Of a stretch of 64,000 bases of DNA, positions 1 through 64,000 are shown piece after piece. This DNA comes from Betaproteobacteria bacterium. GTDB lineage: Bacteria; Pseudomonadota; Gammaproteobacteria; Burkholderiales; SG8-41. Under the pieces are notes generated by a model that did no database searches, was not told where the DNA came from, and saw only the letters and a program-made list of their open reading frames with translations. The translations under genes and the position numbers were made by a program. Numbering within the stretch: the first letter of the stretch is position 1; the number at the start of each line of letters is the position of its first letter. The DNA lies in the NCBI GenBank assembly GCA_900299145.1, contig OMIN01000098.1, positions 6,081-70,080 of the forward strand, written 5' to 3'.

Positions 1-324
1 GAAGCCTGTCAAAACCGCTTGTGGAAAATGCGTCAGGTGCGCCTGACGCAAGGTAAATATCTTGAGCGTATAGAGCGCGCGTTTCTCGCGAACGACGCGC
101 AGCCGATCGCTGCCGTCGTGGCCAAGGAGTACGAAGGCACCTGGTTCGCAGCCGCCGAAGGCACGGCGCAGCTCAAGGCATTGCCATTCAAGGCGCAGGT
201 TAGCGATCATATTTACCTGATGGATCCCCTCGGCAACGTCGTGTTGCGATTTCCGAAAGACGCCGACCCCAGCCGTATGAAGAAAGATCTGGAACGCCTG
301 CTTCGGGTTTCCCGTATTGGATAA
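1..324 (+). CDS. 3' part of a conserved hypothetical protein of the cytochrome-oxidase biogenesis cluster (5' end outside window)
   Basis: The frame is open from nt 1 to the stop at 322-324. It lies directly upstream of ctaA-ctaB-SCO. No family motif recognised. Confidence 0.4.
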   Translation, partial: EACQNRLWKMRQVRLTQGKYLERIERAFLANDAQPIAAVVAKEYEGTWFAAAEGTAQLKALPFKAQVSDHIYLMDPLGNVVLRFPKDADPSRMKKDLERLLRVSRIG

Positions 325-1321
325 GAAAATAGGTAAGTATTTGTTTTCCAAGACAATTTATATCACGGTAGCCTTCACGTTCGTTGTTGTCGTGGTGGGT
401 GCATTCGTGCGCCTGACCAATGCCGGCCTTGGATGCCCCGACTGGCCGGGCTGCTATGGCCAGCTGACGCCCGCGCACGCCGCACAGGACATCGCCCGCG
501 CGGTGGCGGAACAGGGTGGCACGCACGGTCCGGTTTCCGCGCAAAAGGCGTGGCACGAAATGGTGCATCGCTATCTTGCCGGGACGTTGGGTCTGTTGAT
601 ACTCGGCATTGCGATAACGGCGTGGGTCAAGCGCAAACAACAATCGCCCTGTTTGCCGACCGTACTGCTGGCGCTGGTGATTTTTCAGGCTGCATTGGGC
701 ATGTGGACGGTGACTTTGCTGCTAAAGCCGGTGATTGTCACGCTGCATTTGATGGGCGGCATGGCGACACTGGCCCTGATGACGTGGCTCGCGGCGCGAC
801 ACTTGTCGTTTAAGCCACCGGCAGACATTGCACTCCAGCCATGGGCCGCGCTGGGCCTTGCGTTGCTCGTGGCGCAGATTACGCTCGGCGGCTGGGTTAG
901 CACCAATTACGCGGCACTGGCCTGCATTGATTTGCCGCAGTGTCATGGGCAGTGGCTGCCGAAAATGGATTTTCAGCATGGCTTTCAGATATTCCGCGAA
1001 CTGGGTCAGACCGCCGCAGGTGACAAGTTAAGTTACGATGCACTCACGGCGATCCACTGGACACATCGCGTGGGCGCGGTGGTGGTGACGCTGTATCTCG
1101 CCTGGCTCGCGTGGCGGGCTGCCAAGGTAGCCGGGCTGCGCGGCATGGCCGTTGCCGTGGGCGTGCTCTTGGCGGCGCAGGTGACGCTGGGTGTAAGCAA
1201 TATTCTCACCGGGCTGAACCTTGCCGTGGCGGTCGCGCACAACGCGGGCGCCGCGTTATTACTGGCGGCGATGGTGGTGCTAAACTTCGTCCTTTTCAGG
1301 GGATCAAAGACGCAGGATTGA
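317..1321 (+). CDS. ctaA: heme A synthase (COX15/CtaA family)
   Basis: 334-aa polytopic membrane protein with the GLGCPDWPGCYG motif typical of COX15/CtaA. It precedes ctaB. TTG start overlaps the upstream stop. Confidence 0.9.
   Translation: MDKKIGKYLFSKTIYITVAFTFVVVVVGAFVRLTNAGLGCPDWPGCYGQLTPAHAAQDIARAVAEQGGTHGPVSAQKAWHEMVHRYLAGTLGLLILGIAITAWVKRKQQSPCLPTVLLALVIFQAALGMWTVTLLLKPVIVTLHLMGGMATLALMTWLAARHLSFKPPADIALQPWAALGLALLVAQITLGGWVSTNYAALACIDLPQCHGQWLPKMDFQHGFQIFRELGQTAAGDKLSYDALTAIHWTHRVGAVVVTLYLAWLAWRAAKVAGLRGMAVAVGVLLAAQVTLGVSNILTGLNLAVAVAHNAGAALLLAAMVVLNFVLFRGSKTQD
333..349 (-). repeat. AT-rich dispersed element copy, core only, inside ctaA codons ~6-11
   Basis: Minus-strand reading is GGAAAACAAATACTTAC, which matches the core AAAACAAATAsTTAC. 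It forms a local AT island in a GC-rich gene. Confidence 0.6.
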
Positions 1322-1402
1322 GGAATGGGCACGACCCCGTGCCTGGCCTCAACTCGCCCAGTCCTCAGTCGCCGATCCTCAGCCTAAAATCTTCCGTTAG
1401 AA

Positions 1403-2302
1403 ATGTCTTCTGCCACCGCCAACGCTTCCACTGGCTCGCGCGCCTATCAGTTCTACCAGCTGACCAAGCCGCGCGTAGTGTCCCTGATCGTATTTACCGC
1501 GATCATCGGCATGCTGCTGGCCGTGCCCGGCATGGTGGCGTTGCAGCCGTTTCTCGCGGGCACCGTGGGAATCGCGCTGGTGGCCGGCGCGGCGGCGGCG
1601 GCGAATTGCCTGGTTGAACAAAAAATTGACGCGGTGATGGCACGCACGCGTGCCCGCCCTTTGCCGCGCGGCACGCTGACGTCGCTGCAAACGCTGGTGT
1701 TTGCCTGCGTGGTCGGCGGCGTCGGCCTTGTGCTGCTATACGTGTGGGTCAACCCGCTGACCATGTGGCTGACCCTGGCCACGTTTGTTGGTTACGCCGT
1801 GATTTATACCGTGATACTCAAACCAATGACGCCGCAGAATATCGTGATAGGCGGGGCGTCCGGCGCCATGCCGCCGGTGCTCGGCTGGGCGGCGATGACG
1901 GGTGAAGTCACCGCCGAGGCGCTGACGCTGTTTCTGATTATCTTCGCTTGGACACCGCCGCACTTCTGGGCGCTGGCGCTCTACAGACGTGACGAGTACG
2001 CCAAGGCCGGCATCCCCATGTTGCCGGTGACGCACGGCGAAAAATTCACGCGGCTCAATCTGTTGCTCTACACCATCATTCTGGTGGCGTGTTCGCTGTT
2101 GCCTTTCACGGCCAAGTTGTCGGGGCTGATTTATCTCGCGTCGGCGCTGGTGCTGGGCGTGGGCTTTCTGGTGTACGCGATTCGGATTTATCGCGAATAC
2201 AGTGATCAACTCGCGCGCAAGACCTTCCGTTACTCGATCGTGTATCTCACCGTGCTGTTCGCGGCGCTGTTGATCGATCACTACTTTCGCATCACGCTGT
2301 AA
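1403..2302 (+). CDS. ctaB: protoheme IX farnesyltransferase (heme O synthase)
   Basis: 299-aa UbiA-type prenyltransferase with multiple TM helices, sitting between ctaA and SCO. Confidence 0.92.
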
Positions 2303-2306
2303 CGGT

Positions 2307-2912
2307 ATGCGCGCCATGAAATATTTTGTGGCGGCGTGGGTGGCGGTCTTATTGCTCTCAGCTTGCGGCCCGCAACCATCGGGCGGCGTGAAATTCCAGA
2401 ACACCGATGTCACCGGCGCCGATTTCGGCAAGGGTTTCGCGCTGACCGATCACACCGGCAAGCCGCGCACGCTGGCGGATTTCAAGGGTAAGCTGGTGGT
2501 GATGTTTTTCGGCTATACGCAATGCCCCGACGTGTGTCCGACCACACTCGCTGAAATGGCCAAGGTCATCAAGGAACTCGGTCCCGACGGCGACAAAGTT
2601 CAGGTGCTGTTCGTTACCATCGATCCAGAACGCGATACGAAAGACCTTTTAAAACAATATGTTACGGCATTTCATCCCGGCTTCCTCGGCCTGGCCGGCG
2701 ACATGGAAGCCACCGTGCGCGCGGCCAAGGAATTCAAGGTTTACGTGCAAAAGCAGCAGCCCAAAACACCTGGCGGCAGCTACAGCGTGGATCACTCGGC
2801 GGGGACGTTCATCCTCGACGGGCAAGGCCGGCTGCGCCTGTTCGTGAACCACGGCGCGCCCGCCGCTTCGCTTTTGGCTGATATTCGCACGCTGCTGAAA
2901 CAGGCGTCGTGA
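2307..2912 (+). CDS. SCO1/SenC family copper chaperone
   Basis: CPDVCP motif in a thioredoxin-like fold, with a signal/lipoprotein-like N-terminus (LLLSACG). Confidence 0.9.
   Translation: MRAMKYFVAAWVAVLLLSACGPQPSGGVKFQNTDVTGADFGKGFALTDHTGKPRTLADFKGKLVVMFFGYTQCPDVCPTTLAEMAKVIKELGPDGDKVQVLFVTIDPERDTKDLLKQYVTAFHPGFLGLAGDMEATVRAAKEFKVYVQKQQPKTPGGSYSVDHSAGTFILDGQGRLRLFVNHGAPAASLLADIRTLLKQAS
2649..2665 (+). repeat. AT-rich dispersed element copy, variant core, inside the SCO gene
   Basis: TTAAAACAATATGTTAC encodes LLKQYVT with all-AT-rich codons. It is closest to the copy at 25649 (AAAACAATTAGTTAC). Confidence 0.55.
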
Positions 2913-3886
2913 TCCGCGCGAGCCTGCTGCGTTGTTTGGGGGCGGGCGTCGCGCTGGTGGCCGTGTGCGCGTCGGCGCAATCGACATACACGGGCTATCC
3001 CAACAAGCCCATTCGCTTCATCTCACCGTTTCCCGCAGGCGGTCCGGTGGACGCCGTGGCACGTTTGATGGCGCCGCGCTTAAGTGACGTGTTCAAACAA
3101 ACCGTGGTGGTCGATAACCGCCCCGGCGCTGTCGGCATGATCGGCATTGAGGCCTGTGTGCGCGCCGCGCCCGATGGTTACACGCTGATGATCGTCTCCG
3201 GCAGCTATGCTTCCAGTGCCGCGGTGAATCAGCTTTCCTATCACCCAATCAATGACGTTACGCCAATTTCCATGCTCGGCCACACGCCGCATCTAGTGAC
3301 GGTACATGCGTCGCTGCCGGTGGCGAGCATCAAGGAATTGATTGTCTACGACAAGGCGAATCCCGGCAAAATCAATTATGGTTCGTCCGGCACCGGCGGC
3401 AGCGTGCATCTGGCGACGGAACTCTTTAACCAGATGGCGGGCACGCGGCTCGCGCATGTACCGTACAAAGGGCAGGGGCCGGTGCTCAATGATTTGCTCG
3501 GCGGGCAAATTCAGCTTTTTATCGGCAGCCCGATCATCACCCAGCCGCACGTCAAGGCCAACCGGCTACGCGCACTAGCGGTGAGCAGCGCGAAGCGTAC
3601 CGCGGCGATGCCGGATATTCCCACAGTGGCCGAAACCGTGCCCGGCTACGACACGGTGAGCTGGCAGGCAATACTGGGGCCGCGCGCCTTGCCGCGTGAT
3701 ATCACGGCACGCTGGAACAGCGAAGTCGACCGCATACTGCAAATGCCGGACTTCAAGGCGCGCCTTGCTGCTGACGGCATGGAAATGGTGGGCGGGCCGC
3801 CATCACACTTTCTCGAAGTGCTCAAACGTGACGTGGCGCGCTGGCAGAGCGTGGTGAAAATCGCTGGTATCAAGCCCGGCGCGTGA
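2909..3886 (+). CDS. Bug family tripartite tricarboxylate transporter substrate-binding protein (TctC-like)
   Basis: Signal peptide followed by YPNKPIRFISPFPAGGPVD and VPYKGQGP, both hallmark Bug/TctC motifs. Confidence 0.9.
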   Translation: MIRASLLRCLGAGVALVAVCASAQSTYTGYPNKPIRFISPFPAGGPVDAVARLMAPRLSDVFKQTVVVDNRPGAVGMIGIEACVRAAPDGYTLMIVSGSYASSAAVNQLSYHPINDVTPISMLGHTPHLVTVHASLPVASIKELIVYDKANPGKINYGSSGTGGSVHLATELFNQMAGTRLAHVPYKGQGPVLNDLLGGQIQLFIGSPIITQPHVKANRLRALAVSSAKRTAAMPDIPTVAETVPGYDTVSWQAILGPRALPRDITARWNSEVDRILQMPDFKARLAADGMEMVGGPPSHFLEVLKRDVARWQSVVKIAGIKPGA

Positions 3887-3975
3887 CGACCCATTTTCAT
3901 CGCCGGGTTCCCGCACCGGCAGCCTGCTGGTAAGCTAGGCAATCAATCATCTTGGCACAAAAATCTGGCGCAAAA

Positions 3976-5616
3976 ATGACTACACCTGATTACGATTACA
4001 TCATTGTCGGCGCGGGTTCGGCTGGCTGCGTGCTCTCCAACCGGCTTTCCGCGTCGGGCAAACACCGTGTGCTGCTGCTGGAAGCGGGCAAGGAAGAAAA
4101 CTGGCACTGGATACGCATTCCCGCCGGCATTGCACACGTGCTGCTGGGCGAGCGCGCGTTGTGGCGCTTCAAGACTGAGCCCGATGAAAAAGTGGATGGC
4201 CGCTCGATTTTCTGGCCGCGCGGGCGCGCACTCGGCGGCTCCAGTGCGGTCAACGGCATGATCTGGGTACGTGGCGATCCGCTGGAGCTGGATCACTGGG
4301 CTTCACTCGGCAACACGGGTTGGGCTTACAAGGATGTGCTGCCGCTCTTGAAGCGAATGGAGTCGTACGCACTGGGTGACCCGGACTATCGCGGCAAGGA
4401 TGGCCCCATGTATATCACCCGCTACGTGGATCGCGACCCGCTATCCAACGCGTTTATCGAAGGCGCAGGCAAGGCTGGCGTGCCGGTGGTGGAGGATTAC
4501 AACGCCGCGCGTTTCGAGGGCGTGAGCTATCTGCAATACAACACGCGCTTTGGACGGCGCCGCCATACAGGTGACAATTACCTGCTACCGGCGATGGGCC
4601 GCGCCAACCTAAAGGTCGAAACTGGCGCGTTGACGCAACGCGTTGTGCTCAACGGCAAGCGCGCCACCGGCGTAGTTTACAAAAAGGGTAACGAGCTTAT
4701 TACGGCCAACGCCAAGCGCGAAGTCATTTTGTGTGCGGGCGCGGTGCAGTCGCCGCAGTTGCTGGAGCTTTCCGGCATCGGCAATCCTGATGTGTTGAAG
4801 CGCGCCGGCGTGACACCGTTGCACGAACTGAACGGCGTCGGCGAAAGCCTGCGCGACCATTTGCATGTACGTGTGGCGTTCGAGACGCACCTGCGCACCA
4901 ATCTCAACGTGATTCTGCGTAATCCATTGAAGCAGGCATGGATGGGCGCGCGCTGGCTGTTCCTCGGGCGCGGGTTGATGACGACTTCGTCCGCGACGTC
5001 GATGGCCATCGCGCGCACCGATCCCGCCCTTGACCGACCAAATGTGAAGTTACAGTTGTATCACCTGTCGATGGCGAGCAGCCATTATGGCGGTACGGGC
5101 GAAGCCACCAACTTTGCTGACCGCATGGGCCTCGACAAATATCCGGGCTTTTCCATCGGTTGTTATGTGCTGCGGCCGGAGTCGCTGGGCTCCATTCACA
5201 TCAAGACGGCGAATGTGGGCGACCCGCCGGAAATCCGCGCCAACTATCTTGCCGCCGAAGCCGACCGGCGCAACATGATTGATGCGCTGAAAATGATTCG
5301 CAAAATAGCATCGCTGCCACCGTTGTCGAACCTGGCGTTGCGCGAAACACGCCCCGGCCCGCAGGCCAACACTGACGAAGCCCTGCTCGACCACGCGCGT
5401 GCCACCGGTATGACGTCCTATCACCCCATCGGCACCTGCCGCATGGGCAGCGATGCCAAGGCCGTGGTCGATCACAAACTCAAGGTGCACGGCATTGAGG
5501 GTCTGCGGGTGGGTGATGCGTCGATCATGCCGACCATGGTGGCGTCGAATACCAACGCGCCCTCAATCATGATCGGCGAAAAGGCTTCCGACCTGGTGCT
5601 TGCGGATGCAAATTAA
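3976..5616 (+). CDS. GMC family FAD-dependent oxidoreductase (choline dehydrogenase-like)
   Basis: DYIIVGAGSAGCVLSNRLS ADP-binding motif and C-terminal HPIGTCRMG. The ATG at 3976 is preferred over the upstream TTG at 3952. Confidence 0.9.
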   Translation: MTTPDYDYIIVGAGSAGCVLSNRLSASGKHRVLLLEAGKEENWHWIRIPAGIAHVLLGERALWRFKTEPDEKVDGRSIFWPRGRALGGSSAVNGMIWVRGDPLELDHWASLGNTGWAYKDVLPLLKRMESYALGDPDYRGKDGPMYITRYVDRDPLSNAFIEGAGKAGVPVVEDYNAARFEGVSYLQYNTRFGRRRHTGDNYLLPAMGRANLKVETGALTQRVVLNGKRATGVVYKKGNELITANAKREVILCAGAVQSPQLLELSGIGNPDVLKRAGVTPLHELNGVGESLRDHLHVRVAFETHLRTNLNVILRNPLKQAWMGARWLFLGRGLMTTSSATSMAIARTDPALDRPNVKLQLYHLSMASSHYGGTGEATNFADRMGLDKYPGFSIGCYVLRPESLGSIHIKTANVGDPPEIRANYLAAEADRRNMIDALKMIRKIASLPPLSNLALRETRPGPQANTDEALLDHARATGMTSYHPIGTCRMGSDAKAVVDHKLKVHGIEGLRVGDASIMPTMVASNTNAPSIMIGEKASDLVLADAN

Positions 5617-6589
5617 ATTTGCCTTCGTTGCCGCGGTGTTGGGGTGCGTTGTGCAGACCGCACCGTCAGCCGCGCAACAGGATTACCCAAACCGCCCGGT
5701 GCGTCTGGTGAGCGGCTACGCCGCGGGTGGCACCACCAGTCTGGTCGGCCGGCTGATCGGTCAAAAGCTCACCGAAAGCTGGGGCCATCAATTCGTGCTC
5801 GACAATCGCCCCGGCGGCGGTACGCTGATCGGTGGAGAAATCGTCGCCAAAGCGCCGCCCGACGGGTATACGCTGATGTTGGTGGACAGCGTGCATGTGC
5901 TGGCGCCCGTGCTGTTGAAAGCGCCGTTTGATCCGATCCGTGATTTCGCACCGGTGGCTACGGTAGCATATACCGAACTGGTGTTGTCGCTGCATCCTTC
6001 GGTGCCTTCCAACAATCTCGCTGAACTGATCGCCTACGCCAAAGGCCGACCGGGGAAGCTGCTGTACGCGTCGCCAGCCATTGGTGGGTCGCAGCATCTG
6101 GCGACGGAAATGTTCAACGTCGCGGCCGGTATTCAAACGCAGCATATTCCCTACAAGGGTGCAGGGCCGGCGTTGGTGGCGCTGGTCGCGGGCGAGGTGG
6201 GCATGTATTTCGCCACCACGGCCACCGGCGCACCCTACGTCAAGGCAGGCAAGTTAAAGGCCATCGCTGCCACGGGCAAGAAACGTCTGGCATTGCTGCC
6301 CAATGTGCCTACTTTTGAAGAGTCGGGTCTGCAGAATTTCTATACGCAAAAGCGCGCAGGCTATGGTGTCGTCGCACCTGCCGGCGTGCCCAAGCCGATC
6401 ATCGGCAAGCTCGCCGCCGAGATCACCCGCTATGTAACGCAGCCGGAATTTCGCGATACGCTGACGACGTTGGGTCTGGAACCGAACCCCAGCACGCCGG
6501 TGGAATACGCCGACACGCTGAAGGCAAGCCTTGCATGGAACATTGAGACTATCGCTATGCTGAAGAAGAAAGGCGTGAAATTTGACTAG
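5606..6589 (+). CDS. Bug family (TctC-like) substrate-binding protein
   Basis: YPNRPVRLVSGYAAGGTT and IPYKGAGP motifs. The start overlaps the end of the GMC gene. Confidence 0.9.
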   Translation: MQIKFAFVAAVLGCVVQTAPSAAQQDYPNRPVRLVSGYAAGGTTSLVGRLIGQKLTESWGHQFVLDNRPGGGTLIGGEIVAKAPPDGYTLMLVDSVHVLAPVLLKAPFDPIRDFAPVATVAYTELVLSLHPSVPSNNLAELIAYAKGRPGKLLYASPAIGGSQHLATEMFNVAAGIQTQHIPYKGAGPALVALVAGEVGMYFATTATGAPYVKAGKLKAIAATGKKRLALLPNVPTFEESGLQNFYTQKRAGYGVVAPAGVPKPIIGKLAAEITRYVTQPEFRDTLTTLGLEPNPSTPVEYADTLKASLAWNIETIAMLKKKGVKFD

Positions 6590-6601
6590 CAGCAGTGCGT
6601 C

Positions 6602-6631
6602 TAAAAATATCCATTAAAACAAATAGTTACG
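6602..6631 (+). repeat. AT-rich dispersed element copy
   Basis: TAAAAATATCCATTAAAACAAATAGTTACG, intergenic, ~50 nt upstream of the Bug gene start at 6684. Confidence 0.9.
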
Positions 6632-6683
6632 ATTGAACAGCATTGTAAATGCCATGGCGGTTGTTACCTCAGTCGAGGCCTAC

Positions 6684-7664
6684 ATGAAGCGAAACGTGAT
6701 CGCGTTGCCTGCGCTGGTGCTGCTGTTGGGGTGGGTGTGCATCGCGCCTGCGGTGGCCCAGACTTGGCCTTCCAGGCCTATACGCATCGTGGTGCCATTC
6801 GGGCCCGGTGGTGCCGCCGATATTTTTGCGCGCATCCTTGGCGAGAAGCTGGCGGCGGCGCTGGGCCAGTCGATGGTGATCGATAACCGGCCCGGCGCAA
6901 GCGGCATGATCGCCACTGAAATCGTCGCCAAGTCGCTGCCCGATGGTTACACCATCGGCACGCAATCCACTACGTCGTTTACCTACGCGGTGCACGTGTT
7001 CGGCGCCAAGCTGCCGTACAACCCCGTGCGCGATTTCACGCCGGTGACGCGCGTGGCGCTGGTGCCGCTCATGTTGGTGGTGCATCCCAGCATTCCGTCG
7101 AAGAGCCTGCGCGAGCTCGCCGATTACATCAAGGCGCGTCCGGGCAAATTGTCGTATGCCTCGTTTGGCCTCGGCAGCACGCCGCATGTTGCTGGTGAAA
7201 TGTTCCGTCACGCCACTGGCATCGACTACCAGCACGTGCCGTACAAGGGCAGCGGTCAGGCGCATCCTGATTTGCTGGGCGGGCAGGTGCACATGATGTT
7301 CGACACCGTTCTCGCCTCCGTGGGCCACGTGCGCAGCGGCCGGCTGCGCGGGTTGGCGGTGACCAGCCCGCGGCGTCTGAGCAATCTGCCCGACATGCCG
7401 ACGGCCGTGGAATCCGGCATGCCGGGTTTTGAAGTGGGCAGTTGGCTCGGCATCGTCGGCCCCGCCGGCATTCCCGCGCCGGTGGTCTCGCGCCTGTCAC
7501 AGGAAATCAGCAAGGCAGTGCAAACGCCGGAGACGCGCGCGCGATTGCTCGATCTGGGCGCCGAAGTGGTGGCCGAACCGCCGGCGGTATTCGCGGCGTT
7601 CATCCGCAGGGAAATCGATACCTTCGGCAAGTTCGTGCGCGAGGCGGGGTTGAAGTTTGACTAG
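6684..7664 (+). CDS. Bug family (TctC-like) substrate-binding protein
   Basis: The signal peptide begins at MKRNVIALPALVLL. WPSRPIRIVVPFGPGGAAD and VPYKGSGQ motifs are present. Confidence 0.9.
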   Translation: MKRNVIALPALVLLLGWVCIAPAVAQTWPSRPIRIVVPFGPGGAADIFARILGEKLAAALGQSMVIDNRPGASGMIATEIVAKSLPDGYTIGTQSTTSFTYAVHVFGAKLPYNPVRDFTPVTRVALVPLMLVVHPSIPSKSLRELADYIKARPGKLSYASFGLGSTPHVAGEMFRHATGIDYQHVPYKGSGQAHPDLLGGQVHMMFDTVLASVGHVRSGRLRGLAVTSPRRLSNLPDMPTAVESGMPGFEVGSWLGIVGPAGIPAPVVSRLSQEISKAVQTPETRARLLDLGAEVVAEPPAVFAAFIRREIDTFGKFVREAGLKFD

Positions 7665-7669
7665 CCGAA

Positions 7670-8794
7670 TTGGCGTGGAGTAATGCCGTGAAAATCGTCG
7701 ACGTCATAGTGCAGTGCTATCGCTACCCGGCCCCGCCGCTGCGCGGCACGCAATTTGGCACGCAGGAAGAAGCCACCCTCGTGCGCGTCATCGCTGACAA
7801 CGGGCTGGAAGGTTACGGTGTTGCGCGCGCGGTGGGCGGCTCCAGCGGGCGCATCGTCGCGGATGGCGTGCTCAACACCGCCAAGCCGCGCGTGGTGGGC
7901 GAGGATGCTTTTCAGCGCGAGCGCATCTGGCAGAAACTGTGGGCGCTGGATCGCGGCAATCATTTGCAGATTTTCGCCACCAGCGTGATCGACGTGGCAT
8001 TGTGGGATCTTGCGGGCAAAGCGCTCAACGCGCCGGTGTGGCAACTGCTCGGCGGCTATCGAAACAAGCTGCCGGCCTATGCGAGTTCGGCGCGGCTGGC
8101 CAGCGTTGATGATTACGTCGCCGAGGCGTTGCAATGCCGCGCCCGTGGCTACACCGCGTACAAGCTGCATCCGTTTGCCGACCCGGCGAAAGACGTTGCC
8201 GTGTGCCGTGCTGTGCGCGAGGCCGTCGGCCCGGACATGAAGCTCATGCTCGATGCCAGTTGCGAATATGACCACGAGGCAGCGCTTCGCGTGGGGCGGG
8301 AAATAGAGAAACTCAATTTCCACTGGTACGAAGAACCTATTAACGCCTATGACCTGCGCGGCTACACTGAATTGAGCCGCGCGCTGGAAATCCCGGTGGT
8401 TGCCGCCGAAATGGTGCCCGGTTCGATTCGCAGCACCGCTCAATATATTCTACAAAACGCGGGGGACATCCTGCGCGCCGATGTCTACTGGCGTGGCGGC
8501 ATTACCGCACTGATGAAAACCGCGCACCTGTGCGAGGCCAACGGTATCAAAACGGAGCTGCACCATGGCGCATCCCCGCTGATGGACATCGCCACGCTGC
8601 ATTGCGCCTGCGCCATCAAAAACTGTGAGTTCCTTGAACTGCTGGTGCCCGAACCGCGCTATGAATTCGGTCTAAAGGACTACTCGGCACTGCATATCGA
8701 TGCCGAAGGCAACGTGCATGCGCCGCCGGGGCCGGGGCTCGGGGTGACCATCGATTGGGATTTTATCGATCGGCATACGACGTTTTCGGGGTAG
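7670..8794 (+). CDS. mandelate racemase/muconate lactonizing enzyme family (enolase superfamily) protein
   Basis: 374-aa capping-plus-TIM-barrel pattern with metal-ligand context MLDASCEYD, WYEEP and ELHHG. The true start may be the GTG at 7688 (VKIVDV). Confidence 0.8.
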   Translation: MAWSNAVKIVDVIVQCYRYPAPPLRGTQFGTQEEATLVRVIADNGLEGYGVARAVGGSSGRIVADGVLNTAKPRVVGEDAFQRERIWQKLWALDRGNHLQIFATSVIDVALWDLAGKALNAPVWQLLGGYRNKLPAYASSARLASVDDYVAEALQCRARGYTAYKLHPFADPAKDVAVCRAVREAVGPDMKLMLDASCEYDHEAALRVGREIEKLNFHWYEEPINAYDLRGYTELSRALEIPVVAAEMVPGSIRSTAQYILQNAGDILRADVYWRGGITALMKTAHLCEANGIKTELHHGASPLMDIATLHCACAIKNCEFLELLVPEPRYEFGLKDYSALHIDAEGNVHAPPGPGLGVTIDWDFIDRHTTFSG

Positions 8795-8806
8795 GCCGTC
8801 AGCACA

Positions 8807-9793
8807 TCACGTCGCAGGTTTCGTATAAGCGCCGATATCCCTGAAAAACGCCCGGTATTCCTCCACCCGCTGGACGAGCAGCTTCGCATATTCCGCGCTG
8901 CCGAGGTAGCGGTCTTCGTAGTAATAGCGCTTCACTTGATCCTGCCATGCGGGAGTTTTGTGCGCGCGCTCAAGCACTTTTTCCATCTGCGCCGCGATGT
9001 CTTTGGATACCCCGGCGGGGAAGGAAAAGCCTCGCAGCGTGCCGGCGTCGATCTTGTAGCCGGCTTCCGCCGCGGTGGGCAGATCGGGCATTTGTGGCAG
9101 GCGCGTGAGTGAGGTAATGGCCAGAGCGCGCAGCTTTTTGGATTCAAGCATGGCAAGGCCTTCGCTCAGATTTTCGGTGGTGAAATGCGTATGCCCTCCG
9201 GCGACCGAGAGCACGGCTTCGCCGCCGCCCTTGAAAGTGACAAATTTGAACTTGGCGCCTGGCGCCAATTTCTCCAGATAATGAATGACCTGACGCCCCG
9301 AGCCGAGCGGGTTGGTAATGGCGCCGACAATGGTGTCGGGCGTCTTGCGGGCAGCTTCAGCGAGATCGCGCAAGGTCTTGTAGGGTGAATCCGCGCTCAC
9401 CATGACGGCCTGCGGGTCGACGGCCAGCAGCGCGAGCGGCGTGTAGTTTTCAAGTCCGATCTTCACATCCTCTCGCGCGGCCATGATGGCCACGGTTCCG
9501 GTGGCCGCGATCATGGTGTACGGATCACCACGTTTGGTCTGAAAATAGTTGATTGCAATGAGGCTGCTGCCGCCCGTGCGGTTTTGCACCAGCAGTTGCC
9601 GTGGCAGCAGCTTTTCGCGGCGTACGATATCGGCGAGTGCGCGCGCATAAATATCGGTGCCGCTGCCGGGCGAGGTCGGCACCACCACTTCTATTGAGCG
9701 TGTGGGATAGTTTTGACCCCGCGCGTTTGTACATATCGCGACGGCGAGCACAGCAGTGGTCAGAGCCGCCAAGGAATTCAGGCCTTTCGTCAT
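8807..9793 (-). CDS. Bug family (TctC-like) substrate-binding protein
   Basis: YPTRSIEVVVPTSPGSGTD motif and FKGGGEAV. Confidence 0.85.
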   Translation of the reverse strand: MTKGLNSLAALTTAVLAVAICTNARGQNYPTRSIEVVVPTSPGSGTDIYARALADIVRREKLLPRQLLVQNRTGGSSLIAINYFQTKRGDPYTMIAATGTVAIMAAREDVKIGLENYTPLALLAVDPQAVMVSADSPYKTLRDLAEAARKTPDTIVGAITNPLGSGRQVIHYLEKLAPGAKFKFVTFKGGGEAVLSVAGGHTHFTTENLSEGLAMLESKKLRALAITSLTRLPQMPDLPTAAEAGYKIDAGTLRGFSFPAGVSKDIAAQMEKVLERAHKTPAWQDQVKRYYYEDRYLGSAEYAKLLVQRVEEYRAFFRDIGAYTKPAT

Positions 9794-9859
9794 GCGGGTC
9801 TCCTCGTGATGGCGTCGCCGCCTTGTTCGCGGGTAATGGTGCTGCGGTGCGTTGCCCCG

Positions 9860-10750
9860 TCAACGGCCGGTAAATTTAGGCGAACGCTTTTCAAGGAACG
9901 CCGCTACGCCCTCTTTGTGATCCTGCGTCTTTCTCGCGAGATCCTGCGCGCGGCTCGCGAGCGCCATATGTTCGGCCAGATCCTGTTGCGTGGCCTGATG
10001 CACCAGTTGTTTGATGAGGCCCATCGCATAGATCGGCCCCTTGGCGAGCCGCGTGGCGATTTCAATGGCACGGTCGAGCACCTTTGCGTCATCCACCACT
10101 TCGTTAACCAGCCCGATGCGTGCCGCCTGTTCGCCGTCGACCGCATCACCGGTGTATTGCATCCACAGCGTGTTCGCCATGCCGATAAGCTTGGGCAATT
10201 GCCACGTGCTGCCGTCCGCCGGGATAAGGCCGTTGCGAATAAACGCTTCTGAAAAACGCGCCGCGCGCCCGGCAACGCGCAAATCACACGCCAGCGCAAT
10301 ACCACAACCGAGACCATACGCCGCGCCGTTGACGGCTGCGATCGACGGCTTTTGCAGGTTGTGCAACACGCGCACGATTTCCGGCCCCATGCGCTGGTTG
10401 CCGCGTTCGCGTGCGCCGTAAACCGGGTCGAGCGCTTCCCAAGGCCCCGGCGCCGGCTCGCCCTTGGCGGCCGCGGCCTTTTCCTTACCGGATTTTTCCG
10501 CCTCTTCAATCCGCTTTTTGAACCCACGCACATTGGCGCCGGAACAAAATGCCGTGCCCGCGCCGGTGAGCACCAGACAGCGCAGATCCGGGTTATCGGA
10601 AAAATCGTGAATGGTTTGAATCAGATCGTCCGTCAGCGCGGGGCCGAGCGCGTTGCGCGTGGCGGGGTCGTTGAGCGTGAGTATCAACACGCCGTCGGCG
10701 GTTTGGCGTTTGAGCAGTACTTCGGCATCTGTTGCAGAGGTGGTAGACAT
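9860..10750 (-). CDS. enoyl-CoA hydratase/isomerase family protein
   Basis: Crotonase fold with LVLTGAGTAFCSGANV and AAVNGAAYGLGCGIALACD. Confidence 0.85.
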   Translation of the reverse strand: MSTTSATDAEVLLKRQTADGVLILTLNDPATRNALGPALTDDLIQTIHDFSDNPDLRCLVLTGAGTAFCSGANVRGFKKRIEEAEKSGKEKAAAAKGEPAPGPWEALDPVYGARERGNQRMGPEIVRVLHNLQKPSIAAVNGAAYGLGCGIALACDLRVAGRAARFSEAFIRNGLIPADGSTWQLPKLIGMANTLWMQYTGDAVDGEQAARIGLVNEVVDDAKVLDRAIEIATRLAKGPIYAMGLIKQLVHQATQQDLAEHMALASRAQDLARKTQDHKEGVAAFLEKRSPKFTGR

Positions 10751-10907
10751 GTCGACTCCTAGTTTAATTTTTGCGTTGCGCCAACCCGATGTTGGTGATG
10801 TGTAACGGTATCCTACCGGGGTAACCGCTTCCGGTGGTAAGCCACGACGAGTGACTATTTAGTCTGCCAAACTGATGGGCCATCCGCAAATAGACATCCC
10901 GACTGAC

Positions 10908-10942
10908 GAAAATATTATATCGAATAAAAACAAACACTTACG
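10908..10942 (+). repeat. AT-rich dispersed element copy
   Basis: GAAAATATTATATCGAATAAAAACAAACACTTACG, located in the 675-bp non-coding gap. Confidence 0.85.
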
Positions 10943-11424
10943 ATATAAATAACCTGCGATACCGTTACAGACCTTGCCCGTTCAGACGGGTTACATGGTC
11001 GGGGCTCGGGCCGACAGGGATTCGGCTGGCAATAGGCGGTTGAAAGCCCTTTCTTCAGAATTGCCTATAGTGCCTAGTAACCTGTCGTCGACAACGGCCA
11101 AGCCAAAATCATCTGCACCACTTGAGATAAACCTACCGGCAACCGACACCACTTTTGGTTGATGTTCATCTGCGTCAGTCCTCGTTGAACACCGGCAACA
11201 CTGGAGTGCCGCGCCGCCGCATTCTACGCCGGCTCAACTATACGGAAGTGCCAAAAAATTTCGCAATGGCCGTACTACTCGCGGGTTGCGGAGCAACGCG
11301 CATCAGCCCACAGGTATCCTGTCATGCCCTGCACCAGCAAATAGCCAGCAGTCTGCCGCGCACGGGTAGGGCAGTGTAGACTACCGCGAGTGCCACTGCG
11401 TACAGCAACCGGATTGATCGATAC

Positions 11425-12324
11425 ATGCCCTGGCAAGCCACCACCCTCATCGTAGACGCCCGCTGCGTCGAAACCCTCTCTGATCTGCTGTTGGAGGCGG
11501 GCGCGTTGTCGGTGGATGTTTCCGACGCGGCGGCGGGCACGCCAACTGAGCGGCCGTTGTTTGCGGAGCCGGGTAGTGCGCCGGTGTCAAACTGGCCCGT
11601 GAACCGGGTAGTCGCGCTGTTTAACGAAGGAGCCGATATTGCCGAGCTGATACCCGCCGCCCTGCAGGCGGCGCGATTGCCGGCGACCACGCCGTATGGC
11701 ATCGACCGCGTCAACGATCAGGATTGGGTGCGCTTGACGCAATCGCAATTCACGCCCGTGAAAATTTCGTCGCGCCTGTGGATCGTGCCTACCTGGCACG
11801 AAGTCGTCGACGCGGCGGCGATCAACATTCGCCTCGATCCGGGCCTCGCGTTCGGCACTGGCACGCATCCAACGACACGGCTGTGTCTGCGCTGGCTCGA
11901 TGCGCATCTGAATCGCGGCGAATCGGTGATCGATTACGGCTGCGGTTCGGGCATTCTCGCGATCGCCGCGATGAAGTTGGGTGCGGCCAGCGCCGCCGGC
12001 GTGGATATCGACGAGCAGGCGTTGCTTGCCGCGCGCCGTAATGCCCTGCAAAATCAGACGCAGGTGACTTTTTACGCGGCGGAAGAGAAATTGACTGACT
12101 TGACGGCGCCCGCTGATGTGGTCGTGGCAAACATCCTCGCGAACCCGCTGACGGTGTTGGCGCCCCTGCTTGCGCGGCTGACACGGCGCGGCGGTTACGT
12201 CGTCCTGTCGGGCATCCTCGCGCCGCAGGCCGATGAAGTGCGTGTGGCGTACGCGCCATGGTTCGACATGCACGCCACCGATCCGGATGGTGATTGGGTG
12301 GCGCTCAGCGGGCGGCGGTTGTAG
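11425..12324 (+). CDS. prmA: ribosomal protein L11 methyltransferase
   Basis: GTGTHPTTRLCL and DYGCGSGILAI SAM-binding motifs. Confidence 0.92.
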   Translation: MPWQATTLIVDARCVETLSDLLLEAGALSVDVSDAAAGTPTERPLFAEPGSAPVSNWPVNRVVALFNEGADIAELIPAALQAARLPATTPYGIDRVNDQDWVRLTQSQFTPVKISSRLWIVPTWHEVVDAAAINIRLDPGLAFGTGTHPTTRLCLRWLDAHLNRGESVIDYGCGSGILAIAAMKLGAASAAGVDIDEQALLAARRNALQNQTQVTFYAAEEKLTDLTAPADVVVANILANPLTVLAPLLARLTRRGGYVVLSGILAPQADEVRVAYAPWFDMHATDPDGDWVALSGRRL

Positions 12325-12340
12325 GAAAGGTGAGCTGCGC

Positions 12341-13534
12341 ATGTCGATGGTGACCCAATGTCCGCACTGCGCCACGGCGTTTAACGTCACGCCAGAGCAG
12401 TTATTCGCGCGCGATGGTCAGGTGCGTTGCGGCCAGTGCCGCAAAGTGTTTGACGGGCTGGTGAATCTGACTTCGCTCGAAGCGTTGCAGAACGGCGTGC
12501 CGCCGCCGCTCGCTGAATCCGCTGGCGCTGCTTCGTTGCAAAACGAAGCGCGCGCCGCGCGCGCGCCGGTTATGCCATCGCACGGCTTTTCACCGAGGAA
12601 CTGGCCGATGCTGCCCGACGTGCCCGACGTGCCGGTGCCGCCGTTGCCGTTGGAGGTCGTGGCGGACAAGCAGCCGCCTGCCGAGGCGCGCGCCTCGCGC
12701 AGCGCGCCCGACGAGCCTGCCACCCATGCGGCAGAAACCGCATCCGCAATGCCGGTGGAGACCACGCAGGACACCGAACATTCCGCCTCGGTTTTGCGGC
12801 AGGAAGGCGCTGGGTTGCAGCTGGGCGCCGAGGCGGTTGAAGCACGCGAGACTGCGGGAAGCGGGGAACCGTCAGCGCCCGCGGAAGCCAACGAGAGCCA
12901 CGAAGCCCGCGACGCAAGAATTGCCGCGCTGGCGGTCGCTGCACCAGCAGCGCCCTTTGTCCAAAAGCCGCTACGCGAACCGCCGGTGTCCGAGGAAATC
13001 CGTTACAACGATGACGAGGATCAACCCGCGCGCCGCGCACGCTGGCCGTGGGCGCTGGCGGCGGGGCTGGCGGCCCTCGCGTTATGCGGGCAGGCGGCTT
13101 ACACGTTTCGCAGCGAACTTGCCGCACATATTCCAGCGGTGAAGCCCGCACTCACGCAGGCGTGCGAGGCATTGCCACCACAGGTGCGCTGCACGGTGCC
13201 GCCATTGCAACGGCCGTCCGCGCTGACCATTCAGGCGTCCGACATGCTGATTCTCGACAAGGCCAAGCCGCATCTGGTGCAGCTGATTGTCACGCTGCAA
13301 AACCAGTCGGCGCTGGATGTCGGTTACCCCGCCATCGATCTGGTGCTGAATGACCGCTTCGATCACGCGCTGGCGCGGCGCGTGTTTCTGCCCGCCGAGT
13401 ACCTGCGCGGCGAAGACACGCAAAAAAACGTCATTGCTGCCAGCGTTACGGCTACCATACGCATCAACCTTGACGTCAGCGAATTAAACGCTGGTGGCTT
13501 TGGCCTGCTGCTGATCCCGGCGCCACAATCCTGA
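12341..13534 (+). CDS. zinc-ribbon (MJ0042-type) / DUF3426 domain protein
   Basis: N-terminal CPHC...CGQC zinc ribbon, a long low-complexity linker, one TM helix and a C-terminal DUF3426-like domain. The ATG at 12341 is preferred. Confidence 0.75.
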   Translation: MSMVTQCPHCATAFNVTPEQLFARDGQVRCGQCRKVFDGLVNLTSLEALQNGVPPPLAESAGAASLQNEARAARAPVMPSHGFSPRNWPMLPDVPDVPVPPLPLEVVADKQPPAEARASRSAPDEPATHAAETASAMPVETTQDTEHSASVLRQEGAGLQLGAEAVEARETAGSGEPSAPAEANESHEARDARIAALAVAAPAAPFVQKPLREPPVSEEIRYNDDEDQPARRARWPWALAAGLAALALCGQAAYTFRSELAAHIPAVKPALTQACEALPPQVRCTVPPLQRPSALTIQASDMLILDKAKPHLVQLIVTLQNQSALDVGYPAIDLVLNDRFDHALARRVFLPAEYLRGEDTQKNVIAASVTATIRINLDVSELNAGGFGLLLIPAPQS

Positions 13535-13556
13535 AGACTGCTACTGCGAAATCACC

Positions 13557-13934
13557 ATGCCCAATCCCGACGATCTGAAATATCACGCTGAACACACCTG
13601 GATTAAAGCGGAGCCCGGCGGCACGTACCTCGTGGGCATTACCGGTCACGCGCAAGAGCAATTGGGCGACGTGGTTTATGTGCAGCAACCGGACATTGGC
13701 GCAACCATCAAGCAGGGTGAGCCGTGCGGCGTGATCGAGTCGGTTAAAACCGCCGCCGATGTGCACGCGCCGGCCTCCGGCGTGGTGGTAGCGGTGAACG
13801 CGGCGCTTGCGGATGCGCCGGAAACGGTCAACAGCGATCCCTACGGCGCGTGGCTGTTTCGCATCACCTTGAGCGACGCGGCGGAGCTGGCGGCGCTGAT
13901 GGATGCGGCAGCCTATGAAAAAGCGCTTGGTTAA
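13557..13934 (+). CDS. gcvH: glycine cleavage system H protein (lipoyl carrier)
   Basis: ESVKTAADVHAP lipoyl-lysine motif. No gcvT or gcvP is adjacent. Confidence 0.9.
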   Translation: MPNPDDLKYHAEHTWIKAEPGGTYLVGITGHAQEQLGDVVYVQQPDIGATIKQGEPCGVIESVKTAADVHAPASGVVVAVNAALADAPETVNSDPYGAWLFRITLSDAAELAALMDAAAYEKALG

Positions 13935-13960
13935 AATAGTCAATAAAAACAGATAGTTAT
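13931..13960 (+). repeat. AT-rich dispersed element copy
   Basis: TTAAAATAGTCAATAAAAACAGATAGTTAT. It starts on the gcvH stop codon and ends 23 nt before the dgkA start. Confidence 0.9.
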
Positions 13961-13982
13961 ATTTAGTCTATCGCAGGCGCGC

Positions 13983-14354
13983 ATGCCCGACAGCCCACCC
14001 AAAAGTGCTACCGGGCTCAAGCGCATCCGCAACGCGCTAACGTATTCCCTCGATGGTCTGAAAGCCGCGTACCGCCACGAAGCGGCGTTTCGTCAGGAAG
14101 TGTGGCTGGCGGCGCTGCTGATCCCGCTGGCGCTGTGGCTGCCCGCCAGCGGCACCGGCAAGGCGCTGATGATCGCCAGCGTACTGCTGGTGCTTATCAT
14201 TGAGTTGCTTAACTCGGCAATTGAAGCGGTGGTCGACCGCATTTCGCCCGAAAAACACGAACTCGCCAAGCGCGCAAAGGATGCTGGCAGCGCGGCGGTC
14301 TTTGTCGCGCTGCTTAACCTGGTGCTGGTTTGGGCGCTCGTGTTGCTGGGTTAA
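13983..14354 (+). CDS. dgkA: diacylglycerol kinase
   Basis: 123-aa three-TM protein with LLNSAIEAVVDR and KDAGSAAV motifs. Confidence 0.9.
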   Translation: MPDSPPKSATGLKRIRNALTYSLDGLKAAYRHEAAFRQEVWLAALLIPLALWLPASGTGKALMIASVLLVLIIELLNSAIEAVVDRISPEKHELAKRAKDAGSAAVFVALLNLVLVWALVLLG

Positions 14355-14426
14355 AAATGAGAATAGCGCGGCGGATCATGGGTAACCCAGGCCGCGCTAC
14401 CGTAGTTTGGCAACCTGCCCGGCCGA

Positions 14427-14846
14427 TCACTTCTTCAACGAATCTCGAATCTCGCGCAGCAGCAGCACGTCTTCCGGCGTCGCGGGCGGGGCGGGTGGCG
14501 GCTCGGCCTTTTTGGTTTTGTTGTAGGCCTTGACCAGAATGAATATCGCAAAGGCGACGATCAGGAAGGCGAGCACAGTGTTGACAAACACGCCGTAGTT
14601 CCACGTAACCGCGCCGGCCTTTTGCGCGATTTCCACGGTGGCGTACGGCCCCGGCGTTGCGCCGTCTTTGAGCACCGCGAACTTGTTGGCGAAATCGACG
14701 CCGCCCATAAGGAGGCCGATGGGCGGCATGATCACATCCTTCACCAGCGAATCGACAATCTTGCCGAACGCGGCGCCAATAATGACGCCGACCGCCATGT
14801 CGAGCACGTTGCCCTTCATGATGAACTCTTTGAATTCCTGAATCAT
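14427..14846 (-). CDS. mscL: large-conductance mechanosensitive channel
   Basis: N-terminal motif [21 protein letters not shown]. Confidence 0.95.
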
Positions 14847-15051
14847 GGTCTTCCCCCTCGTGAAGAAAAAAGTTGAAAATCACCGGCTTACGCCAGCACA
14901 TCGGCATGGCCGACGGGAATCTATTATGCGCGCTTTGGCTTGCCGGTAGAACCACCCTAATAAAATTGTGGGCGAAGTGTTACCGGATACTGGGTGCGGC
15001 CATGGGCGTTGCTATAATCCCGCGCTCCCAATTCAGGAAACGCCCAAAGTC

Positions 15052-15987
15052 ATGTCCACGCTCATCTGCGGCTCCATCGCCTATGACACCATTATGGTGT
15101 TCAAGGACCAATTCAAAAATCACATCCTGCCCGACAAGCTGCACATTCTGAACGTGGCGTTTCTGGTGCCAGATCTGCGCCGCGAGTTCGGCGGCTGCGC
15201 CGGCAATATTGCCTACAGCCTGAAAATGCTGGGCGGCGACCCGCTGATCATGGCCACGGTCGGTGGCGACCACGCGCCGTATACCACACGGCTCGATAAA
15301 CTCGGCCTTGCCCGCACGCACGTGCGCGAAGTCGCGGATACTTTCACCGCGCAGGCGTTCATTACCACCGATCTTGACGACAACCAGATCACCGCGTTCC
15401 ACCCGGGCGCGATGAATTTCTCGCATCAAAATCACGTTGGCGATGCGAAGGGCGTAAAGCTCGGCATCGTTGCGCCCGATGGCCGCGATGGCATGATCCA
15501 GCACGCGCGCGAGTTTCACGCGGCGGGCATTCCGTTTATTTTTGATCCGGGCCAGGGCCTGCCGATGTTCAATGGCGAGGATTTGATGAATTTCATCAAC
15601 ATCGCCAGCTATGTCACCGTCAACGACTACGAAGCGCAGTTGTTGCAGGAGCGCACCGGCAAAACGCTGGCGCAAATCGCCGGTCAAGTAAAGGCGTTGA
15701 TCGTCACGCTGGGCGCCAAAGGCTCGGAGATTTACGCCGGCGGCAAAAAATTCGACATCCCGTGTGTAAAACCCGCTGCCGTGCTCGACCCCACCGGTTG
15801 CGGCGACGCATTCCGTGCGGGCCTGCTCTACGGCATCACTCATGGTCTGGATTGGGCAGTCACCGGACGGCTGGCGTCGCTCATCGGGTCGCTCAAAATT
15901 GCCCAGCGCGGGCCGCAAAATCACAGTTTTACGCGCGATTCGATAGCCGCCCTGTACCGCGAAAACTTCGGCGCGGCGCCGTGGTGA
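15052..15987 (+). CDS. PfkB family carbohydrate/nucleoside kinase
   Basis: GGCAGNIAY and DPTGCGDAFRAG motifs. The ATG at 15052 is preferred. Confidence 0.85.
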   Translation: MSTLICGSIAYDTIMVFKDQFKNHILPDKLHILNVAFLVPDLRREFGGCAGNIAYSLKMLGGDPLIMATVGGDHAPYTTRLDKLGLARTHVREVADTFTAQAFITTDLDDNQITAFHPGAMNFSHQNHVGDAKGVKLGIVAPDGRDGMIQHAREFHAAGIPFIFDPGQGLPMFNGEDLMNFINIASYVTVNDYEAQLLQERTGKTLAQIAGQVKALIVTLGAKGSEIYAGGKKFDIPCVKPAAVLDPTGCGDAFRAGLLYGITHGLDWAVTGRLASLIGSLKIAQRGPQNHSFTRDSIAALYRENFGAAPW

Positions 15988-16006
15988 GAGGCTTCGTTCA
16001 GTGCAT

Positions 16007-16036
16007 GTAACTATTTGTTTTTATTAGATTTTTTAA
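16007..16036 (-). repeat. AT-rich dispersed element copy
   Basis: Minus-strand reading is TTAAAAAATCTAATAAAAACAAATAGTTAC. Located between the kinase and acyltransferase genes. Confidence 0.9.
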
Positions 16037-16851
16037 CACCGGCTTTTCATTACCTGCCGTTGACCGCGCCCACGCCTCGCCGCCCGCCTGCCGCGCCTCC
16101 ACACACGCCGCGCGTGGTTCGCGTCTGGCGCATTACGCGTGTGCTTACGCACCTCGCCCAGGCGGCGGTGGTGGCGGGCTTGGGTTATCCACTGATGACG
16201 CCGGCGCGCCGCCGCCTCGCGCTGCAACGCTGGTCAGCGAAGCTGCTGCGGCTGCTGGCGGCAAATCTTACCGTGCATGGCACGCCGCCCCGCGAGGGCG
16301 ACACCTATCTCCTCGCGGCGAATCACGTGTCGTGGCTGGACATTTTCGTTATTAACGCAGCAGCGCCCACCCGCTTTGTCGCCAAGTCGGAGATTCGCGG
16401 CTGGCCGCTGATCGGTTGGTTGTGCGTGAAAGCTGAAACGCTTTTTATCGAACGCGACCGCCGGCGAGATCTCGCTAGGCTGGATGATGTCATTGCCACG
16501 GCGCTTAACGCTGGCGCTGGTATGGGGGTGTTTCTCGAAGGTACCACCACCGACGGCCACGAGGTGCTGCCGTTTCACAGCTCGCTGCTGCGTCCGGCGC
16601 AACAGGCGGCGGCAAATATTGTGCCGGTAGCGATCCAGTATCGCCGCAGCGACGGCTCAATCTGTGTCGAAGCCGCCTTTGACGGCGACAAAACCCTGCT
16701 CGACACCATCCGCCTCATGCTCACGCAGCATGAAATTCACACGGCTGTGCATTTTCTGCCGCCAGTGGACGGGCAGGGCGTGCATCGCAAAGTGCTGGCG
16801 CGGCAAACGCGCGAGGTGATTGTGCGGACGCTGTATCCGGAAAAGGCTTAG
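16015..16851 (+). CDS. lysophospholipid (1-acyl-sn-glycerol-3-phosphate) acyltransferase family protein
   Basis: NHVSWLDI (HX4D) and FLEGTTT motifs. The start codon is uncertain: the TTG at 16015 lies inside the AT-rich element. Confidence 0.8.
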   Translation: MFLLDFLTPAFHYLPLTAPTPRRPPAAPPHTPRVVRVWRITRVLTHLAQAAVVAGLGYPLMTPARRRLALQRWSAKLLRLLAANLTVHGTPPREGDTYLLAANHVSWLDIFVINAAAPTRFVAKSEIRGWPLIGWLCVKAETLFIERDRRRDLARLDDVIATALNAGAGMGVFLEGTTTDGHEVLPFHSSLLRPAQQAAANIVPVAIQYRRSDGSICVEAAFDGDKTLLDTIRLMLTQHEIHTAVHFLPPVDGQGVHRKVLARQTREVIVRTLYPEKA

Positions 16852-17669
16852 TCGCTGTCCGCCTGCTCACAAGCACACTCAAAGACCCGTCGGTCTTCCA
16901 GCCGCATGGCGGTGAGTTTTCGCCCCCAAACGCAGCCGGAATCCAGCCCGATCACGTCGGGCCGTAGCAGCACGCCGAGCGAAGCCCAGTGGCCGAACAG
17001 CACCGGCATGTCGGCGCTGGCGCGTCCCGGCACGTCATACCATGGCATGTAGCCCGCGGGCATGTTCGCCGGCGCGAGCTTATGGGTGAATTCCATGTTG
17101 CCTTCTGCGGTGCACAGGCGCATGCGCGTCATGGCGTTGACGATCACGCGCAGCCGGTCGTCACCGGTAAGGTCTTCGCGCCACGCACTGGGTTTATTGC
17201 CATAGAGGGGCCGCAGGAAGGCATCGGGGTCATCGCCGCGCAGTACGGTTTCGACCTCGCGCGCAAGGGCGGCTGCCTTGTCGATGGACCATTGCGGCAG
17301 CAGGCCTGCGTGAACCATGGCGTAACCCAACGTGCGATCGACGTGCATCATTTTCTGCTGGCGCAGCCAATGCAGAAGTTCGTCGCGATCAGGCGCGTCG
17401 AGCACGTCTTTTAACGTGTCGCCCGGATATTGCTTGGTGTAGCCGCTGGCGGCGACCAGCAAATGCAGATCGTGATTACCGAGGATCGGTATGGCGGCGT
17501 CACCGAGTTTGATGATAAAGCGCAGTGTTTCCGCTGACTGCGGCCCGCGATTTACCAGGTCGCCGACCAGCCAGACCTTATCACGTGGCGGATCGAATTT
17601 GACCTGATCGAGCAGGCGCTTTAACGGATCGCAGCAGCCTTGCAGATCGCCAATGGCGTAAGTGGCCAT
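16848..17669 (-). CDS. apaH: bis(5'-nucleosyl)-tetraphosphatase (symmetrical)
   Basis: MATYAIGDLQGC, GDLVNRGP and GNHD metallophosphatase motifs. Confidence 0.92.
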   Translation of the reverse strand: MATYAIGDLQGCCDPLKRLLDQVKFDPPRDKVWLVGDLVNRGPQSAETLRFIIKLGDAAIPILGNHDLHLLVAASGYTKQYPGDTLKDVLDAPDRDELLHWLRQQKMMHVDRTLGYAMVHAGLLPQWSIDKAAALAREVETVLRGDDPDAFLRPLYGNKPSAWREDLTGDDRLRVIVNAMTRMRLCTAEGNMEFTHKLAPANMPAGYMPWYDVPGRASADMPVLFGHWASLGVLLRPDVIGLDSGCVWGRKLTAMRLEDRRVFECACEQADSD

Positions 17670-17685
17670 ACAAAAATTACCCAAC

Positions 17686-17714
17686 AAAAAAGGCGCGGAG
17701 CGCCGCGCCTTTTT
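17686..17714. terminator. bidirectional intrinsic terminator-like hairpin
   Basis: AAAAA-AGGCGCGG-AGCG-CCGCGCCT-TTTT, located 20 nt downstream of the minus-strand cytochrome c gene. Confidence 0.75.
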
Positions 17715-17732
17715 GCATGGCCGGCATGATGG

Positions 17733-18287
17733 CTACTTCGATTGCGACACCATGTATTCGACAGCGGCTTTCACGTCGTCATCCGCCAGACTGGCATTAC
17801 CGCCCTTGGGCGGCATCGCGTTCTTGCCCTTGAGCGCGCTCGCTTGCAGCGCGGCGACACCCGCACCCAGGCGCGGCGCCCACGCGGCTTTGTCACCGAC
17901 CTTGGGTGCGCCCGCAACACCGGCGGCGTGACACGCCTGGCAGCTTGCATCGTAAACGGATTTGCCGTTGCCGCCTGCGGGCTTGGCGCCGCCTTCCGTA
18001 GCGGCGGGAGCAGCGGCCACCGGCGCGGGGGCGGGTACCAGTGGCGACGGACCTTTTTCAATATCCGGCGTGCTGCCGACGGGCTTGATGCGTTCAGCAG
18101 TAGCCTTGTCGGACATGGTCGGCGTCGAGCGCGGCTTTTCGCCGCCCACAACGAAATGAATAATGGTGAATATCGCGGCGATGGGGATCACGAATGCCAG
18201 CACGACGACGACGATCAATTGCGTCGGCGTCTTGATAAAGCCGGTGTCGCTGCCGGCGTCGGAATGGCTGGAATGGGCGTCGCTCAT
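17733..18287 (-). CDS. membrane-anchored c-type cytochrome (cytochrome c5-like)
   Basis: N-terminal TM anchor, an Ala/Pro linker and a C-terminal CQACH heme-binding motif. Confidence 0.85.
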   Translation of the reverse strand: MSDAHSSHSDAGSDTGFIKTPTQLIVVVVLAFVIPIAAIFTIIHFVVGGEKPRSTPTMSDKATAERIKPVGSTPDIEKGPSPLVPAPAPVAAAPAATEGGAKPAGGNGKSVYDASCQACHAAGVAGAPKVGDKAAWAPRLGAGVAALQASALKGKNAMPPKGGNASLADDDVKAAVEYMVSQSK

Positions 18288-18448
18288 GGGGGGTCCCGGT
18301 GGATCTCGATGGTTTCTGTAGTCCCGCTCGCCGCGCAGGCGCCGGGCAGGGTTTATGCACTCAAGTTAAGCATTATAACGCGCACCACCGTCGTGGTAAA
18401 AGGCCGCACGGCGCGCGCGTGCTAAAATCGGCGCTCTTGTGCAAGCAC

Positions 18449-18525
18449 GCGCCCGTAGCTCAGCTGGATAGAGTACTGCCCTCCGAAGGCAGGGGTCGGA
18501 CGTTCGAATCGTCTCGGGCGCGCCA
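18449..18525 (+). tRNA. tRNA-Arg (anticodon CCG)
   Basis: GCGCCCGTAGCTCAGCTGGATAGAGT...CTGCC-CTCCGAA-GGCAG...GGTTCGAAT-type T arm with encoded CCA. The cloverleaf folds by eye. Confidence 0.9.
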
Positions 18526-18547
18526 GATTTTCACGTTGCCGCGGTTG

Positions 18548-19282
18548 ATGGGCGCACCACCGGTGGTCTCCTTAGTGCCATATCCCGACGTGACTTCCGC
18601 CAAATCCACACCTACGTCCCGAGCAAGGCCCCCGGCACGGGTAATCGCCTGGCTGCTGGCTTTGGTGATAGCCGTGGCGTTCGCGCAGGAAGCGGTAACC
18701 ATCACCGATGCGCAAATCGCCAAACTTGCCACTTCGTTCGGCCCGGTGGCGAAGGAGCGTCTCACCAACTGGCGCACGCTGATGAACAACCCGAAAAACA
18801 AGGCGTTGAGTGATCGGCAGAAGCTCGAGCTGGTGAATGATTTCATGAATCAAACGCCGTTCAAGAGCGACAAGGAGCATTGGGGCAAGGAAGATTACTG
18901 GGCGACGCCGATTGAGTTTTTGTCCACCAACGGCGGCGATTGCGAGGATTTTTCCATTGCCAAGTATTTCACCTTGCGCGCGCTTGGCGTGCCCGACGAT
19001 AAATTGCAGATCACTTACGTCAAGGAAATCAAGGTGTTTAACGAGGCGCACATGGTGCTCGCGTATTTCGCCACACCCGACGCGGAACCGGTGATTCTCG
19101 ACAACATCAACAAGACGATTCAGCCGGCGTCCAATCGCGGCGATCTGGTGCCGGTGTATAGCTTTAACGGGTCGGGCCTGTGGCTCGCCAAGCAGCAGCA
19201 GGGGCGCGGCCAGTCGGCGGGCAGCTCGGATCGCATCGGGCACTGGAAGGATTTGCAGAACCGGATGAAGGGTGCGACGTGA
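18548..19282 (+). CDS. LapG-like periplasmic transglutaminase-like cysteine protease (BTLCP family)
   Basis: GGDCEDFSIAKYFTL catalytic-Cys context and HMVLAY...DN. The upstream part of the 327-aa ORF overlaps the tRNA and is discarded. Confidence 0.8.
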   Translation: MGAPPVVSLVPYPDVTSAKSTPTSRARPPARVIAWLLALVIAVAFAQEAVTITDAQIAKLATSFGPVAKERLTNWRTLMNNPKNKALSDRQKLELVNDFMNQTPFKSDKEHWGKEDYWATPIEFLSTNGGDCEDFSIAKYFTLRALGVPDDKLQITYVKEIKVFNEAHMVLAYFATPDAEPVILDNINKTIQPASNRGDLVPVYSFNGSGLWLAKQQQGRGQSAGSSDRIGHWKDLQNRMKGAT

Positions 19283-19291
19283 TGTTGTATC

Positions 19292-19318
19292 GTAACTATC
19301 TGTTTTTAAATAATAATT
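19292..19318 (-). repeat. AT-rich dispersed element copy
   Basis: Minus-strand reading is AATTATTATTTAAAAACAGATAGTTAC. Located between the LapG-like and LapD-like genes. Confidence 0.9.
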
Positions 19319-19336
19319 GCTACAGCGGATGACGCC

Positions 19337-21310
19337 ATGAAACTGTCACGTTTGCTGGTTGGATTGATTGCGTTGCTGTGGGTGGTGGTGTTTTTTGCCA
19401 CGCTGCTGGTGGTGGTGAACAACACGCGCAACTACCTGCACCGCTCGATGGAATCGCACGCGCAGGACACTGCTACCTCGCTGGGGCTGTCCATCACGCA
19501 AGGCAAAAGCTACAACGACGCGGTGACCATTGAGCTGATGACCAGTGCCATTTTTGACCGCGGGTACTACAGCGAAATTCTGGTCAAAAAATTCAGTGGT
19601 GAGCCGATTTTCAAGAAACGCGTCGAAAAGTCTGTCGAAGGCGTGCCGGGCTGGTTCATGAACGCGTTTAGCCTGCCCACGCCGCGCATGGACGCCACCG
19701 TGATGGACGGCTGGCGCAAGGCGGCGATAGTCGAAGTCGAAAGCCATCCGGGCCATGCCTACAAGGAGTTGTGGGAAATCGCCAAGAGTTCGTTTTGGTT
19801 GCTGCTGATCGTTGCGGTGATTTCGCTGGCGGTGGTGGCGTTCGTGTTGCGCCGGGCACTGCGGCCTCTGGGGGACATGGAACGGCAGGCGCTGGATATT
19901 TCGCGCCGCAAATTCACGTTGCTCGACAAGTTGCCGTGGGCGCGCGAGCTGCACCGCATTTCGCAGGCGTTGAACGATATGTGCCGCGCGGTGGAGCGCA
20001 TGCTGGGCGAACAAACCGCGCTCACCGAAAAAATGCGGCAAAAGGCCTACGTCGATGGTGTCACCGGTTTGATGAACCGCAACGATTTCAGCGAGAAGCT
20101 CAATCATCTGATCGCCACGCCGGAAATCTTCGGCGCTGGCGCGCTGGCGCTGGTGCGTATCAATGGCTTTGCGAAATACAACGAGAAAAACGGCCGCGCG
20201 GCGGGCGATGCGCTGCTGCAGAAAACTGCGCAACTGCTGGGCAAAATCGCCGACGATCATGAGCGCGCACTGCTCGCGCGCATGGACGGCCCGGAATTCG
20301 CGTTAATGGCGCCGGACGTGGAAGCGCCTGGACTCGCACCGCTGGGCGAAGCCATCATCAAGGCGCTGGCGGAGATCGAGGAATTTCCGCACACCGAAAC
20401 GAGCGTGATGGCGCACGCGGGTCTTGCGCACTATGAGCATAGCGACGGCGCGTCGTTCGGCAAGCTGATGCAGGCGGCGAATCAGGCGCTGGCGGTGGCG
20501 CACGGGCGCGGCCAGCCTGGCTGGCACGCGCCGCAAGCCGTGGCTGGCGCGGATGCCGCGGCGGCGGCTGTTTCAGCCCAGGTGAATGCCGTGTTCAAGG
20601 GCGGGAATGCCGGCATCGCTGAGCAGTTTGTGTCCGTGCAATATCAGCCGGTGCGCGGCTGCCAGAATGACATCGGCTGGGGTTATCGCGCCGAAGCGCT
20701 GGTGCGCGTGGCGGGAACCGATGGTGCGATCATTCCGGCGGGGCTGTTCATCCCGGTGGCGAAGCGCCTCGGCCTGCTCGGCGCGCTCGACCGGCTGGTG
20801 GTGGCGCAAGTGATGAAGCATATCGCGGCAAACGGGCCGGTGAATGGCGGCGCGGCGGCAGTGAACCTGTCGCCGGAATCGATCAATGAAGCGGGCTTTA
20901 TCGACTGGCTGTGCGCGCAGCTGCGGCAGCAACCTAACGCCGCGCGCCACATCATTTTTGAAGTTTCTGAAAGCTCGATCATCAACAAGATCGAGTCGGT
21001 GAAAACCGCGCTGCACCGGCTGCGCGAATGCGGCGCGCACTGCTCCATCGACCGGTTCGGGCAGAGCACGGCGTCGGTAGGCTTTTTGCGCAGCATCGAG
21101 GTCGATTACATCAAAATCGACGGCAGTTACACGCGCGGCATTATCGAATCGAGCGACCGGCAGTTTTTCGTGCAGGCGCTGGTGGGCATCGCGCACGGGC
21201 TGGGCATACAGGTGGTGACGGAGTACATTGAGACCGAGGCCGAGTTCAATGCCGTCAAGGGGCTGATGGTCGACGGCGCGCAGGGGTATTTTGTGGGTAA
21301 GCCGCAGTAG
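19337..21310 (+). CDS. LapD-like inner-membrane c-di-GMP receptor/effector (periplasmic domain-HAMP-degenerate GGDEF-EAL)
   Basis: Two TM helices flank a periplasmic domain, followed by a HAMP segment. The GGDEF position reads DGPEF. The EAL domain carries AEALVR, EVSE and IKIDGSY. Confidence 0.8.
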   Translation: MKLSRLLVGLIALLWVVVFFATLLVVVNNTRNYLHRSMESHAQDTATSLGLSITQGKSYNDAVTIELMTSAIFDRGYYSEILVKKFSGEPIFKKRVEKSVEGVPGWFMNAFSLPTPRMDATVMDGWRKAAIVEVESHPGHAYKELWEIAKSSFWLLLIVAVISLAVVAFVLRRALRPLGDMERQALDISRRKFTLLDKLPWARELHRISQALNDMCRAVERMLGEQTALTEKMRQKAYVDGVTGLMNRNDFSEKLNHLIATPEIFGAGALALVRINGFAKYNEKNGRAAGDALLQKTAQLLGKIADDHERALLARMDGPEFALMAPDVEAPGLAPLGEAIIKALAEIEEFPHTETSVMAHAGLAHYEHSDGASFGKLMQAANQALAVAHGRGQPGWHAPQAVAGADAAAAAVSAQVNAVFKGGNAGIAEQFVSVQYQPVRGCQNDIGWGYRAEALVRVAGTDGAIIPAGLFIPVAKRLGLLGALDRLVVAQVMKHIAANGPVNGGAAAVNLSPESINEAGFIDWLCAQLRQQPNAARHIIFEVSESSIINKIESVKTALHRLRECGAHCSIDRFGQSTASVGFLRSIEVDYIKIDGSYTRGIIESSDRQFFVQALVGIAHGLGIQVVTEYIETEAEFNAVKGLMVDGAQGYFVGKPQ

Positions 21311-21458
21311 GCGCGGTAAAGCTCGCTGGCCGACGCCTGCGGGAAGTTGTGTTGAAGGTTGGGAATCTCCCGCAAATTCGCGGTATGGCCGCAACGGCGG
21401 ATGCTATAGTTTGGCGTTTGTTTGAGGGTGGAGATTGCCGTTGCGGCAAGGCGCAATT

Positions 21459-21490
21459 ATAAAAAATAATGCATTAAAACAAATAGTTAT
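21459..21490 (+). repeat. AT-rich dispersed element copy
   Basis: ATAAAAAATAATGCATTAAAACAAATAGTTAT. It ends 15 nt before the GTG start at 21505. Confidence 0.9.
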
Positions 21491-21504
21491 AAAAAGTTAC
21501 CGGC

Positions 21505-21921
21505 GTGGCTGAAAACATTGTTCCTGTGGTTGGCAGTGGTGGTGGCGACGGCGGCAGCGGCGCGGATACCTTCAAGTGGAACAGCGGCGATCAAGGCAGC
21601 CCCGGCGCGCCTGCCGTCGATACTCTCAAGGATTTCAATCCCTCGACCGCCGCTGCCGACAAAGACGTACTCGACCTGCGCGACCTGCTGATCGGCGAGA
21701 CCCACGGTGCGGGCAATTCGGGAAATCTGAGTTCGTATTTGTCGTTCGAGCAGACTGGCAGCGATGTCACGCTGTCGATCAAGTCGTCGGGTGCGGGCGC
21801 CGCTGATCAGGTCATCGTGCTACAGAACGTAACCATGCAGCAGCTAGGCGGCAGCAGTGCCACAGATAGCGCGGGCGTAATCCAAAGTTTGCTGAACAGC
21901 GGCAAGCTGATTTCGGATTGA
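21505..21921 (+). CDS. small protein consisting only of a type I secretion C-terminal target domain (VCA0849-type)
   Basis: GGGDGGSGADTFKW...DTLKDFN...DVLDLRDLL...YLSF...TLSI pattern, as found at the C-termini of giant RTX/LapA-like adhesins. There is no passenger domain, and the frame is closed upstream by a TAA. Confidence 0.7.
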   Translation: MAENIVPVVGSGGGDGGSGADTFKWNSGDQGSPGAPAVDTLKDFNPSTAAADKDVLDLRDLLIGETHGAGNSGNLSSYLSFEQTGSDVTLSIKSSGAGAADQVIVLQNVTMQQLGGSSATDSAGVIQSLLNSGKLISD

Positions 21922-22113
21922 TGGCGCGGGGCTTGAGAATTCCCGATTCTTAGCTCTGGCACGTAAGGGAAGTCAGGCGGGGCGGCGCCCGGTGGTGGAT
22001 TCACGCGCGGTGAGCGGCGATAATAGCGGCTCGCCGTAAAGCGTGTGTCTAGCAGTAACCACTGCAACCACTAAAACTGCCGCAACCGCTGCAATCACAG
22101 CTACTGAATTCAA

Positions 22114-23754
22114 TTGAGTTCCCTCGAATCCCGTTACGATGCCGTAATCATCGGCGGCGGCCACAACGGCCTCACCTGCGCCTGTTACCTCGCCGCCGCG
22201 GGACTGAAAGTGCGCATTGTCGAGCGGTATACCGAAGTCGGCGGCGCCGCGATTACCGAGGAATTTCACCCCGGCTTTCGCAATTCCGCAGCAGCCTACA
22301 CGGTAAGCCTGCTCAATCCGAAGGTCATTACCGATCTGAATCTGGCCGAACACGGCTTGCGTGTTGTCGAGCGCCCGCTGTCGAATTTTTTGCCGTTGCC
22401 CGGCGGCGGCGCGTTGCGCGTAGGGCCAACGCTGGCGGCAACCCAGGCCGAAGTGGCACGTTTTTCCCGGCGCGATGCCGAACGCCTGCCGCAGTATTTC
22501 GACACATTGGAGCGGGCGGCCGGCGTGGTGCGCGATATGTTGCTGGAGACGCCGCCCAACGTCGGCGATTCGCTGGATTTCATGGATACGTTGAGCATCA
22601 CGCAGCGCATGCTCAAAGTTTCGCGGCGGGCGAAAAACCTCGACATGCCGACCCGCCGCGACGTGCTGGATTTTTTTACCAAGAGCGCGGGCGACGTGCT
22701 CGATGCGTGGTTCGAGTCCGATCCGATCAAGGCGGTGTTCGGCTTTGACGCCATTGTCGGCCACTTCGCCAGCCCTTATACGCCTGGCTCGGCTTATGTG
22801 CTGCTGCACCACGTGATCGGCGAAGTGAACGGCCATCGCGGCGTGTGGGGCCACGCCATCGGCGGCATGGGCGCGATCACGCAAGCCATGCGCAGAGAGG
22901 CCGAACGGCGCGGCGTGGAAATCACCACCGGCAGTGAGGTCGCGCAGGTGGTGGCCGACATGCGCGGCGTGCAGGGCGTGCAGCTTGCCGACGGGCGCGT
23001 GATCGATGCGCGCTGCGTGGTGTCTGGCGTGAATCCGAAACTGCTTTACACCAAACTGGTGCCGCAACACGCGCTCGACGAGGAATCTCTGCGCCGCATG
23101 CGCAATTACAAATGCGCGTCGGGCACGTTCCGCATGAACGTCGCGCTTTCGGAATTGCCGGATTTCACCTGCGCACCCGGCAAACACGCGCAGGATCACC
23201 ACAAATCTGGGATCATTCTCGCGCCCTCCTTGCATTACATGGAGCAGGCGTATTTCGACGCACGCACGCTGGGCTGCTCGCGCAAGCCGATAATCGAAAT
23301 TCTGATTCCTTCCACAGTTGACGGCAGCCTTGCACCGCCGGGCCGGCATGTGGCAAGCCTTTTCTGCCAGCACTTTAATCCTGTGCTGCCCAACGGATTG
23401 AATTGGAATGACATTCGGGAACCGGCAGCCGATCTGATTATCGACGCCGTTACGCAGTACGCGCCTAACTTCAAGGCCAGCGTTCTCGGCCGTACGGTGT
23501 TGTCACCCCTGGATCTGGAAAGCCGGTTTGGGCTTACCGGCGGCGACATTTTTCACGGCACGCTCACGCTCGATCAACTGTGGAGTGCTCGCCCGCTGCT
23601 TGGCCATGGCGCCTATCGCGGGCCGCTGGCGGGGCTCTACATGTGCGGATCAGGTGCGCATCCCGGCGGCGGCGTGACGGGCGCGCCGGGACACAACGCG
23701 GCGCGCGAAATCATCACCGATTTCAAGCGTGGGCGGGTGACGAGGAAATCTTGA
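22114..23754 (+). CDS. NAD(P)/FAD-dependent oxidoreductase (phytoene desaturase-related, COG1233-like)
   Basis: YDAVIIGGGHNGLTCACYLAAAGLKV dinucleotide-binding motif and C-terminal GSGAHPGGGVTG. Confidence 0.85.
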   Translation: MSSLESRYDAVIIGGGHNGLTCACYLAAAGLKVRIVERYTEVGGAAITEEFHPGFRNSAAAYTVSLLNPKVITDLNLAEHGLRVVERPLSNFLPLPGGGALRVGPTLAATQAEVARFSRRDAERLPQYFDTLERAAGVVRDMLLETPPNVGDSLDFMDTLSITQRMLKVSRRAKNLDMPTRRDVLDFFTKSAGDVLDAWFESDPIKAVFGFDAIVGHFASPYTPGSAYVLLHHVIGEVNGHRGVWGHAIGGMGAITQAMRREAERRGVEITTGSEVAQVVADMRGVQGVQLADGRVIDARCVVSGVNPKLLYTKLVPQHALDEESLRRMRNYKCASGTFRMNVALSELPDFTCAPGKHAQDHHKSGIILAPSLHYMEQAYFDARTLGCSRKPIIEILIPSTVDGSLAPPGRHVASLFCQHFNPVLPNGLNWNDIREPAADLIIDAVTQYAPNFKASVLGRTVLSPLDLESRFGLTGGDIFHGTLTLDQLWSARPLLGHGAYRGPLAGLYMCGSGAHPGGGVTGAPGHNAAREIITDFKRGRVTRKS

Positions 23755-23780
23755 AAACATTAATAAAAACAAATACTTAT
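23751..23780 (+). repeat. AT-rich dispersed element copy
   Basis: TTGAAAACATTAATAAAAACAAATACTTAT. It overlaps the upstream stop codon and encodes the n-region of the next gene's lipoprotein signal (MKTLIKTNTYV). Confidence 0.9.
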
Positions 23781-24374
23781 GTTTTGTGTCTATTGTGCCT
23801 GACGTTGCTCGCCGGCTGCGGCAACAATGTTCCCAAGCTCGGCAAACTTGCCGCCCCGGATGTCATAGTTGCGTTTGGCGACAGCCTCACTTTTGGCACG
23901 GGCGCGTCTGAGGCGGAAAGTTATCCCATCGTGCTCGGGCAACTCATCGGGCGCAATGTGGTACGCGCGGGCGTGCCGGGCGAGCAGACGGAAGGCGGAC
24001 TCGCGCGCCTGCAATCGGTGATCGACGAGCACAAGCCCAAACTCATGATCGTGTGCCTGGGCGGCAACGACATGCTGCGCAAGGTGAATGAAGCGCAAAC
24101 CAAATCGAATTTGCGCACGATCGTTCAAACTATCCAGGGGCAAGGCATAGCCGTGGTGCTGATGGGCGTGCCCAAGCCCGCGCTGGTCACTGGCGCAGCG
24201 CCGTTCTACGATGAAATCGCCAGGGAGTTTGGCATCCCTTACGAAGGCAAAATCGTTACCGACGTGCTGTATCAGCGTGACCAGAAATCCGACCCGATAC
24301 ACCCGAATGCCAAGGGCTACCGGCGTATCGCCGAGGCGCTGGCGGCGCTGTTGAAGAAGGCAGGGGCTGTTTAA
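23751..24374 (+). CDS. SGNH/GDSL arylesterase-lysophospholipase (TesA-like) lipoprotein
   Basis: VAFGDSLTFG, GGND and DPIHP blocks, with lipobox LLAGC. The TTG at 23751 is inferred as the start and is uncertain. Confidence 0.8.
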   Translation: MKTLIKTNTYVLCLLCLTLLAGCGNNVPKLGKLAAPDVIVAFGDSLTFGTGASEAESYPIVLGQLIGRNVVRAGVPGEQTEGGLARLQSVIDEHKPKLMIVCLGGNDMLRKVNEAQTKSNLRTIVQTIQGQGIAVVLMGVPKPALVTGAAPFYDEIAREFGIPYEGKIVTDVLYQRDQKSDPIHPNAKGYRRIAEALAALLKKAGAV

Positions 24375-24428
24375 ATTGAATGTCCTTCGAGTTCGCGGCT
24401 TAGCCGCCCCGCTCAGGACGAACGGATT

Positions 24429-25664
24429 GTGAATCGCCCCCGCTCAGCCGTCGCCATGACTTTCGTCATGTGCGTGGCCGAGGCTTTCAGCATGGCTTCG
24501 TTCGCGGCGTATGCGACGTTGTTGCCGTTGTTCCAGAAAGCGTGGGGGCTTTCCAATACCGAGGCGGGGTTGATTGGCGGCATTGCCTTCGCCGGCTACA
24601 TGACGGCGGTGCCGGTGCTTTCCGCGCTGACAGATCGCGTTGACTCACGGCGCATTTATTTTGGTGCGTGTTGTTTGTCGGCGCTGGGTGCGGCAGGCTT
24701 TGCGCTATTTGCGCAGGGCTTGTGGACGGCGCTTTTGTTTCAGTTTGTCATCGGCGCGGGGCTGGGCGGCACGTATATGCCGGGCATGAAAACGCTGACC
24801 GATCCGCTGCAAGGCAGCGCTCAGGCGCGGGCCACGGCGTTTTACGCGGCGTGTTTCGGCGTGGGGTCGAGTCTGTCGATTTTCGCGTCGGGCTGGCTCG
24901 CCGCGAACCACAGTTGGCAGGCGGCGTTTGTGTTCGGCACCGTCGGGCCGCTGATCGCGGCGTCACTGGTGATGCTGCTGATGCCGCCCGGCCACACACG
25001 CAAGGAGAAGGCTGCTACCGCGCTGCTGGATTTCCGCCCGGTGCTCGCCAACCGCGTCACGCGCTATTACATTCTCGGCTACGCGGTGCACAGCTATGAA
25101 CTCTTCACGCAGCGCGCGTGGATGGTGGCGTTCATTGCTTTTTCAGCAACGTTGCAACCGGCGGGAACCGCTGCCGCTGCGCTGAGCGCGGCGACACTGG
25201 CAGCAATCGTCAATTTGCGCGGCCCGCTGATGAGTGTCACCGGCAACGAACTTGCGCTGCGCTTTGGCCGCGAGCGCATTATTTTTGTGTTCATGACGGC
25301 GTCCGGGCTCTTCACTTGCGGCCTCGGGTTTGCCGCCGGGCTGCCTTCCGCAGCGGTGTTCGTGGTGATGTGCGTGCACTACGGCCTGATGCTCGGCGAT
25401 TCGGCGGCACTTACCGCCGGCGCCATCGGCTCAGCGCACGCGGATCAGCGCGGTGCGATGTTGGCGGTGTATTCGTTCATTGGCTTTAGCGCCGCGCTGG
25501 TGGGGACGCTGGTGTTCGGCGTGGTGCTGGATCTTGCCGGCGGCAACCGCAGTACCCAGGCGTGGGTGCTGGCTTATGTCAGCATCGGCATCTTTGGCGT
25601 GTTCGCGCCAGTGGCCCGAGTGCTGCACAAAATCACCAAACGAAAAATCAATGAAAACAATTAG
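24429..25664 (+). CDS. MFS transporter
   Basis: ~12 predicted TM helices. The C-terminal tail ...KITKRKINENN is encoded by the AT-rich element. Confidence 0.8.
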   Translation: MNRPRSAVAMTFVMCVAEAFSMASFAAYATLLPLFQKAWGLSNTEAGLIGGIAFAGYMTAVPVLSALTDRVDSRRIYFGACCLSALGAAGFALFAQGLWTALLFQFVIGAGLGGTYMPGMKTLTDPLQGSAQARATAFYAACFGVGSSLSIFASGWLAANHSWQAAFVFGTVGPLIAASLVMLLMPPGHTRKEKAATALLDFRPVLANRVTRYYILGYAVHSYELFTQRAWMVAFIAFSATLQPAGTAAAALSAATLAAIVNLRGPLMSVTGNELALRFGRERIIFVFMTASGLFTCGLGFAAGLPSAAVFVVMCVHYGLMLGDSAALTAGAIGSAHADQRGAMLAVYSFIGFSAALVGTLVFGVVLDLAGGNRSTQAWVLAYVSIGIFGVFAPVARVLHKITKRKINENN

Positions 25665-25669
25665 TTACG
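25642..25669 (+). repeat. AT-rich dispersed element copy
   Basis: GAAAAATCAATGAAAACAATTAGTTACG, containing the MFS stop codon. The 3' flank GTATTTTGAAAG resembles the flank of the copy at 38853. Confidence 0.85.
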
Positions 25670-25801
25670 TATTTTGAAAGATACTATACTCCCGCGCATC
25701 CATCGTTAAGGCACGCAATTGCACGCGACCCGTTGCATGCAACCCACCGGCATCGCTGGTGCGTTTCGCACAGCGCTAAACAATTTCCAAACTTCTTCCC
25801 C

Positions 25802-26761
25802 ATGCGTATATTCCTCCTGGTTCTCTTCGCGGCAGCCGCTGCCAATGCCGGCGCGCAAGTTGCCTACCCCGTCAAACCTATACGCCTGATCGTCACATTT
25901 ACGCCCGGCGGAACCGCCGATTTGCTCGGTCGTACGCTGGGACAGGAGCTGGCGCAGCGTACCGGGCAAACTGTCGTTGTCGACAACAAGGCAGGCGCGG
26001 GTGGTGTACTGGGCTCCGATTTGGCGGCGAAAGCTGCGCCGGATGGCTACACGCTGGTGCTGTCCAACGCGGCTTCACACGCCAGCGCCACGGCAATCAA
26101 CAAGTACATGCCGTACGATCCGGAACGCGACTTTGCGCACATCGGTGTGGTTTGCGTGATGCCCCAGACATTTGTGGTGCCGCGCGATTTCCCGGCCAAT
26201 ACGCTCGAAGGCTTTGTCGCAGAGGCGAAACGCGCGCCCGGCAAGCTGAATTTCGGAACCGCGGGCATCGGCTCGATGGGACACTTCGCCGGCGAATTGA
26301 TGAAAGTGAGTGCCGGGATCGACATGCGTCACGTGCCCTACAAAGGTACCGCGCCCGCCAACATTGATTTGATCGCCAATCGCGTGCAAGCGATGTTTCA
26401 GAATGGTCCCGAAGCGGTGGCGCACATCCGCGCGGGCAGTATCAAACTGCTGGCCGTTACCGGCGACAAACGCTCGCCTCAGTTTCCCGACACGCCAACA
26501 TTTATCGAGGCCGGGGTACCCGGGTTCGTGACCTACAGCTGGTACGGTCTGTCCGCGCCGCGCGGCACGCCGCCGGCCATTGTCGCGACACTCAACCGGC
26601 AGCTCAATGACATTCTGAGTCAGCCCGCCATCAACAAGCGGCTTACCGATCTCGGCTTGGAGCTGCGCCCCGTGTCATCGGCCGAATTCACGCGCTTTGT
26701 GGCGGCGGAGATCAAAAAATTTCAGGATGTTGCGCGGCGCGCCAAAATCGCGGTTGATTGA
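25802..26761 (+). CDS. Bug family (TctC-like) substrate-binding protein
   Basis: YPVKPIRLIVTFTPGGTAD and VPYKGTAP motifs. The ATG at 25802 is preferred. Confidence 0.9.
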   Translation: MRIFLLVLFAAAAANAGAQVAYPVKPIRLIVTFTPGGTADLLGRTLGQELAQRTGQTVVVDNKAGAGGVLGSDLAAKAAPDGYTLVLSNAASHASATAINKYMPYDPERDFAHIGVVCVMPQTFVVPRDFPANTLEGFVAEAKRAPGKLNFGTAGIGSMGHFAGELMKVSAGIDMRHVPYKGTAPANIDLIANRVQAMFQNGPEAVAHIRAGSIKLLAVTGDKRSPQFPDTPTFIEAGVPGFVTYSWYGLSAPRGTPPAIVATLNRQLNDILSQPAINKRLTDLGLELRPVSSAEFTRFVAAEIKKFQDVARRAKIAVD

Positions 26762-26873
26762 TAAAGACGGATTTAGTTCGTCGTCGACCGCCTTGATTTT
26801 TCGGAAAAACTGCCTGCACGGTTTGATAAGGGAGGGCAGGCGCAAGCCTGTTTTCTACACTTCGCAGGCGCAA

Positions 26874-27074
26874 TTGCATTTTTATACCGGCCGCTTTGGC
26901 AATTTTTGCTACCGCGTCGAATTCAGCGCGCACCAAGCGTGCGAATTCTGCCGACCCCATGCTCGTCGGTTCGCCGGTAAGCTTGTGGAACTGCTCGCGC
27001 ACATTGGGCGAGGCGCATGCCTCCGCGATGTCCATCCCAAGCTTGTTCACAATGTCAAAAGACATGCCAGCGGG
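26874..27074 (-). pseudogene. C-terminal fragment of a Bug/TctC gene
   Basis: MSFDIVNKLG...PNVREQFHKLTGEPTSMGSAEFARLVRAEFDAVAKIAKAAGIKMQ matches only the last ~65 aa of Bug proteins. It sits inside a chimeric 193-aa ORF. Confidence 0.65.
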
Positions 27075-27320
27075 GGGCCATACGCCGAACAACAGGGCAT
27101 CTTCGAATTCTTCACAGTAGTAAGCGAGCGATTTCGCCAAAGCCCTGCGATGGGCGCGCGGAATCTCCTGATGAGTGAACCTTTCATCCACCTCCAGACG
27201 TTCACGTATTGCATGGATAAATTCGTCGTTGCTCAGATATCTTTGCCCATTGAGGTCTTTCCACACGCTCTCGCCACGAATACCTTGTTGCACGAACTCG
27301 ACGTAGTGCTCGATATGCCG

Positions 27321-27695
27321 CTGCGCATTGGCCGCGAGCGCATTATTTTTGTCTTCACGACGGCATCGGGTGTGGCCACCTGCCTACGGGGATTCGCCGC
27401 CGGACTGCCGTCGGCGGTGGTCTTCGCCCTCATGTGCGTGCACTACGATTTGATGCTGGGTGACTCCGCTGCACTGACCGCCGGCGCCATTGGCTCGGCG
27501 CATGCCGATCAACACGGTGCGATGATGGTTGTGTATTCTTTTATTGGTTTCAGTGCCGCGATGGTGGCGCCGCTGGTGTTCGGCACGGTGCCCGATATCG
27601 CCGGCGGCAACCGCAGCACGCTGGCTTGGTTACTGGCTTACGTCAGCATCGGCGTGTTTGGCGCGGCTGCGCCGATGGTTCAAGCACTATATTAA
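27321..27695 (+). pseudogene. duplicated 3' fragment of the MFS transporter gene
   Basis: LRIGRERIIFVFTTASG...AYVSIGVFGAAAP parallels residues LRFGRERIIFVFMTASG...AYVSIGIFGVFAP of the intact gene (24429..25664). By eye, nt identity is roughly 80%. Confidence 0.8.
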
Positions 27696-27721
27696 AAAAT
27701 CCAATAAAAACAAATAGTTAT
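27691..27721 (+). repeat. AT-rich dispersed element copy
   Basis: ATTAAAAAATCCAATAAAAACAAATAGTTAT. It carries the stop codons of both convergent flanking reading frames. Confidence 0.9.
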
Positions 27722-28302
27722 GTGCCACTCGCCTTGTTTGTGGCGTTTGCTTCGGCGCTACTGACATACTGCGGCCAGCGCCGCTTCACCTCGGGCCCGG
27801 CTTCGTCATAGATGTGGCACGAGTTGATCTGATACGGCTTGCGCGTCATGGGCTTGCCGGCATCTCGGGCCTGGCGCGCGCGGCCCGTCGCCTGAAACGC
27901 CGTGGTGCCAAGCGGCCCGAGCAGTTCTACGAGATGCGTGCAGCCATGAATGCCGCCCAGCCGCAGACGAATCTCGCGCCGCTAGCCGGGGCCGATGGTC
28001 ACGCCGACGAGCCGTTTGAAATTTACCGCGATGTCGCCGCAAGTCGGATGCGGGCCGTCATCAGTGATCGCTTCGGCGTCATGGATCAGCATGTCCAGAT
28101 CAATGGTAAGCCGTATCCACATGTTATGCACCGGCTGGCCGGGTTGGCGCATCGTCTCGTTGTCGCGCCGCATGTGCGCGTGATATTTACTGTCGACAAG
28201 ATGCGCTTCGATATCCCACAAGCCGTCGGCGCGCTCGTAGCCTATGCATTCGATGGCGCGTTTGTGGATGGCTGTGCGGGGTTGTGGCGGGGACAACGGC
28301 AT
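27718..28302 (-). pseudogene. DUF2889 family gene with an in-frame TAG
   Basis: The N-terminal 106 aa end in ...GVTIGPG-TAG. The same frame then continues RREIRLRLGGIHGCTHLVELLGP... (the GCTHL motif of DUF2889) to a TAA at 27718-27720. Confidence 0.7.
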
Positions 28303-28304
28303 GT

Positions 28305-28499
28305 TCAGTTCCTCAAATCAGCAGTTCGCCGCGCGGGCAATGCCTGCAATATGCGCTGGCGTTCTTCAACGCTGTAACGCGTCCAGTAAGAAATTTCCTT
28401 CAACGTGCGCGCGCAGCCGAGACAAAATCCGCTCACCTGATCGATCACGCAGGTGTGTACGCACGGCGATTCAAAATCATCGTACGGGTCGCCGGGCAT
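28305..28499 (-). CDS. DUF1289 domain protein (small Cys-rich)
   Basis: SPCVHTCVID...GFCLGCARTLKEISYW. The start at M41 of the 104-aa ORF avoids overlap with the lyase gene. Confidence 0.7.
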   Translation of the reverse strand: MPGDPYDDFESPCVHTCVIDQVSGFCLGCARTLKEISYWTRYSVEERQRILQALPARRTADLRN

Positions 28500-28539
28500 A
28501 GGGGTCACGGGGTGATCGCGCGTGCAAAGGCAGCTGGAA

Positions 28540-29448
28540 TCACGCCGCCATTTTCGCGGCCAGCGCCTTCGCCGCGCGCGAGGCAGTCGGCTTGCCGAGC
28601 ACGCCGCAAATAAAGTCACCAGCAGCGATGAGCTTTTTCATGTCGACGCCAGTTTCGATGCCGAGCCCATCAAGCAGATACAGTACGTCCTCGGTGGCGA
28701 CGTTGCCGGTAGCGCCCTTGGCATAAGGGCAGCCACCCAGGCCCGCCACGGAGCTGTCGAAAATCGTGATGCCGCACTCGAGCGCCGCGTAGATGTTGGC
28801 AATCGCCTGGCCGTAGGTATCGTGCACGTGAATCGCCAGCCGCTCGATGGCAATGTGTTTGGCGACGGCTTCGATGGCGGCGCGCGTCTTGCCCGCGGTG
28901 CCGGTGCCGATGGTGTCGCAAATGGTGATCTGCTCGCAGCCGATCTGAGCCATGGCTTGCGCCACGTTCGCCACCGCTTGTGCGCTGACTTCGCCTTCGT
29001 ACGGGCAGCCCAGACACACGGAGATGTCGCCGCGCACCCTGATGCCGTGCTTTAGCGCTTCATCGCACACTTCGGAAAAACGTGCGACACCTTCGGCAAT
29101 CGTGCAATTCGTGTTCTTTTTCGAGAATGCTTCGGTCGCGGCGCCAAACACCACGATCTCCTTCGCGCCCGCGGCCATTGCCGCGTCCAGCCCCTTGCGG
29201 TTGGGCACCAGTACCGGGTACGACACGCCGGGCTTACGCTGAATGCCTGCCATCACCTCGGCGTTGTCGGCCATCTGCGGCACCCACTTGGGCGACACGA
29301 ACGCCGTAGCCTGCACCGCGGGCAGCCCCGCGTCCTGCAAACGATGGATCAATTCAATTTTCGCGGTGGTGGGCACCGGCTGCGCTTCGTTTTGCAGGCC
29401 GTCGCGCGGGCCGACGTCGACTAGGGTGACTTTTTTGGGTAGAGGCAT
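28540..29448 (-). CDS. liuE: hydroxymethylglutaryl-CoA lyase
   Basis: VTLVDVGPRDGLQNE N-terminal motif, a TIM-barrel lyase pattern, and the liu context. Confidence 0.92.
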   Translation of the reverse strand: MPLPKKVTLVDVGPRDGLQNEAQPVPTTAKIELIHRLQDAGLPAVQATAFVSPKWVPQMADNAEVMAGIQRKPGVSYPVLVPNRKGLDAAMAAGAKEIVVFGAATEAFSKKNTNCTIAEGVARFSEVCDEALKHGIRVRGDISVCLGCPYEGEVSAQAVANVAQAMAQIGCEQITICDTIGTGTAGKTRAAIEAVAKHIAIERLAIHVHDTYGQAIANIYAALECGITIFDSSVAGLGGCPYAKGATGNVATEDVLYLLDGLGIETGVDMKKLIAAGDFICGVLGKPTASRAAKALAAKMAA

Positions 29449-29483
29449 GGTTGCTCCTGAAATGCAGAAGAAATTTCGACGCG

Positions 29484-29543
29484 GACTTACGCAGATTTAC
29501 GCGGATTCTTGCCGCGGTTAATCCGCGCTAATCTGCGTAAGTC
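29484..29543. repeat. 60-nt imperfect palindrome (24-nt arms with 2 mismatches, 12-nt loop)
   Basis: GACTTACGCAGATTTACGCGGATT-CTTGCCGCGGTT-AATCCGCGCTAATCTGCGTAAGTC, in the 100-bp liuC-liuE spacer. Confidence 0.85.
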
Positions 29544-29548
29544 GGCGT

Positions 29549-30394
29549 CTAAGGTTTTCGGGATTTCTTTTTCGCGGGCCTTTTCGGTTCCACCCAGTTG
29601 GGCTTGCGCTTCTCCAGAAACGCGCTCAAACCTTCCTGCCCTTCGGGCGTCGCGCGTATGTCCGCGATACGCCGCGCCGTTTCATCCGTCAGGCGCTGAT
29701 CAATGACGCCGCAGGCATTAAGATCAATCAACCGCTTTGCCGCCGCCATCGCGCGCGGGCCGCTGGAATACAGTTGCGCCAGCATGCCGCCGACGGCGCT
29801 GTTCAATTCCGCTTCTTCGACGATGTCGTGAACGAGGCCGATGCGCCACGCTTCGGCGGCGTCGAACTCGGCGCCGCTAATCATGTAGCGCCGCGACTGC
29901 CGCGCGCCGATGGCGGCGATCACGTAGGGGCTGATCATTGAGGGAATCACGCCGATTTTGACTTCAGACAGTTTGAAGGTTGCCGTGCGCGCGGCAATGG
30001 CGATGTCGCACGCAGCCACCAGCCCTACGCCGCCGCCGCGCACTGCGCCGTGGATGCAGGCGATGGTGGGCTTCGACAGGCGGTAGAGTGTATTGAACAT
30101 GCGTGCCGATTCCTGCGCGGTTTTGACATTCTGTTCGCGCGAGAATTTCGCACTGGCTTTCATGTGCTTGATATCCGCGCCGGCGCAAAAACTCGGCCCC
30201 GCGCCCAGCAGTACCACCGCGCGCACCTTCGCATCGGCATCGAGTTTTTCGAGCGCCGCCGTCAGTTCACGCGTGGTCACCGCATCGAGCGCGTTGTGCA
30301 CCTCGGGCCGGTTCAACGTGATCGAGGCGTTGCCGTCGGCATCGATGCGGGTAATCACGCCTGTGCTGACGCTGGCGGGGGCTTTCTTGCTCAT
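29549..30394 (-). CDS. liuC: methylglutaconyl-CoA hydratase (enoyl-CoA hydratase family)
   Basis: Crotonase motifs (LLGAGPSFCAGADI, ACIHGAVRGGGVGL). It sits between the MCCase beta subunit and HMG-CoA lyase genes and has a basic C-terminal tail. Confidence 0.85.
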   Translation of the reverse strand: MSKKAPASVSTGVITRIDADGNASITLNRPEVHNALDAVTTRELTAALEKLDADAKVRAVVLLGAGPSFCAGADIKHMKASAKFSREQNVKTAQESARMFNTLYRLSKPTIACIHGAVRGGGVGLVAACDIAIAARTATFKLSEVKIGVIPSMISPYVIAAIGARQSRRYMISGAEFDAAEAWRIGLVHDIVEEAELNSAVGGMLAQLYSSGPRAMAAAKRLIDLNACGVIDQRLTDETARRIADIRATPEGQEGLSAFLEKRKPNWVEPKRPAKKKSRKP

Positions 30395-30492
30395 GCAATA
30401 TCCGTGAAATCAAAGAGTAAAACGCCAAGCGATTATACGCGTCAGCCGCGCACCGATGCCTTACGTCACACGTTTCAGGCCACGCGCTTAGG

Positions 30493-32109
30493 CTACATGC
30501 GAAACACGCCAAATCGCGTCGGCTCAATGGGCGCGTGGGCAGCCGCCGCCAAGCCAAGCGCGAGCATGCGGCGCGTGTCCTGCGGCGCGATGATGCCGTC
30601 GTCCCACAGCCGCGCGGTGGCGTAGTAGGCGCTGGACTGGCGTGCGTATTGGTCGAGGATTGGCTGCTTAAACACGGCTTCTTCCTCGGCGCTCCATGTA
30701 GTTACACCGGCCCCCGAGTTTTCGAGCGCGTCGCGTTTTACTTGCGCCAGCACCCCGGCGGCCTGTTCGCCGCCCATCACTGAAATGCGAGCGTTGGGCC
30801 AGCTCCATAAAAAGCGCGGGCTGAAGGCGCGGCCGCACATGCCGTAGTTGCCCGCGCCAAAACTGCCGCCGACGATGACGGTAAATTTCGGCACATTGGC
30901 ACACGCCACCGCCGTCACCATTTTTGCGCCGTCTTTGGCGATGCCGCCGGTTTCGGCCTTTGCGCCGACCATGAAGCCGGTGATGTTCTGCAAAAACACC
31001 AGCGGAATGCCGCGCTGGCAACACAGCTCGACAAAGTGTGCGCCTTTCACCGCCGATTCTGAAAACAGAATGCCGTTGTTGGCGACAATGCCCACCGGCC
31101 AGCCGTCAATGCGCGCAAAGCCGGTGACCAGCGTTGCGCCGTAGCGCGCCTTGAATTCGTCGAACTCGGAACCATCCACCACGCGCGCGATGATTTCGCG
31201 CATGTCGAACATCGCGCGCGGATTCACTGGCACAACGCCGTCGAGCTCGGCGGCATCGAGCAGCGGCTCGCAAGCGGCTTCGCGGCTAATATATAAGTAT
31301 CTGTTTTTATTGATGTTTTTAATGGCGTTTCGCACAAGCTGCAAGGCGTGCGCATCGTTGTCGGCCATGTGATCGGCGACACCCGACAGGCGCGTGTGCA
31401 CGTCCGCGCCACCGAGCGCCTCACTGGTGACCACTTCGCCGGTGGCCGCTTTTACCAGCGGCGGGCCGGCAAGAAAAATCGTTCCCTGATTTTTGACGAT
31501 GATGGCTTCATCACTCATCGCGGGCACATACGCGCCGCCAGCGGTGCACGAGCCCATCACACACGCGATTTGTGCAATGCCCGCGGCCGACATGCGCGCC
31601 TGATTGTAGAAACTGCGGCCGAAGTGCTCGCGGTCCGGAAACACCTCGTCCTGACTCGGCAAATGAGCGCCACCGGAATCGACCAGATAAATGCAAGGTA
31701 AATGATTTTCGTGCGCCACTTCCTGCGCACGCAATTGCTTTTTCACCGTGAGCGGAAAAAACGTGCCGCCCTTCACCGTGGCGTCATTGGCGATGATGAC
31801 GCACGCCGTGCCGCTGACGGTGCCGACACCGGTGATAATGCCCGCAGACGGCACCGGCTCGCCGTAGACCTCGTGCGCGGCGAGCGGCGACAGTTCCAGA
31901 AACGGCGTGCCAGCATCGAGCAAGCCCGCAACACGCTCGCGCGGCAGCATTTTGCCGCGTGATATGTGTCGCGCGCGCGCGGCTTCACCGCCGCCTTGCA
32001 TCGTGTTGGCAGTGATCTGTTCCAGCTGCGCAATGCGTTCACGCATGGCGTCACGCGCGGCGGAGAAATCCGCGCCGGCGGTCTTGAGTTTGCTTTTGAT
32101 GACGGGCAT
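30493..32109 (-). CDS. liuB: methylcrotonyl-CoA carboxylase carboxyltransferase (beta) subunit
   Basis: Collinear along its whole length with LiuB/MccB as I recall it (e.g. [55 protein letters not shown]). Confidence 0.95.
31293..31322 (-). repeat. AT-rich dispersed element copy inside liuB coding sequence
   Basis: Minus-strand reading is TTAAAAACATCAATAAAAACAGATACTTAT. It encodes ...[12 protein letters not shown]... in frame. Confidence 0.9.
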
Positions 32110-32140
32110 GGCGGTGAGCCTTGGGAAACGTCAGGGTAGG

Positions 32141-32644
32141 TCAGTTCTTCGCCAGTTCGGCTTCGTACAGGGCGAGCATGTTGGCGTCGAAGCACGCAAA
32201 AATGATCTTTTCAAAATCGTCGGCGGCCGAACGGCACTCGCGTACAGCGATGGCTACCGCCTCGGCCAGCGGATAGCTATACACACCGCAACTAATTGCA
32301 GGATAAGCTATTGTTTTGATTACATTATTTTTAGCCAACGCGAGCGTTGAGCGATAACACGAAGCCAGCAATTCCGCTTCGCCTGCATGCCCGCCGTGCC
32401 ACACCGGGCCAGGCGTGTGAATGACAAACTTCGCCGGCAAGCGGTAGCCGCGCGTGATTTTTGCCTGCCCGGTTTTGCAGCCGTTCAACGTGCGGCATTC
32501 GGCCAGCAGTTGCGGCCCCGCCGCGCGATGAATCGCGCCGTCGACCCCGCCGCCACCCAGGAGCGATGTGTTGGCGGCATTGACGATGGCGTCGACGTTT
32601 AGGGTGACGATATTGGTTTGCAGGGCGAGCAGTTCAGCAGGCAT
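32141..32644 (-). CDS. macro domain protein (O-acetyl-ADP-ribose deacetylase, YmdB-like)
   Basis: [26 protein letters not shown] and [11 protein letters not shown] motifs. Confidence 0.9.
32303..32334 (-). repeat. AT-rich dispersed element copy inside the macro-domain gene
   Basis: Minus-strand reading is CTAAAAATAATGTAATCAAAACAATAGCTTAT. It shares AAAAATAATG plus the core with the copy at 21459 and encodes [10 protein letters not shown]. Confidence 0.8.
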
Positions 32645-32770
32645 GGGAATTTTCTAAAGCTCTGAATTCCCCATCTGTCGTTCCCCCGCAAGCGGGATCC
32701 CGTAACACACGCGCCTCATGCACGTATGGTTGGATCCCCGATTTCGCGGGAATGACGGCTGGTCGTGATA

Positions 32771-33373
32771 TCACCAAGGCCCCTTCTCCAGCCATCGCGC
32801 CACCTGGTCCAACCTATCCGCACCCCAGAAAGGTTCGTTATCGACCACCACGTAAGGCGAGCCAAACACGCCAGCCGTGATGGCGGCATCGACCGCTTTG
32901 CGAGTGGTGTCCTTCACCGCATCGCTATTCATGGCATCCAGTATTTCGCCTTCAGCAATGCCGAGCGTCTTCGCCACGGCAGCCACGGTTTCTGGTTTGG
33001 AAATATCCTGATCTTCCACAAAGAACGCGCGAAGACACGCAAGCGCCAATGCTTGTGCCAGAGCGGCATCTTTTTCATTCAACCAGTAAAAAGCCCGCGT
33101 CGGCGCGACGCCGTTGATCGGGAACTTCGACGGCATTGTGAGCGGCAGCCCCATGAAGCGCGCCGACCGCGCGATGTCGCGCACGGCGTAACTGTCTTTC
33201 ATTGGAATCAGGGTCAGCGGCTTTTGCCCGTTCACCTTGAACACCGCGCCGAGCAGAATGGGCCGCCAGTTCACCGCGCGGCCATGTTTTGCGGCAAGCG
33301 CGTTGATTTTTTCGGCGGCGAGGTAGCCGTAGGGTGAGGAAAAATCAAAATAGAAATCGATAGCTTGTGCCAT
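32771..33373 (-). CDS. 2-hydroxychromene-2-carboxylate isomerase / DsbA-like thioredoxin-fold protein
   Basis: IDFYFDFSSPYGYLA N-terminal motif. The ATG at 33373 is preferred over the longer ORF. Confidence 0.8.
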   Translation of the reverse strand: MAQAIDFYFDFSSPYGYLAAEKINALAAKHGRAVNWRPILLGAVFKVNGQKPLTLIPMKDSYAVRDIARSARFMGLPLTMPSKFPINGVAPTRAFYWLNEKDAALAQALALACLRAFFVEDQDISKPETVAAVAKTLGIAEGEILDAMNSDAVKDTTRKAVDAAITAGVFGSPYVVVDNEPFWGADRLDQVARWLEKGPW

Positions 33374-33401
33374 GATGATTCGCTCAATCCTTTCAGTCGA
33401 T

Positions 33402-34505
33402 TTAACCCTTGAGTGAAGAAAGACGCGCAATGGCCTCCAGCGTTTCGGCCTCCAGCCGAGCCACCAGTTCCGCCGTCGGCATTTCACGCGCCAGCGGTGC
33501 GGCCTGCCCCGCCCACATCGACATAAAATCCGGGTTGCCGGCCTTGGCGGATGCCGCGCGCAGCGGGCCGGTCAGCGTGTTTTGTGCGGGGAAGGCCAGT
33601 TGTGGCGCGCCTTTGCCATCCATCGCGCCGTTCATCTCACGCATGTAGCGGTTGGCGAGGCCACGCGCCGGTTTGCCGGAGAATTTCTCAGTCACCATGG
33701 TGGTGTCTTCGCGTGCGGCTAGCAGGTGTTGCTTATGCACTGCCGGCGCGCCGCTTTCGCTGCACGGTATGAACGCCGTGCCGAGTTGCGCGCCTTGCGC
33801 GCCGAGCGCGAGCACGGCGGCGATGCCCGCGCCATCCATGATACCGCCTGCCGCCACCACGGGAATGTTCACCGCACGCACGATGAGCCGCGTTAACGCC
33901 AGCGTGCCGGTCATGGTCTCGTAGGCGCTGCGCAGATACGAGCCGCGATGGCCACCGGCTTCTGCGCCTTGGGCGATGATGAAATCCACGCCGAGTGCTT
34001 CCAGATGCCGGGCTTCTTCGACGCAGGTGGCGCTGCCGCCCGTTTTGATGCCCTGTTCGCGCAGGCGTTGCAGGCGCACCGCGGGCAAATCGCCCAGGTG
34101 AAACGTCAGTACTTCGGGCTTCAAGTCTTCGATGAGATTCAGCTGAGCGTCCAGATCGGGCGCGTGAGGCGCTTTCACCGGCTGCGGCGTGGGCAGCCCC
34201 AATGCCGCGTAGTACGGCGCGACAGCGTTGATGGCGTCGCGCTGCGTGGCGGCGTCTATCGGTGCGGGCTGCGCATTGACGAAAAAATTGGCGTTGACGG
34301 GCGCCTTGGTGAGCGCGCGCACGGCTTCAATATCGCGCGCCATGGCTTCGGGTTGCGTGTAGGCAAAACCGAACGAACCGAGTGCGCCGGCATTGCCCGC
34401 CGCCGCCACCAGCGCGGGCGTGGTAATGCCGCCCGCCATCGGCGCCTGAATAATGGGTAGACGGGTGCCAAGCAGTTGGGTGAGTGCATTGCTGAGTTTG
34501 GGCAT
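33402..34505 (-). CDS. nitronate monooxygenase (NMO/2-nitropropane dioxygenase) family protein
   Basis: LPIIQAPMAGG and VVAAGGIMDG FMN TIM-barrel motifs. Confidence 0.88.
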   Translation of the reverse strand: MPKLSNALTQLLGTRLPIIQAPMAGGITTPALVAAAGNAGALGSFGFAYTQPEAMARDIEAVRALTKAPVNANFFVNAQPAPIDAATQRDAINAVAPYYAALGLPTPQPVKAPHAPDLDAQLNLIEDLKPEVLTFHLGDLPAVRLQRLREQGIKTGGSATCVEEARHLEALGVDFIIAQGAEAGGHRGSYLRSAYETMTGTLALTRLIVRAVNIPVVAAGGIMDGAGIAAVLALGAQGAQLGTAFIPCSESGAPAVHKQHLLAAREDTTMVTEKFSGKPARGLANRYMREMNGAMDGKGAPQLAFPAQNTLTGPLRAASAKAGNPDFMSMWAGQAAPLAREMPTAELVARLEAETLEAIARLSSLKG

Positions 34506-34536
34506 AATAAAAAAGTTAGATAAAACAGATGGTTAC
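34504..34536 (+). repeat. AT-rich dispersed element copy
   Basis: ATAATAAAAAAGTTAGATAAAACAGATGGTTAC. It directly abuts the minus-strand NMO start codon. Confidence 0.8.
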
Positions 34537-34869
34537 CAGTTTGCTCGGTCACGACAAGCCAGCCAAGCGCACCGCACGCCACGATGGTAGCGCGGGCGCG
34601 CGTGGCTGCACAGAGGCTGGAGCTTGGGGTGGATTACCGCGCTGGGCTGCAAGTCAGCGTGTCGAGAAATGCCGGCTTTTACACTGACCCTTGCATGCCA
34701 CGAATTGTCTAAAGTCCCTTGCCATGGCCACATCGATGCAATGCACCGGTTGCGGCGGCCTCTGCAAGCTGTGCTGTCACAGTTTTTACGCTGGCTCGCG
34801 CCAAAGCATCCTCACTGCCGCAAAGCACGCCTGTGATACAGTGAAGCAGAACATTCGCGGGAGAATCTC

Positions 34870-35268
34870 ATGATTATCGAAGGTGGCTGCCATTGTGGCG
34901 CGGTGCGTTACCGCATCGACGGTGACGCTATTACGCATGCGTTGTGCCATTGCACCGATTGCCGTCGCCACGCGGGCGCGCCGATGGTCGGGTGGACAAT
35001 GTATAAGGCGGGCGCGTTCAAGCTTACCAAGGGCAGCGTGAAGGTCTATGCGTCGTCCGAGCATGGGCGGCGTCACTTTTGCGCCGATTGCGGCACGGGG
35101 TTGTACTACATCAACGAAAAAATTCTCCCTGGCATCATCGACGTGCAAAGCGCAACGTATGACAATCCTGATGCGGTGCCGGCGCGAGTGCATATCCAGA
35201 TTGCAGATCGTATCGGCTGGATGGAAAAAGCGCACGAGTTGCCGATGTTTGAACGATTCCCTTCATAA
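34870..35268 (+). CDS. GFA family protein (glutathione-dependent formaldehyde-activating/CENP-V-like)
   Basis: GGCHCGAVRY, CHCTDCRR and FCADCG zinc-Cys motifs. Confidence 0.88.
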   Translation: MIIEGGCHCGAVRYRIDGDAITHALCHCTDCRRHAGAPMVGWTMYKAGAFKLTKGSVKVYASSEHGRRHFCADCGTGLYYINEKILPGIIDVQSATYDNPDAVPARVHIQIADRIGWMEKAHELPMFERFPS

Positions 35269-35283
35269 CCCCCATTCGAGGAC

Positions 35284-36336
35284 ATGATGTTTGGCAGTAC
35301 GCCACGGGTGATGGGCGTTTCCGGAGTGACAGGCAGGTCAATAGTTCGCGCGTTGATGCTGGCGGCTTTGCTCGCGGTTTCGATTTTGGCTGGCCCGCAG
35401 CTCGCGAACGCACAACCCGCCAACGCACAATATCCCGCGCGCCCCATTCTGCTGGTAGTGCCGTATTCCGCCGGCAGCGATGCCGACTTGGCCGCGCGCA
35501 ATCTCGCGCAGCATGCCCCGCGTTTTCTCGACGGGCAGACGCTGGTGGTCATGAACCAGCCGGGCGCTTCCGGCGCGGTGGGCACGCTGGCTGTGCGTAA
35601 CGCCGCGCCAGACGGCTACCACCTGCTGCTCACGCGCATTGCGTCGCAGGTCATTCTGCCGGCAATGGACACAAAAACGCCGTATCGCTGGGACGACTTT
35701 ACGTTTTTGTCGGTGCTCGAATTGAACCCCTACGTGTGTGCCGTGCGCGGCAATGCACCTTACGCGTCGATGAAGGATTTGCTCGCGGAGATCGGCAAAC
35801 AGCCCGGTAAACTCAACTTCGCCACCGTGGGCGAAGGCACGATACAGAATTTCGGCCCACAGTATCTGTTCAGTCTCGCTGGACTGCCAAAAGACGCGGC
35901 GGTGGGCGTGCCGTACAAAGGTTCGGGCGAGATCACCACGTCGCTGCTCGCCGGGCAAACCCAGTTTGCGTGCAGCAACCTGGGTGCGTTGCTGGGGCAG
36001 TTTCGCGCGGGCACGTTGCGCCCGTTGATGACCACCACGCGCGAACCGCTGAAGGATTTGCCGAATGTGCCGACCGCGCGCAGTCTCGGCTGGCCGGATA
36101 TGGAGCGCCTTGCCGCGTGGTCAGCGCTGGCGGCGCCAGCCGGCTTGCAACGCGAAGCGGCTACGCGCTGGGCAAACGTGCTCGCGCAACTCGCCAAAGA
36201 CCCGGCGTGGCTTGCGGGCGTGGCCAAGCTCGGCGGCCTCCCGGCGGTCCGTACTGCCGCTGAAACGGAAAGGTTTGTGCGCGACCAGTACGAGTTATAC
36301 GAGAAGCTGGCGAAGCAACTGGGATTGCGGCAATAG
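35284..36336 (+). CDS. Bug family (TctC-like) substrate-binding protein
   Basis: YPARPILLVVPYSAGSDAD and VPYKGSGE motifs. Confidence 0.85.
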   Translation: MMFGSTPRVMGVSGVTGRSIVRALMLAALLAVSILAGPQLANAQPANAQYPARPILLVVPYSAGSDADLAARNLAQHAPRFLDGQTLVVMNQPGASGAVGTLAVRNAAPDGYHLLLTRIASQVILPAMDTKTPYRWDDFTFLSVLELNPYVCAVRGNAPYASMKDLLAEIGKQPGKLNFATVGEGTIQNFGPQYLFSLAGLPKDAAVGVPYKGSGEITTSLLAGQTQFACSNLGALLGQFRAGTLRPLMTTTREPLKDLPNVPTARSLGWPDMERLAAWSALAAPAGLQREAATRWANVLAQLAKDPAWLAGVAKLGGLPAVRTAAETERFVRDQYELYEKLAKQLGLRQ

Positions 36337-36459
36337 TTCACTGCGGGGTTCTCAATTTGCACGCGCGCTGCCGGAAACGTTGCCCGGCCGGCTAAGTGCT
36401 GCGATACTGCTCGCCCACACTGCCGCGGCAGGTTGTAGCGCCGGTGTAACGGAACAGGA

Positions 36460-37515
36460 GTGACCATGCACCTCTTCCAGCAGCACGCCCCCGCCGACGC
36501 CGACGAGGCTGTCGCGCAAATTCCCGTCATCGATTTTGGCCCCTATTTCGCGGGCGCAGCGGGTGCGCTTGCGCCGTTGGCACAAGCCGTGCGCGATGCC
36601 TGCGAGCGCGTGGGCTTTTTCTACATCGCGGGCCATGGCGTGCCTCACGCGCTGATCGATGGCGCCTTTGCCGAGTCGCGGCGCTTTCATGCCCTGCCGC
36701 TGGAGGCGAAACTCAAGCTCTCGCTTGATCAAAATAATGTCGGCTATCTGCCGATGAACGCCAGCACGCAGCGCCATTCCACTGTGCATCAGGCAACACG
36801 CCCGAATGAAAATGAATCGTTCTTCGTGATTGTTGACCGCGCAGCGGATCATCCCGACGTGCTCGCAGGCAAGCCGCTTCGCGGCCGCAATCAGTGGCCG
36901 CAGCCGCCTCATGAACTACCCGGCTTTCGTGAAAACGTGAATGCGTACTTCACTGCGATGAATGCGCTGGGTCAGCGCATGTTGCCCGCGTTCGCCGTGG
37001 CGCTGGGCATGCCCGCCGATTATTTCGAGCCGCTGTTCGCCGATGACCCGCACGCCACACTGCGCATGCTGCACTATCCGCCCACCTCCGGCGTGGACAA
37101 CGCGTTTGGGCAAGGCCCGCACACCGACAACAGCTTTCTCACCATTCTTGCGCGCATGGATGTGCCGGGGCTGGGAGTGCAGTTGCCGTCGGGCGAATGG
37201 GTTGCGCCGCCGCTGATACCCGGCACGTTTCTGGTGAACCTCGGCAACGTCATGCGCCGCATGTCGAACGACCGTTTTCGCTCCACGCCGCACGGCGTGA
37301 TTGTCGATGGCCGCAAGGATCGCTATTCGCTCGCCTACTTCCACAGCCCCAACCCTTATCGCACGATCGAAGTGCTGCCGTCCTGCATCGACACCGGGCA
37401 TCCGGCGAAATACGCGCCGGCGCTATACGCGGACCTGATCCTCGAATTTTTTCGCGCGAACTACGCGCACCAGAAGGGTCACGCCACGGCGCAAATGCCG
37501 AATCGCTACGTTTGA
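36460..37515 (+). CDS. 2-oxoglutarate/Fe(II)-dependent oxygenase (isopenicillin N synthase family)
   Basis: IPVIDF N-terminal motif, HTDNSFLTIL (HxD) and RFRSTPHGV (distal His/Arg). Confidence 0.85.
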   Translation: MTMHLFQQHAPADADEAVAQIPVIDFGPYFAGAAGALAPLAQAVRDACERVGFFYIAGHGVPHALIDGAFAESRRFHALPLEAKLKLSLDQNNVGYLPMNASTQRHSTVHQATRPNENESFFVIVDRAADHPDVLAGKPLRGRNQWPQPPHELPGFRENVNAYFTAMNALGQRMLPAFAVALGMPADYFEPLFADDPHATLRMLHYPPTSGVDNAFGQGPHTDNSFLTILARMDVPGLGVQLPSGEWVAPPLIPGTFLVNLGNVMRRMSNDRFRSTPHGVIVDGRKDRYSLAYFHSPNPYRTIEVLPSCIDTGHPAKYAPALYADLILEFFRANYAHQKGHATAQMPNRYV

Positions 37516-37557
37516 GTAGACGCGGGGCGTGCACGCGCCGTGGCGCGGTGAATGGGC

Positions 37558-37629
37558 TTACTGCGTAGCAGAGCGCATTTCACGGCCAATCAACCACCGT
37601 CGCATCCCCGAAGTGCCTGCCCCAATGTG
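37558..37629 (-). pseudogene. 22-codon remnant of an acyl-CoA dehydrogenase 3' end
   Basis: The minus strand reads [23 protein letters not shown], which parallels the C-terminus of the adjacent ivd gene ([20 protein letters not shown]). Confidence 0.6.
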
Positions 37630-37699
37630 GCTACGGCCACCGCTACGCGGCCTAACGTGCGCTACACGCGCGCTAGGCTACGCCGATTGGCGCTGGCAA

Positions 37700-38854
37700 C
37701 TATTGGCTACCTGCAAGTAATTCCCGCCCGATCAACCACCGCCGAATCTCCGAAGTCCCCGCGCCAATTTCATACAACTTCGCATCCCGCAGCAACCGCC
37801 CCGCTGGCGAATCGTTCATATAGCCCATGCCGCCTAGGCACTGGATGGTTTGCAGCGCGATTTCGGTTGCGCGTTCGGCGGCATACAGAATCGCGCCCGC
37901 CGCGTCGTGGCGGGTGATGTTGCCGGTGTCGCACGCCTGTGCCACGGCATACACATACGCGCGGCAGGCATTCGCCGTGGTGTGCATGTCGGCGAGTTTG
38001 CCCTGCATCAACTGAAACTCGCCGATGGGCTGGCCGAATTGTTTGCGCTCGCGCACGTACGGCAGCGTGATGTCGAGGCACGCCTGCATGATGCCGAGCG
38101 GCCCGCCGGCGAGCACCGCGCGCTCGTAATCGAGGCCGCTCATCAGCACGTTTACACCCTTGCCCACGCCGCCGAGCACATTTTCAACCGGCACTTCGCA
38201 ATCCGTGAACACCAGTTCGCTGGTGTTGGAGCCGCGCATGCCGAGCTTGTCGAGCTTCGGGGAAGCGCTGAAACCTCTGAACGATTTTTCGATGATGAAG
38301 GCGGTGATTCCGCGCGAGCCAGTGTGAATGTCGGTCTTGGCGTAAACCACCAGCGTGTCGGCATCCGGGCCGTTGGTGATCCACATTTTTGTGCCGTTCA
38401 GTACGTAGCGGTCGCCTTTCAGATCGGCGCGCAGCTGCATGCTCACCACGTCCGAACCCGCGCCCGCTTCGCTCATCGCCAGCGCGCCGACGTGTGCGCC
38501 GGAAATGAGTTTCGGCAGGTAACGGCTCTTTTGCGTGCCGTTGCCGTTGCGGTGGATCTGGTTCACGCACAGGTTCGAATGCGCGCCGTACGACAGACCC
38601 ACTGACGCCGAGGCGCGGCTGATTTCTTCCATCGCGATGACGTGTGCGAGGTAACCCATGCCTGCGCCACCGTAGGCGTCCTCGACGGTGATGCCGAGCA
38701 GGCCGAGGTCGCCGAGCTTCGGCCACAGGTCGCGTGGAAAGGAGTTATCGCAGTCTATTGCTGCGGCGCGTGGGGTGATTTGTTGGCGTGAAAAAGCCGC
38801 GACACTGTCGCGCAGCATCGCCAGTTCTTCGCTGAACGGAAACAGAGTATTCAC
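37700..38854 (-). CDS. liuA: isovaleryl-CoA dehydrogenase
   Basis: Collinear with LiuA/IVD (AMLRDSV..., [25 protein letters not shown]). GTG start. Confidence 0.92.
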
Positions 38855-38883
38855 AAAAATAACAATAAAAACAGATATTTACG
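38853..38883 (+). repeat. AT-rich dispersed element copy
   Basis: ACAAAAATAACAATAAAAACAGATATTTACG. It abuts the minus-strand ivd start codon. The 3' flank is TATTTTCAAGG. Confidence 0.9.
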
Positions 38884-39096
38884 TATTTTCAAGGCTGGGG
38901 ATTCCACTAACGCGCCGCGACAGGACTGTGACGTAGTTAGCAAGTCCTAACCCATAAACTATTGTGCTTTGCAATATAAGCCAGTATTCTCAAAATTACC
39001 CACGAAAATCAGCCTCAACAGGGATATTACGTCAGCACCGCGTCGCCCGCTGGAGCGCAACTGCTCCCCGCCCATCCCCCATTTCTCCAGAAAGCC

Positions 39097-40182
39097 ATGC
39101 CAGCTGCCACCGCCACAAAGCCCAAGCCCGACACACGCCCGCGTGCGCCCGACCCGCTGCACTACCCGATAGCCGAGCCGCCCGCGCCGGGCACTGCAAC
39201 TGCTGTCGCGCCCGGCGTGTTCTGGCTGCGCATGCCGCTGCCCTTTGTGCTGAACCACATCAACCTTTGGCTGCTGGAAGATGGCGCGGGCTGGACGATA
39301 GTCGATTGTGGCTTCGCTACTGACGAGGCGCGCGGCTGTTGGGAAAAGATTTTCGCCGGGTATCTGAACGGCAAGCCGGTGACGCGCGTCATCGTCACGC
39401 ATTTTCATCCCGATCACATCGGCTTGTGCGACTGGTTGTGCCAGAAATTCGGGGTGATGCCGTGGATCACCAAAGCAGAGTATTCGCAGTCGCACCTGGT
39501 GTTGAATCGCATGGGCGGTATAGAGCCGGAACTGATGCGCGGGCTGATGATGGGGCATGGGCTTGATAGCGAACGCATGAAATGGATCGAAGGGCGTGAA
39601 CATTTGTATCCCGTCGGCGTGCCCTCGCTGCCGCGCGCACACCGTCGCATACGCGAAGGCGAAATCATACGCATCGGTGCGAACGACTGGCGCGTGGTGG
39701 TGGGCCACGGTCACTCGCCGGAGCATGCCAGCCTGTATTGCGAATCCCTGAATCTTTTCATCGCCGGCGACATGCTGCTGCCGCGCATATCCACCAACGT
39801 CAGCGTGTGGCCCGCCGAGCCGGAAGCCGATCCGGTGGGCGATTTTCTGGCTTCGCTCCAGCGCTACGCTGCGCTAGCGCCAGCAGCGGCGAACACGCTG
39901 GTGCTGCCGTCGCACGGGCTGCCGTTTCACGGCCTGCACACGCGCGTCGACGCGTTGCACGCCCATCATCAGGTGCGGCTCGACAGCGTGACTGCCAGGT
40001 GCGCCACGCCGCAACGCGCGGTGGATGTATTGCCGGCGCTGTTCGACCACGATTTCAATGATCATCATCTGGTGTTCGCCATGGGCGAGGCGATTGCGCA
40101 CCTGAATTACCTGATGCATCGCGGCACCTTGCGCCGCGAGCTGGACGGCAGCGGGCACTACCGGTTTCAACGCGTTATTTGA
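39097..40182 (+). CDS. MBL-fold metallo-hydrolase
   Basis: VTHFHPDHIG (HxHxDH) motif. Confidence 0.85.
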   Translation: MPAATATKPKPDTRPRAPDPLHYPIAEPPAPGTATAVAPGVFWLRMPLPFVLNHINLWLLEDGAGWTIVDCGFATDEARGCWEKIFAGYLNGKPVTRVIVTHFHPDHIGLCDWLCQKFGVMPWITKAEYSQSHLVLNRMGGIEPELMRGLMMGHGLDSERMKWIEGREHLYPVGVPSLPRAHRRIREGEIIRIGANDWRVVVGHGHSPEHASLYCESLNLFIAGDMLLPRISTNVSVWPAEPEADPVGDFLASLQRYAALAPAAANTLVLPSHGLPFHGLHTRVDALHAHHQVRLDSVTARCATPQRAVDVLPALFDHDFNDHHLVFAMGEAIAHLNYLMHRGTLRRELDGSGHYRFQRVI

Positions 40183-42020
40183 ATCTGAGGATGGGTATGT
40201 CTACGCAGCACACAAAAACCTTCGATCCCGCCGAAATGATTCGGTTGTATGCCGGCATTTCGCGCAAAAGCCGAGAACTGCTGCGGCACTCACTGCAGCG
40301 CAAGGCGCATGGCGCCGGTACGCCGCGCGCATTCAGCGACGAATTCGGCGTGCAGCGCGCGTTTCGCGATGCGTGGCTGCTGATGGCGAGCAACCCGATG
40401 CGGCTGGCGCAGACACAAATGCAGGTGTGGCGGGATTACGCCGCGCTGTGGAAAAATTCGCTTTTCGATATCAGTGGCGTGAAATTAACGCCCGTGGCCG
40501 AAGCGCCGCGCGGCGACCGGCGTTTTCGCCATGAAGATTGGCAAAACCGCTTCGTATTTGACTACCTGAAGCAGTCGTACCTGATCGCCGCGCGGCACAT
40601 TTATCAGGCGATGAGCGGCGTGAAGGGTATTGATGAAACCCAGGCGAAGAAGGTCGATTTCTACACGCGGCAATTTATCGACGCGCTGTCGCCGTCAAAC
40701 TTTGCGCTGACCAATCCGGAAGTGCTCAAAGAAACGTTTCGCAGCGGCGGCAAGAATCTGCTCAAGGGGTTCAATAACCTGCTCGACGATCTGGCGCGCG
40801 GCGAAGGTGAAAAGCTGCGTGTGAAAATGGTCGACGACAGCGCTTTCCGGCTGGGTGAAAATATTGCCACCACGCCGGGCAAGGTCGTGTTTCAAAACGA
40901 CCTTATTCAGTTGATCCAGTACGCGCCTTTGACCAAGACGGTGTACCAGCGGCCCCTGCTGATTATTCCGCCGTGGATCAACAAGTACTACATCTTTGAC
41001 ATGCGCGAGGACAACTCCTTCGTGCGCTGGGCTACGGCGCAAGGACACACCGTGTTCATAGTCTCGTGGATCAATCCCGACGAGCGGCACGCCGGCAAAA
41101 CCTTCGAGGCGTATATCAACGAAGGTACGCTGGCGGCGATCGATGCGGCCTTGCAGGCGGTGGGCGCGAAGGACCTGAATCTGTTTGCATTTTGCCTTGG
41201 CGGCACGCTGGCGGCGGCCACGCTGGGCTATCTGGCGGCCGCGAATTCAAAACAGGTGGCGAGCGCGACGTTCGTGGCGACACTGATTGATTTCAATCAG
41301 GCGGGCGAGTTGCAGGTGTTCATTGACGAGCAGCAGGTTGCCGCACTCGAAAAGCGCATGAACCGGCGCGGCTATCTTGAAGGCTCGGAGATGGCCACCA
41401 CCTTCAACATGCTGCGCGCCAACGATCTCATCTGGTCGTTCGTGGTGAACAATTATCTGTTGGGCCGCGACCCCATGCCGTTCGATCTGCTTTACTGGAA
41501 CGCCGACTCCACGCGCATGCCTGCGGCCATGCATAGTTTTTATCTGCGCAATATGTATTTGAAGAACCTGCTGCGCGAGCCGGAGGGTCTCGTGTTTAAC
41601 GGCAAGCCGATTGATCTGTCCAAGGTGAAAACACCCGTCTACAGCGTGTCCACTGTTGAGGACCACATCGCGCCCTGGAAAACCGTTTATTCGGGCGCCA
41701 CGGTATTTACCAGTCCGCTGCGTTTCGTGCTCGGCGGGTCGGGGCACATCGCCGGCACGGTCAATCCGCCCGCGGCGGGCAAGTATGGCTACTGGACGAA
41801 TGAAGCGTCCGACGCCGCGTCAAACATTACTGCCGATGAGTGGTTCGCCAGCGCGACGCAACACACGGGCTCATGGTGGAGCGACTGGCAGCAGTGGGTG
41901 CATCGATACGGCGGCGGTAAAGTGCCCGCCCGCGTGCCCGGCAAAGGAAAACTCAAAGTGCTGGAAGACGCGCCGGGGTCGTACGTGCGCGTGCGGCTGC
42001 CCGGCACTGTGGCGGGGTAG
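40179..42020 (+). CDS. phaC: class I poly(R)-hydroxyalkanoate synthase
   Basis: ~600 aa with the lipase-like box FCLGG and the conserved PhaC N-terminal region. The exact start is ambiguous (40179, 40191 or 40197). Confidence 0.9.
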   Translation: MNLRMGMSTQHTKTFDPAEMIRLYAGISRKSRELLRHSLQRKAHGAGTPRAFSDEFGVQRAFRDAWLLMASNPMRLAQTQMQVWRDYAALWKNSLFDISGVKLTPVAEAPRGDRRFRHEDWQNRFVFDYLKQSYLIAARHIYQAMSGVKGIDETQAKKVDFYTRQFIDALSPSNFALTNPEVLKETFRSGGKNLLKGFNNLLDDLARGEGEKLRVKMVDDSAFRLGENIATTPGKVVFQNDLIQLIQYAPLTKTVYQRPLLIIPPWINKYYIFDMREDNSFVRWATAQGHTVFIVSWINPDERHAGKTFEAYINEGTLAAIDAALQAVGAKDLNLFAFCLGGTLAAATLGYLAAANSKQVASATFVATLIDFNQAGELQVFIDEQQVAALEKRMNRRGYLEGSEMATTFNMLRANDLIWSFVVNNYLLGRDPMPFDLLYWNADSTRMPAAMHSFYLRNMYLKNLLREPEGLVFNGKPIDLSKVKTPVYSVSTVEDHIAPWKTVYSGATVFTSPLRFVLGGSGHIAGTVNPPAAGKYGYWTNEASDAASNITADEWFASATQHTGSWWSDWQQWVHRYGGGKVPARVPGKGKLKVLEDAPGSYVRVRLPGTVAG

Positions 42021-42056
42021 CTGCAATATGCGGGGGTCTGCCCCGCATCATCGAGG

Positions 42057-42731
42057 CTAGGCCTCGGCCTTCTCGCCCTTTTTCACCAGCGGCCAATCCG
42101 GCCGGTCAATGGCGAAGGCTTCGGTGACCACCGCGTAATCCATGTAGCCCAGCCGAGCCACGGGTTTTGCGCGGGCGGTGTCGAAGCGGCCATTGACAAT
42201 AAACGCATCGTCGATGTGCATGGCGACGACGTGGCCGATCACCATCACGTTTTTCTTGCCGGTGCGCGGGTCCACCGGCAGTTCCAGAAACTGGTGCAGC
42301 TTGCACTCCAGATGCGCGGGCGAGGCCGCCACGCGCGGCGGTTTCACCAGCCTTGAGGGGATGTGCTCGATGCCGGCCGCCTGCATTTCGTTCACGCCAC
42401 GCGGCGCGGGAGCTGAGGTGTCGTTCATCGCGTGGCGCAAATCCCACGTCACCAGATTGCACACGAATTCGCCGGTCTCGCGCACGTTGCGCAGCGAATC
42501 CTTTTCACCGCCGTCGGCGTCGTGCGTGCCGTTTGCCCCGTAAAACACCATGGGTGGGTCGGTCGATACCGCATTAAAAAACGAATAGGGTGCAAGATTA
42601 ACCACGCCGCTGCTGCTTATCGTGGTCACCCAGCCGATGGGGCGCGGGGCGACTATCGCCTTGAAAGGGTTGAACGACAGGCCGAGCGCTTTCAGCTTCT
42701 CGCGATTCAGGTCTTTGGTTTCACAGAACAT
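42057..42731 (-). CDS. flavin reductase-like (FMN-binding split-barrel) protein
   Basis: PRPIGWVTT...NLAPYSFFN pattern of the flavin reductase-like domain. Confidence 0.75.
   Translation of the reverse strand: MFCETKDLNREKLKALGLSFNPFKAIVAPRPIGWVTTISSSGVVNLAPYSFFNAVSTDPPMVFYGANGTHDADGGEKDSLRNVRETGEFVCNLVTWDLRHAMNDTSAPAPRGVNEMQAAGIEHIPSRLVKPPRVAASPAHLECKLHQFLELPVDPRTGKKNVMVIGHVVAMHIDDAFIVNGRFDTARAKPVARLGYMDYAVVTEAFAIDRPDWPLVKKGEKAEA
42572..42590 (+). repeat. possible degenerate copy of the AT-rich element (inside flavin reductase gene)
   Basis: CATTAAAAAACGAATAGGG compared with CATTAAAACAAATAGTTA. It has one inserted base and lacks the TTAY end. Confidence 0.3.
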
Positions 42732-42775
42732 GGTGGGACCTCGTGGATGTGTAAATAGAGGAGAAGGGGAAAACG

Positions 42776-43642
42776 CTATCGCGGCAAGCCGGGGTAAAAC
42801 TCAAGCGCCGTCTTGCCGAATATCCACGCCTGATCATCGGCGGATAAATGCGCCAGTGCCTTTTTGGATTCTTCCAGCCGCGGTTTGATGCCGCCGAATT
42901 TCGGGTGCGCCGGGTAGTTGGAACTCCACATGATCCGCTTCGCGCCGAAGACTTCGAGCAGCTTGTCGTAAAGCTGCTGCGGCGTGCCGCCGCCATCGCG
43001 CGCGGCGGCAATGTTGTTGATCGCGGTCTTGATGAAGACATTGGGGTTTTTCGCCAGCGCAAATAGCGGCTGGATTGCGTCGTAATGGGGAGGCGCGCCG
43101 ACCTTGTGGCCCCATGAGTGTTCGAACGCCACGCGCACGCCGGGATGCTTCTCCATCATCGGCACGATTTTGTGTATCTCATTGACGCGCTCGTTAATCG
43201 CCAGCGGCATTTTCAGCTTCTCGATTTTGGCCCACAGTGCAAAGGTCTCCGGCCTGCCGAGCGAGCTTTCCGGCAGCCGCCCGCGCATGAAGCGGATGCC
43301 CTTGACGTTTTGTTTGGTGACCTGTTCTTCAAGGATATCAGGCGACTTCGGATCCATCGGGTCGAGCACGACCACTGCGGCGAAACGCTTTGAATATTTC
43401 AAGCAAGTATCAATACAGTAGCGGTTGTCGTATTCGTAGACGAAATACGCCTGCACGAGCGTGGCAATGTCCACGCCCGCGTCGTCCATCATCGTGGCGA
43501 GCATCTCGGTGGTGGTCAGTGGCCATTCGGTCTGGCCGATCTCGGTAATCGACGGTATCGACCCGGCGCGCGCGGTGTCGCGGATCTGCGGATAGGTTTT
43601 GCGGTCGTCGGTGAAAACGTGTACGTGGGTGTCTACGATCAT
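42776..43642 (-). CDS. amidohydrolase-2 family metal-dependent hydrolase
   Basis: Starts MIVDTHVHVF. The ATG at 43642 is preferred, and the 96-aa upstream extension of the ORF is discarded. Confidence 0.8.
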   Translation of the reverse strand: MIVDTHVHVFTDDRKTYPQIRDTARAGSIPSITEIGQTEWPLTTTEMLATMMDDAGVDIATLVQAYFVYEYDNRYCIDTCLKYSKRFAAVVVLDPMDPKSPDILEEQVTKQNVKGIRFMRGRLPESSLGRPETFALWAKIEKLKMPLAINERVNEIHKIVPMMEKHPGVRVAFEHSWGHKVGAPPHYDAIQPLFALAKNPNVFIKTAINNIAAARDGGGTPQQLYDKLLEVFGAKRIMWSSNYPAHPKFGGIKPRLEESKKALAHLSADDQAWIFGKTALEFYPGLPR

Positions 43643-43787
43643 GATGGCGCGGCGTACAGCTTGATGGAAAACACCAAACATACCACAGAGAAAGTGCCGG
43701 GACGGGGTTTCGTGCCGTGGCTGCAACCGCTGGAGGGGACCAGCGGCCAGCTTGCCGCAATGCGCGAAATGGGCTGATAATGCGCTT

Positions 43788-44168
43788 ATGTTCCCTCGCC
43801 GCCGCCAAAAACTGTCCGCGCTGATTGCCTTGTGTGCGGTGTTGTTTGCCGCGCTGCTGCCCGCTTCTGCGGCGCTCGCGCGTGCCACGGTATTGGCCGA
43901 TGACGCGCGGGTCATGGGCGTGATTTGCACTACGCATGACGCTACTTCGCCATCGCCGTCCGGGCCTTCCGTACCGTTGGCAGCGCATGAACATTGCGCG
44001 TTGTGCGTTCTTGCTGGTTCCGCCGCGGTGGCGCCGGGTACGGCATCGTCGACGGTGTTGGTTGCCGCCGGCGCTGCGCCGCCGCCGCTCCTGGCGGCCA
44101 GCGCGCCGCTGCGCGAAAACAGCGCACTTCATCCGCTGGTTCCGCGCGGGCCTCCGCGCTTCATTTAA
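43788..44168 (+). CDS. DUF2946 family protein
   Basis: Signal/TM segment, HEHCALC motif and a C-terminal PRGPP. It sits immediately upstream of the PCuAC and TonB-receptor genes. Confidence 0.7.
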   Translation: MFPRRRQKLSALIALCAVLFAALLPASAALARATVLADDARVMGVICTTHDATSPSPSGPSVPLAAHEHCALCVLAGSAAVAPGTASSTVLVAAGAAPPPLLAASAPLRENSALHPLVPRGPPRFI

Positions 44169-44227
44169 TCCTTTGCGTTTTGTGGGCCGCGCTTTTGCGC
44201 GGCATCATCGCCACGCGGCGGTGTATT

Positions 44228-44254
44228 GTAACTATTTGTTTTTAAAGGATTATT
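44228..44254 (-). repeat. AT-rich dispersed element copy
   Basis: Minus-strand reading is AATAATCCTTTAAAAACAAATAGTTAC. It ends at the PCuAC start codon. Confidence 0.9.
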
Positions 44255-44728
44255 ATGAAAAGAATCACAGGAGGTTCCCTGCTCGCAGGCTGGCTGATGT
44301 TGGGCGCCGCACATGCGCAGAGTGTGGAGGTGAAAGACGCGTGGATACGCGGCACGGTGCCAGCACAAAAAGTCACCGGTGCGTTCATGGAAATCACCGG
44401 CAAGAGTTCGGTGCGGCTGGTGGGTGCGGCGAGTCCGGCGGCGGGCACGGTGGAAATTCACAATATGACCCTGACCAACGGCGTGATGAAAATGTTCGCG
44501 GTCGATGGGATAGACGTGCAGGCCGGCAAGACGCTCAAGCTCGCGCCCGGTGGCTATCACGTGATGCTGATCGGTTTGAAGCAGCAGATGAAACCCGGCG
44601 ACAAAGTGCCGCTGGATTTGCTGTTGGAGTCCGCCGACAAGAAGCGCGAAACGGTCAGTCTGCAGGTGGAGGTGCGCGACCTTACTACCAGCGCGGGCAG
44701 TGCGGGCAGCCGCGCCAGTCAGCACTAG
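44255..44728 (+). CDS. periplasmic copper chaperone PCu(A)C (DUF461)
   Basis: Signal peptide, then IHNMT...M and GGYHVML copper-ligand motifs. Confidence 0.88.
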   Translation: MKRITGGSLLAGWLMLGAAHAQSVEVKDAWIRGTVPAQKVTGAFMEITGKSSVRLVGAASPAAGTVEIHNMTLTNGVMKMFAVDGIDVQAGKTLKLAPGGYHVMLIGLKQQMKPGDKVPLDLLLESADKKRETVSLQVEVRDLTTSAGSAGSRASQH

Positions 44729-44737
44729 GAGACTGCC

Positions 44738-46885
44738 ATGGAGATGGAATTCGCGCGCGCCCGCGCGGGCGCGGGCTTGTCATGGCTATGGGTTGCCGGT
44801 GCGTGTGCTTGCGTTTGCGGCGCAGCCTCGGCGCAAGTGGCGACGCTGCCGCCGGTCACCGTAACCGGTACGCGCGAGCGCGCGCCGCTCAGCGAAACGC
44901 CGGCGGCGGTGGGTGCGATCAGCGGCGAGTCGGTGGCGCAGGATCGCCCAAACCATCCGTCACAAATCATGGGGCAGATTCCCGGCGTAGCGGTGGCGGT
45001 GACCAACGGCGAGGGGCACACCACGGCGATACGCCATCCCTTTACCACCAACCCGGTGTATCTCTTTCTCGAAGACGGCATACCGGTGCGCTCCACCGGA
45101 TTTTTCAATCACAACGCGCTGTATGAAATTAATCTGCCGCAGGCGGGCGGCGTTGAAGTCATACGCGGACCGGGCACGGCCCTGTACGGCTCGGACGCCA
45201 TCGGCGGCGTGATTAACGTGCTGACGCGCACGCCACCCAAACAGGGTGAGTTCACGGTGGGCGGCGACATCGGCGGCCATGGCTGGGCGCGCATGCTGTT
45301 GAGTGGCGGCAACACCATCGGCGACAATGCCTGGCGCGCGGATGTCAGTGTGACACACACTGACGGCTGGCGGGATGCCACGAAATACGACCGGCAAAGC
45401 GCCACGCTGCGCTGGGATCGCGCCATTGGCGACAACGCCATGCTGAAAACTGTGCTGTCGTATTCCAACATCGACCAGCAGACGGGCGCGAATTCGCCGC
45501 TAACGCTCGCCGATTACAGCAACAATCCCACGCGCAACTACCTGCCGATAGCTTATCGCAAGGTCGAGGCGTTCCGGTTGTCTACCAGTTATGAGCGGCA
45601 GTGGGGCGATACGCTGCTGTCGGTCACGCCCTATATGCGCGACAACCGCATGGAACTGCTGGCCTCGTTCACGCTGAACTTTGATCCGACGGTGTCGCTG
45701 TCGGAAAACCGTTCGTACGGCGTATTGGCGAAATGGCGGCGCGATTTTCCGTCGTTCATGCGCGCGCGGTTGATCGTGGGTGCAGACGTGGATGTCAGTC
45801 CCGGCGGGCGAACCGAAGACAGTCTTAACGTCAGCGTGACGGGGGCTGCGCCTGCGCGCGTGTTCAACTCGTACACGTTTGCCCGGCGTGTGTACGACTA
45901 CGATGTCACGTTCAAGGGCGTGTCGCCCTATTTGCATGGCGAGATTTCGCCCACCGAACGTTTGCGCGTCACCGGCGGGTTGCGTTTCGACCATCTGTCG
46001 TATGCGTTCGACAACCGGCTCGCCGGTGCGCCGCTGCTGGTGCCCGCAGGCGTGACGTTTCCCGGTGCACGCTTCTACGGTCAGGCCAACAGCACCGACG
46101 TGACGTTCCGCCACGTAAGTCCCAAGCTCGGCGCGACCTTTGCGTTGGCCAAGGAGATGCACGCGTTTGCGGGATACACGCATGGCTTTCGCGCGCCGTC
46201 GGAAGGCAATCTGTTCCGGCCCGCCTCAGGCGCGACAGCAGCAGCGGCGGTGGCTTCCGCGGCGACTTCGGTGGCGTTAAAGCCGATCAAGGCCGATCAG
46301 CTTGAAGTTGGATTGCGCGGCAGCGCGGGTGCGGTCAGCTACGATCTGGTGCTCTACGACTTGGCCAAGCGCGACGACATTGTGTCGCAGCGCGATCCGG
46401 TCACCACGTTCACGACCACGGTCAACGCCGGAAAGACGCGCCATCGCGGCGTTGAGTTGGGTGCGGGCCTGCCTATCGCAGGGGCGTGGCGCGTGGATGC
46501 CGCGCTGTCGTACGCCAAACACACGTACGAAGACTGGGTGACCAACCTCGGCAACTTCAGCGGCAGGGAAATCGAAGCCGCGCCGCGCGTGATGACCACC
46601 ACGCGCCTGTCCTGGCAGCCGCAAAAAAATGCGCGGGCGCAGGTCGAGTGGGTGAAGCTCGGCAGCTACTGGCTCGACGCGGCCAATACGCAGAAATACG
46701 GCGGGCACGACTTGTTTAATTTGCGGGTGAACTGGCCGCTGGGCAAGGACATTTCTGTCAACAGCCATCTGAACAACGTGGCGAACCGGCGTTACGCGGA
46801 CAGCGCGCAGTTGTCGAGCGGGGTGCCGGTGCTTTCGCCGGGCTTGCCGCGCACGTTGTACGTTGGCATGGAGGCGAAGTGGTGA
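44738..46885 (+). CDS. TonB-dependent outer-membrane receptor (copper-cluster associated)
   Basis: Plug and 22-strand barrel pattern, a TonB-box-like TLPPVTVTG, and a terminal aromatic ...GMEAKW. Confidence 0.88.
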   Translation: MEMEFARARAGAGLSWLWVAGACACVCGAASAQVATLPPVTVTGTRERAPLSETPAAVGAISGESVAQDRPNHPSQIMGQIPGVAVAVTNGEGHTTAIRHPFTTNPVYLFLEDGIPVRSTGFFNHNALYEINLPQAGGVEVIRGPGTALYGSDAIGGVINVLTRTPPKQGEFTVGGDIGGHGWARMLLSGGNTIGDNAWRADVSVTHTDGWRDATKYDRQSATLRWDRAIGDNAMLKTVLSYSNIDQQTGANSPLTLADYSNNPTRNYLPIAYRKVEAFRLSTSYERQWGDTLLSVTPYMRDNRMELLASFTLNFDPTVSLSENRSYGVLAKWRRDFPSFMRARLIVGADVDVSPGGRTEDSLNVSVTGAAPARVFNSYTFARRVYDYDVTFKGVSPYLHGEISPTERLRVTGGLRFDHLSYAFDNRLAGAPLLVPAGVTFPGARFYGQANSTDVTFRHVSPKLGATFALAKEMHAFAGYTHGFRAPSEGNLFRPASGATAAAAVASAATSVALKPIKADQLEVGLRGSAGAVSYDLVLYDLAKRDDIVSQRDPVTTFTTTVNAGKTRHRGVELGAGLPIAGAWRVDAALSYAKHTYEDWVTNLGNFSGREIEAAPRVMTTTRLSWQPQKNARAQVEWVKLGSYWLDAANTQKYGGHDLFNLRVNWPLGKDISVNSHLNNVANRRYADSAQLSSGVPVLSPGLPRTLYVGMEAKW

Positions 46886-48096
46886 TGCGGCTGCTGTCAG
46901 TGCTGGGTTTGCTGCTGTGCGCCTGCGCGCACGCGCAGCACACCGGCCACGCGCAATCTTCGGGGCCGGCGCGGGTGGAGCTGGCCTCGTCGGCAACCTT
47001 CGATGCCCAGGGTGTGTTGTGGGCGGTACACAAGATCGGCGGCCATGTGATGCTGCGCCGCTCGGCTGATGCCGGAAAAAGCTGGTCGGCGCCCAAACCC
47101 GTCAACGCCGCGCCCGAAGGCATAGGCGCCGAGGGCGATGCGCGGCCGAAAATCGCGGCGGGCACGCGCGGTGAACTCTATGTCACGTGGACGAAGCCTC
47201 TGGCGAAACCGTATACCGGTGAGATCCGTTTCGCGCGTTCGCTGGATGGCGGCGCGAGTTTCAGTGTGCCAATAACGGTGCACGCCGACCGGCAGGAAAT
47301 CACCCATCGCTTCGACGCGCTGACGGTGACGCGCGACGGCAAGCTGTTTGTCGCGTGGATCGACAAGCGCGACATGGACGCTGCCGGTAAGGAGGGTAAG
47401 TATCGGGGCGCAGCGGTGTACTTCGCGGTGTCGGACGACCGCGGCGCGAGCTTTCGCGGTGACTACAAGCTTGCTGATTACAGTTGCGAGTGTTGCCGTA
47501 TCGGCCTGCTGCCGCGCGACGATGGCAGCGTGCTGGCGCTGTGGCGGCATGTGTTCGAGCCGAACGTGCGCGATCACGCGCTGGGCGTGATGTACGCTGA
47601 TGGCCGCGCGGGCACAGTGTGGCGCGCGACGTTTGATGAATGGGCTGTCGACATCTGCCCGCATCACGGCCCGTCACTCGCAGCGGATGAGCGCGGCCGA
47701 TTGCACGCGGTGTGGTTTACGCAAGGCGCCAAACGCAGTGGCGTGTTTTATGGCCGCTTACGTATGAACGGCCAGAGCGGTGAGCCGGGTGTCGATGGCT
47801 TGCGGCCCGTCGGCGACGACACGGCAGCGCACGCCGATGTAGCGGTTAGCGGTAGTACCGTGGTGGTGGCGTGGAAGGCGTTCGACGGCACGCGTTCGCG
47901 GCTGCGCGCGATGGTGTCCGCCGATGGTGGCAACACCTGGCGCGAGCGTGATTTGCGCACCACCAGCGGTGCTTCCGATCAGCCGCGCATGCTGCGGCAT
48001 GGCGCGCGCCTCTTCGCGTTCTGGCATACACAACTGGAGGGCTTTACAGTAACACCGGTAACACCCGTAACGCCCTTGACAACGGTGATGCCATGA
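46879..48096 (+). CDS. BNR/Asp-box repeat (sialidase-fold) protein
   Basis: Four Asp-boxes: SADAGKSW, SLDGGASF, SDDRGASF and SADGGNTW. Confidence 0.8.
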   Translation: MVMRLLSVLGLLLCACAHAQHTGHAQSSGPARVELASSATFDAQGVLWAVHKIGGHVMLRRSADAGKSWSAPKPVNAAPEGIGAEGDARPKIAAGTRGELYVTWTKPLAKPYTGEIRFARSLDGGASFSVPITVHADRQEITHRFDALTVTRDGKLFVAWIDKRDMDAAGKEGKYRGAAVYFAVSDDRGASFRGDYKLADYSCECCRIGLLPRDDGSVLALWRHVFEPNVRDHALGVMYADGRAGTVWRATFDEWAVDICPHHGPSLAADERGRLHAVWFTQGAKRSGVFYGRLRMNGQSGEPGVDGLRPVGDDTAAHADVAVSGSTVVVAWKAFDGTRSRLRAMVSADGGNTWRERDLRTTSGASDQPRMLRHGARLFAFWHTQLEGFTVTPVTPVTPLTTVMP

Positions 48097-48617
48097 ACCG
48101 CAGAAATTTCTTAATAAAAACAAATAGTTATATAACCATGGGCGCGGCGCTTGTACTGGCTTTGCCGGGCGATTGCGCGGCGGCCACGGCCGTTACCGGC
48201 GAGTTGTTGCCGTTCGATGCCAACAGTTTGGCTGCGCTGCGCAAGTCGCACGCGGGTAAACCTTTCGTATTGGCGTTCTGGTCGGTTTATTGCGAGCCGT
48301 GCCGCGACGAAATGGCGGAATGGGACGCGGTCAAGCGCAAGCACCCGGCGCTGGCGCTGGAACTCATTTCCACCGACGCGCCCGCCGACCGCGCGTTGAT
48401 CGATGCCTTTCTGAAAAAATATCCGCCGGGGCCGGTGCGCCAATGGGTGTTTGCCGATGCGGTGAGCGAGCGCGTCCGTTATGCCGTAGACAAATCGTGG
48501 CGCGGTGAACTGCCCAAGAGCTATTTCTTCGATGCCGCGCATCGCGTTGAAGTCAAAAGCGGCAAGGTGGATCGCGCGTGGGTCGACGGCTGGCTCCCGC
48601 GGCAAACGCCGCGTTAG
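48093..48617 (+). CDS. TlpA/redoxin family thiol-disulfide oxidoreductase
   Basis: WSVYCEPC (CxxC) in a thioredoxin fold, with an RRNFL twin-arginine-like signal. Confidence 0.85.
   Translation: MNRRNFLIKTNSYITMGAALVLALPGDCAAATAVTGELLPFDANSLAALRKSHAGKPFVLAFWSVYCEPCRDEMAEWDAVKRKHPALALELISTDAPADRALIDAFLKKYPPGPVRQWVFADAVSERVRYAVDKSWRGELPKSYFFDAAHRVEVKSGKVDRAWVDGWLPRQTPR
48103..48131 (+). repeat. AT-rich dispersed element copy
   Basis: GAAATTTCTTAATAAAAACAAATAGTTAT. It encodes part of the signal peptide MNRRNFLIKTNSYI of the next gene. Confidence 0.9.
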
Positions 48618-50230
48618 TGGGTGGAAAGTCCCCTCGCGGAAATCGTAAATCGCTGATCGTCATCCGTCGCCATTTGATTGACGAGTTCGATTTCCCACGA
48701 CAGATATTCCTGCATCGCCGCTTCGACATTTTCGCTTTGCTCGCGCGCTTTGAGGCGAACGTCGTCGGGCGCGGTTGCCATGCGCGTGGCGCCTTGTTCC
48801 AGCGGATAGCCCGCCTGCCGCCACGCGGCAGTGCCGCCAGTCAGCGTCAACACGGTTTGCCTGCCGGCAGCCTGCGCGTCCATCGCGGCAAGCCGCGCCA
48901 GTACGCCGTCAGACGACGTGAAAGCCACTGCGTCATTCGCTGGCAACTTTGACAGTATTTCATCGAGCCGCGAGCGTAGCCCGTACCACGCACCAGGAAT
49001 GTGGCCATCGAGGTAATCGCGGCTCCAGCCCACGTCCACCACGTTTAGGTTGCCCGCTTGCAGGCGCTGGTGCAGCGTGTTGGCATTAACTTCCGGTACG
49101 CGCGCTTCATCCATGCCCAAGGTGCGCGCCACCCACGGCCCTTTTTGCTGACCGTGCTGACGCATGTCCAGCGTCAGCGCCGCCACGTCCCAGCCCATCT
49201 GCTTCATCCAGTGCGCGGTCATGATGGCGCGCACGCCGTCATCGTCCACCAGCACCACGCGCGCACCCCAGATAGCGGCGTGACGGTCGGTTTCCTGAAC
49301 CAGTTGACCGCCGGGCACGTTCTTCATTCCGGGCACGTGGCCCGCCGTGTATTCGGCCGGATCGCGCACGTCGAACACGTACAGCGTGCGGGTGTCCGAT
49401 TCGGTTTGCCAGCGTGCGAGCGTAGCCTCGCCGATGCAGGCAACGCCAAATTTTGCGGCGACTTGCTGCGCGGCCTTCTTCGCGGCCTCATGCCCCTGCG
49501 GCGATACCGCCGGCGGCTTGGCGTTTGAGCCCTTCAAAATTTCAAAACCCGACAAATGCCAAGCCTGCGTGCCATTCTTCAGCGACACCACCTTGTTCGG
49601 CACGCCAGCGTTAATCAGCGACTGCGCGCCGATGATGCTGCGCGTGCGCCCGCCGCAGTTCACCACCACGGTCGTCGCGGGCGAAGACACCATGTCGGCA
49701 AAGCGGTAGGCGAGTTCAGCGCCGGGCACGCTGATTGCCGTGGGAGTGCTGTTGCCGTGAAATTCCTCGAATGACCGGCTGTCGAACAGTGCGATGTCGG
49801 CCTTGGTGTCGATCCATTGCTTAAGTTTTTCCACGGTGATCCACGGCGTGCCCATGGCGTGTTCGACGACTTCGGCGAATGCCTTGCTCGGCACGTGAAC
49901 GCCGCTGTAGATGCGATAGCCTGCCGCTTCCCATGCGGCAATACCACCGCGCAACACCGTAACGTTGGTGTAGCCCAGCGCGTTCATGCGCGCGGCGGCG
50001 CGGGCGGCAAGGCCTTCGCCGTCGTCGCACCACACCACGCGGGCGGATCGCCGCGGCACGCTGGCGTCAACCAGTAATTCCAGCCGGGAGAGTGGCACGC
50101 ACGCCGCCATCAGCAGATGCCGGTACGAATACGGCACTTCTTCGCGTGCATCCAGCAGTGCGATCTCGTTGCTGTCGTGCAGCGCAGCTTTCAGCGCGGG
50201 CGCTTCGATCCATCGAACGTTTTGACTCAT
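48614..50230 (-). CDS. multi-domain rhodanese-like sulfurtransferase
   Basis: Four rhodanese-like repeats, with the active-site loop CGGRTRS in repeat 2. The ATG at 50230 is preferred. Confidence 0.8.
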   Translation of the reverse strand: MSQNVRWIEAPALKAALHDSNEIALLDAREEVPYSYRHLLMAACVPLSRLELLVDASVPRRSARVVWCDDGEGLAARAAARMNALGYTNVTVLRGGIAAWEAAGYRIYSGVHVPSKAFAEVVEHAMGTPWITVEKLKQWIDTKADIALFDSRSFEEFHGNSTPTAISVPGAELAYRFADMVSSPATTVVVNCGGRTRSIIGAQSLINAGVPNKVVSLKNGTQAWHLSGFEILKGSNAKPPAVSPQGHEAAKKAAQQVAAKFGVACIGEATLARWQTESDTRTLYVFDVRDPAEYTAGHVPGMKNVPGGQLVQETDRHAAIWGARVVLVDDDGVRAIMTAHWMKQMGWDVAALTLDMRQHGQQKGPWVARTLGMDEARVPEVNANTLHQRLQAGNLNVVDVGWSRDYLDGHIPGAWYGLRSRLDEILSKLPANDAVAFTSSDGVLARLAAMDAQAAGRQTVLTLTGGTAAWRQAGYPLEQGATRMATAPDDVRLKAREQSENVEAAMQEYLSWEIELVNQMATDDDQRFTISARGLSTH

Positions 50231-50321
50231 GGCGGGCGGCTCCCATGGTAAGTTTGAAAGCGCTGGTTTACCACAACGCGGGTTCGGTCCGCCACTCACT
50301 TTAATGCCACGATCCCATTGC

Positions 50322-50360
50322 GGAAAAAAACAGGGCGTCCCGTCGTGAGAAGGGACGCCC
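50322..50360 (-). terminator. intrinsic terminator downstream of amtB
   Basis: Minus strand reads GGGCGTCCC-TTCTCACGAC-GGGACGCCC followed by TGTTTTTTT. Confidence 0.85.
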
Positions 50361-50412
50361 TCGAACAACAGCGCAGGGGAGGGGCTGCGCCGCGTTCTAC
50401 AACAACACGTTG

Positions 50413-51942
50413 CTACATGTGATACGCCGTCTCGCCGTGGGAGTTGATATCGAGACCTTCGCGTTCCTCTTCTTCCGTCACGCGCAGTCCGCCCGCAACC
50501 AGGCCGGCAATCCAGAAAGCTACCGCTGCGACCACGGCTGTCCACACCACGGTGACGCCAACGGCTTGCGCCTGTATCCAGACTTGTGCACCGATGCTCT
50601 CAAAGCCGGGCTTCATTTCGAACCAGTTGTTGGGAAAGCCGGGGCCGCCCAGCGCCGGCGAATTGAACACGCCGGTCAGCAGTGCGCCGAGTATGCCGCC
50701 AACCGCGTGGACGCCGAAGACATCCAGTGAGTCGTCGACTTTCAGCATGCGTTTCAGGCCGTTCACGCCCCACAGGCAGACGATGCCCGCCACAGTGCCG
50801 ATCACGAATGCTCCGGCGACGCCCACATTGCCGGCCGCTGGGGTGATGGCCACCAGGCCCGCCACCGCACCCGACGCCGCCCCCAGCATTGAGGGTTTGC
50901 CCTTGAACATCCACTCGGCGAACGTCCATGACAGCACCGCGCACGCCGTGGCGAGGAAGGTGTTAAGGAAGGCGAGAGCAGCCGAGTTATTCGCTTCCAG
51001 CGCGGACCCGGCATTGAATCCGAACCAGCCCACCCACAGCATCGACGCGCCAATCATGGTCATGGTGAGGTTGTGCGGCTTCATCGCTTCGCGGCCGAAG
51101 CCAACCCGCTTGCCAACCATGTAGGCGCCGACCAATCCCGCTACGCCAGCGTTGATGTGTACCACGGTGCCGCCCGCGAAATCCAGCGCCCCCCACTGCC
51201 ACAGCAAGCCTGCGGTGCTGTTAAGTTTGTCGACCAGCTTGGCGTCTGTGTAGGCATCCGGGCCCGGCCAGAACCAGACCATGTGTGCGATCGGCAGATA
51301 GCTGAAAGTAAACCAGATCACCACGAAAATGAGCACTGCCGAGAACTTGATGCGCTCGGCGAAGGCGCCGAGGATCAGACAGCAGGTGATCGCGGCAAAC
51401 GTGCACTGGAAGGCGATGAACACCAGTTCCGGCAGCACCGTGCCCTTGCTGAAGGTGGCCGCAGTGGCGAAGTCGCCTTTTACCGCGTCGATCACCGCGC
51501 CTTTCAGAAATAGCCGGTCAAAGCCGCCGATGAAAGCGTTGCCCTCGGTGAAGGCGAGACTGTAGCCATAGACGCACCACAGTACGGTGATAAGTGAAAA
51601 GACGACGAACACCTGCATCAGCACCGACAGCATGTTCTTCGCGCGCACCATACCGCCGTAGAACAGCGCCAGCGCGGGGATGCTCATCATCAGTACCAGT
51701 GCGGTGGACATCAGCATCCAAGCGATATCGCCTTTGTTGGTGGTTGACTTGGCGGGGGCCGCAGCCGTTGCGGGCGCCGCTGGTGCTGTGGCAGGCGCGG
51801 CCGCTGGCGCAGGGGTGGCGGCGGGTGCTGCCGCAGCCGCAGGCTCCACGGCCTTTTCAGCGGGCTTGTCCTGAGCCTGCGCGCCGAAGCTTGCGCAGAA
51901 CAGGAAGGCCAGCGTGGATAACAAAATGCTCAGACGGTTCAT
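50413..51942 (-). CDS. amtB: ammonium transporter
   Basis: GGTVVHINAG and DDSLDVFGVHAVGG motifs. There is a signal peptide plus an unusual ~45-aa Ala/Pro-rich segment before TM1. Confidence 0.93.
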   Translation of the reverse strand: MNRLSILLSTLAFLFCASFGAQAQDKPAEKAVEPAAAAAPAATPAPAAAPATAPAAPATAAAPAKSTTNKGDIAWMLMSTALVLMMSIPALALFYGGMVRAKNMLSVLMQVFVVFSLITVLWCVYGYSLAFTEGNAFIGGFDRLFLKGAVIDAVKGDFATAATFSKGTVLPELVFIAFQCTFAAITCCLILGAFAERIKFSAVLIFVVIWFTFSYLPIAHMVWFWPGPDAYTDAKLVDKLNSTAGLLWQWGALDFAGGTVVHINAGVAGLVGAYMVGKRVGFGREAMKPHNLTMTMIGASMLWVGWFGFNAGSALEANNSAALAFLNTFLATACAVLSWTFAEWMFKGKPSMLGAASGAVAGLVAITPAAGNVGVAGAFVIGTVAGIVCLWGVNGLKRMLKVDDSLDVFGVHAVGGILGALLTGVFNSPALGGPGFPNNWFEMKPGFESIGAQVWIQAQAVGVTVVWTAVVAAVAFWIAGLVAGGLRVTEEEEREGLDINSHGETAYHM

Positions 51943-52030
51943 TGCGGTTCCCCTAAAATTTTCAACCATTGAAAACTGCTTTTAGATGAGAGGTTTGCCG
52001 GCATCGGTGGGCCCGATGCCAGCGGGTTTG

Positions 52031-53321
<1,291 letters not shown>

Positions 53322-53359
53322 GGTAGAGCCTCCCGTTAATTAAACTGCATTGACGTAAA

Positions 53360-53375
53360 AGCACATAGCGTGCCA
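53360..53375 (-). promoter_or_regulatory. sigma-54 (-24/-12) promoter candidate
   Basis: Minus strand reads TGGCAC-GCTAT-GTGCT (consensus TGGCAC-N5-TTGCW), ~40-55 nt upstream of the porin ATG. A GGAGG Shine-Dalgarno lies in between. Confidence 0.7.
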
Positions 53376-53377
53376 GT

Positions 53378-53407
53378 GAAAATATATCAATAAAATCATA
53401 TATTTAC
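53378..53407 (+). repeat. AT-rich dispersed element copy (variant with ATCA core)
   Basis: GAAAATATATCAATAAAATCATATATTTAC. Located between the sigma-54 promoter and the NtrC-like sites. Confidence 0.75.
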
Positions 53408-53431
53408 ATAAAAATTTGCTTGCGTGAAATG

Positions 53432-53446
53432 GCACTGTAACGGTGC
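53432..53446. promoter_or_regulatory. NtrC-like enhancer half-site pair
   Basis: GCACTGTAACGGTGC fits GCAC-N7-GTGC, as in TGCACC-N5-GGTGCA. Confidence 0.5.
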
Positions 53447-53463
53447 AGGCCCCCGTCATTAGC

Positions 53464-53478
53464 GCACTTTCGTGGTGC
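53464..53478. promoter_or_regulatory. NtrC-like enhancer half-site pair
   Basis: GCACTTTCGTGGTGC fits GCAC-N7-GTGC. Confidence 0.5.
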
Positions 53479-53557
53479 GTTTTTTGTGGCGCAAATTTCG
53501 CGCGGCGCACGGGCGCAAGCGGTTTGCTAGACTAACGATTGCGCTGGAGAAAGTGCC

Positions 53558-53797
53558 ATGAATAAACCTGCATTCGAAGAATTATTCAATAAAATCAATA
53601 ATTTATTGAAAAACACCCCGGCGGTCGACGTGGAAAAGAATTTGCGCGCGCTGTTATCGTCGACTTTTTCGCGATTGGATCTGGTGACGCGAGAGGAATT
53701 TGACGTGCAACGCGAAGTGCTGGTGCGCTCCCGCGAAAAAATTACCCAGCTTGAGGCGCGAATCTCCGAGCTGGAACGCGCGCAACGCGCCAACTGA
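53558..53797 (+). CDS. ubiK: ubiquinone biosynthesis accessory factor UbiK (YqiC/BMFP family)
   Basis: 79-aa coiled-coil protein with [16 protein letters not shown]...LEARISELE. Confidence 0.8.
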
Positions 53798-53801
53798 ACC
53801 G

Positions 53802-54443
53802 ATGTCCTTGGCCGTTTTGCACAGCCGCGCGCTGGCGGGTGTTGAGGCGCCGCCGGTGGATGTCGAGGTTCATCTGGCCAACGGCTTGCCGAGCTTCACC
53901 ATCGTTGGCTTGCCCGAAGCCGAGGTGAAGGAATCGAAAGACCGCGTGCGCGCGGCGTTGCAAAACGCGCGTTTCGAATTTCCCCTGCGGCGTATCACGG
54001 TGAATCTCGCGCCGGCCGATTTGCCCAAGGAATCGGGGCGGCTGGATTTGCCGATTGCATTGGGCATACTCGCCGCGTCAGGGCAGATTCCCGCCGACAA
54101 ACTCAGCGAATACGAATTCGCCGGCGAGCTCGCGCTGACCGGTGCGTTGCGCCCGATACGCGGCGCGCTCGCCATGACCCTGGGTGCGCTGAAAGATGGC
54201 CGCGCGTTTGTGCTGCCTCCCGACAACGCCGCCGAAGCCGCGCTGGTTGAAAACGCCACGGTCTACGCGGCGCCATCACTGCTGGCGGTGTGCGCGCATT
54301 TGCTGGGGCAGGCAAATTTGCCGTCTATCAAAGCGCACCGGCGATAACCGCGCAAAGTTACGCTGATCTGCTGGATGTCAAAGGCCAGGCTCATGCCAAG
54401 CGCGCGCTCGAAATCGCGGCAGCGGGAGGCCACAGCCTGTTGA
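53802..54443 (+). pseudogene. comM: comM/yifB (Mg-chelatase-like ATPase) 5' fragment, interrupted and frameshifted
   Basis: MSLAVLHSRALAGVEAPPVDVEV...ITVNLAPADLPKESGRLDLPIALGILAASG. The frame changes near 54310-54345 and then reads DLLDVKGQAHAKRALEIAAAGGHSLL up to the island junction. Confidence 0.85.
54431..54443. repeat. attL core (direct repeat)
   Basis: CACAGCCTGTTGA here versus CACAGTCTGTTGA at 60119. A 10-bp inverted repeat lies nearby (GAGACCAATA at 54457, TATTGGTCTC at 60103). Confidence 0.75.
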
Positions 54444-54504
54444 AGTTGTTTACGTGGAGACCAATAACAATTAATATGGCCCCCTTCACGTTGCTGGGGA
54501 CAGC

Positions 54505-56073
54505 ATGCCAAAGGCTTACAGCTATTTGCGGTTCTCAACGCCAGAGCAGCAGAAAGGGGATAGCTCGCGGCGACAAACCTCGCTGGCGAGGGAGTATGCG
54601 CAGAAACACAAGCTGGAACTGGATGAAAGCCTCACCTATCGGGACTTAGGCGTTTCAGCATTCCGCAACAAGAATGCGCGAGTAGGGCAGCTTGCTGAAT
54701 TTCTCCTAGCCGTTGAGAACGGAACAATCGCCAGCGGCAGCTATTTATTAATTGAAAGTCTCGACCGCCTAACGCGTGAAAAGATTGTCGCGGCGCAGAC
54801 ACTGTTTAATCGAATCATCATGGCGGGGATAGTCATTGTCACCCTCGCGGACAATAAGGTATATAGCCATGACAGTCTAAACGCAAACCCCGTTGATATG
54901 ATTCTGTCCCTGTTGGTTATGATGCGGGCCCACGAAGAAAGCGAAACAAAGGGCCGGAGGATTAAAGCAGCGTGGAAGCAAAAGCGAGTGATGGCAGACA
55001 CTCGGAAATTGACCAAGTTGTGCCCCGGCTGGCTGACGCTACGCGATGACCGCTCGCAATTTGATATTGTGAAAGAGCGTGCCGCAGTGGTAAAGCGCAT
55101 CTTCCGCATGACGCTGAAAGGCACCGGGAGGAAAACGATTGCGCGCACTCTCAATGAAGAAAAGATTCCGTCATTCAATGGGGCCGTATGGCATAGCAGT
55201 TACATCGCCAAGCTGCAAAGCAACCCGGCAACTATCGGGACATTTGTGCCGCACACCGAGGAGCACCAAGACGGTAAGACAATACGAACGCCCGCTGAGG
55301 CCATACCGAACTACTTCCCCCCAGTTATCACGAAGGACACGTTTGAACGTGTGCAGTCGCTACGGGGCGAGGCACGCAGCCCGCTACGGGGGCGGCACGC
55401 ATCCGGCATCATAAGTAATATTCTCGGGGGGCTGGGACGCTGCCCCACCTGTGGCGGCGCTGTGACTGTCACCAACAAGGGCGGCAGCAAGGGGACATGG
55501 CGATATTTCATTTGCACCAAGGCCAAGGCGGGGGCGGCTGACTGCCGTTATCGGACTATCCCGTATGGCGAAGTGGAGCGTGCCATCATCGCGGAGTTTG
55601 ACAGCATCGTTGCGGATTGCCCCGCACCAAACAGCGCAGCACGTGAGATAGAGACGAAACTGCGAGATGTGGGGGACAACATAGAGGCAACGAAAGACGC
55701 AATTGAAGAATTATTAAAAGCGATTGAGCGCGCGGGTAAAAGCCCCGCGACAGTAATGCAGCGCGTAAGCGACCACGAGGCCACAATAAAAGACCTTCAG
55801 GGCACAGAGAAGGCTCTATTAAAACAACTCGCAGCAGCGGCATCCAAGGGATTAGAGCAGAAACTAGAGCAGGCCCGAAAGGCCCTAGCGGCGGCACCCA
55901 TCAATAGACAGGCCGTAAATATAGCACTGCGACAACTCCTTACCAGCGTAGTGATAGACCCAGAAAGCGGCGAGCTTACGTTCCATTGGATGCATGGCGG
56001 GGAGAGCAGCTTTACTTATCGTTGGTTTAAACCTGTTGCACGGAAGGGCGCACGGCCACGGATAGCCACCTAG
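54505..56073 (+). CDS. large serine recombinase (integrase)
   Basis: YSYLRFSTPEQ catalytic-Ser resolvase domain, a recombinase domain, a Zn ribbon (CPTCGG...C) and a C-terminal coiled coil. 522 aa. Confidence 0.9.
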   Translation: MPKAYSYLRFSTPEQQKGDSSRRQTSLAREYAQKHKLELDESLTYRDLGVSAFRNKNARVGQLAEFLLAVENGTIASGSYLLIESLDRLTREKIVAAQTLFNRIIMAGIVIVTLADNKVYSHDSLNANPVDMILSLLVMMRAHEESETKGRRIKAAWKQKRVMADTRKLTKLCPGWLTLRDDRSQFDIVKERAAVVKRIFRMTLKGTGRKTIARTLNEEKIPSFNGAVWHSSYIAKLQSNPATIGTFVPHTEEHQDGKTIRTPAEAIPNYFPPVITKDTFERVQSLRGEARSPLRGRHASGIISNILGGLGRCPTCGGAVTVTNKGGSKGTWRYFICTKAKAGAADCRYRTIPYGEVERAIIAEFDSIVADCPAPNSAAREIETKLRDVGDNIEATKDAIEELLKAIERAGKSPATVMQRVSDHEATIKDLQGTEKALLKQLAAAASKGLEQKLEQARKALAAAPINRQAVNIALRQLLTSVVIDPESGELTFHWMHGGESSFTYRWFKPVARKGARPRIAT

Positions 56074-56258
56074 ATGCACACATAGGGCGTGAGGGCTGAC
56101 GCTGTGCCCAAATTTCTGCCAAATATTTCTTTGAGGGCATCCCATAAACTTCGCTTTTGGAATTTCCCCCCGTCTCAAATTTTACCTATTACAAACGAGC
56201 AAGAAAGCAACTTGCTTCGCGTTACACATGCTGTTCACACAGCGTGAGCGGGCCAGCA

Positions 56259-56525
56259 TCAGCGAGGCGCACGAACGGCAGAGCATTCGTAGCTCACGGT
56301 GCGGAGCTCTTTCCCATCCACCAGCCCTGCCACCTCGTATGGGTAGCAGAAATCAACTGTTCCGGTGAGCCGGTCAATCCGCACAACGCGATGGGAGTAT
56401 TCATGCATAGCAGTTGAAACCTCGTATCGCTGGCTTAGACCAATAAATACCAGCGCAGCGGAAAGCACCAAGCCCGCGACTATGACAGCGCGGCCCACCT
56501 TCGCCACATCGGATGCGGTGTTCAT
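56259..56525 (-). CDS. hypothetical small membrane protein
   Basis: 88-aa ORF with one clear TM helix (AVIVAGLVLSAALVFIGL). No family recognised. Confidence 0.4.
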   Translation of the reverse strand: MNTASDVAKVGRAVIVAGLVLSAALVFIGLSQRYEVSTAMHEYSHRVVRIDRLTGTVDFCYPYEVAGLVDGKELRTVSYECSAVRAPR

Positions 56526-56716
56526 GTTCAGGCCCCTTGTTGGTATCAGTCGGCACCGAGTCTAGCAGCGCACCACCCTGTTAGATGACGGTCGATTTCC
56601 AACAGTGCCTTATGCTGCCCGCACACCCTGTTAAGAAATTAGTGCTGTACATTACTAACGGTCTGTACTATTCTGGCAGCGTTTTCTGACACCCACACAA
56701 CATGGAGACGCACAAC

Positions 56717-57295
56717 ATGGCCACCTTTGGATACGGACGCGTTAGCACTACTGAGCAGAGCACCGAGAACCAGCGTATGGAGATTGAGCGTGCGGGCTAT
56801 AAACCTGAATACTGGTTTGCGGATGATGGTGTAAGTGGCGCGGTGCTTGCGGCGCAGCGCCCCGAATTCAAGGCCATGCTAGGCAAGATACGCAGCGGTG
56901 AGAACCTAGTGGTTACCAAGATAGACCGCCTTGGGCGCGACGCCATAGACATTCAGCAGACCGTGAAAAGTCTTAAGGGTGCCGGGGTGCGTGTGTTCGT
57001 GACACAGCTAGGGGCCACAGACCTAACGAGTTCAGCCGGGAAGATGCTACTAGCGATGCTGTCCGCCTTTGCGGAGATGGAGCGCGACCTGATTGTGGAA
57101 CGCACGAAGGCGGGACTGGCACGCGCTAAAGCAGAGGGCAAACAACTGGGACGCAAGCCGAAGACTACCGAGGCCCAGCGCGTGGTCATCCGTGCGGCAC
57201 TAGCCAGCGGCGAGACGGTAAGTGAGATGGCACGCCGCAGCGGACTGAGCAGAGCATCCGTTATCAGCATCCGGGGGGCGGCAAGCGCGCCTTAG
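56717..57295 (+). CDS. small serine recombinase (resolvase/invertase family)
   Basis: MATFGYGRVSTTEQ catalytic motif and a C-terminal HTH (GETVSEMARRSGLSRASV). Confidence 0.9.
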   Translation: MATFGYGRVSTTEQSTENQRMEIERAGYKPEYWFADDGVSGAVLAAQRPEFKAMLGKIRSGENLVVTKIDRLGRDAIDIQQTVKSLKGAGVRVFVTQLGATDLTSSAGKMLLAMLSAFAEMERDLIVERTKAGLARAKAEGKQLGRKPKTTEAQRVVIRAALASGETVSEMARRSGLSRASVISIRGAASAP

Positions 57296-57325
57296 CCACT
57301 GCGATACCACCACGGGGACACAGAG

Positions 57326-57346
57326 GGGGCCGGAATGGCCCCTTTT
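57326..57346 (+). terminator. intrinsic terminator-like hairpin after the resolvase gene
   Basis: GGGGCC-GGAAT-GGCCCC followed by TTTT. Confidence 0.55.
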
Positions 57347-57702
57347 CCATTTCTATCATTAGGGTGCGGGGCGTTGTGGGCCCCTAACCCTCACTCTTGC
57401 CCCTCTCCTCTCCGCTGGTAAGCGTCCGGCGATGCCCCAGCAGTGCCACCAGTGGGCCCCATGAGGGCATCAGTAAGTAACCCGCCGGGGCACAGCGATA
57501 GAACGCGACAGGGCGCGCCCCACGCGTTTGTGGCTACTGAACCCACCAACGCACTAGCCGGGACAGTCCGGACGCTATGGCGGGCCACGTGGGGCCACGG
57601 CGGGGCACTCACATGGGGCGGGGTGAATCACGCAGCAACTCAACCGAAGAAAGGGAATACGGCAGTGAATGAAGAAACGGCAGCGACCACAGGGAGAACG
57701 TC

Positions 57703-57921
57703 ATGAGCGGCACAGCAGAAAAGATGGTTTACAGGCAAGTGGCAATTCCGGTCAGTGCATTTGACTGGCTGAAGCACCAGCAGCGCACCCACGAGGCACA
57801 ACTGGGCTACTGCATAAGCAACAGTGAGGCCCTCGCACTGATTATCAGTGAGCACAAAAGATTAACCGTAGAAAGTGGAGCACATCAGAATGTCATTACT
57901 CACAGCAAAGGCCGCGCTTGA
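57703..57921 (+). CDS. hypothetical protein
   Basis: 72-aa ORF overlapping the start of the ParB-like gene. No family recognised. Confidence 0.35.
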   Translation: MSGTAEKMVYRQVAIPVSAFDWLKHQQRTHEAQLGYCISNSEALALIISEHKRLTVESGAHQNVITHSKGRA

Positions 57922-58714
57922 GGCACAGATTAAAGCAGGCACAGCGCCCGCTGTAGCACAGCCCCGCACGTTGCCACTAGACGCAATTGGGGAACTCCCA
58001 GAAGTATTTCAGCACCGGACGCCATGCGAGATTGACCAGAAGATGCATATCATTGAGTTAGCGCGGGTGCTGAAGGGCGGCAACTCTCTCGCTGAAATAG
58101 CTATCTTTTGGGATGGGAAGCGATGGGTATGTGTCGATGGGCACCACCGCCTTGCCGCCTATCGGGCAGTAAAGTGGGAAAGGGGCGTGCCGGTGAAAGT
58201 GTTTGTTGGCACTGTAGCCCAAGCCATGCTCCGGGCGGCAGGGAACACGCGCGACAGGTTGCCAATGCGCAAGGCAGAGAAGATGAATACCGCATGGCGG
58301 CTTGTCCTCGCTGGCGGTCTTACTAAGAAAGAGATTGTGGATGGTGCGGCAGCGTCGGATGGCATCGTCGGGCGCATGCGTCATGTTGCAAAGTCATTGT
58401 CACGCCGAGAGCCTGAGACAGACCTGAGCGGAATCACTTGGGAACAAGCGCGTAGGAAATTTGACGGGGAAGACAGCCGCACTCACGAAGATATGGAAAG
58501 ATGGGTGCATGAGCAGGCGAAGGCGACCGCTGATAAGCTCGTGAAGGCGCTAGGACGCCCCAAGCACTGGAACCGAGAGATACTTTTAGAGGCCCTAGAA
58601 ATATGCGACGTGAAACTGCCCGCCTTTGCCGCCGAACACTGGCGCAGACGCTGGGCCGATTTCGATGAAGACGCGGAGCAGCTTGCTGAGGGAGAGGAAA
58701 AAGACGATTTCTAA
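57875..58714 (+). CDS. ParB/Srx-like nuclease-domain protein
   Basis: WDGKRWVCVDGHHRLAAY matches the ParB N-terminal domain DGxHR motif. The start could instead be the ATG at 57890. Confidence 0.75.
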   Translation: MEHIRMSLLTAKAALEAQIKAGTAPAVAQPRTLPLDAIGELPEVFQHRTPCEIDQKMHIIELARVLKGGNSLAEIAIFWDGKRWVCVDGHHRLAAYRAVKWERGVPVKVFVGTVAQAMLRAAGNTRDRLPMRKAEKMNTAWRLVLAGGLTKKEIVDGAAASDGIVGRMRHVAKSLSRREPETDLSGITWEQARRKFDGEDSRTHEDMERWVHEQAKATADKLVKALGRPKHWNREILLEALEICDVKLPAFAAEHWRRRWADFDEDAEQLAEGEEKDDF

Positions 58715-58893
58715 CCGGGGCCACCAAGGGGAAGCCGCAAGGCACCAGCGCGGCCCCTTGGGGGTGCACAGCTAGACGGGGGTTTTTGCATATTCACCAG
58801 CCTATGCATTTGCATAGCCAGATGAGAGCCGTAGCCGGTTAAATGGCTGGGCATATCTGTTTTTTTGTTTTCGCTAATCGGCGCGCGTCCCCA

Positions 58894-59076
58894 CTAGGCA
58901 ACTAAGCGGTAAAGAAGCAAAACAACCAATCCAACAACCCAGAACCACGCGATGATTACAATGAACTTGGGCGGCGTATCGGCCACTGACCGCCCCGGCC
59001 AATCCCATAGCAATCTGTAAAGACCAAATAGAGCCATTGCGGCGATGCAGAGATTATAAAACGCCTGCTTATCCAT
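58894..59076 (-). CDS. hypothetical two-TM small protein
   Basis: 60-aa ORF with two hydrophobic helices. Weak support. Confidence 0.3.
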   Translation of the reverse strand: MDKQAFYNLCIAAMALFGLYRLLWDWPGRSVADTPPKFIVIIAWFWVVGLVVLLLYRLVA

Positions 59077-59555
59077 GAATTAACTCACCTCTCTTTATGC
59101 TGCAATACGCGCCCCTTCGCCAGACAATGGATGCGCACCTGCATTCAACCCGCCACGGCATTGTACAAAGCGACCTGAGTGTACTAATATCCGGCCCGCA
59201 CTACTAACAACACAACTAAAGGGGACACTTCATGTATCTACTTGGCCACGACGTTTTCATCTGCCGTAACATCGCTAAACCACTGCCCGGACATGCCGCA
59301 CACCCACGCCCGCTGCTGAGTATTGCGCGGGGATGGACAGAGCGCGATACGGAAATCATTGTGGGCCCGTGGGACGTGATAGTGAGCAAGTGCTACAGAG
59401 ATGGCACACCCCGGCAGAAACACAGCTAGGGCCACAGCGGGGCACCAGCGGGGCCATTCCGGGGCCACTGCTGGTGCCCCGGATGAATTCGTAAAGCCCC
59501 CGGATGTAATGGTTCTGGACTGTTGCCAGCCTGTGCGTCAAGTTAAAATACACAA

Positions 59556-60062
59556 ATGCGCGCAGCACTGACAACCCTTTTATTCCTCATCGCACCCGCT
59601 CAAGCCGCAACTATCAGCGGCAAGGTTATCAATGTGGCCGATGGCGACACTACTACAGTTCTCGACGTTGACCGCACGCAGCACCGTATTCGCATCGGTG
59701 GCATAGACGCGCCTGAAAGGAAGCAGCCTTTCGGTGACACAGCACGGCAGAGCATGGCGCGTATGGTGAGCGGTAAAGAAGTAGTTGCCGATTGCCACAA
59801 GGTAGACCGTTACGGTAGGCAGGTATGCAAGGTATTTGCGCAGCCCACTGATTGCCCAACGTGCGGCATGACGCTAGACGTGGGGCATGCCCAAATATTA
59901 GCGGGGATGGCTTGGTGGTATCGAGAATACGCGAAAGAACAGCCAGCGGAAGACCGTGTGCGTTACGAGGCAGCGGAGCAAGATGCCCAAGCGCGTAAGC
60001 TGGGGCTGTGGCGCGATGCGAACCCCGTTGCGCCGTGGGAATGGCGGCGTAGGGCAAAGTGA
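59556..60062 (+). CDS. secreted thermonuclease (staphylococcal nuclease homologue)
   Basis: Signal peptide, GDTTTVLD...IRIGGIDAPE, and a C-terminal ARKLGLW. Confidence 0.88.
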   Translation: MRAALTTLLFLIAPAQAATISGKVINVADGDTTTVLDVDRTQHRIRIGGIDAPERKQPFGDTARQSMARMVSGKEVVADCHKVDRYGRQVCKVFAQPTDCPTCGMTLDVGHAQILAGMAWWYREYAKEQPAEDRVRYEAAEQDAQARKLGLWRDANPVAPWEWRRRAK

Positions 60063-60118
60063 TACTCCTCCTCTTTTTGGCGGCGGCGCGGGTGCTTCGC
60101 GGTATTGGTCTCAGAAAG

Positions 60119-60131
60119 CACAGTCTGTTGA
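60119..60131. repeat. attR core (direct repeat)
   Basis: CACAGTCTGTTGA, identical at 12 of 13 positions to 54431-54443. Confidence 0.75.
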
Positions 60132-60991
60132 TGGTCGGCCCGCCTGGCACCGGAAAAACCATGCTCGCGCAGCGGCTCCCTGGAATTTTGCCGCCGATGA
60201 CACAGCAGGAGGCGCTCGAATCGGCGGCCATGCAATCGCTCGGCAGCGCTGGCTTTGATGTCTCGAAATGGAAGCAGCGCCCCTACCGCGCGCCGCATCA
60301 CACTGCATCGGGCGTGGCGCTCGTCGGCGGCGGCGGCAACCCGCGCCCCGGCGAAATCTCCATGGCCATGCACGGTGTGCTGTTTCTGGATGAGCTGCCG
60401 GAGTTTGAACGCAAGGTGCTCGAAGTGCTGCGCGAGCCACTGGAATCCGGGCGTATCACCATTTCACGCGCGGCACGGCACGCGACTTTTCCTGCGGTAT
60501 TCCAGATGGTTTGTGCGATGAATCCGTGCCCGTGCGGATTTTTGGGACACTTTTCAGGGAAGTGCCGGTGTTCACCGGATCAGGTGGCGCGCTACCGCTC
60601 GCGAATTTCCGGCCCGCTGCTTGACCGCATTGATCTGCAAATTGAAGTGCCCGCACTGCCGCAGGAGGACTTGACGCGGCAAGGGCAAGGGAATGGTGAT
60701 TCGTCGGACACCGTGCGCGCGCGCGTCACCGCCGCACGCGAACGCGCTCTCGCGCGCCAGCAAAAACCCAACTCGCATTTGTCGACACGTGACATCGACA
60801 AACACTGTGTGCCCGACGAAAAAGGCGAAACGTTGCTAAAGCAGGCGATCAGCCGCATGGGCCTGTCGGCGCGTGCGTATCACCGCATACTCAAGGTGGC
60901 GCGCACGGTAGCTGATCTGGCGAACGTTGATACGGTTGCCAGCGCGCACATTGCCGAGGCGATACAGTATCGGCGGTTTGAGCGGGGGTGA
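60132..60991 (+). pseudogene. comM: comM/yifB 3' fragment
   Basis: (M)VGPPGTGKTMLAQRLPGILPP...GVLFLDELPEF...DRIDLQIEV...RAYHRILKVARTVADL. This resumes exactly where the 5' fragment stops. Confidence 0.88.
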
Positions 60992-61085
60992 GCGTGCTTT
61001 CTTTTACGACGGACAGGCAGGGTGCTGCGAAACAAGCGTTGCCGTTAACCTTACACTTTTATTAACTGATGCGGAATTTTGTGCC

Positions 61086-62279
61086 ATGTCTTTTCATGCT
61101 TCTAACACCCCCGGCAAGTCTGAATTGTCCTTGATCGAGGCTGCTCGCGAGCTTGTGCCGCTCGTCAAACAACACGCCGATCAAACCGATGCGGATCGCG
61201 AGCTGCCGAAGCCGCTGTTCCATGCGCTCGCCGACGCGGGCTTTTACCGCATGGCCGTCGCGCGAGCCGTCGGCGGGCTGGAAGTGGATTTCCCGACGTA
61301 TCTGCAAGTGCTTGAAGCACTGGGCACCGGCGACGCCAGCACCGCATGGACGGTCAGTCAGGGCGCGAATTGGGGAACCTACTCCGCGTGCATGCCGCAG
61401 GCCGCGGCGCGTGAAATCTGGACCGACACACCGCGCAGCGTGGTGTCAAACTCCCCCTCGCCAACGGCGAAGGCGGTGGCCGTACCGGGTGGATATCGCG
61501 TCACCGGCCGGCAGCCGTTTAGCACCGGCATCAAACATGCGTCGTGGGTCGCGGCCCACGCGCAAGTCATCGAAAACGGCGTAGTGCGGCAGCACAATGG
61601 CAAGCCCGAAGCGCGCTATTGCCTGATTCCAAAACGCGAGGTCGAGGTTATCGACGCTTGGCACACCAAGGGCATGCGCGGCACGGGCACACACACGTTC
61701 GACGTGAAAGATGTTTTCGTGCCCGAGGCGCGCACCGTGTTTCCACGGGGGGCGCAGCTCATCAGCCCGGGGCCGCGCTACAAAATTCCGGTAACGTTGG
61801 GCTTTGCGGCGGGTGATGGCATGGTGGCGCTGGGACTTGCGCGCAACTGTCTGGAGGCGTTTTACGAAGTGGCGGGCTCCAAGGCGCCGCGCAACATGAC
61901 GGGCCTGTTGCGTGAACAATCGATCACCCAGTTGGCCGCCGGGCAAGCCGAGGCCGCGTTGCGCGCCGGGCGCGCGTATCTGCTGTCGGCGGCGCAGGAA
62001 ATCTGGGCCTCGGCCGTGGCCACCAGCGAACCCGTGGCGAGCCTTGAGTCGCGCATCAATCTGCGGTTGGCATCAACGCACGCCATCCGGCTTGCCGCGC
62101 AGGTGGTTGACGGCCTGCATCCGCTTTGCGGCGCGACGGTGGTGTTTGACGGCCACCTTATCCAGCGCCTGTTTAACGACATGCACGTCATCACGCAACA
62201 CAGCCAGGGCCGTTTCCAGCACTATGAAATCTCGGGCAAGTACTACACCGGGCTGGAGATCGACGAAGGGCGCTTGTAA
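61086..62279 (+). CDS. acyl-CoA dehydrogenase-fold flavoprotein (monooxygenase-like)
   Basis: 397 aa with the ACAD-type three-domain pattern. It lacks the typical C-terminal catalytic Glu context and neighbours the TauD-like gene. The ATG at 61086 is preferred. Confidence 0.7.
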   Translation: MSFHASNTPGKSELSLIEAARELVPLVKQHADQTDADRELPKPLFHALADAGFYRMAVARAVGGLEVDFPTYLQVLEALGTGDASTAWTVSQGANWGTYSACMPQAAAREIWTDTPRSVVSNSPSPTAKAVAVPGGYRVTGRQPFSTGIKHASWVAAHAQVIENGVVRQHNGKPEARYCLIPKREVEVIDAWHTKGMRGTGTHTFDVKDVFVPEARTVFPRGAQLISPGPRYKIPVTLGFAAGDGMVALGLARNCLEAFYEVAGSKAPRNMTGLLREQSITQLAAGQAEAALRAGRAYLLSAAQEIWASAVATSEPVASLESRINLRLASTHAIRLAAQVVDGLHPLCGATVVFDGHLIQRLFNDMHVITQHSQGRFQHYEISGKYYTGLEIDEGRL

Positions 62280-62328
62280 AGCGTAAAGGTTTGTCTGATG
62301 CTGGGGCGGCGGGGCGCAAAGGCTGCTT

Positions 62329-63234
62329 TTACACCGGCCGGTCGCCGCACATTTGCACGCGGTGCATCACGCGCGGAAACTTCCATACATCGTTGACGGC
62401 AATATGCAGCGTGCAACGGTTGTCCCATACCGCGACCGAGCCTTTCTCCCAGCGAAAGCGGCAGGTGAATTCGGGGCGTGCCGCGTGCTGCAACAGAAAC
62501 CCAAGCAATGGCGCGCTCTCCTCGGAGGTCATTGCGGAAAAGCGCTGCGTATAAGATTTATTGACGAACAGGGTTTTGCGGCCGGTTTCGGGGTGCGTAC
62601 GCACGACGGGATGCTCAGACACCGTCTCGCGCCATTGTGCGTCTTCGCGCACCTTGTTCGTGCGATGCTTGTTGCGCCCGGCTTGCGGCCCCGCAACCGT
62701 GATGTCGCTGTGCACGGCCTTCAGGTTCGATAACAGTGCCTTCATGCCATCGGAAAGCCTTTCATACGCGAGATAGCCGTTGGCGAACAGCGTGTCGCCG
62801 CCATAGGGCGGCACGTCCACGCCATACAGCACGGCGCCACTGGGCGGCTCCGCCATGCAGGTGGTGTCGGCATGCCAGTCTTCCCCGACAATTTGCGTAT
62901 CGCCCGGCGTGCGGCGAATACGGACGATGTCGGGATACGGCCCTTCGGTCAGCAGATTCGGGTGGCGGAACAGGGGTGCGAAGCGGCGGCCAAAGGCGGT
63001 CAGCGCATCGTCATCGAGCGCCTGACCGCGGAAAAAGATCACCAGATGCTCCCGCCACGCGCGCCGGATTTCAGCGAAGGTCGCGTCGTCTATCGGGCGG
63101 CTGACATCGACGCCACCGATCTCGGCGCCGAGTGCGCCGGCCAGCGGTGAGACCGAGATGCGCGTGTATTCGTTCGCATATTCGTTGGCCTGCTCATTCG
63201 GATGGCTCGGTACGGGCGACAGTGTGCTGGACAT
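62329..63234 (-). CDS. TauD/TfdA family Fe(II)/2-oxoglutarate dioxygenase
   Basis: EDWHADTT (HxD) motif, and distal His/Arg in VWDNRCTLHIAVND and RVMHRV. Confidence 0.88.
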   Translation of the reverse strand: MSSTLSPVPSHPNEQANEYANEYTRISVSPLAGALGAEIGGVDVSRPIDDATFAEIRRAWREHLVIFFRGQALDDDALTAFGRRFAPLFRHPNLLTEGPYPDIVRIRRTPGDTQIVGEDWHADTTCMAEPPSGAVLYGVDVPPYGGDTLFANGYLAYERLSDGMKALLSNLKAVHSDITVAGPQAGRNKHRTNKVREDAQWRETVSEHPVVRTHPETGRKTLFVNKSYTQRFSAMTSEESAPLLGFLLQHAARPEFTCRFRWEKGSVAVWDNRCTLHIAVNDVWKFPRVMHRVQMCGDRPV

Positions 63235-63480
63235 GGCATGTACCCCAAGATGGCGTCGGTGACATTCTAAGACTGAAAATCATCCGGCGATAGCAGCGGA
63301 AGAAAGAGCTGAATTTCGCCGATGGACTGGTGGCGCCGTACAAACCACGCATTGACGCTGTGGCGAACGGGCGCTAAATTGCCACCGTGGCGATGCAAAT
63401 GGAATCGCGGAAGGGCGCATGCCATGCAGTCGCCGGGTGAAAGCATTGCTTGTATAGCGAAACTATCTAGGAGAGGTGCC

Positions 63481-64000
63481 ATGGCTGTTGTTCAAACGAT
63501 TGCGGGTCCCGTCGAAAGCGCTGCGCTGGGGCGCACACTGGCGCATGAGCATATCTGTAGCGGCATGGCCGGCATGGAGCGCGTCGGCATGTTCGATCTG
63601 GACGACGTGACACGCCGCGCGGTGGCCGCGCTCGACAACGCGCGCGGCGTCGGCATACAAACCGTGATCGATTGCTCGCCACTGGATCTCGGGCGGCAGG
63701 CGACGCTGTTTCAGCGGCTGGCGCGGGAATCGTCGTCGAATATCATTGCCTGCACTGGTGTGTATCGTTATGTGCCGTCGTCTTACGCCGGCTGGAATGT
63801 CGATGTACTCGCCGACTATTGGCTGCGCGATCTGAGCAGCGGCATGGAAGGCACCAACATCCGCGCGGGCGTGCTCAAAATTGCGTGGGATTACGAATAC
63901 CGTGTTGACGATGGCCCACACGCGCCCCGCGCCCAGCTCGAGAAATGCGCGCGCGCGGCGGCGCTGGCCGCGAAGACGGCTGGCGTGCCGATACTCGTAC
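63481..64000 (+). CDS. phosphotriesterase-related (PTE family amidohydrolase) protein, 3' end outside window
   Basis: ATG preceded by an AGGAGAGG Shine-Dalgarno. MAVVQTIAGPVESAALGRTLAHEHI carries the family G-x-TL-x-HEH motif. The frame is open to the window end. Confidence 0.8.
   Translation, partial: MAVVQTIAGPVESAALGRTLAHEHICSGMAGMERVGMFDLDDVTRRAVAALDNARGVGIQTVIDCSPLDLGRQATLFQRLARESSSNIIACTGVYRYVPSSYAGWNVDVLADYWLRDLSSGMEGTNIRAGVLKIAWDYEYRVDDGPHAPRAQLEKCARAAALAAKTAGVPILV

Follow-up and report, generated by a model that had tools for sequence, protein, structure and literature searches.

A regularly spaced AT-rich DNA word, probably constrained as DNA, lies in intergenic regions and genes of uncultured Burkholderiales

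The closest described systems are the DNA-uptake sequences of two bacterial families, the USS of the Pasteurellaceae and the DUS of the Neisseriaceae. In Haemophilus influenzae, the USS comprises a 9-nt core, AAGTGCGGT, and two AT-tracts, for a total length of approximately 29 nt. Properties published for USS/DUS include a core combined with rigid or bent AT-tracts (PMC7811141), a gradual origin through point mutation, and notably even spacing (PMC1939737). [quoted passage not shown] Within genes, they are fitted into poorly conserved residues and particular reading frames (PMC2817400). DUES have been reported from the Pasteurellaceae and Neisseriaceae only (bioRxiv 10.1101/2025.10.24.684340). 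Two further classes of repeat provide points of comparison. The cyanobacterial word HIP1 (GCGATCGC) is abundant and lineage-specific, occurs in coding and non-coding DNA, and appears to be under DNA-level selection. REP/BIME elements, which are bound by IHF and gyrase, are GC-rich palindromes that are strictly extragenic and are spread by RAYT transposases.

We analyzed a 64-kb stretch of DNA, referred to here as the window, from an organism that is known from metagenome contigs only. The window has a GC content of 60.5%, and an oriented AT-rich DNA word of approximately 30 bases occurs in it 17 times as a strong copy and twice as a weak one. The word consists of a 17-nt core, RTAASTATYTGTTTTTA, followed by an AT-tract or T-tract half; this 3' part comprises 10-12 nt of AT-rich or T-tract sequence and lies about one helical turn from the core. 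The motif carries approximately 38 bits of information and is long and asymmetric, its T-tracts are phased as is typical of bent DNA, and a YTG is conserved within its core. A search with a 16-nt core, AAGTATTTGTTTTTAT, allowing up to three mismatches yields 15 matches, compared with 0.16 expected in 64 kb, and none of the shuffled sequences gave 15. Likewise, a PWM scan scores 17 copies at 29-54 bits, compared with a top score of 19 bits over 30 shuffles. Over-representation in both orientations, which is a property of DNA-uptake sequences, was found in the window, and five related genomes show a similar density; the counts cover the 64-kb window and the loci of relatives.

We also looked for signs that the copies belong to a known class of element. 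No RNA or ssDNA structure was found at the copies (mean z approximately 0), and Rfam returned no matches across the whole window. Two candidate identities were rejected. Matches to the sigma-70 promoter and intrinsic terminator consensus are no more frequent than in shuffled sequence, with one copy coinciding on the wrong strand, and a MITE/REP-type mobile repeat is contradicted by the lack of gaps at the aligned coding copies, by the lack of visible inverted-repeat ends in the aligned copies, and by a z of approximately 0.

Eleven of the 19 copies lie in the non-coding 12% of the window, and approximately 30% of the copies are coding. The intergenic copies include one between two TctC genes (6603..6630, - strand, PWM score 49 bits, 0 of 28 nt coding), one in the divergent ECH/prmA region (10914..10941, - strand, 43 bits), one between gcvH and a diacylglycerol kinase gene that touches the gcvH stop codon (13933..13960, - strand, 53 bits), one 17 nt upstream of a LapD-like gene (19292..19319, + strand, 44 bits), and one upstream of the open reading frame at 21505-21921 (21463..21490, - strand, 51 bits). 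Two more lie upstream of comM, at 53380..53407 (- strand, 48 bits) and, more weakly, at 53579..53606 (- strand, 31.5 bits). The copy at 27694..27721 (- strand, 54.5 bits) fills the 22-nt gap between convergent genes and holds both of their stop codons. Between the PfkB kinase and acyltransferase genes (16007..16034, + strand, 48 bits), the copy includes a TTG at 16015 that may be the start codon of the acyltransferase gene. Directly upstream of the PCuAC gene (44228..44255, + strand, 48 bits), the 3' half of the copy holds an AAAGGA Shine-Dalgarno sequence, and this copy is kept in the relatives L128 and L129. The copies at 34509..34536 (- strand, 29 bits) and 38855..38882 (- strand, 49 bits) adjoin, in the sense orientation, the ATG of an NMO gene and the start codon of an acyl-CoA dehydrogenase gene, respectively, the latter with no Shine-Dalgarno sequence. 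The acyl-CoA dehydrogenase copy occupies the same position in L087, L088 and L089 and is missing in L090-L092. A within-species SNP falls in the NMO copy at 34519, and a SNP falls in the acyl-CoA dehydrogenase copy at 38874.

The copy at ctaA (333..360, + strand, 32 bits) extends over the Shine-Dalgarno sequence and the beginning of the coding sequence, including the TTG start codon at 341 and the first codons, and it is found at the same place in L093, L095 and L096, with an ATG or TTG within the element (ATG in L093). The first-pass annotation had read GKYLFS here as protein. That reading does not hold: the protein begins with MFS..., and the bases read as GKY belong to the 5' UTR and the Shine-Dalgarno sequence. 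The Pfam COX15-CtaA match begins at residue 14 of the open reading frame. All seven stretches described in that annotation are present where it placed them and read as it had written them.

The remaining copies are read as protein. One lies in a variable linker of liuB (31293..31320, + strand, gene on the - strand, 53.5 bits), one precedes PAISCG in a Macro-domain gene (32303..32330, + strand, gene on the - strand), and one is antisense in SCO, where it encodes LLKQYVT (2638..2665, - strand). Another makes up the C-terminal tail (KINENN) and TAG stop codon of an MFS transporter (25641..25668, - strand, 43 bits). Two signal peptides likewise owe their n-regions to strong copies, as had been noted from the sequence: the MKTLIKTNTYV of a GDSL-lipase lipoprotein (23753..23780, - strand, 51 bits), where the copy also shares bases with the stop codon of the amine oxidase gene upstream, and the FLIKTNSYI of the Tat signal peptide of a TlpA/AhpC-like protein (48104..48131, - strand, 47 bits). 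The lipoprotein copy has an orthologous copy in L089 and is absent in L091. Public gene calls start the Tat-peptide gene at a downstream ATG (P0130, 159 aa); the longer form is supported because MNRRNFLIKTN.Y is conserved in relatives. L128 has this copy (45 bits) and L129 lacks it; the RRxFL....Y alignment is ungapped. By PWM, the liuB, lipoprotein, Tat and MFS copies are strong. The SCO and Macro copies score 16-18 bits and, taken singly, are no better than the best shuffle; comparison with relatives shows both to be genuine, though partial, copies. The word is read in at least four frames over the two strands, in agreement with the earlier statement that several frames are used. Both signal peptides and Macro carry IKTN(S/T)Y, LiuB and the MFS tail carry NKN(R/K)Y or NENN*, SCO uses a third frame, which is antisense, and CtaA uses the sense frame TTG-TTT-TTA.

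To distinguish substitution from insertion, we aligned the coding copies with orthologues. The LiuB alignment is ungapped against 18 distant and 6 close orthologues, and the Macro, SCO and Tat signal peptide alignments are ungapped as well. No insertion or flanking duplication was found in these four alignments, so the earlier view of these copies as substitutions stands. The lipoprotein signal peptide was compared side by side by eye only, and the n-region in L091 is of similar, not identical, length. The claim that protein length is unchanged is borne out for LiuB, Macro, SCO and the Tat signal peptide and fails for the MFS transporter, whose tail does derive from a strong copy and is approximately 5-7 residues longer than in L089 and L091, both of which lack the copy. 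At orthologous sites, PWM scores are graded, with intermediate, partly matching states in relatives: +50 to +28 within the clade and about -30 outside it for LiuB, and +18/+20 versus -8 to -30 for SCO. These comparisons show that point substitutions in sequence already present, rather than insertions, create and maintain the word. Point-substitution origin and the use of permissive residues are also features of DNA-uptake sequences, and both appear here in the ungapped alignments and graded scores. A miniature mobile element of the MITE, REP or RAYT type, or an insertion scar, would account for a repeated sequence of approximately 30 nt that is mostly intergenic, but we give this explanation almost no credence: orthologues without the word align to the coding copies with no gap, partial states occur in relatives, there is no hairpin, no conserved terminal inverted repeat or flanking duplication is seen by eye in the aligned copies, and the open reading frames scanned include neither a transposase nor a RAYT gene. 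Like REP/BIME elements, the word recurs as a short sequence at the borders of many operons and could be a site for architectural proteins. Unlike them, it has no dyad symmetry or structure, lies within genes too, and arises by substitution.

The codons of liuB and SCO bear on what is being conserved. In liuB, the copy is conserved at the DNA level in L087-L091, and its third positions are 65% A/T compared with 23% in the remaining gene. Lys is encoded by AAA in 11 of 11 Lys codons over six lineages and Leu by TTA in 6 of 6, and the residue preceding Lys varies among I, L and V, yet its codon keeps xTA in five of the six lineages. The same columns read GTC GCG AAC CTG AAC CGG in L092, L001 and L003. 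In SCO, relatives have the same LLKQYVT peptide, and five synonymous G/C-to-A/T changes distinguish the window and L093; L094-L103 have GC-ending codons at the site. The Macro copy scores 29 bits in L087 and is absent from L089, L091 and L092, where the codons are GC-ending. Distant orthologues do not share the AT-rich nucleotides; they have GC-rich codons over an equal length. Of the two outcomes that the first-pass annotation had named as refuting its reading, shared AT-rich nucleotides in distant taxa and insertions flanked by duplications, neither occurred. The liuB and SCO codon evidence thus agrees with the earlier proposal of selection on DNA and indicates that the constraint acts on DNA rather than on the peptide. 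The accompanying claim that the codons used are otherwise rare is correct for TTA (2% of Leu) and ATA (10% of Ile) and incorrect for AAA (46%), AAT (35%) and TAT (41%); ACA (8% of Thr) and GTA/GTT are also rare. Altogether, we consider it very probable that this is a protein-read DNA word under DNA-level constraint and not a mobile element. In this respect it resembles HIP1, as a lineage-specific DNA word that is fitted into codons and apparently held by DNA-level selection; unlike HIP1, an 8-nt palindrome that is much denser, it is long, asymmetric, AT-rich and regularly spaced.

These codons also weigh against a signal for gene expression, whether an operator, a promoter or UP element, a terminator or a U-rich translation leader, with the coding copies being conserved peptides. 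Five copies do adjoin start codons in the sense orientation, some of them replacing or containing the Shine-Dalgarno sequence, and the FLIK of the Tat motif and the LLKQYV of SCO are functional peptide motifs. We nevertheless find such a signal highly improbable. Where relatives have the same peptides, they encode them with GC-rich codons. The copies face either way with respect to genes, some lie between convergent genes or in translationally coupled operons, and the liuB copy lies mid-gene and antisense. A regulon would also not be expected to have a site every 3.5 kb near genes that share no function.

We then considered the distribution of the word. Copies are conserved at orthologous sites over a clade of Burkholderiales MAGs and are absent outside it, with no copy in 80 GTDB loci or in the outgroup loci. 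Density is approximately one copy per 3.5 kb in the window and one per 3.5-7 kb in relatives, and this clade of uncultured Burkholderiales keeps the word at roughly one copy per 2-6 kb; the 3' half differs among lineages in a dialect-like manner. Spacing in the window has a CV of 0.37-0.46, compared with 0.92 (P <= 0.0006), and the result also holds against a gene-boundary model. When seven loci are pooled, the 35 gaps have a CV of 0.44 versus 0.88, and 3 gaps are shorter than 1.5 kb where 11.2 are expected. The word is placed in intergenic DNA where possible; where operons offer no space, it lies in permissive coding segments, namely linkers, signal-peptide n-regions, tails and start regions. 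Both orientations are represented, with a -:+ ratio of 14:5 in a window of uniformly positive GC skew. This ratio may point to an orientation bias, for which the orientation of the genes accounts in part. The conservation at orthologous sites, the regular spacing and the mostly intergenic location of the copies had not been remarked on in the first-pass annotation.

Such a distribution could also arise if the copies were regularly spaced sites for a clade-specific intracellular architectural or nucleoid-associated protein, forming a chromosomal 'ruler', which we regard as possible but doubtful. By binding the bent AT-rich word at intervals of ~3.5 kb, this protein would organize loops, supercoil domains, or condensin or gyrase action, and sites would be driven into coding DNA by selection on their spacing. 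The idea is consistent with the highly regular spacing seen in several species, strong positional conservation (including the site within liuB over six lineages), the long asymmetric motif of ~38 bits with phased T-tracts, and the possible 14:5 strand bias, and REP/BIME elements are a precedent for intergenic protein-bound repeats. By inspection, however, the motif fits neither the IHF consensus (WATCAANNNNTTR) nor those of Fis, FNR/CRP, Fur or DnaA. To our knowledge, the sites of nucleoid proteins are degenerate and do not enter conserved genes by synonymous recoding, which also counts against a ruler. Moreover, gain and loss are gradual between close species (Macro and SCO) and SNPs within species fall in copies, which suggests weak per-site constraint; drive or balance fits this better than essential architecture does. 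That the word is not an uptake signal at all but the site of a dedicated intracellular protein, needed every ~3.5 kb, seems to us unlikely.

Other chromosomal DNA-transaction signals, such as a Chi-like recombination or repair hotspot, a replication or segregation signal, or a self-marker for defence, would likewise be over-represented oriented words in the core genome with a mild strand bias. They would also fit the absence of copies from the 5.7-kb low-GC island that splits comM, which holds 0 copies where ~1.6 are expected and so has little power. We judge them improbable, since Chi/KOPS-type words are 8 nt long and strongly replication-skewed, the present word is ~28 nt long and lies on both strands in 64 kb of constant GC skew, and no associated gene was found in the window.

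The remaining reading, and the one toward which we lean without holding it probable, is that the word may be a DNA-uptake signal of the USS/DUS kind. By analogy with those systems, a surface receptor belonging to a type IV pilus competence apparatus would favor fragments bearing the word, and homologous recombination of such fragments would spread and repair copies through molecular drive, whether or not selection also acts. A single copy on each fragment of recombination size would be enough, and copies would therefore be evenly spaced, concentrated in core DNA and missing from newly acquired DNA. The phased T-tracts would be the counterpart of the USS AT-tracts, a rigid or bent site that aids DNA entry into the secretin. 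ComM acts in natural transformation, and comM is present in the lineage and intact in L128; its interruption in this strain counts against this reading.

Like the Pasteurellaceae USS, the word is an oriented sequence of ~30 nt with a specific core followed by helically phased AT-tracts, present in both orientations. It likewise originates by point mutation, is conserved at homologous sites and evenly spaced, and may be missing from genes without homologues; it also uses permissive codons and particular frames and avoids stop-codon frames (PMC1939737, PMC2817400, PMC7811141). It differs in having an unrelated core, in being AT-rich throughout in a 60% GC genome, in a ~3-fold lower density, in being mostly intergenic, and in its bacterial order, and the USS word AAGTGCGGT is not found in the window. 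With the Neisseriaceae DUS (10-12 nt, receptor ComP), it shares family-level specificity with lineage dialects and permissive location with a conserved motif (PMC2397512, PMC3630211). Core-genome enrichment, absence from acquired DNA and recombination-tract spacing may be shared too, the island here having 0 copies for ~1.6 expected. The YTG recalls the CTG core of DUS, which we take as a lead only. The word is longer than DUS, AT-rich, and without inverted pairs as terminators, none of which were seen among the copies; a GCCGTCTGAA-like DUS word has 0 matches in the window. In GTDB terms, the Neisseriaceae fall in the Burkholderiales, the same order as the host.

Several observations count against an uptake signal. 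The core resembles no known USS or DUS, the canonical USS/DUS words are absent (0-2 matches in the window), and the host is a Burkholderiales MAG lineage instead of a Pasteurellaceae or Neisseriaceae host with a USS-type or DUS-dialect sequence. The density (1 per 3.5 kb) is ~3-fold below that of Haemophilus or Neisseria, and the coding share of copies, approximately 30%, is below the 35-65% of DUS/USS. The 14:5 strand ratio also counts against it, to the extent that it reflects an orientation bias of a kind that uptake sequences lack. The likeness to USS/DUS behavior drawn by the first-pass annotation is apt: for those sequences, an origin by point mutation has been reported (PMC1939737), as have permissive sites and absence from acquired DNA (PMC2397512).

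If the copies did serve as a chromosomal ruler, the need for spacing would have to be so strong that even conserved enzymes and signal peptides are recoded to satisfy it. A ruler encoded in sequence would then be, as far as we know, a new kind of bacterial chromosome-organizing system. What this clade carries is a long AT-rich word written into genes by substitution, as uptake sequences are in Haemophilus and Neisseria.

All of the stretches named in the first-pass annotation lie where it placed them and read as first noted, and all carry one common oriented word. A search of the window, which has a GC content of 60.5%, for AAGTATTTGTTTTTAT with at most three mismatches returned 15 sites versus 0.16 expected, and no shuffle reached 15. 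A position weight matrix (PWM) made from these 15 copies was then scanned over the window and over 30 shuffled windows. The window scan yields 17 copies of 29-54 bits and two weak copies, in SCO and Macro, of approximately 16 bits; the top score in the shuffled windows is 19, and their mean maximum is 7.7. The copies at the named sites are confirmed, except that those in SCO and Macro are weak if judged alone. In the consensus, RTAASTATYTGTTTTTA precedes an AT-rich half of one of two forms, TTGATnTTTTT or AAAnnATTATTTT, which places two T-tracts about one helical turn apart. A different word, GCTGGTGG, the E. coli Chi word, occurs at 18 sites in the window (10 on the + strand and 8 on the - strand; for example 1576, 2492, 19405, and 44416) versus 2.9 expected; its excess appears tied to gene orientation and is likely a CTG-GTG codon effect.

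Although 88% of the window is coding, 11 of the 19 copies lie wholly or almost wholly between genes, and the settings include positions upstream of genes, between convergent genes, within translationally coupled operons, and mid-gene. The copies are regularly spaced. The CV of the gaps in the window is 0.37-0.46, compared to 0.92 under random placement (P <= 0.0004), and it is 0.37 compared to 0.78 when sites are drawn randomly from gene boundaries (P = 0.0006). Pooling seven loci, which come from five or more genomes, gives 35 gaps with a mean of 3.5 kb and a CV of 0.44 versus 0.88, with 3 gaps shorter than 1.5 kb versus 11.2 expected. We attribute the existence of coding copies to this regularity: the copies at 27.7 and 34.5 kb are separated by 6.8 kb of closely packed genes, with the liuB copy midway, and the Tat-peptide copy lies within a run of overlapping genes between those at 44.2 and 53.4 kb. 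Such very low spacing variance speaks for the main rival to the reading that we prefer below, namely that the word serves an intracellular architectural protein needing regularly spaced sites, as does a possible strand bias (14 copies on the - strand and 5 on the + strand, the two weak copies included).

The claim that the element is encoded in several reading frames was borne out. On the A-rich strand, the first frame gives IKTN(S/T)Y, found in both signal peptides and in Macro. LiuB reads the second frame, as NKN.Y. The consensus would produce TAG there, a codon that LiuB escapes by taking variants allowed at the S and Y positions of the core and that the MFS gene uses as its stop codon. In the third frame the consensus opens with TAA, so that this frame is usable only by leaving the consensus, and this explains the weak match in SCO. 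On the T-rich strand, TTG-TTT-TTA provides CtaA with its start codon and first residues, the start being TTG in the window (341) and in two relatives (L095 and L096) and ATG in a third (L093). Thus, the peptide GKYLFS originally assigned to ctaA must be divided: the element does encode the start and first residues, but GKY is untranslated leader and Shine-Dalgarno sequence. At 27.7 kb, the two genes of a convergent pair share one copy that holds both of their stop codons, and translation of the acyltransferase may begin at the TTG within the core (GTAAsTAT-TTG-TTTTTA) at 16015. In the acyl-CoA dehydrogenase and NMO genes, coding begins right after a copy, without a Shine-Dalgarno sequence. Public gene calls for the lipase at 23751 disagree (207 or 193 amino acids, the latter 14 codons short), and the TlpA-like protein at 48093 is publicly called at 159 amino acids, 15 codons short, while the longer form, which includes the Tat motif, is conserved in relatives. 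In practical terms, these loci give AT-rich codon runs, odd start regions, and conflicting gene-start calls. Elsewhere, a tRNA-Arg (CCG) gene at 18449-18525 falls within a mechanically listed ORF (18299-19282), so the start of this BTLCP-peptidase gene must be downstream of the tRNA.

A protein identical to the window LiuB was found on metagenome contigs only, and LiuB relatives at 75-88% identity carry Burkholderiales or Betaproteobacteria MAG labels, a placement that the seven TctC (Bug) receptor genes in the window fit. The word is absent from all 80 named-genome loci among the matches listed in a scan of GTDB genomes; these LiuB orthologues, 67-76% identical among the matches listed, served as outgroups, not as sister species. 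DNA of sister species was found by protein search with contig look-up and by a metagenome scan with SCO, and it covers liuB (L087-L092), SCO and ctaA (L093-L103), and the Tat-peptide gene (L128 and L129). Directly 3' of liuB, L087 (11626-11862) and L089 (11614-11850) have a 78-amino-acid gene with only a TfoX_C domain, which the window lacks downstream of liuB; TfoX proteins are competence regulators in other bacteria. The otherwise syntenic liu neighborhood is interrupted by inserted restriction-modification gene pairs, in L089 (1928-3246) a BglII-like endonuclease with an MT-A70 methylase and in L091 (411-2386) a DNA methylase with an EcoO109I-like endonuclease.

Comparison with these sequences bears on the proposal that the word entered proteins by substitution, without a change in length, and not by insertion. 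At LiuB the element is free of gaps relative to 18 distant orthologues and to close relatives, and the three-residue length difference of the window LiuB is located near residue 470, away from the element. The Macro and SCO copies likewise align with their orthologues without a gap, and the Tat signal peptide RRNFLIKTNSYI of the window aligns at equal length to RRTFLMQSMAYA of L129, so a check for insertions with flanking duplications came back gap-free at all four sites. The n-region of the lipoprotein signal peptide is similar in length in L091, which has no copy, as judged by side-by-side comparison and not by alignment. Unchanged length does not extend to the MFS tail, which exceeds that of L089 and L091, both without the copy, by approximately 5-7 residues. 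A mobile element was ruled out by the gap-free coding copies, by aligned copies that show no inverted ends to the eye, and by the lack of a hairpin, and we consider spread by mobile elements to be exceedingly improbable.

The codons themselves show what is being conserved. In liuB, six lineages with 75-100% protein identity share the pattern xTA AAA AAY ATH AAT AAA AAC ... TTA. Although the residue before the lysine varies among I, L, and V, five of the six lineages have a codon ending in TA there; all 11 lysine codons in the element columns are AAA (L091 has asparagine at the second position); and the element leucine is TTA in all six. Third positions are 65% A/T in the element columns versus 23% across the remaining gene, and the outgroups have GTC GCG AAC CTG AAC CGG at these columns. 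The SCO peptide LLKQYVT does not differ between L094-L096, which write it CTG CTG AAG CAA TAC GTC ACC, and the window and L093, which write it CTT TTA AAA CAA TAT GTT ACG through five synonymous G/C-to-A/T changes. PWM scores at orthologous sites are graded from clade members to distant taxa: +50, +40, +40, +38, +38, and +28 inside the clade versus about -30 outside it for LiuB; +18, +29, +9, and +3 versus -23 and -29 for Macro; and +18 and +20 versus -8 to -30 for SCO. Distant orthologues do not share the AT-rich nucleotides; they have GC-rich codons and negative PWM scores. Neither of the two refuting outcomes named in the first-pass annotation was therefore observed. The liuB codons, the synonymous recoding of SCO, and the PWM gradient support the earlier reading of selection on the DNA sequence and show that the constraint acts on DNA. 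The accompanying statement that the element codons are rare is correct for TTA, at 2% of leucine codons in the window, but not for AAA, AAT, or TAT.

Copies are retained between species. Copy density is high in the window, L087-L089, L128, L129, and L093-L096 and low in L090 and L091, and no copy occurs in L092 or the outgroups. The copy at the ctaA start is kept at the orthologous position in L093, L095, and L096, the lipase signal-peptide copy in L089, the PCuAC leader copy in L128 and L129, and the Tat-peptide copy in L128. The copy upstream of the acyl-CoA dehydrogenase gene is kept in L087-L089, and the intergenic DNA around it appears non-alignable when the upstream sequences are placed side by side. 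Deep positional conservation of this kind favors sites for an architectural protein, but the piecemeal gain and loss of the Macro and SCO copies between close species weighs against that explanation, as does polymorphism within the species. Across 21.6 kb, only 18 SNP sites separate the window from same-species metagenome contigs (L081-L086), and two of these sites (34519 and 38874) are inside element cores; the cores make up about 1% of the sequence, giving a rough hand-estimated P of approximately 0.015 with little power. At both core SNPs, read on the element strand, C in the window stands against T in the other strains, which is closer to the consensus. On balance, we find the architectural-protein explanation possible but somewhat less likely than the reading that we prefer.

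Several familiar identities were rejected. An RNA element is contradicted by zero Rfam matches and by the folding of either strand, which is no better than that of shuffled sequence. In a consensus scan, sigma-70-type promoters and intrinsic terminators are at or below expectation, at sites not coinciding with the copies, and expression signals in general seem to us quite improbable. None of the consensus sequences for IHF (WATCAANNNNTTR), Fis, FNR/CRP (TTGAT-N4-ATCAA), Fur, the DnaA box, dif, ter, or parS fits when compared by eye. That the word is some other DNA-transaction signal is unlikely. For the motif string, literature searches gave chance matches alone, all in unrelated organisms; for uptake sequences in Burkholderiales they gave nothing relevant, and a BLAST search of a plasmid collection with the consensus returned only chance matches in AT-rich taxa. 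A scan of viral contigs gave ten matches, each single-copy. Seven of these contigs (L119-L124 and L127; 43-47% GC) have one copy each of the identical 34-mer AGCTAAGTATTTGTTTTTATTGATGTTAATCAAT, which contains the element core followed by the FNR-like palindrome TTGAT-N4-ATCAA, and a GC-rich viral contig (L125) has half an element.

We tentatively rank a DNA-uptake signal similar to USS and DUS first because the properties of the word match those published for uptake sequences. The latter arise gradually by point mutation, without insertion, and are notably evenly spaced (PMC1939737); their spacing corresponds to conversion-tract length, they are enriched in the core genome and absent from recent acquisitions, and they sit in permissive locations while the motif itself is highly conserved (PMC2397512). 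They are fitted into certain reading frames and into residues that are poorly conserved (PMC2817400), and their core is followed by AT-tracts that are rigid or bent (PMC7811141). By this reading, the word, under DNA-level constraint, would be recognized by an uptake receptor, and biased uptake together with homologous recombination would maintain it. 

The comM (yifB/ComM) gene is split in the window (53700-60991) into a ChlI-domain ORF (53700-54347) and an ORF with the Mg_chelatase and C-terminal parts (60059-60991); look-up of the ComM C-terminal ORF returned no record. The halves are separated by approximately 5.7 kb of lower-GC, AT-skewed DNA with a large serine recombinase (54505-56073), a small resolvase (56702-57295), an ORF of unknown function (57875-58714), and an SNase-like nuclease (59556-60062), and comM is intact in L128 (498 amino acids, 16747-18243). 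The segment looks like an island integrated in comM. Its complete lack of word copies agrees with the uptake reading, with only about 1.6 copies expected there, and the interruption of comM in the window strain stands beside that reading as a limit.

Sequence-specific DNA uptake and uptake sequences are documented in Pasteurellaceae and Neisseriaceae only (bioRxiv 10.1101/2025.10.24.684340). Unlike USS and DUS, to which it is unrelated in sequence, the word in the window is AT-rich in a GC-rich genome, lower in density, and more regularly spaced. We place it among the DNA words kept genome-wide through constraint on the DNA itself, perhaps as a member of the uptake-sequence family. If it is an architectural site, then a need for DNA spacing can override codon usage and shape the protein sequence of conserved enzymes. 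If it is an uptake signal, it would be the third such system and of independent origin, belonging to environmental Burkholderiales and built on an AT-rich word in a GC-rich genome, and it would offer a fresh case for weighing molecular drive against selection in the spread of such words, as well as a new receptor to find.

Follow-up and report, generated by a model that had tools for sequence, protein, structure and literature searches.

The porin-glnK-amtB operon and its control region

The window, i.e. the whole 64-kb stretch of DNA that was analysed, contains a minus-strand operon whose first gene encodes a putative porin of the TorF family (52389-53321, 310 aa; TIGR02001, E = 4.3e-48). This gene starts with the ATG at 53321 and is preceded by the Shine-Dalgarno sequence GGGAGG (53329-53334, minus strand), where AACGGGAGG is conserved in close relatives. 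In contigs of the same species the homologous porin carries Pfam Gcw_chp, and an exact look-up of the porin protein itself returned no record. After a gap of 19 nt the porin gene is followed by glnK, which encodes a P-II protein of 112 aa (52031-52369, minus strand; NF007946, E = 1.4e-55), and next by amtB, the gene of an ammonium transporter (50413-51969, minus strand; TIGR00836, E = 2.3e-131), for which the gene calls in same-species contigs give 509 or 518 aa. Divergently to the operon runs a ubiK-like gene (53558-53797, plus strand, 79 aa), which matches NF047835 with E = 3.5e-20, a score below the family cut-off, and which in same-species contigs is also described by Pfam BMFP. Genes for IHF, NtrC and sigma-54 (RpoN) are absent from the 64-kb window, and a scan of the window against Rfam found zero RNA families.

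Upstream of the porin gene, a putative sigma-54 (-24/-12) promoter, TGGCACgctatGTGCT, occupies 53360-53375 on the minus strand. Its motif TGGCACGCTATGTGCT, read from 53375 to 53360, lies 54-39 nt 5' of the porin ATG and shows one departure from the consensus TGGCAC-N5-TTGCW, namely a G in place of the T that precedes GC. TGGCAC-N5-KTGCW has no second match in the window, so that the pattern was observed once with 0.2 occurrences expected. The transcription start of the operon is predicted near 53349. A scan for sigma-70 promoters between 53250 and 53650 gave GTGAAA-17-TATATT (plus strand) as its single promoter-like match, which does not exceed chance; as an unsupported chance-level match it was rejected as a promoter of the ubiK-like gene. 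The one terminator-like hairpin found in the same interval was likewise set aside, as it is merely the distal of the two dyads described in the following.

These dyads are of the NtrC type. The proximal one, TGCACCGTTACAGTGCC, lies at 53431-53447 on the minus strand (centre 53439, about -90) and the distal one, CGCACCACGAAAGTGCG, at 53463-53479 on the minus strand (centre 53471, about -122). Their centres are 32 bp apart, which corresponds to about three helical turns; at glnAp2 the NtrC sites are likewise separated by 32 bp. Both 17-mers fit TGCACC-N5-GGTGCA and contain GCAC-N7-GTGC, at 53432-53446 and 53464-53478, respectively. Over the window as a whole this pattern is not enriched (5 observed vs 3.9 expected), and two of the five copies sit side by side at the porin promoter. 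The dyads also fit GC-N11-GC, the description of NtrC sites in PMC8443478, where such a site is reported in the glnK-amtB promoter of Pseudomonas stutzeri and glnK-amtB is reported to be NtrC-dependent. In the case of Herbaspirillum seropedicae, nlmA-glnK-amtB is NtrC-dependent and is induced by nitrogen limitation (PMC3023670).

For the comparison between species, one genome per species was scanned, which gave 37 loci encoding a relative of the porin, the best of them 71% identical; all 37 belong to uncultured Betaproteobacteria or Burkholderiales. Additionally, an exact look-up of GlnK led to contigs of the same species (L038-L043 and L046, 99.9% identical) and of a sister species (L044, L045 and L047, about 80% identical). 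An alignment of 35 promoter sequences, A2, was built, and counts of IHF-type motifs were taken from 33 promoters.

The motif TGGCAY-N5-NTGCW was found 5' of the orthologous porin gene in 32 of the 37 loci of other species, and two of the five loci that do not carry it have nearly no upstream sequence. The three sister-species loci carry a sigma-54 motif as well. In A2 the TGGCA and the TGC of the promoter are invariant, and the alignment consists of four conserved blocks with unconserved DNA between them: GCACnnnnnTGGTGC, which covers the distal dyad, GCaTCAnnnnGGTGC, which covers the proximal one, TAAnnnnTTGATT and TGGCACGnTCCGTGCT. In other species the dyads start 103-110 nt (distal) and 71-78 nt (proximal) 5' of TGGCAC, and the distance from the GCACnnnnnTGGTGC block to the promoter is constant across species. 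Two groups of orthologs have spacers of unequal length from the proximal dyad to the promoter, and the difference of 6-7 nt does not correspond to an integral number of helical turns. Each of these motifs is weak when taken singly; their significance derives from conservation in the orthologous promoters.

The first-pass annotation had located TGGCAC-N5-GTGCT at 53375-53360 on the minus strand, about 40-55 nt 5' of the porin ATG, two GCAC-N7-GTGC sites of NtrC type upstream of it, and an AT-rich block at 53378-53407 between the promoter and the NtrC sites. The coordinates of all these elements were correct, and the comparison now adds the conservation of the promoter motif among orthologous loci and that of the dyad positions across species.

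The putative IHF-type site of the promoter

Between the proximal dyad and the promoter lies a spacer of 56 nt, of which the promoter-proximal 30 nt are very AT-rich. The AT-rich block (53378-53407, plus strand) reads GAAAATATATCAATAAAATCATATATTTAC and contains an IHF-type core, AATCATATATTTA, at 53394-53406 (plus strand). Of the 9 specified positions in the consensus WATCARNNNNTTR this core matches 8, and the count is the same against WATCAANNNNTTR; the single departure is a T where R is expected (ATCAT). On the 5' side of the core, at the same spacing as in lambda H', lies an A/T-rich arm, GAAAATA-TATCAATA, so that arm and core together make up a full site of 31 nt (53377-53407, plus strand), which scores 31.6 bits on the family matrix introduced below. 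The W nucleotide, taken as the centre of the site, is located at 53394, i.e. about -45 from the predicted start. In their study of such promoters, Huo et al. (PMC2709558) define the centre of an IHF site as the nucleotide with which the consensus begins, describe sites centred from -44 to -69 as functional and note that native promoters use both orientations.

Matches of this quality are not rare by themselves, since 13% of shuffled spacers contain an IHF match with no more than one mismatch. Among the 33 promoters, a perfect WATCARNNNNTTR is present within the 60 nt 5' of TGGCAC in 7, vs 0.9% of shuffles, and allowing up to one mismatch raises the count to 19, vs the 13% just mentioned. The position of these matches is well-defined: 25 of the 33 best IHF matches fall into two classes of position and orientation. 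In the first class the motif is reversed and stops 17-18 nt short of TGGCAC; in the second it runs forward and stops 5 nt short of TGGCAC. In both classes the W falls into one alignment column, 18-19 nt 5' of the T of TGGCAC. Such a fixed centre, with the orientation flipping across lineages, would fit a protein that bends DNA into a U-turn and has a pseudo-symmetric footprint. The promoters of L017, L024 and L035 show at the IHF column a TTGTTT variant that they share with the dispersed family described below.

The nearest relatives are particularly informative. All five of them (L001, L002, L044, L045 and L047) carry a perfect YAANNNNTTGATW, where the same column of the window reads TAAATATATGATT. 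Their sites are perfect matches to the reverse consensus, namely TAAGTCATTGATT in L001, TAACTAATTGATT in L002, TAAGCCTTTGATT in both L044 and L045, and CAACTATTTGATT in L047. From the distal dyad through TGGCAC, these five sequences align with the window without a gap. Because of this gapless alignment, with no difference in length, the promoter site is considered inherited and orthologous, and its origin as an inserted or duplicated copy of a dispersed element was ruled out. Altogether, the putative IHF-type site of the window is an ancestral, slightly degenerate ortholog of canonical IHF-type sites. The reading of this region as a classical enhancer-IHF-promoter architecture, put forward in the first-pass annotation, is thus strongly supported by the comparison between species, with the promoter, the dyads and the IHF-type motif at fixed spacing in the 35 aligned promoters.

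A dispersed family of AT-rich sites

AT-rich islands within the window, which has a GC content of 61%, share a consensus of about TTAAAAAWATC-AATAAAAACARATAGTTAY. A Hamming scan of the window with a 19-mer consensus gave 18 matches within 5 mismatches, vs 0-1 in shuffles. From 14 copies a family matrix of 31 nt was built, on which the training members score 35.2-52.8 bits and which adds weaker copies at 333 and 34506. The family amounts to about 16 copies in 64 kb, or approximately one per 3-4 kb. Its layout consists of an A6 tract, 8 nt and a 13-nt core, AAACAAATAGTTA, with the full consensus AAAAAA-TCCAATAA-AAACAAATAGTTA.

The best copy, ATTAAAAAATCCAATAAAAACAAATAGTTAT, was found at 27691-27721 (plus strand, 52.8 bits). 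One copy lies directly 5' of dgkA (13930-13960, plus strand) and supplies the TAA stop codon of gcvH; another fills the 43-nt gap between two TctC paralogs (6600-6630, plus strand). Others separate a kinase gene from an OlsA-like gene (16007-16037, minus strand, 50.6 bits) and a DUF2946 gene from an LpqE-like gene (44228-44258, minus strand), and one each is located at or within the 5' end of a TlpA-like gene (48101-48131, plus strand) and in a divergent gap (38852-38882, plus strand) by the start of a 384-aa gene (37700-38854, minus strand), presumed from its length and its synteny with L168 and L169 to encode an acyl-CoA dehydrogenase. Copies also occur inside coding sequence, in mccB (31293-31323, minus strand), where the copy encodes IKNINKN.. 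with rare AT-rich codons, and in a macro-domain gene (32303-32333, minus strand), where it is conserved in L168 and L169. The copy at 10911-10941 (plus strand) scores 38.5 bits, and further copies were found at 333 and 19292 on the minus strand and at 21460, 23750, 25638 and 34506 on the plus strand.

Many of the copies occupy gaps 43-55 nt wide, with the next start codon 2-25 nt away, and they often contain the TAA stop of the preceding gene; between co-directional genes both orientations occur. This placement of many copies, abutting stop codons and close to starts, is not explained by a simple role in promoter architecture. The flanks of 16 copies were found to have no common sequence, hairpins, terminal inverted repeats or REP palindromes. 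With flanks lacking common sequence and hairpins, a REP/BIME-like or MITE-like nature of the family was rejected. The mccB copy was also considered as a 30-nt insertion and rejected, as the KNINKN segment is kept in orthologs down to 75% identity; the mccB product has 538 aa vs 535 aa in most homologs, and this difference of three residues lies near alignment columns 476-478, outside the copy. In the same-species contigs the family copies are identical, with no presence/absence polymorphism. The density of the family per 10 kb is 2.8 in the window, 2.4 in L169, 2.1 in L168, 0.9 in L170 and 0.5 in L171, and declines with phylogenetic distance; in 576 kb of loci from other species there are 2 matches, both in L002. 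A literature search for the motif string of the family gave no relevant match.

The promoter block had been taken in the first-pass annotation for one copy of this dispersed element, and this had to be corrected. The block is an inherited orthologous site, and its score lies outside the range of the members (31.6 vs 35-53 bits). A 30-mer search with at most 3 mismatches returned the promoter site alone, with no further match, and the core of the family, AAAACARATAGTTAY, differs from that of the promoter site, AAATCATATATTTAC, at 4 of 15 positions. Since its score is about that of a hit of 32.6 bits at 53576-53606 inside the ubiK-like gene, which is taken as a chance coding hit, and falls below the range of the members, the promoter site is merely a marginal member of the family.

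For the family itself, several lines of evidence speak for the IHF type. Its layout is that of the lambda H' string, AAAAAA-GCATTGCT-TATCAATTTGTTG, whose presence in the literature was confirmed. The layout of H' reportedly has a structural meaning. A matrix trained solely on the sigma-54 spacer sites of other species gave scores of 18.6-29.4 bits for 15 family copies, the copy at 333 (minus strand) being left out; composition-matched shuffles score about 0 bits, and at most 0.8% of them attain each observed score.

Next to this, an exact 18-mer search of metagenomes matched at least 120 stretches. Among the matches listed, 46 of 120 contigs have a GC content of at least 55%; in contigs of at least 55% GC, one chance hit of the 18-mer is calculated for about every 1e12 nt. 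The GC-rich contigs among the matches listed contain 45 independent family-type copies, of which 4 have TGGCAY-N5-NTGC 41-52 nt downstream of the W and in the same orientation (L067, L118, L148 and L164; 0.06 expected, P about 6e-7). By eye, the translation of the gene downstream in L067 has the look of an NrtA-like binding protein of a nitrate transporter.

The copies are also conserved between species at the DNA level. In the case of the copy upstream of dgkA, the orthologous place in L128 is identical at 28 of 30 positions, vs 73% for coding DNA, and the gene that precedes this copy is a different one in L128, where an extra redoxin gene is found; the left half of the pairwise alignment between the window and L128, where this extra gene lies, is spurious. 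In L168 and L169, orthologous copies of the one at 38852 separate the lactamase_B gene from that of the acyl-CoA dehydrogenase. The mccB copy is conserved at the DNA level in L168-L171, with variation mainly at the N4 positions; its rare AT-rich codons stand in genes with a GC3 of 0.71-0.83. Four sets of orthologous copies were compared: the A-tract, AATAA, AAACA and TTA do not change within any of them, three of the sets show variation at the N4 positions, and the place of R is taken by A, G or T. The variable and invariant positions of the copies thus broadly follow the IHF consensus WAxCAR-N4-TTR.

From these observations, the best candidate for a protein binding the dispersed family is IHF or one of its close relatives. 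The family conserves positions beyond the known readout of E. coli IHF, e.g. TCAATA and ATAG, and together with its lineage-specificity this leaves room for a different, additional or co-evolved binder specific to the lineage. The earlier suggestion that the dispersed element could be bound by IHF or a similar bending protein gains independent support from the H' geometry, the scores on the spacer matrix, the sigma-54 contexts and the variation at N4; the promoter site itself is a marginal member at 31.6 bits.

Interpretation and comparison with known systems

Taken as a whole, 53360-53479 is probably the control region of the minus-strand porin-glnK-amtB operon, a classical NtrC-IHF-sigma-54 promoter in which the bending site is ancestral and to which the dispersed element would be related as a site of the same type. 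By analogy with such promoters, phosphorylated NtrC would bind to the dyads at about -122 and -90 under nitrogen limitation, and a bender of the IHF type would occupy the asymmetric site of about 31 bp near -45, which comprises the A/T-rich arm and AATCATATATTTA. The resulting sharp bend would fold the short, stiff spacer between enhancer and promoter, and the NtrC oligomer could in this way contact the sigma-54 RNA polymerase in the closed complex at TGGCAC-N5-GTGCT, with ATP hydrolysis leading to promoter opening. The promoter site and the dispersed element would share one build (A-tract, 8 nt, WAxCAR-N4-TTA core), and we propose that the former resembles the latter because the element itself represents a near-optimal site of this type in its full length.

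Several observations stand against this reading. The core of the window is off consensus at the R position, and 13% of shuffles reach that quality of match. The centre at about -45 is the promoter-proximal extreme of the range of known sites. GCAC-N7-GTGC is not enriched over the window, and the shift of 6-7 nt in the spacer of the orthologs is off helical phase.

The imperfect core could be understood if the AT-rich block were not an IHF site but a spacer with intrinsic curvature or flexibility, an UP-like element or the target of an H-NS-like protein, Fis, Lrp, HU or a lineage-specific protein, with the same protein acting on the dispersed family. The equal matches in shuffled spacers would agree with this explanation, as would the family positions conserved outside the IHF consensus (TCAATA, ATAG) and the near absence of the family (2 matches in 576 kb) from other relatives that contain IHF. 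Additionally, TCAATAAAAA resembles TCGATAAATT, which we take to be the nucleation motif of H-NS. We nevertheless regard this as unlikely, as the orthologs show a perfect and asymmetric IHF consensus in the same column, the orientation flips with the centre kept, as fits a U-turn bender, the invariant and variable positions are distributed as in WAxCAR-N4-TTR, and the geometry is that of lambda H'.

Conservation across species at orthologous places, even within coding sequence and at the price of rare codons, is difficult to reconcile with a second explanation, in which the promoter resembles the family by a coincidence of AT-richness and the family is a selfish short repeat or a signal at the RNA level (e.g. 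an intergenic AU-rich leader or processing site), unrelated to IHF. The two orientations of copies between co-directional genes do not suit it, nor do copies without terminal inverted repeats, REP palindromes or common flanks; moreover, in unrelated contigs family-type copies take up the IHF position in front of sigma-54 promoters, and the family scores highly on the promoter-site matrix of other species. In its favour can be named the score of the promoter site, on par with the chance hit in the ubiK-like gene, the copies in gaps of 43-55 nt with TAA stops and 2-25 nt from the next start, and the lineage-specific density of the family. Overall it appears quite improbable.

Finally, the promoter could depend on sigma-54 with the dyads serving an enhancer-binding protein other than NtrC, since the tie of the dyads to NtrC is one of sequence similarity and ntrC is absent from the window, but this is hardly to be expected for dyads that fit both TGCACC-N5-GGTGCA and GC-N11-GC and are 32 bp apart as at glnAp2. 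The targets glnK and amtB are, furthermore, NtrC-dependent in H. seropedicae and P. stutzeri (PMC3023670, PMC8443478).

Returning to the NtrC-IHF-sigma-54 reading, a more far-reaching version of it is conceivable, which we put forward with considerable reservation. The dispersed element might be a near-optimal IHF-type site that was amplified in this lineage and is selected at intervals of about 1-6 kb, with copies in coding sequence (mccB, macro-domain gene) where there is no gap. It might in this manner constitute a REP-free, genome-wide architectural or insulating code, and the site at the glnK promoter would be an ordinary ancestral relative of it.

The data support the putative porin-glnK-amtB promoter as a further, well-conserved member of a very familiar kind, that of NtrC, IHF and sigma-54. 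It gives a clean prediction of nitrogen regulation for uncultured Betaproteobacteria and may serve as an anchor that ties an abundant AT-rich motif to a specific candidate binding protein. If IHF binds the sites of the family, the lineage would offer a natural system for dense and sharply defined IHF sites at gene boundaries and inside genes.

Among known promoters, E. coli glnHp2, Klebsiella nifH, nifU and nifJ, and Pseudomonas Pu show the arrangement predicted here: their enhancers lie about 90-130 nt upstream, the spacer contains an IHF site and the promoter is of the -24/-12 type. For these IHF-assisted NtrC/NifA promoters, both orientations of the IHF site are known natively (PMC2709558). 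The promoter described here differs from them in that it belongs to an uncultured betaproteobacterium and has the centre of its putative IHF-type site, at about -45, at the promoter-proximal end of the range given in PMC2709558. The nlmA-glnK-amtB operon of H. seropedicae is likewise a betaproteobacterial operon of three genes, in which a gene for a membrane or periplasmic protein precedes glnK-amtB; PMC3023670 describes no IHF site for it.

With the RIB/RIP (BIME-1) elements of E. coli, the family has in common that repeated IHF-type sites are dispersed, many of them just past gene ends. RIB/RIP elements are reportedly IHF sites within repeated extragenic elements at the 3' ends of transcription units. 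In contrast to them, the family has neither flanking REP palindromes nor a common flank, includes some coding copies and is conserved at orthologous positions. The Correia elements of Neisseria are small mobile repeats with an IHF site (reviewed in PMC2229807), and mobile repeats of this type are, like the family, short, dispersed and intergenic and carry an IHF-type site; the family differs in its length of only about 31 nt and has no terminal inverted repeats, target duplications or presence/absence polymorphism within the species. The H' site of lambda attP, a high-affinity IHF site, has the same layout of A6 tract, 8 nt and 13-nt core. The third position of the family core is A instead of T (AAACAA vs ATCAA), and whereas H' lies in a recombination site, the context of the family is that of chromosomal gene boundaries.

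Position of the element at promoters and along the window

In the alignment of 35 orthologous porin-glnK-amtB promoters (A2), the orientation of the IHF-type motif differs by lineage, being reverse in some and forward in others. In both orientations, the first nucleotide of the core (W), taken as the site centre, is constant at A2 column 113, 18-19 nt upstream of the TGGCAC of the sigma-54 promoter. Perfect family-type elements also precede sigma-54 promoters by 41-52 nt in the GC-rich metagenome contigs L067, L118, L148 and L164, e.g. on the reverse strand of L067 (index 3929). Read by eye from their translations, the genes downstream of these promoters look like those of an NrtA-like binding protein, a glycyl-radical-enzyme-like protein and a response regulator.

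Along the window, consecutive element copies lie 1.0-6.3 kb apart. For the 17 positions between 333 and 53407, three marginal copies included, the coefficient of variation of the spacing was 0.44 versus 0.92 under uniform random placement irrespective of gene structure (P = 0.0003).

Element copies at gene borders and within genes

The gene ahead of the element often takes its stop codon from the TAA contained in the element's TTAAAA start (at 13930, 23750 and 27691, among others), an arrangement that could also be identified in four metagenome loci (L052, L058, L115 and L153). In these cases, the stop-to-stop ORF reaches 4-6 nt into the 31-mer. In the interval 48093-48140, the element at 48101-48131 falls among the opening codons of a TlpA-like ORF, which begins at an ATGA overlap. 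The translation here is MNRRNFLIKTNSYIT, a sequence similar to a twin-arginine motif. For this gene there is also an alternative start at 48138, and in two contigs of the same species the gene is called with 159 aa (L041) and 174 aa (L038).

Two minus-strand copies lie within coding sequence, one in the linker of mccB (31293-31323; orthologous copies near 10787 in the other-species loci L168-L171) and one in the macro-domain gene (32303-32333; orthologous copies at 9797 in L168 and L169). Both rely on AT-rich codons that are rare, and their DNA sequence is conserved in orthologs whose proteins are 75-89% identical. At these two copies, the protein sequence appears to be shaped by the DNA motif.

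Integrated element and TctC/Bug paralogs

Separately, we observed that yifB/comM is interrupted by a 5.7-kb insertion (54444-60118), which encodes a large serine recombinase (54505-56073), has a lower GC content (0.56) and a strongly positive AT skew, and is bordered by an imperfect 13-bp direct repeat, CACAG(C/T)CTGTTGA (54431-54443 and 60119-60131). Among the same-species contigs, the insertion is found in L039 and missing from L038, L040, L041 and L043; it is therefore a polymorphic integrated element.

Two element copies have 100-nt left flanks (25538-25637 and 27591-27690) that are 85% identical over 62 nt, a similarity that may reflect paralogous gene ends duplicated along with the element. 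Several TctC/Bug-family genes in the window are flanked by element copies. Pfam identified at least four substrate-binding paralogs of this family (2909-3886, 5600-6589, 6633-7664 and, on the minus strand, 8807-9793), and a further ORF (25733-26761) is linked to it by tblastx similarity only. Multiple paralogs of this kind are typical of Burkholderiales.

Follow-up and report, generated by a model that had tools for sequence, protein, structure and literature searches.

A small island with a large serine recombinase interrupts comM in an uncultured betaproteobacterium

RESULTS

comM is split by a 5.7-kb island of lower GC content

The DNA analyzed here, referred to as the window, is a stretch of 64,000 nucleotides from a betaproteobacterial contig (OMIN01000098.1). 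Its comM gene is interrupted by 5,688 bp, and the break falls between the codons for ...GGHSLL and MVGPPGTGKT..., immediately before the Walker A motif (Table 1). Joining the two flanks yields a 500-aa ComM that is 84 to 90% identical to intact orthologues over residues 1 to 500. The GC content of the island is 56.0% compared to 60.9% in the remaining window, about 5.9 standard deviations lower, and every other 5.7-kb stretch in the window has at least 59.65% GC. This bears out an earlier note on this DNA, which had described the island as lower in GC than its flanks. The note had also placed the split correctly, but not the junction coordinates (54443 and 60132); the Leu codon before the break has its final base at 54442, and the Met codon after it begins at 60131. 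Nor does the N-terminal frame of comM stop at the junction, as had been claimed. It remains open into the island, to position 54649, and the C-terminal open frame reaches upstream into the island up to a GTG at 60059. An Rfam scan of positions 52000 to 62500 detected no RNA family at E ≤ 0.1, and promoter and terminator predictions did not exceed chance, except for a terminator-like hairpin (57322 to 57346) 3′ of the small resolvase gene.

The window copy of the N-terminal part carries a 1-nt deletion at 54313, which results in a frameshift. If this deletion is real, excision would not restore comM in this genome. The deletion is absent from two further assemblies of the same organism (L001 and L002; 99.96% identical). 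The island is carried by all three assemblies, with one T-run indel as the only sequence difference, but the assemblies are near-clonal and give little information on fixation.

Table 1 Features of the comM locus and its island
Feature	Position	Strand	Evidence
comM N-terminal part, ChlI/Lon-like domain up to ...AAAGGHSLL	53802..54442	+	Pfam ChlI E 4.8e-46; tblastn, translation
attL: comM half-site (B arm), predicted crossover TT 54440-54441, P′ arm ending GAGACC (54457-54462)	54410..54470	+	Junctions of 32 complete islands compared
Large serine recombinase (LSR, integrase), 522 aa	54505..56073	+	Pfam Resolvase, Recombinase, Zn_ribbon_recom; phrog_95 integrase E 2e-79
88-aa ORF, no family match, hydrophobic N-terminal segment by eye	56259..56525	-	Pfam, PHROGs
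Small serine recombinase (resolvase/invertase type), 197 aa	56702..57295	+	Pfam Resolvase E 1e-38, HTH_7; phrog_125 DNA invertase E 1e-56
72-aa ORF, just upstream of and overlapping ParB-like gene	57703..57921	+	No Pfam or PHROG match
ParB/Noc/sulfiredoxin N-domain protein, 279 aa, DGHHR motif	57875..58714	+	phrog_1033 ParB-like E 5.8e-7
60-aa ORF, no family match, hydrophobic-looking by eye	58894..59076	-	Pfam, PHROGs
65-aa ORF, no assigned function	59232..59429	+	ORF list, Pfam, PHROGs
Staphylococcal-nuclease-type nuclease, 168 aa	59556..60062	+	Pfam SNase E 7.9e-20; phrog_452 endonuclease
attR: P arm (GGTCTC 60107-60112), predicted crossover TT 60128-60129, comM half-site (B′ arm, GATGGTCGGCCCGCC...)	60095..60160	+	Junction comparison
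comM C-terminal part, AAA+ Mg_chelatase + Mg_chelatase_C, from MVGPPGTGKT	60131..60991	+	Pfam Mg_chelatase E 2.4e-85; ORF list

The island encodes a large serine recombinase and few recognizable functions

The 522-aa large serine recombinase gene that the earlier note had reported near attL was confirmed, 63 nt downstream of the comM N-terminal part. Gene callers chose a later start, which led to a 417-aa version (P0002) in the assembly index. The full-length protein contains PF00239 (residues 4 to 161), PF07508 (residues 191 to 287), and PF13408 (residues 307 to 364). Comparison with 28 homologues showed that all family-invariant residues are kept, the catalytic ones included, for instance, S11 in the RFSTPEQ motif (YLRFSTPEQ), R9, and D87/R88; there are also four invariant cysteines (C313, C316, C337, and C347). 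Residues 356 to 467 gave only weak, sub-threshold matches to helical families (OmpH and DUF6276). Enzymes of this family integrate by attP × attB recombination and need a directionality factor for excision, and directionality is controlled by a coiled-coil motif within the zinc ribbon. In the phage and plasmid collections, no close relative of the LSR was found, the best match having at most 41% identity over part of the protein.

Among the other island genes, the small resolvase recurs in 34 of the 81 loci from L003 to L083. Homologues of the ParB-N protein are present in about 13 related loci and those of the SNase-type nuclease in the L013 and L070 islands, whereas the 88-aa ORF was not found in any of L003 to L083. 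The family profile of the ParB-N protein matched Noc (PDB 7ng0, E 4.5e-6) and Spo0J (1vz0, E 1.2e-5). The N terminus of the nuclease (MRAALTTLLFLIAPAQA) resembles a signal peptide by eye. The 72-aa ORF has a weak homologue at the equivalent position in a Gemmatimonadaceae island (L003; 36% identity, E 4e-4) and is possibly an accessory or directionality factor. No directionality, replication, or transfer function was recognized in the island using Pfam and PHROGs.

This gene content bears on a first alternative, the insertion of an AbaR-like, Tn7-type transposon. The Acinetobacter AbaR/AbGRI islands, with which the earlier note had compared this one, do have the same target gene (PMC11472951). 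The comparison fails for the mechanism, which is serine recombination with no transposase found. Pfam matches in the island are limited to Resolvase, HTH_7, Recombinase, Zn_ribbon_recom, and SNase, with no transposase-type domain, and no TnsA/B/C- or TniA/B/C-like domain was detected in any island ORF (Pfam and PHROGs). The gene content thus refutes a Tn7 mechanism. The junctions also carry LSR-type dyad arms and an imperfect shared core that mimics comM codons, with no target-site duplication, and we give AbaR-like insertion next to no chance of being correct.

Attachment sites and the predicted crossover

The island ends contain the 13-bp direct repeat and the 10-bp inverted repeat that had been noted earlier. 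The direct repeat copies are CACAGCCTGTTGA at 54431 to 54443 and CACAGTCTGTTGA at 60119 to 60131, and the inverted repeat copies are GAGACCAATA at 54457 to 54466 and TATTGGTCTC at 60103 to 60112. Alone, these repeats are unremarkable. In 5.8 kb, it is not unusual to see a 13-nt direct repeat that has one mismatch or an inverted repeat of 10 nt, chance repeats of equal or greater length are numerous, and neither terminal repeat was among the repeats displayed. They are significant because they are placed exactly at the comM break and are conserved across the family of related islands.

Some trends were apparent when the junctions of the 32 complete islands were compared. First, the dinucleotide at offset -3/-2 is the same at both junctions in 30 islands, compared to 19 or fewer at any other offset. 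The shared dinucleotide is CT in 23 islands, TT in 5, and AT in 2; the AT core is palindromic. In the other two islands, the dinucleotides at the predicted crossover differ. Second, reconstruction of attP gave arms with a conserved dyad symmetry, GGGTCT/AGACCC, a consensus that the window island matches. Third, attB is placed in a pseudo-palindromic coding stretch. Finally, the Ser codon is AGC in all five of the closest orthologues (L084 to L088), and this assigns the C/T mismatch of the direct repeat to attB and attP in the way that a crossover within CTGTTGA would predict. Judged from these alignments, the direct repeat is the stretch common to attB and attP around the predicted 2-nt crossover, with no target duplication, and the inverted repeat is the GGTCT/AGACC motif conserved in both attP arms.

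A family of related islands occupies the same site

We examined 80 relatives of the LSR on genome contigs from many phyla (38 to 48% identity). A split comM adjoins the LSR in about 70 of them, and in 63 the comM fragment is cut at the identical codon boundary. A second comM site is used by 4 of the 80, and in 4 further loci the comM C part lies 0.26 to 1.9 kb away from the LSR gene. This family-wide pattern and the intact orthologous comM genes described below back the earlier claim that a serine recombinase island with recognizable att sites splits comM. The complete islands (n = 32) range from 3.7 to 10.9 kb, and their cargo is variable. The pooled cargo of 31 islands (PADLOC and Pfam) includes restriction-modification, HNH, Mrr, and similar genes; the idea that one defense system defines the family was dropped, as there was no single conserved cargo.

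A second alternative is that the island is a remnant prophage or phage satellite that lysogenized at comM by means of its LSR, as does phage WO, whose sr1WO has the Mg chelatase gene as its integration site (PMC9203015). LSRs with 30 to 40% identity are indeed found at the ends of 30- to 50-kb IMG/VR viral contigs and in the Burkholderia phages Bcep176 and Bcep22. However, only 37 relatives were present in 2.9 million viral contigs versus 451 in genomes, and comM adjoins the LSR in only one of those 37. All 32 complete islands are of the small size given above and have nonphage cargo, and the window island has no virion structural, packaging, or lysis module (PHROGs and Pfam), its PHROGs matches being to integrase, invertase, ParB-like, and nuclease families. 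A phage origin of this kind is therefore very improbable.

Relative to comM, the LSR gene has changed orientation repeatedly within the family. It is divergent from comM in 43 of 63 elements, and the closest relative (85% identical) has the opposite orientation. This matters for a third reading, in which the island is a domesticated, reversible switch that is kept by the host and restores comM by precise excision under competence-inducing conditions. Regulated excision acts as a genetic switch in Listeria phi10403S at comK and the skin element at sigK. The insertion in comM is scarless and in frame, so that excision would restore the gene exactly, and in this copy the LSR gene lies on the same strand as the comM N-terminal part, where transcripts that continue from the comM promoter could express it. 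The LSR of L003 even forms an in-frame fusion with the comM N-terminal part, and the island is present in each of the three sampled genomes. Nevertheless, the variable orientation means that promoter coupling is not conserved, the cargo varies as in selfish islands, a directionality factor was not found among the island proteins, and the window copy is frameshifted. A switch of this kind appears highly unlikely.

Empty sites

The earlier note had proposed a check for empty sites in related genomes, and these were found. Intact comM orthologues (84 to 90% amino acid identity) have an uninterrupted attB, CACAGC(C/T)TG(C/T)TGATGGTCGGCCCGCC, and in one of them (L087) the upstream gene order, P-II, porin, and ubiK, is the same as in the window. 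The exact reconstructed attB 32-mer had no match in metagenome contigs and the attP 44-mer none in viral contigs, so that neither an excised circle nor an empty site from the same population was observed directly.

A fourth alternative is that the LSR island was formerly mobile but has become fixed in this lineage and is decaying, with comM a pseudogene. The lack of an attB match is in line with this, as are the occurrence of the island in all three assemblies with a single indel between them, the frameshifted window copy, and the failure to find transfer functions (Pfam and PHROGs). But the LSR ORF is full length with its invariant residues all present, the core dinucleotide is identical at both att junctions with conserved arms, two of the three assemblies have an unbroken comM N-terminal part, and assemblies this similar say little on fixation. 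Such decay is possible, though we consider it doubtful; the intact LSR and att sites suggest that the island may still be active.

DISCUSSION

The region is very probably an integrated genomic island that entered comM by site-specific recombination through its own LSR. The circular element would have carried a dyad-symmetric attP of about 50 bp, with GGTCT and AGACC arms about 16 to 22 nt from the center, which would have recombined with attB in the conserved comM codons GGHSLL|MVGPPG. The predicted site of strand exchange is a 2-nt core at positions 1 and 2 of the second Leu codon, which read TT in this island and CT in the majority of its relatives, and integration would have neither duplicated nor lost bases. 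Excision would require a directionality factor. The insertion parts the ComM N-terminal domain from the AAA+ motor and should abolish the helicase function of ComM. Published work shows that loss of ComM lowers transformation with heterologous DNA and that comM is often struck by mobile elements (PMC11472951). For this organism, the insertion thus predicts impaired recombination of heterologous DNA in natural transformation, and the element may as a result be less easily lost by transformation.

A bolder view is that minimal LSR islands form a distinct, undescribed "anti-transformation" class, which uses either of two comM motifs in either orientation, knocks out ComM, carries an SNase-type nuclease in copies like that of the window, and possibly spreads also by comM homology arms. 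Either orientation would be used because polarity is set only by the 2-nt core, which is easily flipped in evolution. If this were true, the predicted secreted nuclease would also destroy incoming DNA, and the highly conserved comM may serve as homology arms in transformation, besides LSR integration. An even bolder version would add regulated excision, making the island a reversible competence switch. We think it unlikely that such a class exists.

The window island itself is one more example of the known LSR elements that disrupt ComM. It is a cleanly delimited one, with att sites resolved to the nucleotide, in an uncultured betaproteobacterium. Of greater practical interest than the single locus are the family-level by-products: a conserved attP arm motif, a crossover placed in silico at positions 1 and 2 of a single Leu codon, an insertion polarity that has flipped naturally among close relatives, and a second attB in comM. 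Together, these make up a natural data set on LSR site choice and the evolution of polarity, which bears on integrase engineering.

Comparison with known systems

The earlier note implied that a serine recombinase at comM was novel. However, according to Durrant et al. 2022 (PMC10083194), LSRs target Mg-chelatase-like genes more often than any others, and competence genes are overrepresented among their targets; of the LSRs predicted to be site specific, 12.4% target homologues of Mg chelatase and ATP-dependent protease (the ComM Pfam families), and ComK as an LSR target appears in the supplement to the same paper. Phage WO of Wolbachia is a further precedent (PMC9203015). As in the elements of Durrant et al., the LSR lies at the element edge and a ComM-family gene is split; there, one conserved coding site is the common target of diverse LSR clusters, and disruption of competence was the proposed rationale. 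That catalogue does not describe the present 3.7- to 11-kb family with its recurrent small resolvase and ParB-N protein, two insertion orientations, or second comM site. The WO element resembles the window island in LSR integration into a magnesium chelatase gene, with fragments on both sides and an attB that is rebuilt by joining the flanks (PMC9203015). Unlike the 5.7-kb window island, which has no phage genes, WO has the structural modules of a complete temperate phage, and no Wolbachia phage is among the 15 matches listed for the window LSR.

The AbaR/AbGRI islands share the comM target, and there, too, the expected reduction in transformation protects the element from curing (PMC11472951). 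They are Tn7-like transposons with Tni/Tns proteins, whereas the window island reflects conservative serine recombination. AbaR islands also have a 5-bp target duplication. LSR elements in other competence or developmental genes include Listeria A118/phi10403S in comK and, in B. subtilis, skin in sigK and SPbeta in spsM. Like these, the window island is a scarless LSR interruption of a conserved coding sequence whose precise excision would restore the gene. They differ in that the comK, sigK, and spsM elements are switches with regulated excision, whereas the variable orientation and cargo of the window family argue for a selfish island.

A serine recombinase island splits comM without a scar

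The comM reading frame in the window breaks off after ...AAAGGHSLL and picks up at MVGPPGTGKT..., with the 5,688-bp island in between. The split is scarless and lies immediately before the Walker A motif; the upstream piece (comM-N) matches ChlI in Pfam, and the downstream piece (comM-C) matches Mg_chelatase and Mg_chelatase_C. The earlier note had described a serine recombinase island interrupting comM, and reading frame, ORF list, and Pfam domains all agreed with this, including the large serine recombinase (LSR) ORF near the comM-N junction. No second comM was found in the window. The lower GC content of the island also held up: it was 56.0% in the 5,688 bp between equivalent junction positions compared to 60.9% in the remaining window, and every other equal-length stretch of the window had at least 59.65%. 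Both terminal repeats reported earlier, one direct and one inverted, were present. Judged from the window alone, their length is unremarkable, since many repeats that arose by chance in the same 5.8 kb match or exceed it; they carry weight because of their position at the comM break and because of the family comparison below.

Features of the comM island and of related loci (window coordinates unless a locus is named)
Feature	Coordinates	Size	Remarks
Missing A	54313		between G 54312 and C 54313
Stop in shifted comM-N frame	54345-54347		
Direct repeat, comM-N junction (attL)	54431-54443	13 bp	CACAGCCTGTTGA
Direct repeat, comM-C junction (attR)	60119-60131	13 bp	CACAGTCTGTTGA
Final Leu codon of comM-N	54440-54442		
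comM-C resumes	60131		window reading
Predicted crossover	54440-41 and 60128-29		TT
Inverted repeat, left	54457-54466	10 bp	GAGACCAATA
Inverted repeat, right	60103-60112	10 bp	TATTGGTCTC
LSR	start 54505	522 aa	Resolvase, Recombinase, Zn_ribbon_recom (Pfam)
Small serine recombinase		197 aa	Resolvase, HTH_7; phrog_125 DNA invertase
ParB/Noc/sulfiredoxin N-domain protein		279 aa	family profile: Noc 7ng0, E 4.5e-6; Spo0J 1vz0, E 1.2e-5; phrog_1033
SNase-type nuclease	59556-60062	168 aa	N-terminus resembles a signal peptide by eye
Four ORFs		60-88 aa	at 56259-56525, 57703-57921, 58894-59076, and 59232-59429; no family match
Open comM-C frame in island	60059-60131	24 codons	back to GTG 60059, overlapping the SNase stop codon (GTGA, 60059-60062)
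Intergenic regions sharing GC-rich motifs	57320-57610 and 59429-59480		
Matching motifs	57592 and 59429		GGGCCACGGCGGGGCAC and GGGCCACAGCGGGGCAC
Perfect inverted pair	57330 and 59450	13 nt	CCGGAATGGCCCC and GGGGCCATTCCGG
Shorter T-run	58860		intergenic, downstream of the ParB-like gene
SNase homologues in other comM islands	L013 12839-13267; L070 17772-18155		
Second-site loci	L021 9854-9958, 15500-16897; L046, L064 ~351-932, ~4056-4696; L073 ~9281-9950		
comM-N/LSR fusion (P0080)	L003 10001-12313	770 aa	same as L053
Leptospira interrogans LS0056	L030 9058-11494		LSR adjoins comM-C

Crossover site and att sites

With all junctions put in comM-sense orientation, the N-side junction followed the pattern ...CAC AAC CTG CTN / ..TTG..AC(N4-5)RGACC and the C-side junction the pattern GGTCY(N4-5)GT...CTG CTG / ATG GTN GGN CCN. 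The first two bases of the second Leu codon were the same at both junctions in 30 of the 32 non-redundant complete islands (CT in 23, TT in 5, and AT in 2), compared to at most 19 of 32 at any other offset, which locates the crossover at these two bases. For the window, the sequence thus predicts a TT crossover. The two copies of the direct repeat differ at a single position, C against T, and this mismatch lies where it would be expected. In all five closest intact orthologues (L084 to L088), the Ser codon is AGC; therefore, of the mismatched bases, the C comes from attB (the rejoined comM site) and the T from attP (the site on the circular element), and strands were exchanged on the right-hand side of that position, within CTGTTGA. 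In window coordinates, the reconstructed attP joins 60095-60129 to 54442-54475, and attB joins 54400-54441 to 60130-60170.

The consensus of the reconstructed attP sites, gGgtct...Gt..a.aacaTG-cT-catgtt....ac...ag..CC, fits the window and has strong dyad symmetry 16 to 22 nt from its centre. The direct repeat is therefore not a duplication but the stretch near the core over which attP looks like attB, and the inverted repeat corresponds to the best-conserved segment of both attP arms. The arm of the element that precedes comM-C encodes HSLL, mimicking the comM codons lost.

Other copies and empty sites

Two other metagenome assemblies of the same organism (L001 and L002) match the window at 99.96% identity across 19 kb, and both have the same island. 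One A is missing from the window within comM-N (GGACAAATT in L001 and L002 against GGCAAATT), which shifts the frame to an early stop; in L001 and L002 the frame stays open as far as the junction and across it. Either the window assembly is in error at this position, or the split comM has acquired its first decay mutation. The window also has a T-run one T shorter than that of L001 and L002, a homopolymer length difference.

The exact 32-nt reconstructed attB was absent from the metagenome collection. A protein-guided scan found intact comM genes in L084 to L088, with 84 to 90% amino acid identity across residues 1 to 500, and these carry an uninterrupted CACAGC(C/T)TG(C/T)TGATGGTCGGCCCGCC. 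The upstream order in L087 (P-II, porin, ubiK, comM) is that of the window. These sites contradict the possibility, raised in the earlier note, that no empty site exists anywhere. The island was not seen at any other locus either, all copies found (window, L001, and L002) being at this comM junction. Overall, the observation was confirmed and its interpretation supported.

A family of LSRs that targets comM

A protein search gave 860 LSR relatives among the candidates scored. A one-genome-per-species scan with an alignment of 28 LSRs then yielded 451 relatives, of which the best 80 were kept, and tblastn searches using each half of the window ComM located comM fragments near their LSR genes. 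Among these best 80 of 451, 63 had a comM fragment cut at the window's exact residue, within ∼100 nt of the LSR gene. In four further loci (L016, L019, L024, and L063), comM-C lay 0.26 to 1.9 kb from the LSR gene, and four others (L021, L046, L064, and L073) split comM elsewhere, at a second conserved motif, GLPxFTIVGL (codons ∼29 to 37). The LSRs of the latter four are ∼40% identical to that of the window, their attP arms have the same GGGTCT/AGACCC, and the right half-sites of the two attB sites are alike (ATGGTCGGCC and ATAGTCGGAC). The remaining loci of the best 80 were at contig ends or had no comM within 10 kb.

The family occurs in Alpha-, Beta-, and Gammaproteobacteria, Gemmatimonadota, Planctomycetota, and Leptospira. 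Culturable carriers of such islands include Aquamicrobium defluvii DSM 11603, Halomonas ventosae, and Dongia mobilis. The Leptospira interrogans LSR is 43% identical to that of the window and extends the family to spirochaete pathogens. No close relatives were found in phage and plasmid collections (at most 41% identity), and in IMG/VR relatives were rare (37 loci, one of them next to comM). In P0080, from a Gemmatimonadaceae MAG whose 8-kb island includes a small resolvase and a ParB_N-like gene as well, comM-N and the LSR are fused in frame, which hints that the LSR may be expressed from the comM promoter. Its annotation as a single "magnesium chelatase domain-containing protein" is a trap.

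In 20 loci the LSR gene adjoins comM-N, the arrangement of the window, and in 43 it adjoins comM-C. Both states are scattered through a distance tree of 62 LSRs: for 13 of the 18 LSRs of the comM-N state the nearest neighbour is in the opposite state, and element orientation flips many times. For example, the relative closest to the window (P0001/L201, 85% identity) adjoins comM-C, not comM-N, when L201 1-100 is compared with window 54431-54505. LSR polarity is set by the central dinucleotide alone. Since attP and attB are near-symmetric, a core change in attP would flip the insertion.

Island gene content

Complete islands range from 3.7 to 10.9 kb. The small resolvase was found in 16 of 31 and a ParB-N protein in several, and other cargo varies (Eco29kI-type restriction-modification with Vsr, HNH, Mrr, McrB-like, RNase H, SNase, ArsB, and others). 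The window island had no phage structural gene, no transposase, and no gene for replication or conjugation, and an Rfam search of it gave no match. GC-rich motifs recur in two of its intergenic regions, a perfect inverted pair brackets the ParB-like block, and 6 of the 9 GGGGCMMC matches in the 64-kb window fall inside the island. The ParB-like protein or the small recombinase could use these motifs as binding or recombination sites, or they could simply be terminator hairpins.

In principle, coupling to the SNase gene might allow translation of a truncated ComM with the AAA+ part alone. We speculate that the SNase, predicted to be secreted because its N-terminus is signal-peptide-like, adds to degradation of exogenous DNA; a secreted DNase on a ComM-inactivating element would hit DNA uptake a second time.

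Proposed mechanism and comparison with known systems

The LSR is intact, the att sites are of the LSR type, site specificity is family wide, and comM is split scarlessly. The element would have integrated as a circle by attP × attB recombination, and ComM function was probably lost with the split. Excision would require a directionality factor, a role to which none of the island genes is assigned. Without ComM, heterologous DNA transforms cells about two orders of magnitude less efficiently, an effect proposed to shield mobile elements from deletion by transformation (PMC11472951). Durrant et al. (PMC10083194, Supplementary Note 1) gave the same reading for LSR elements in general.

In a limited literature search, the Durrant database aside, we found no description of a small island family with an LSR, a resolvase, and ParB-N, or of the two orientations and the second comM site. 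The novelty that the earlier note implied for a serine recombinase in comM did not stand, LSR elements in ComM-family genes having already been reported. Most sr1WO prophages of Wolbachia integrate into the Mg chelatase gene (PMC9203015). AbaR islands share the target gene comM but are Tn7-like (PMC11472951). Given the precedents of Durrant et al., sr1WO, and AbaR, the locus is an added case within a known type.
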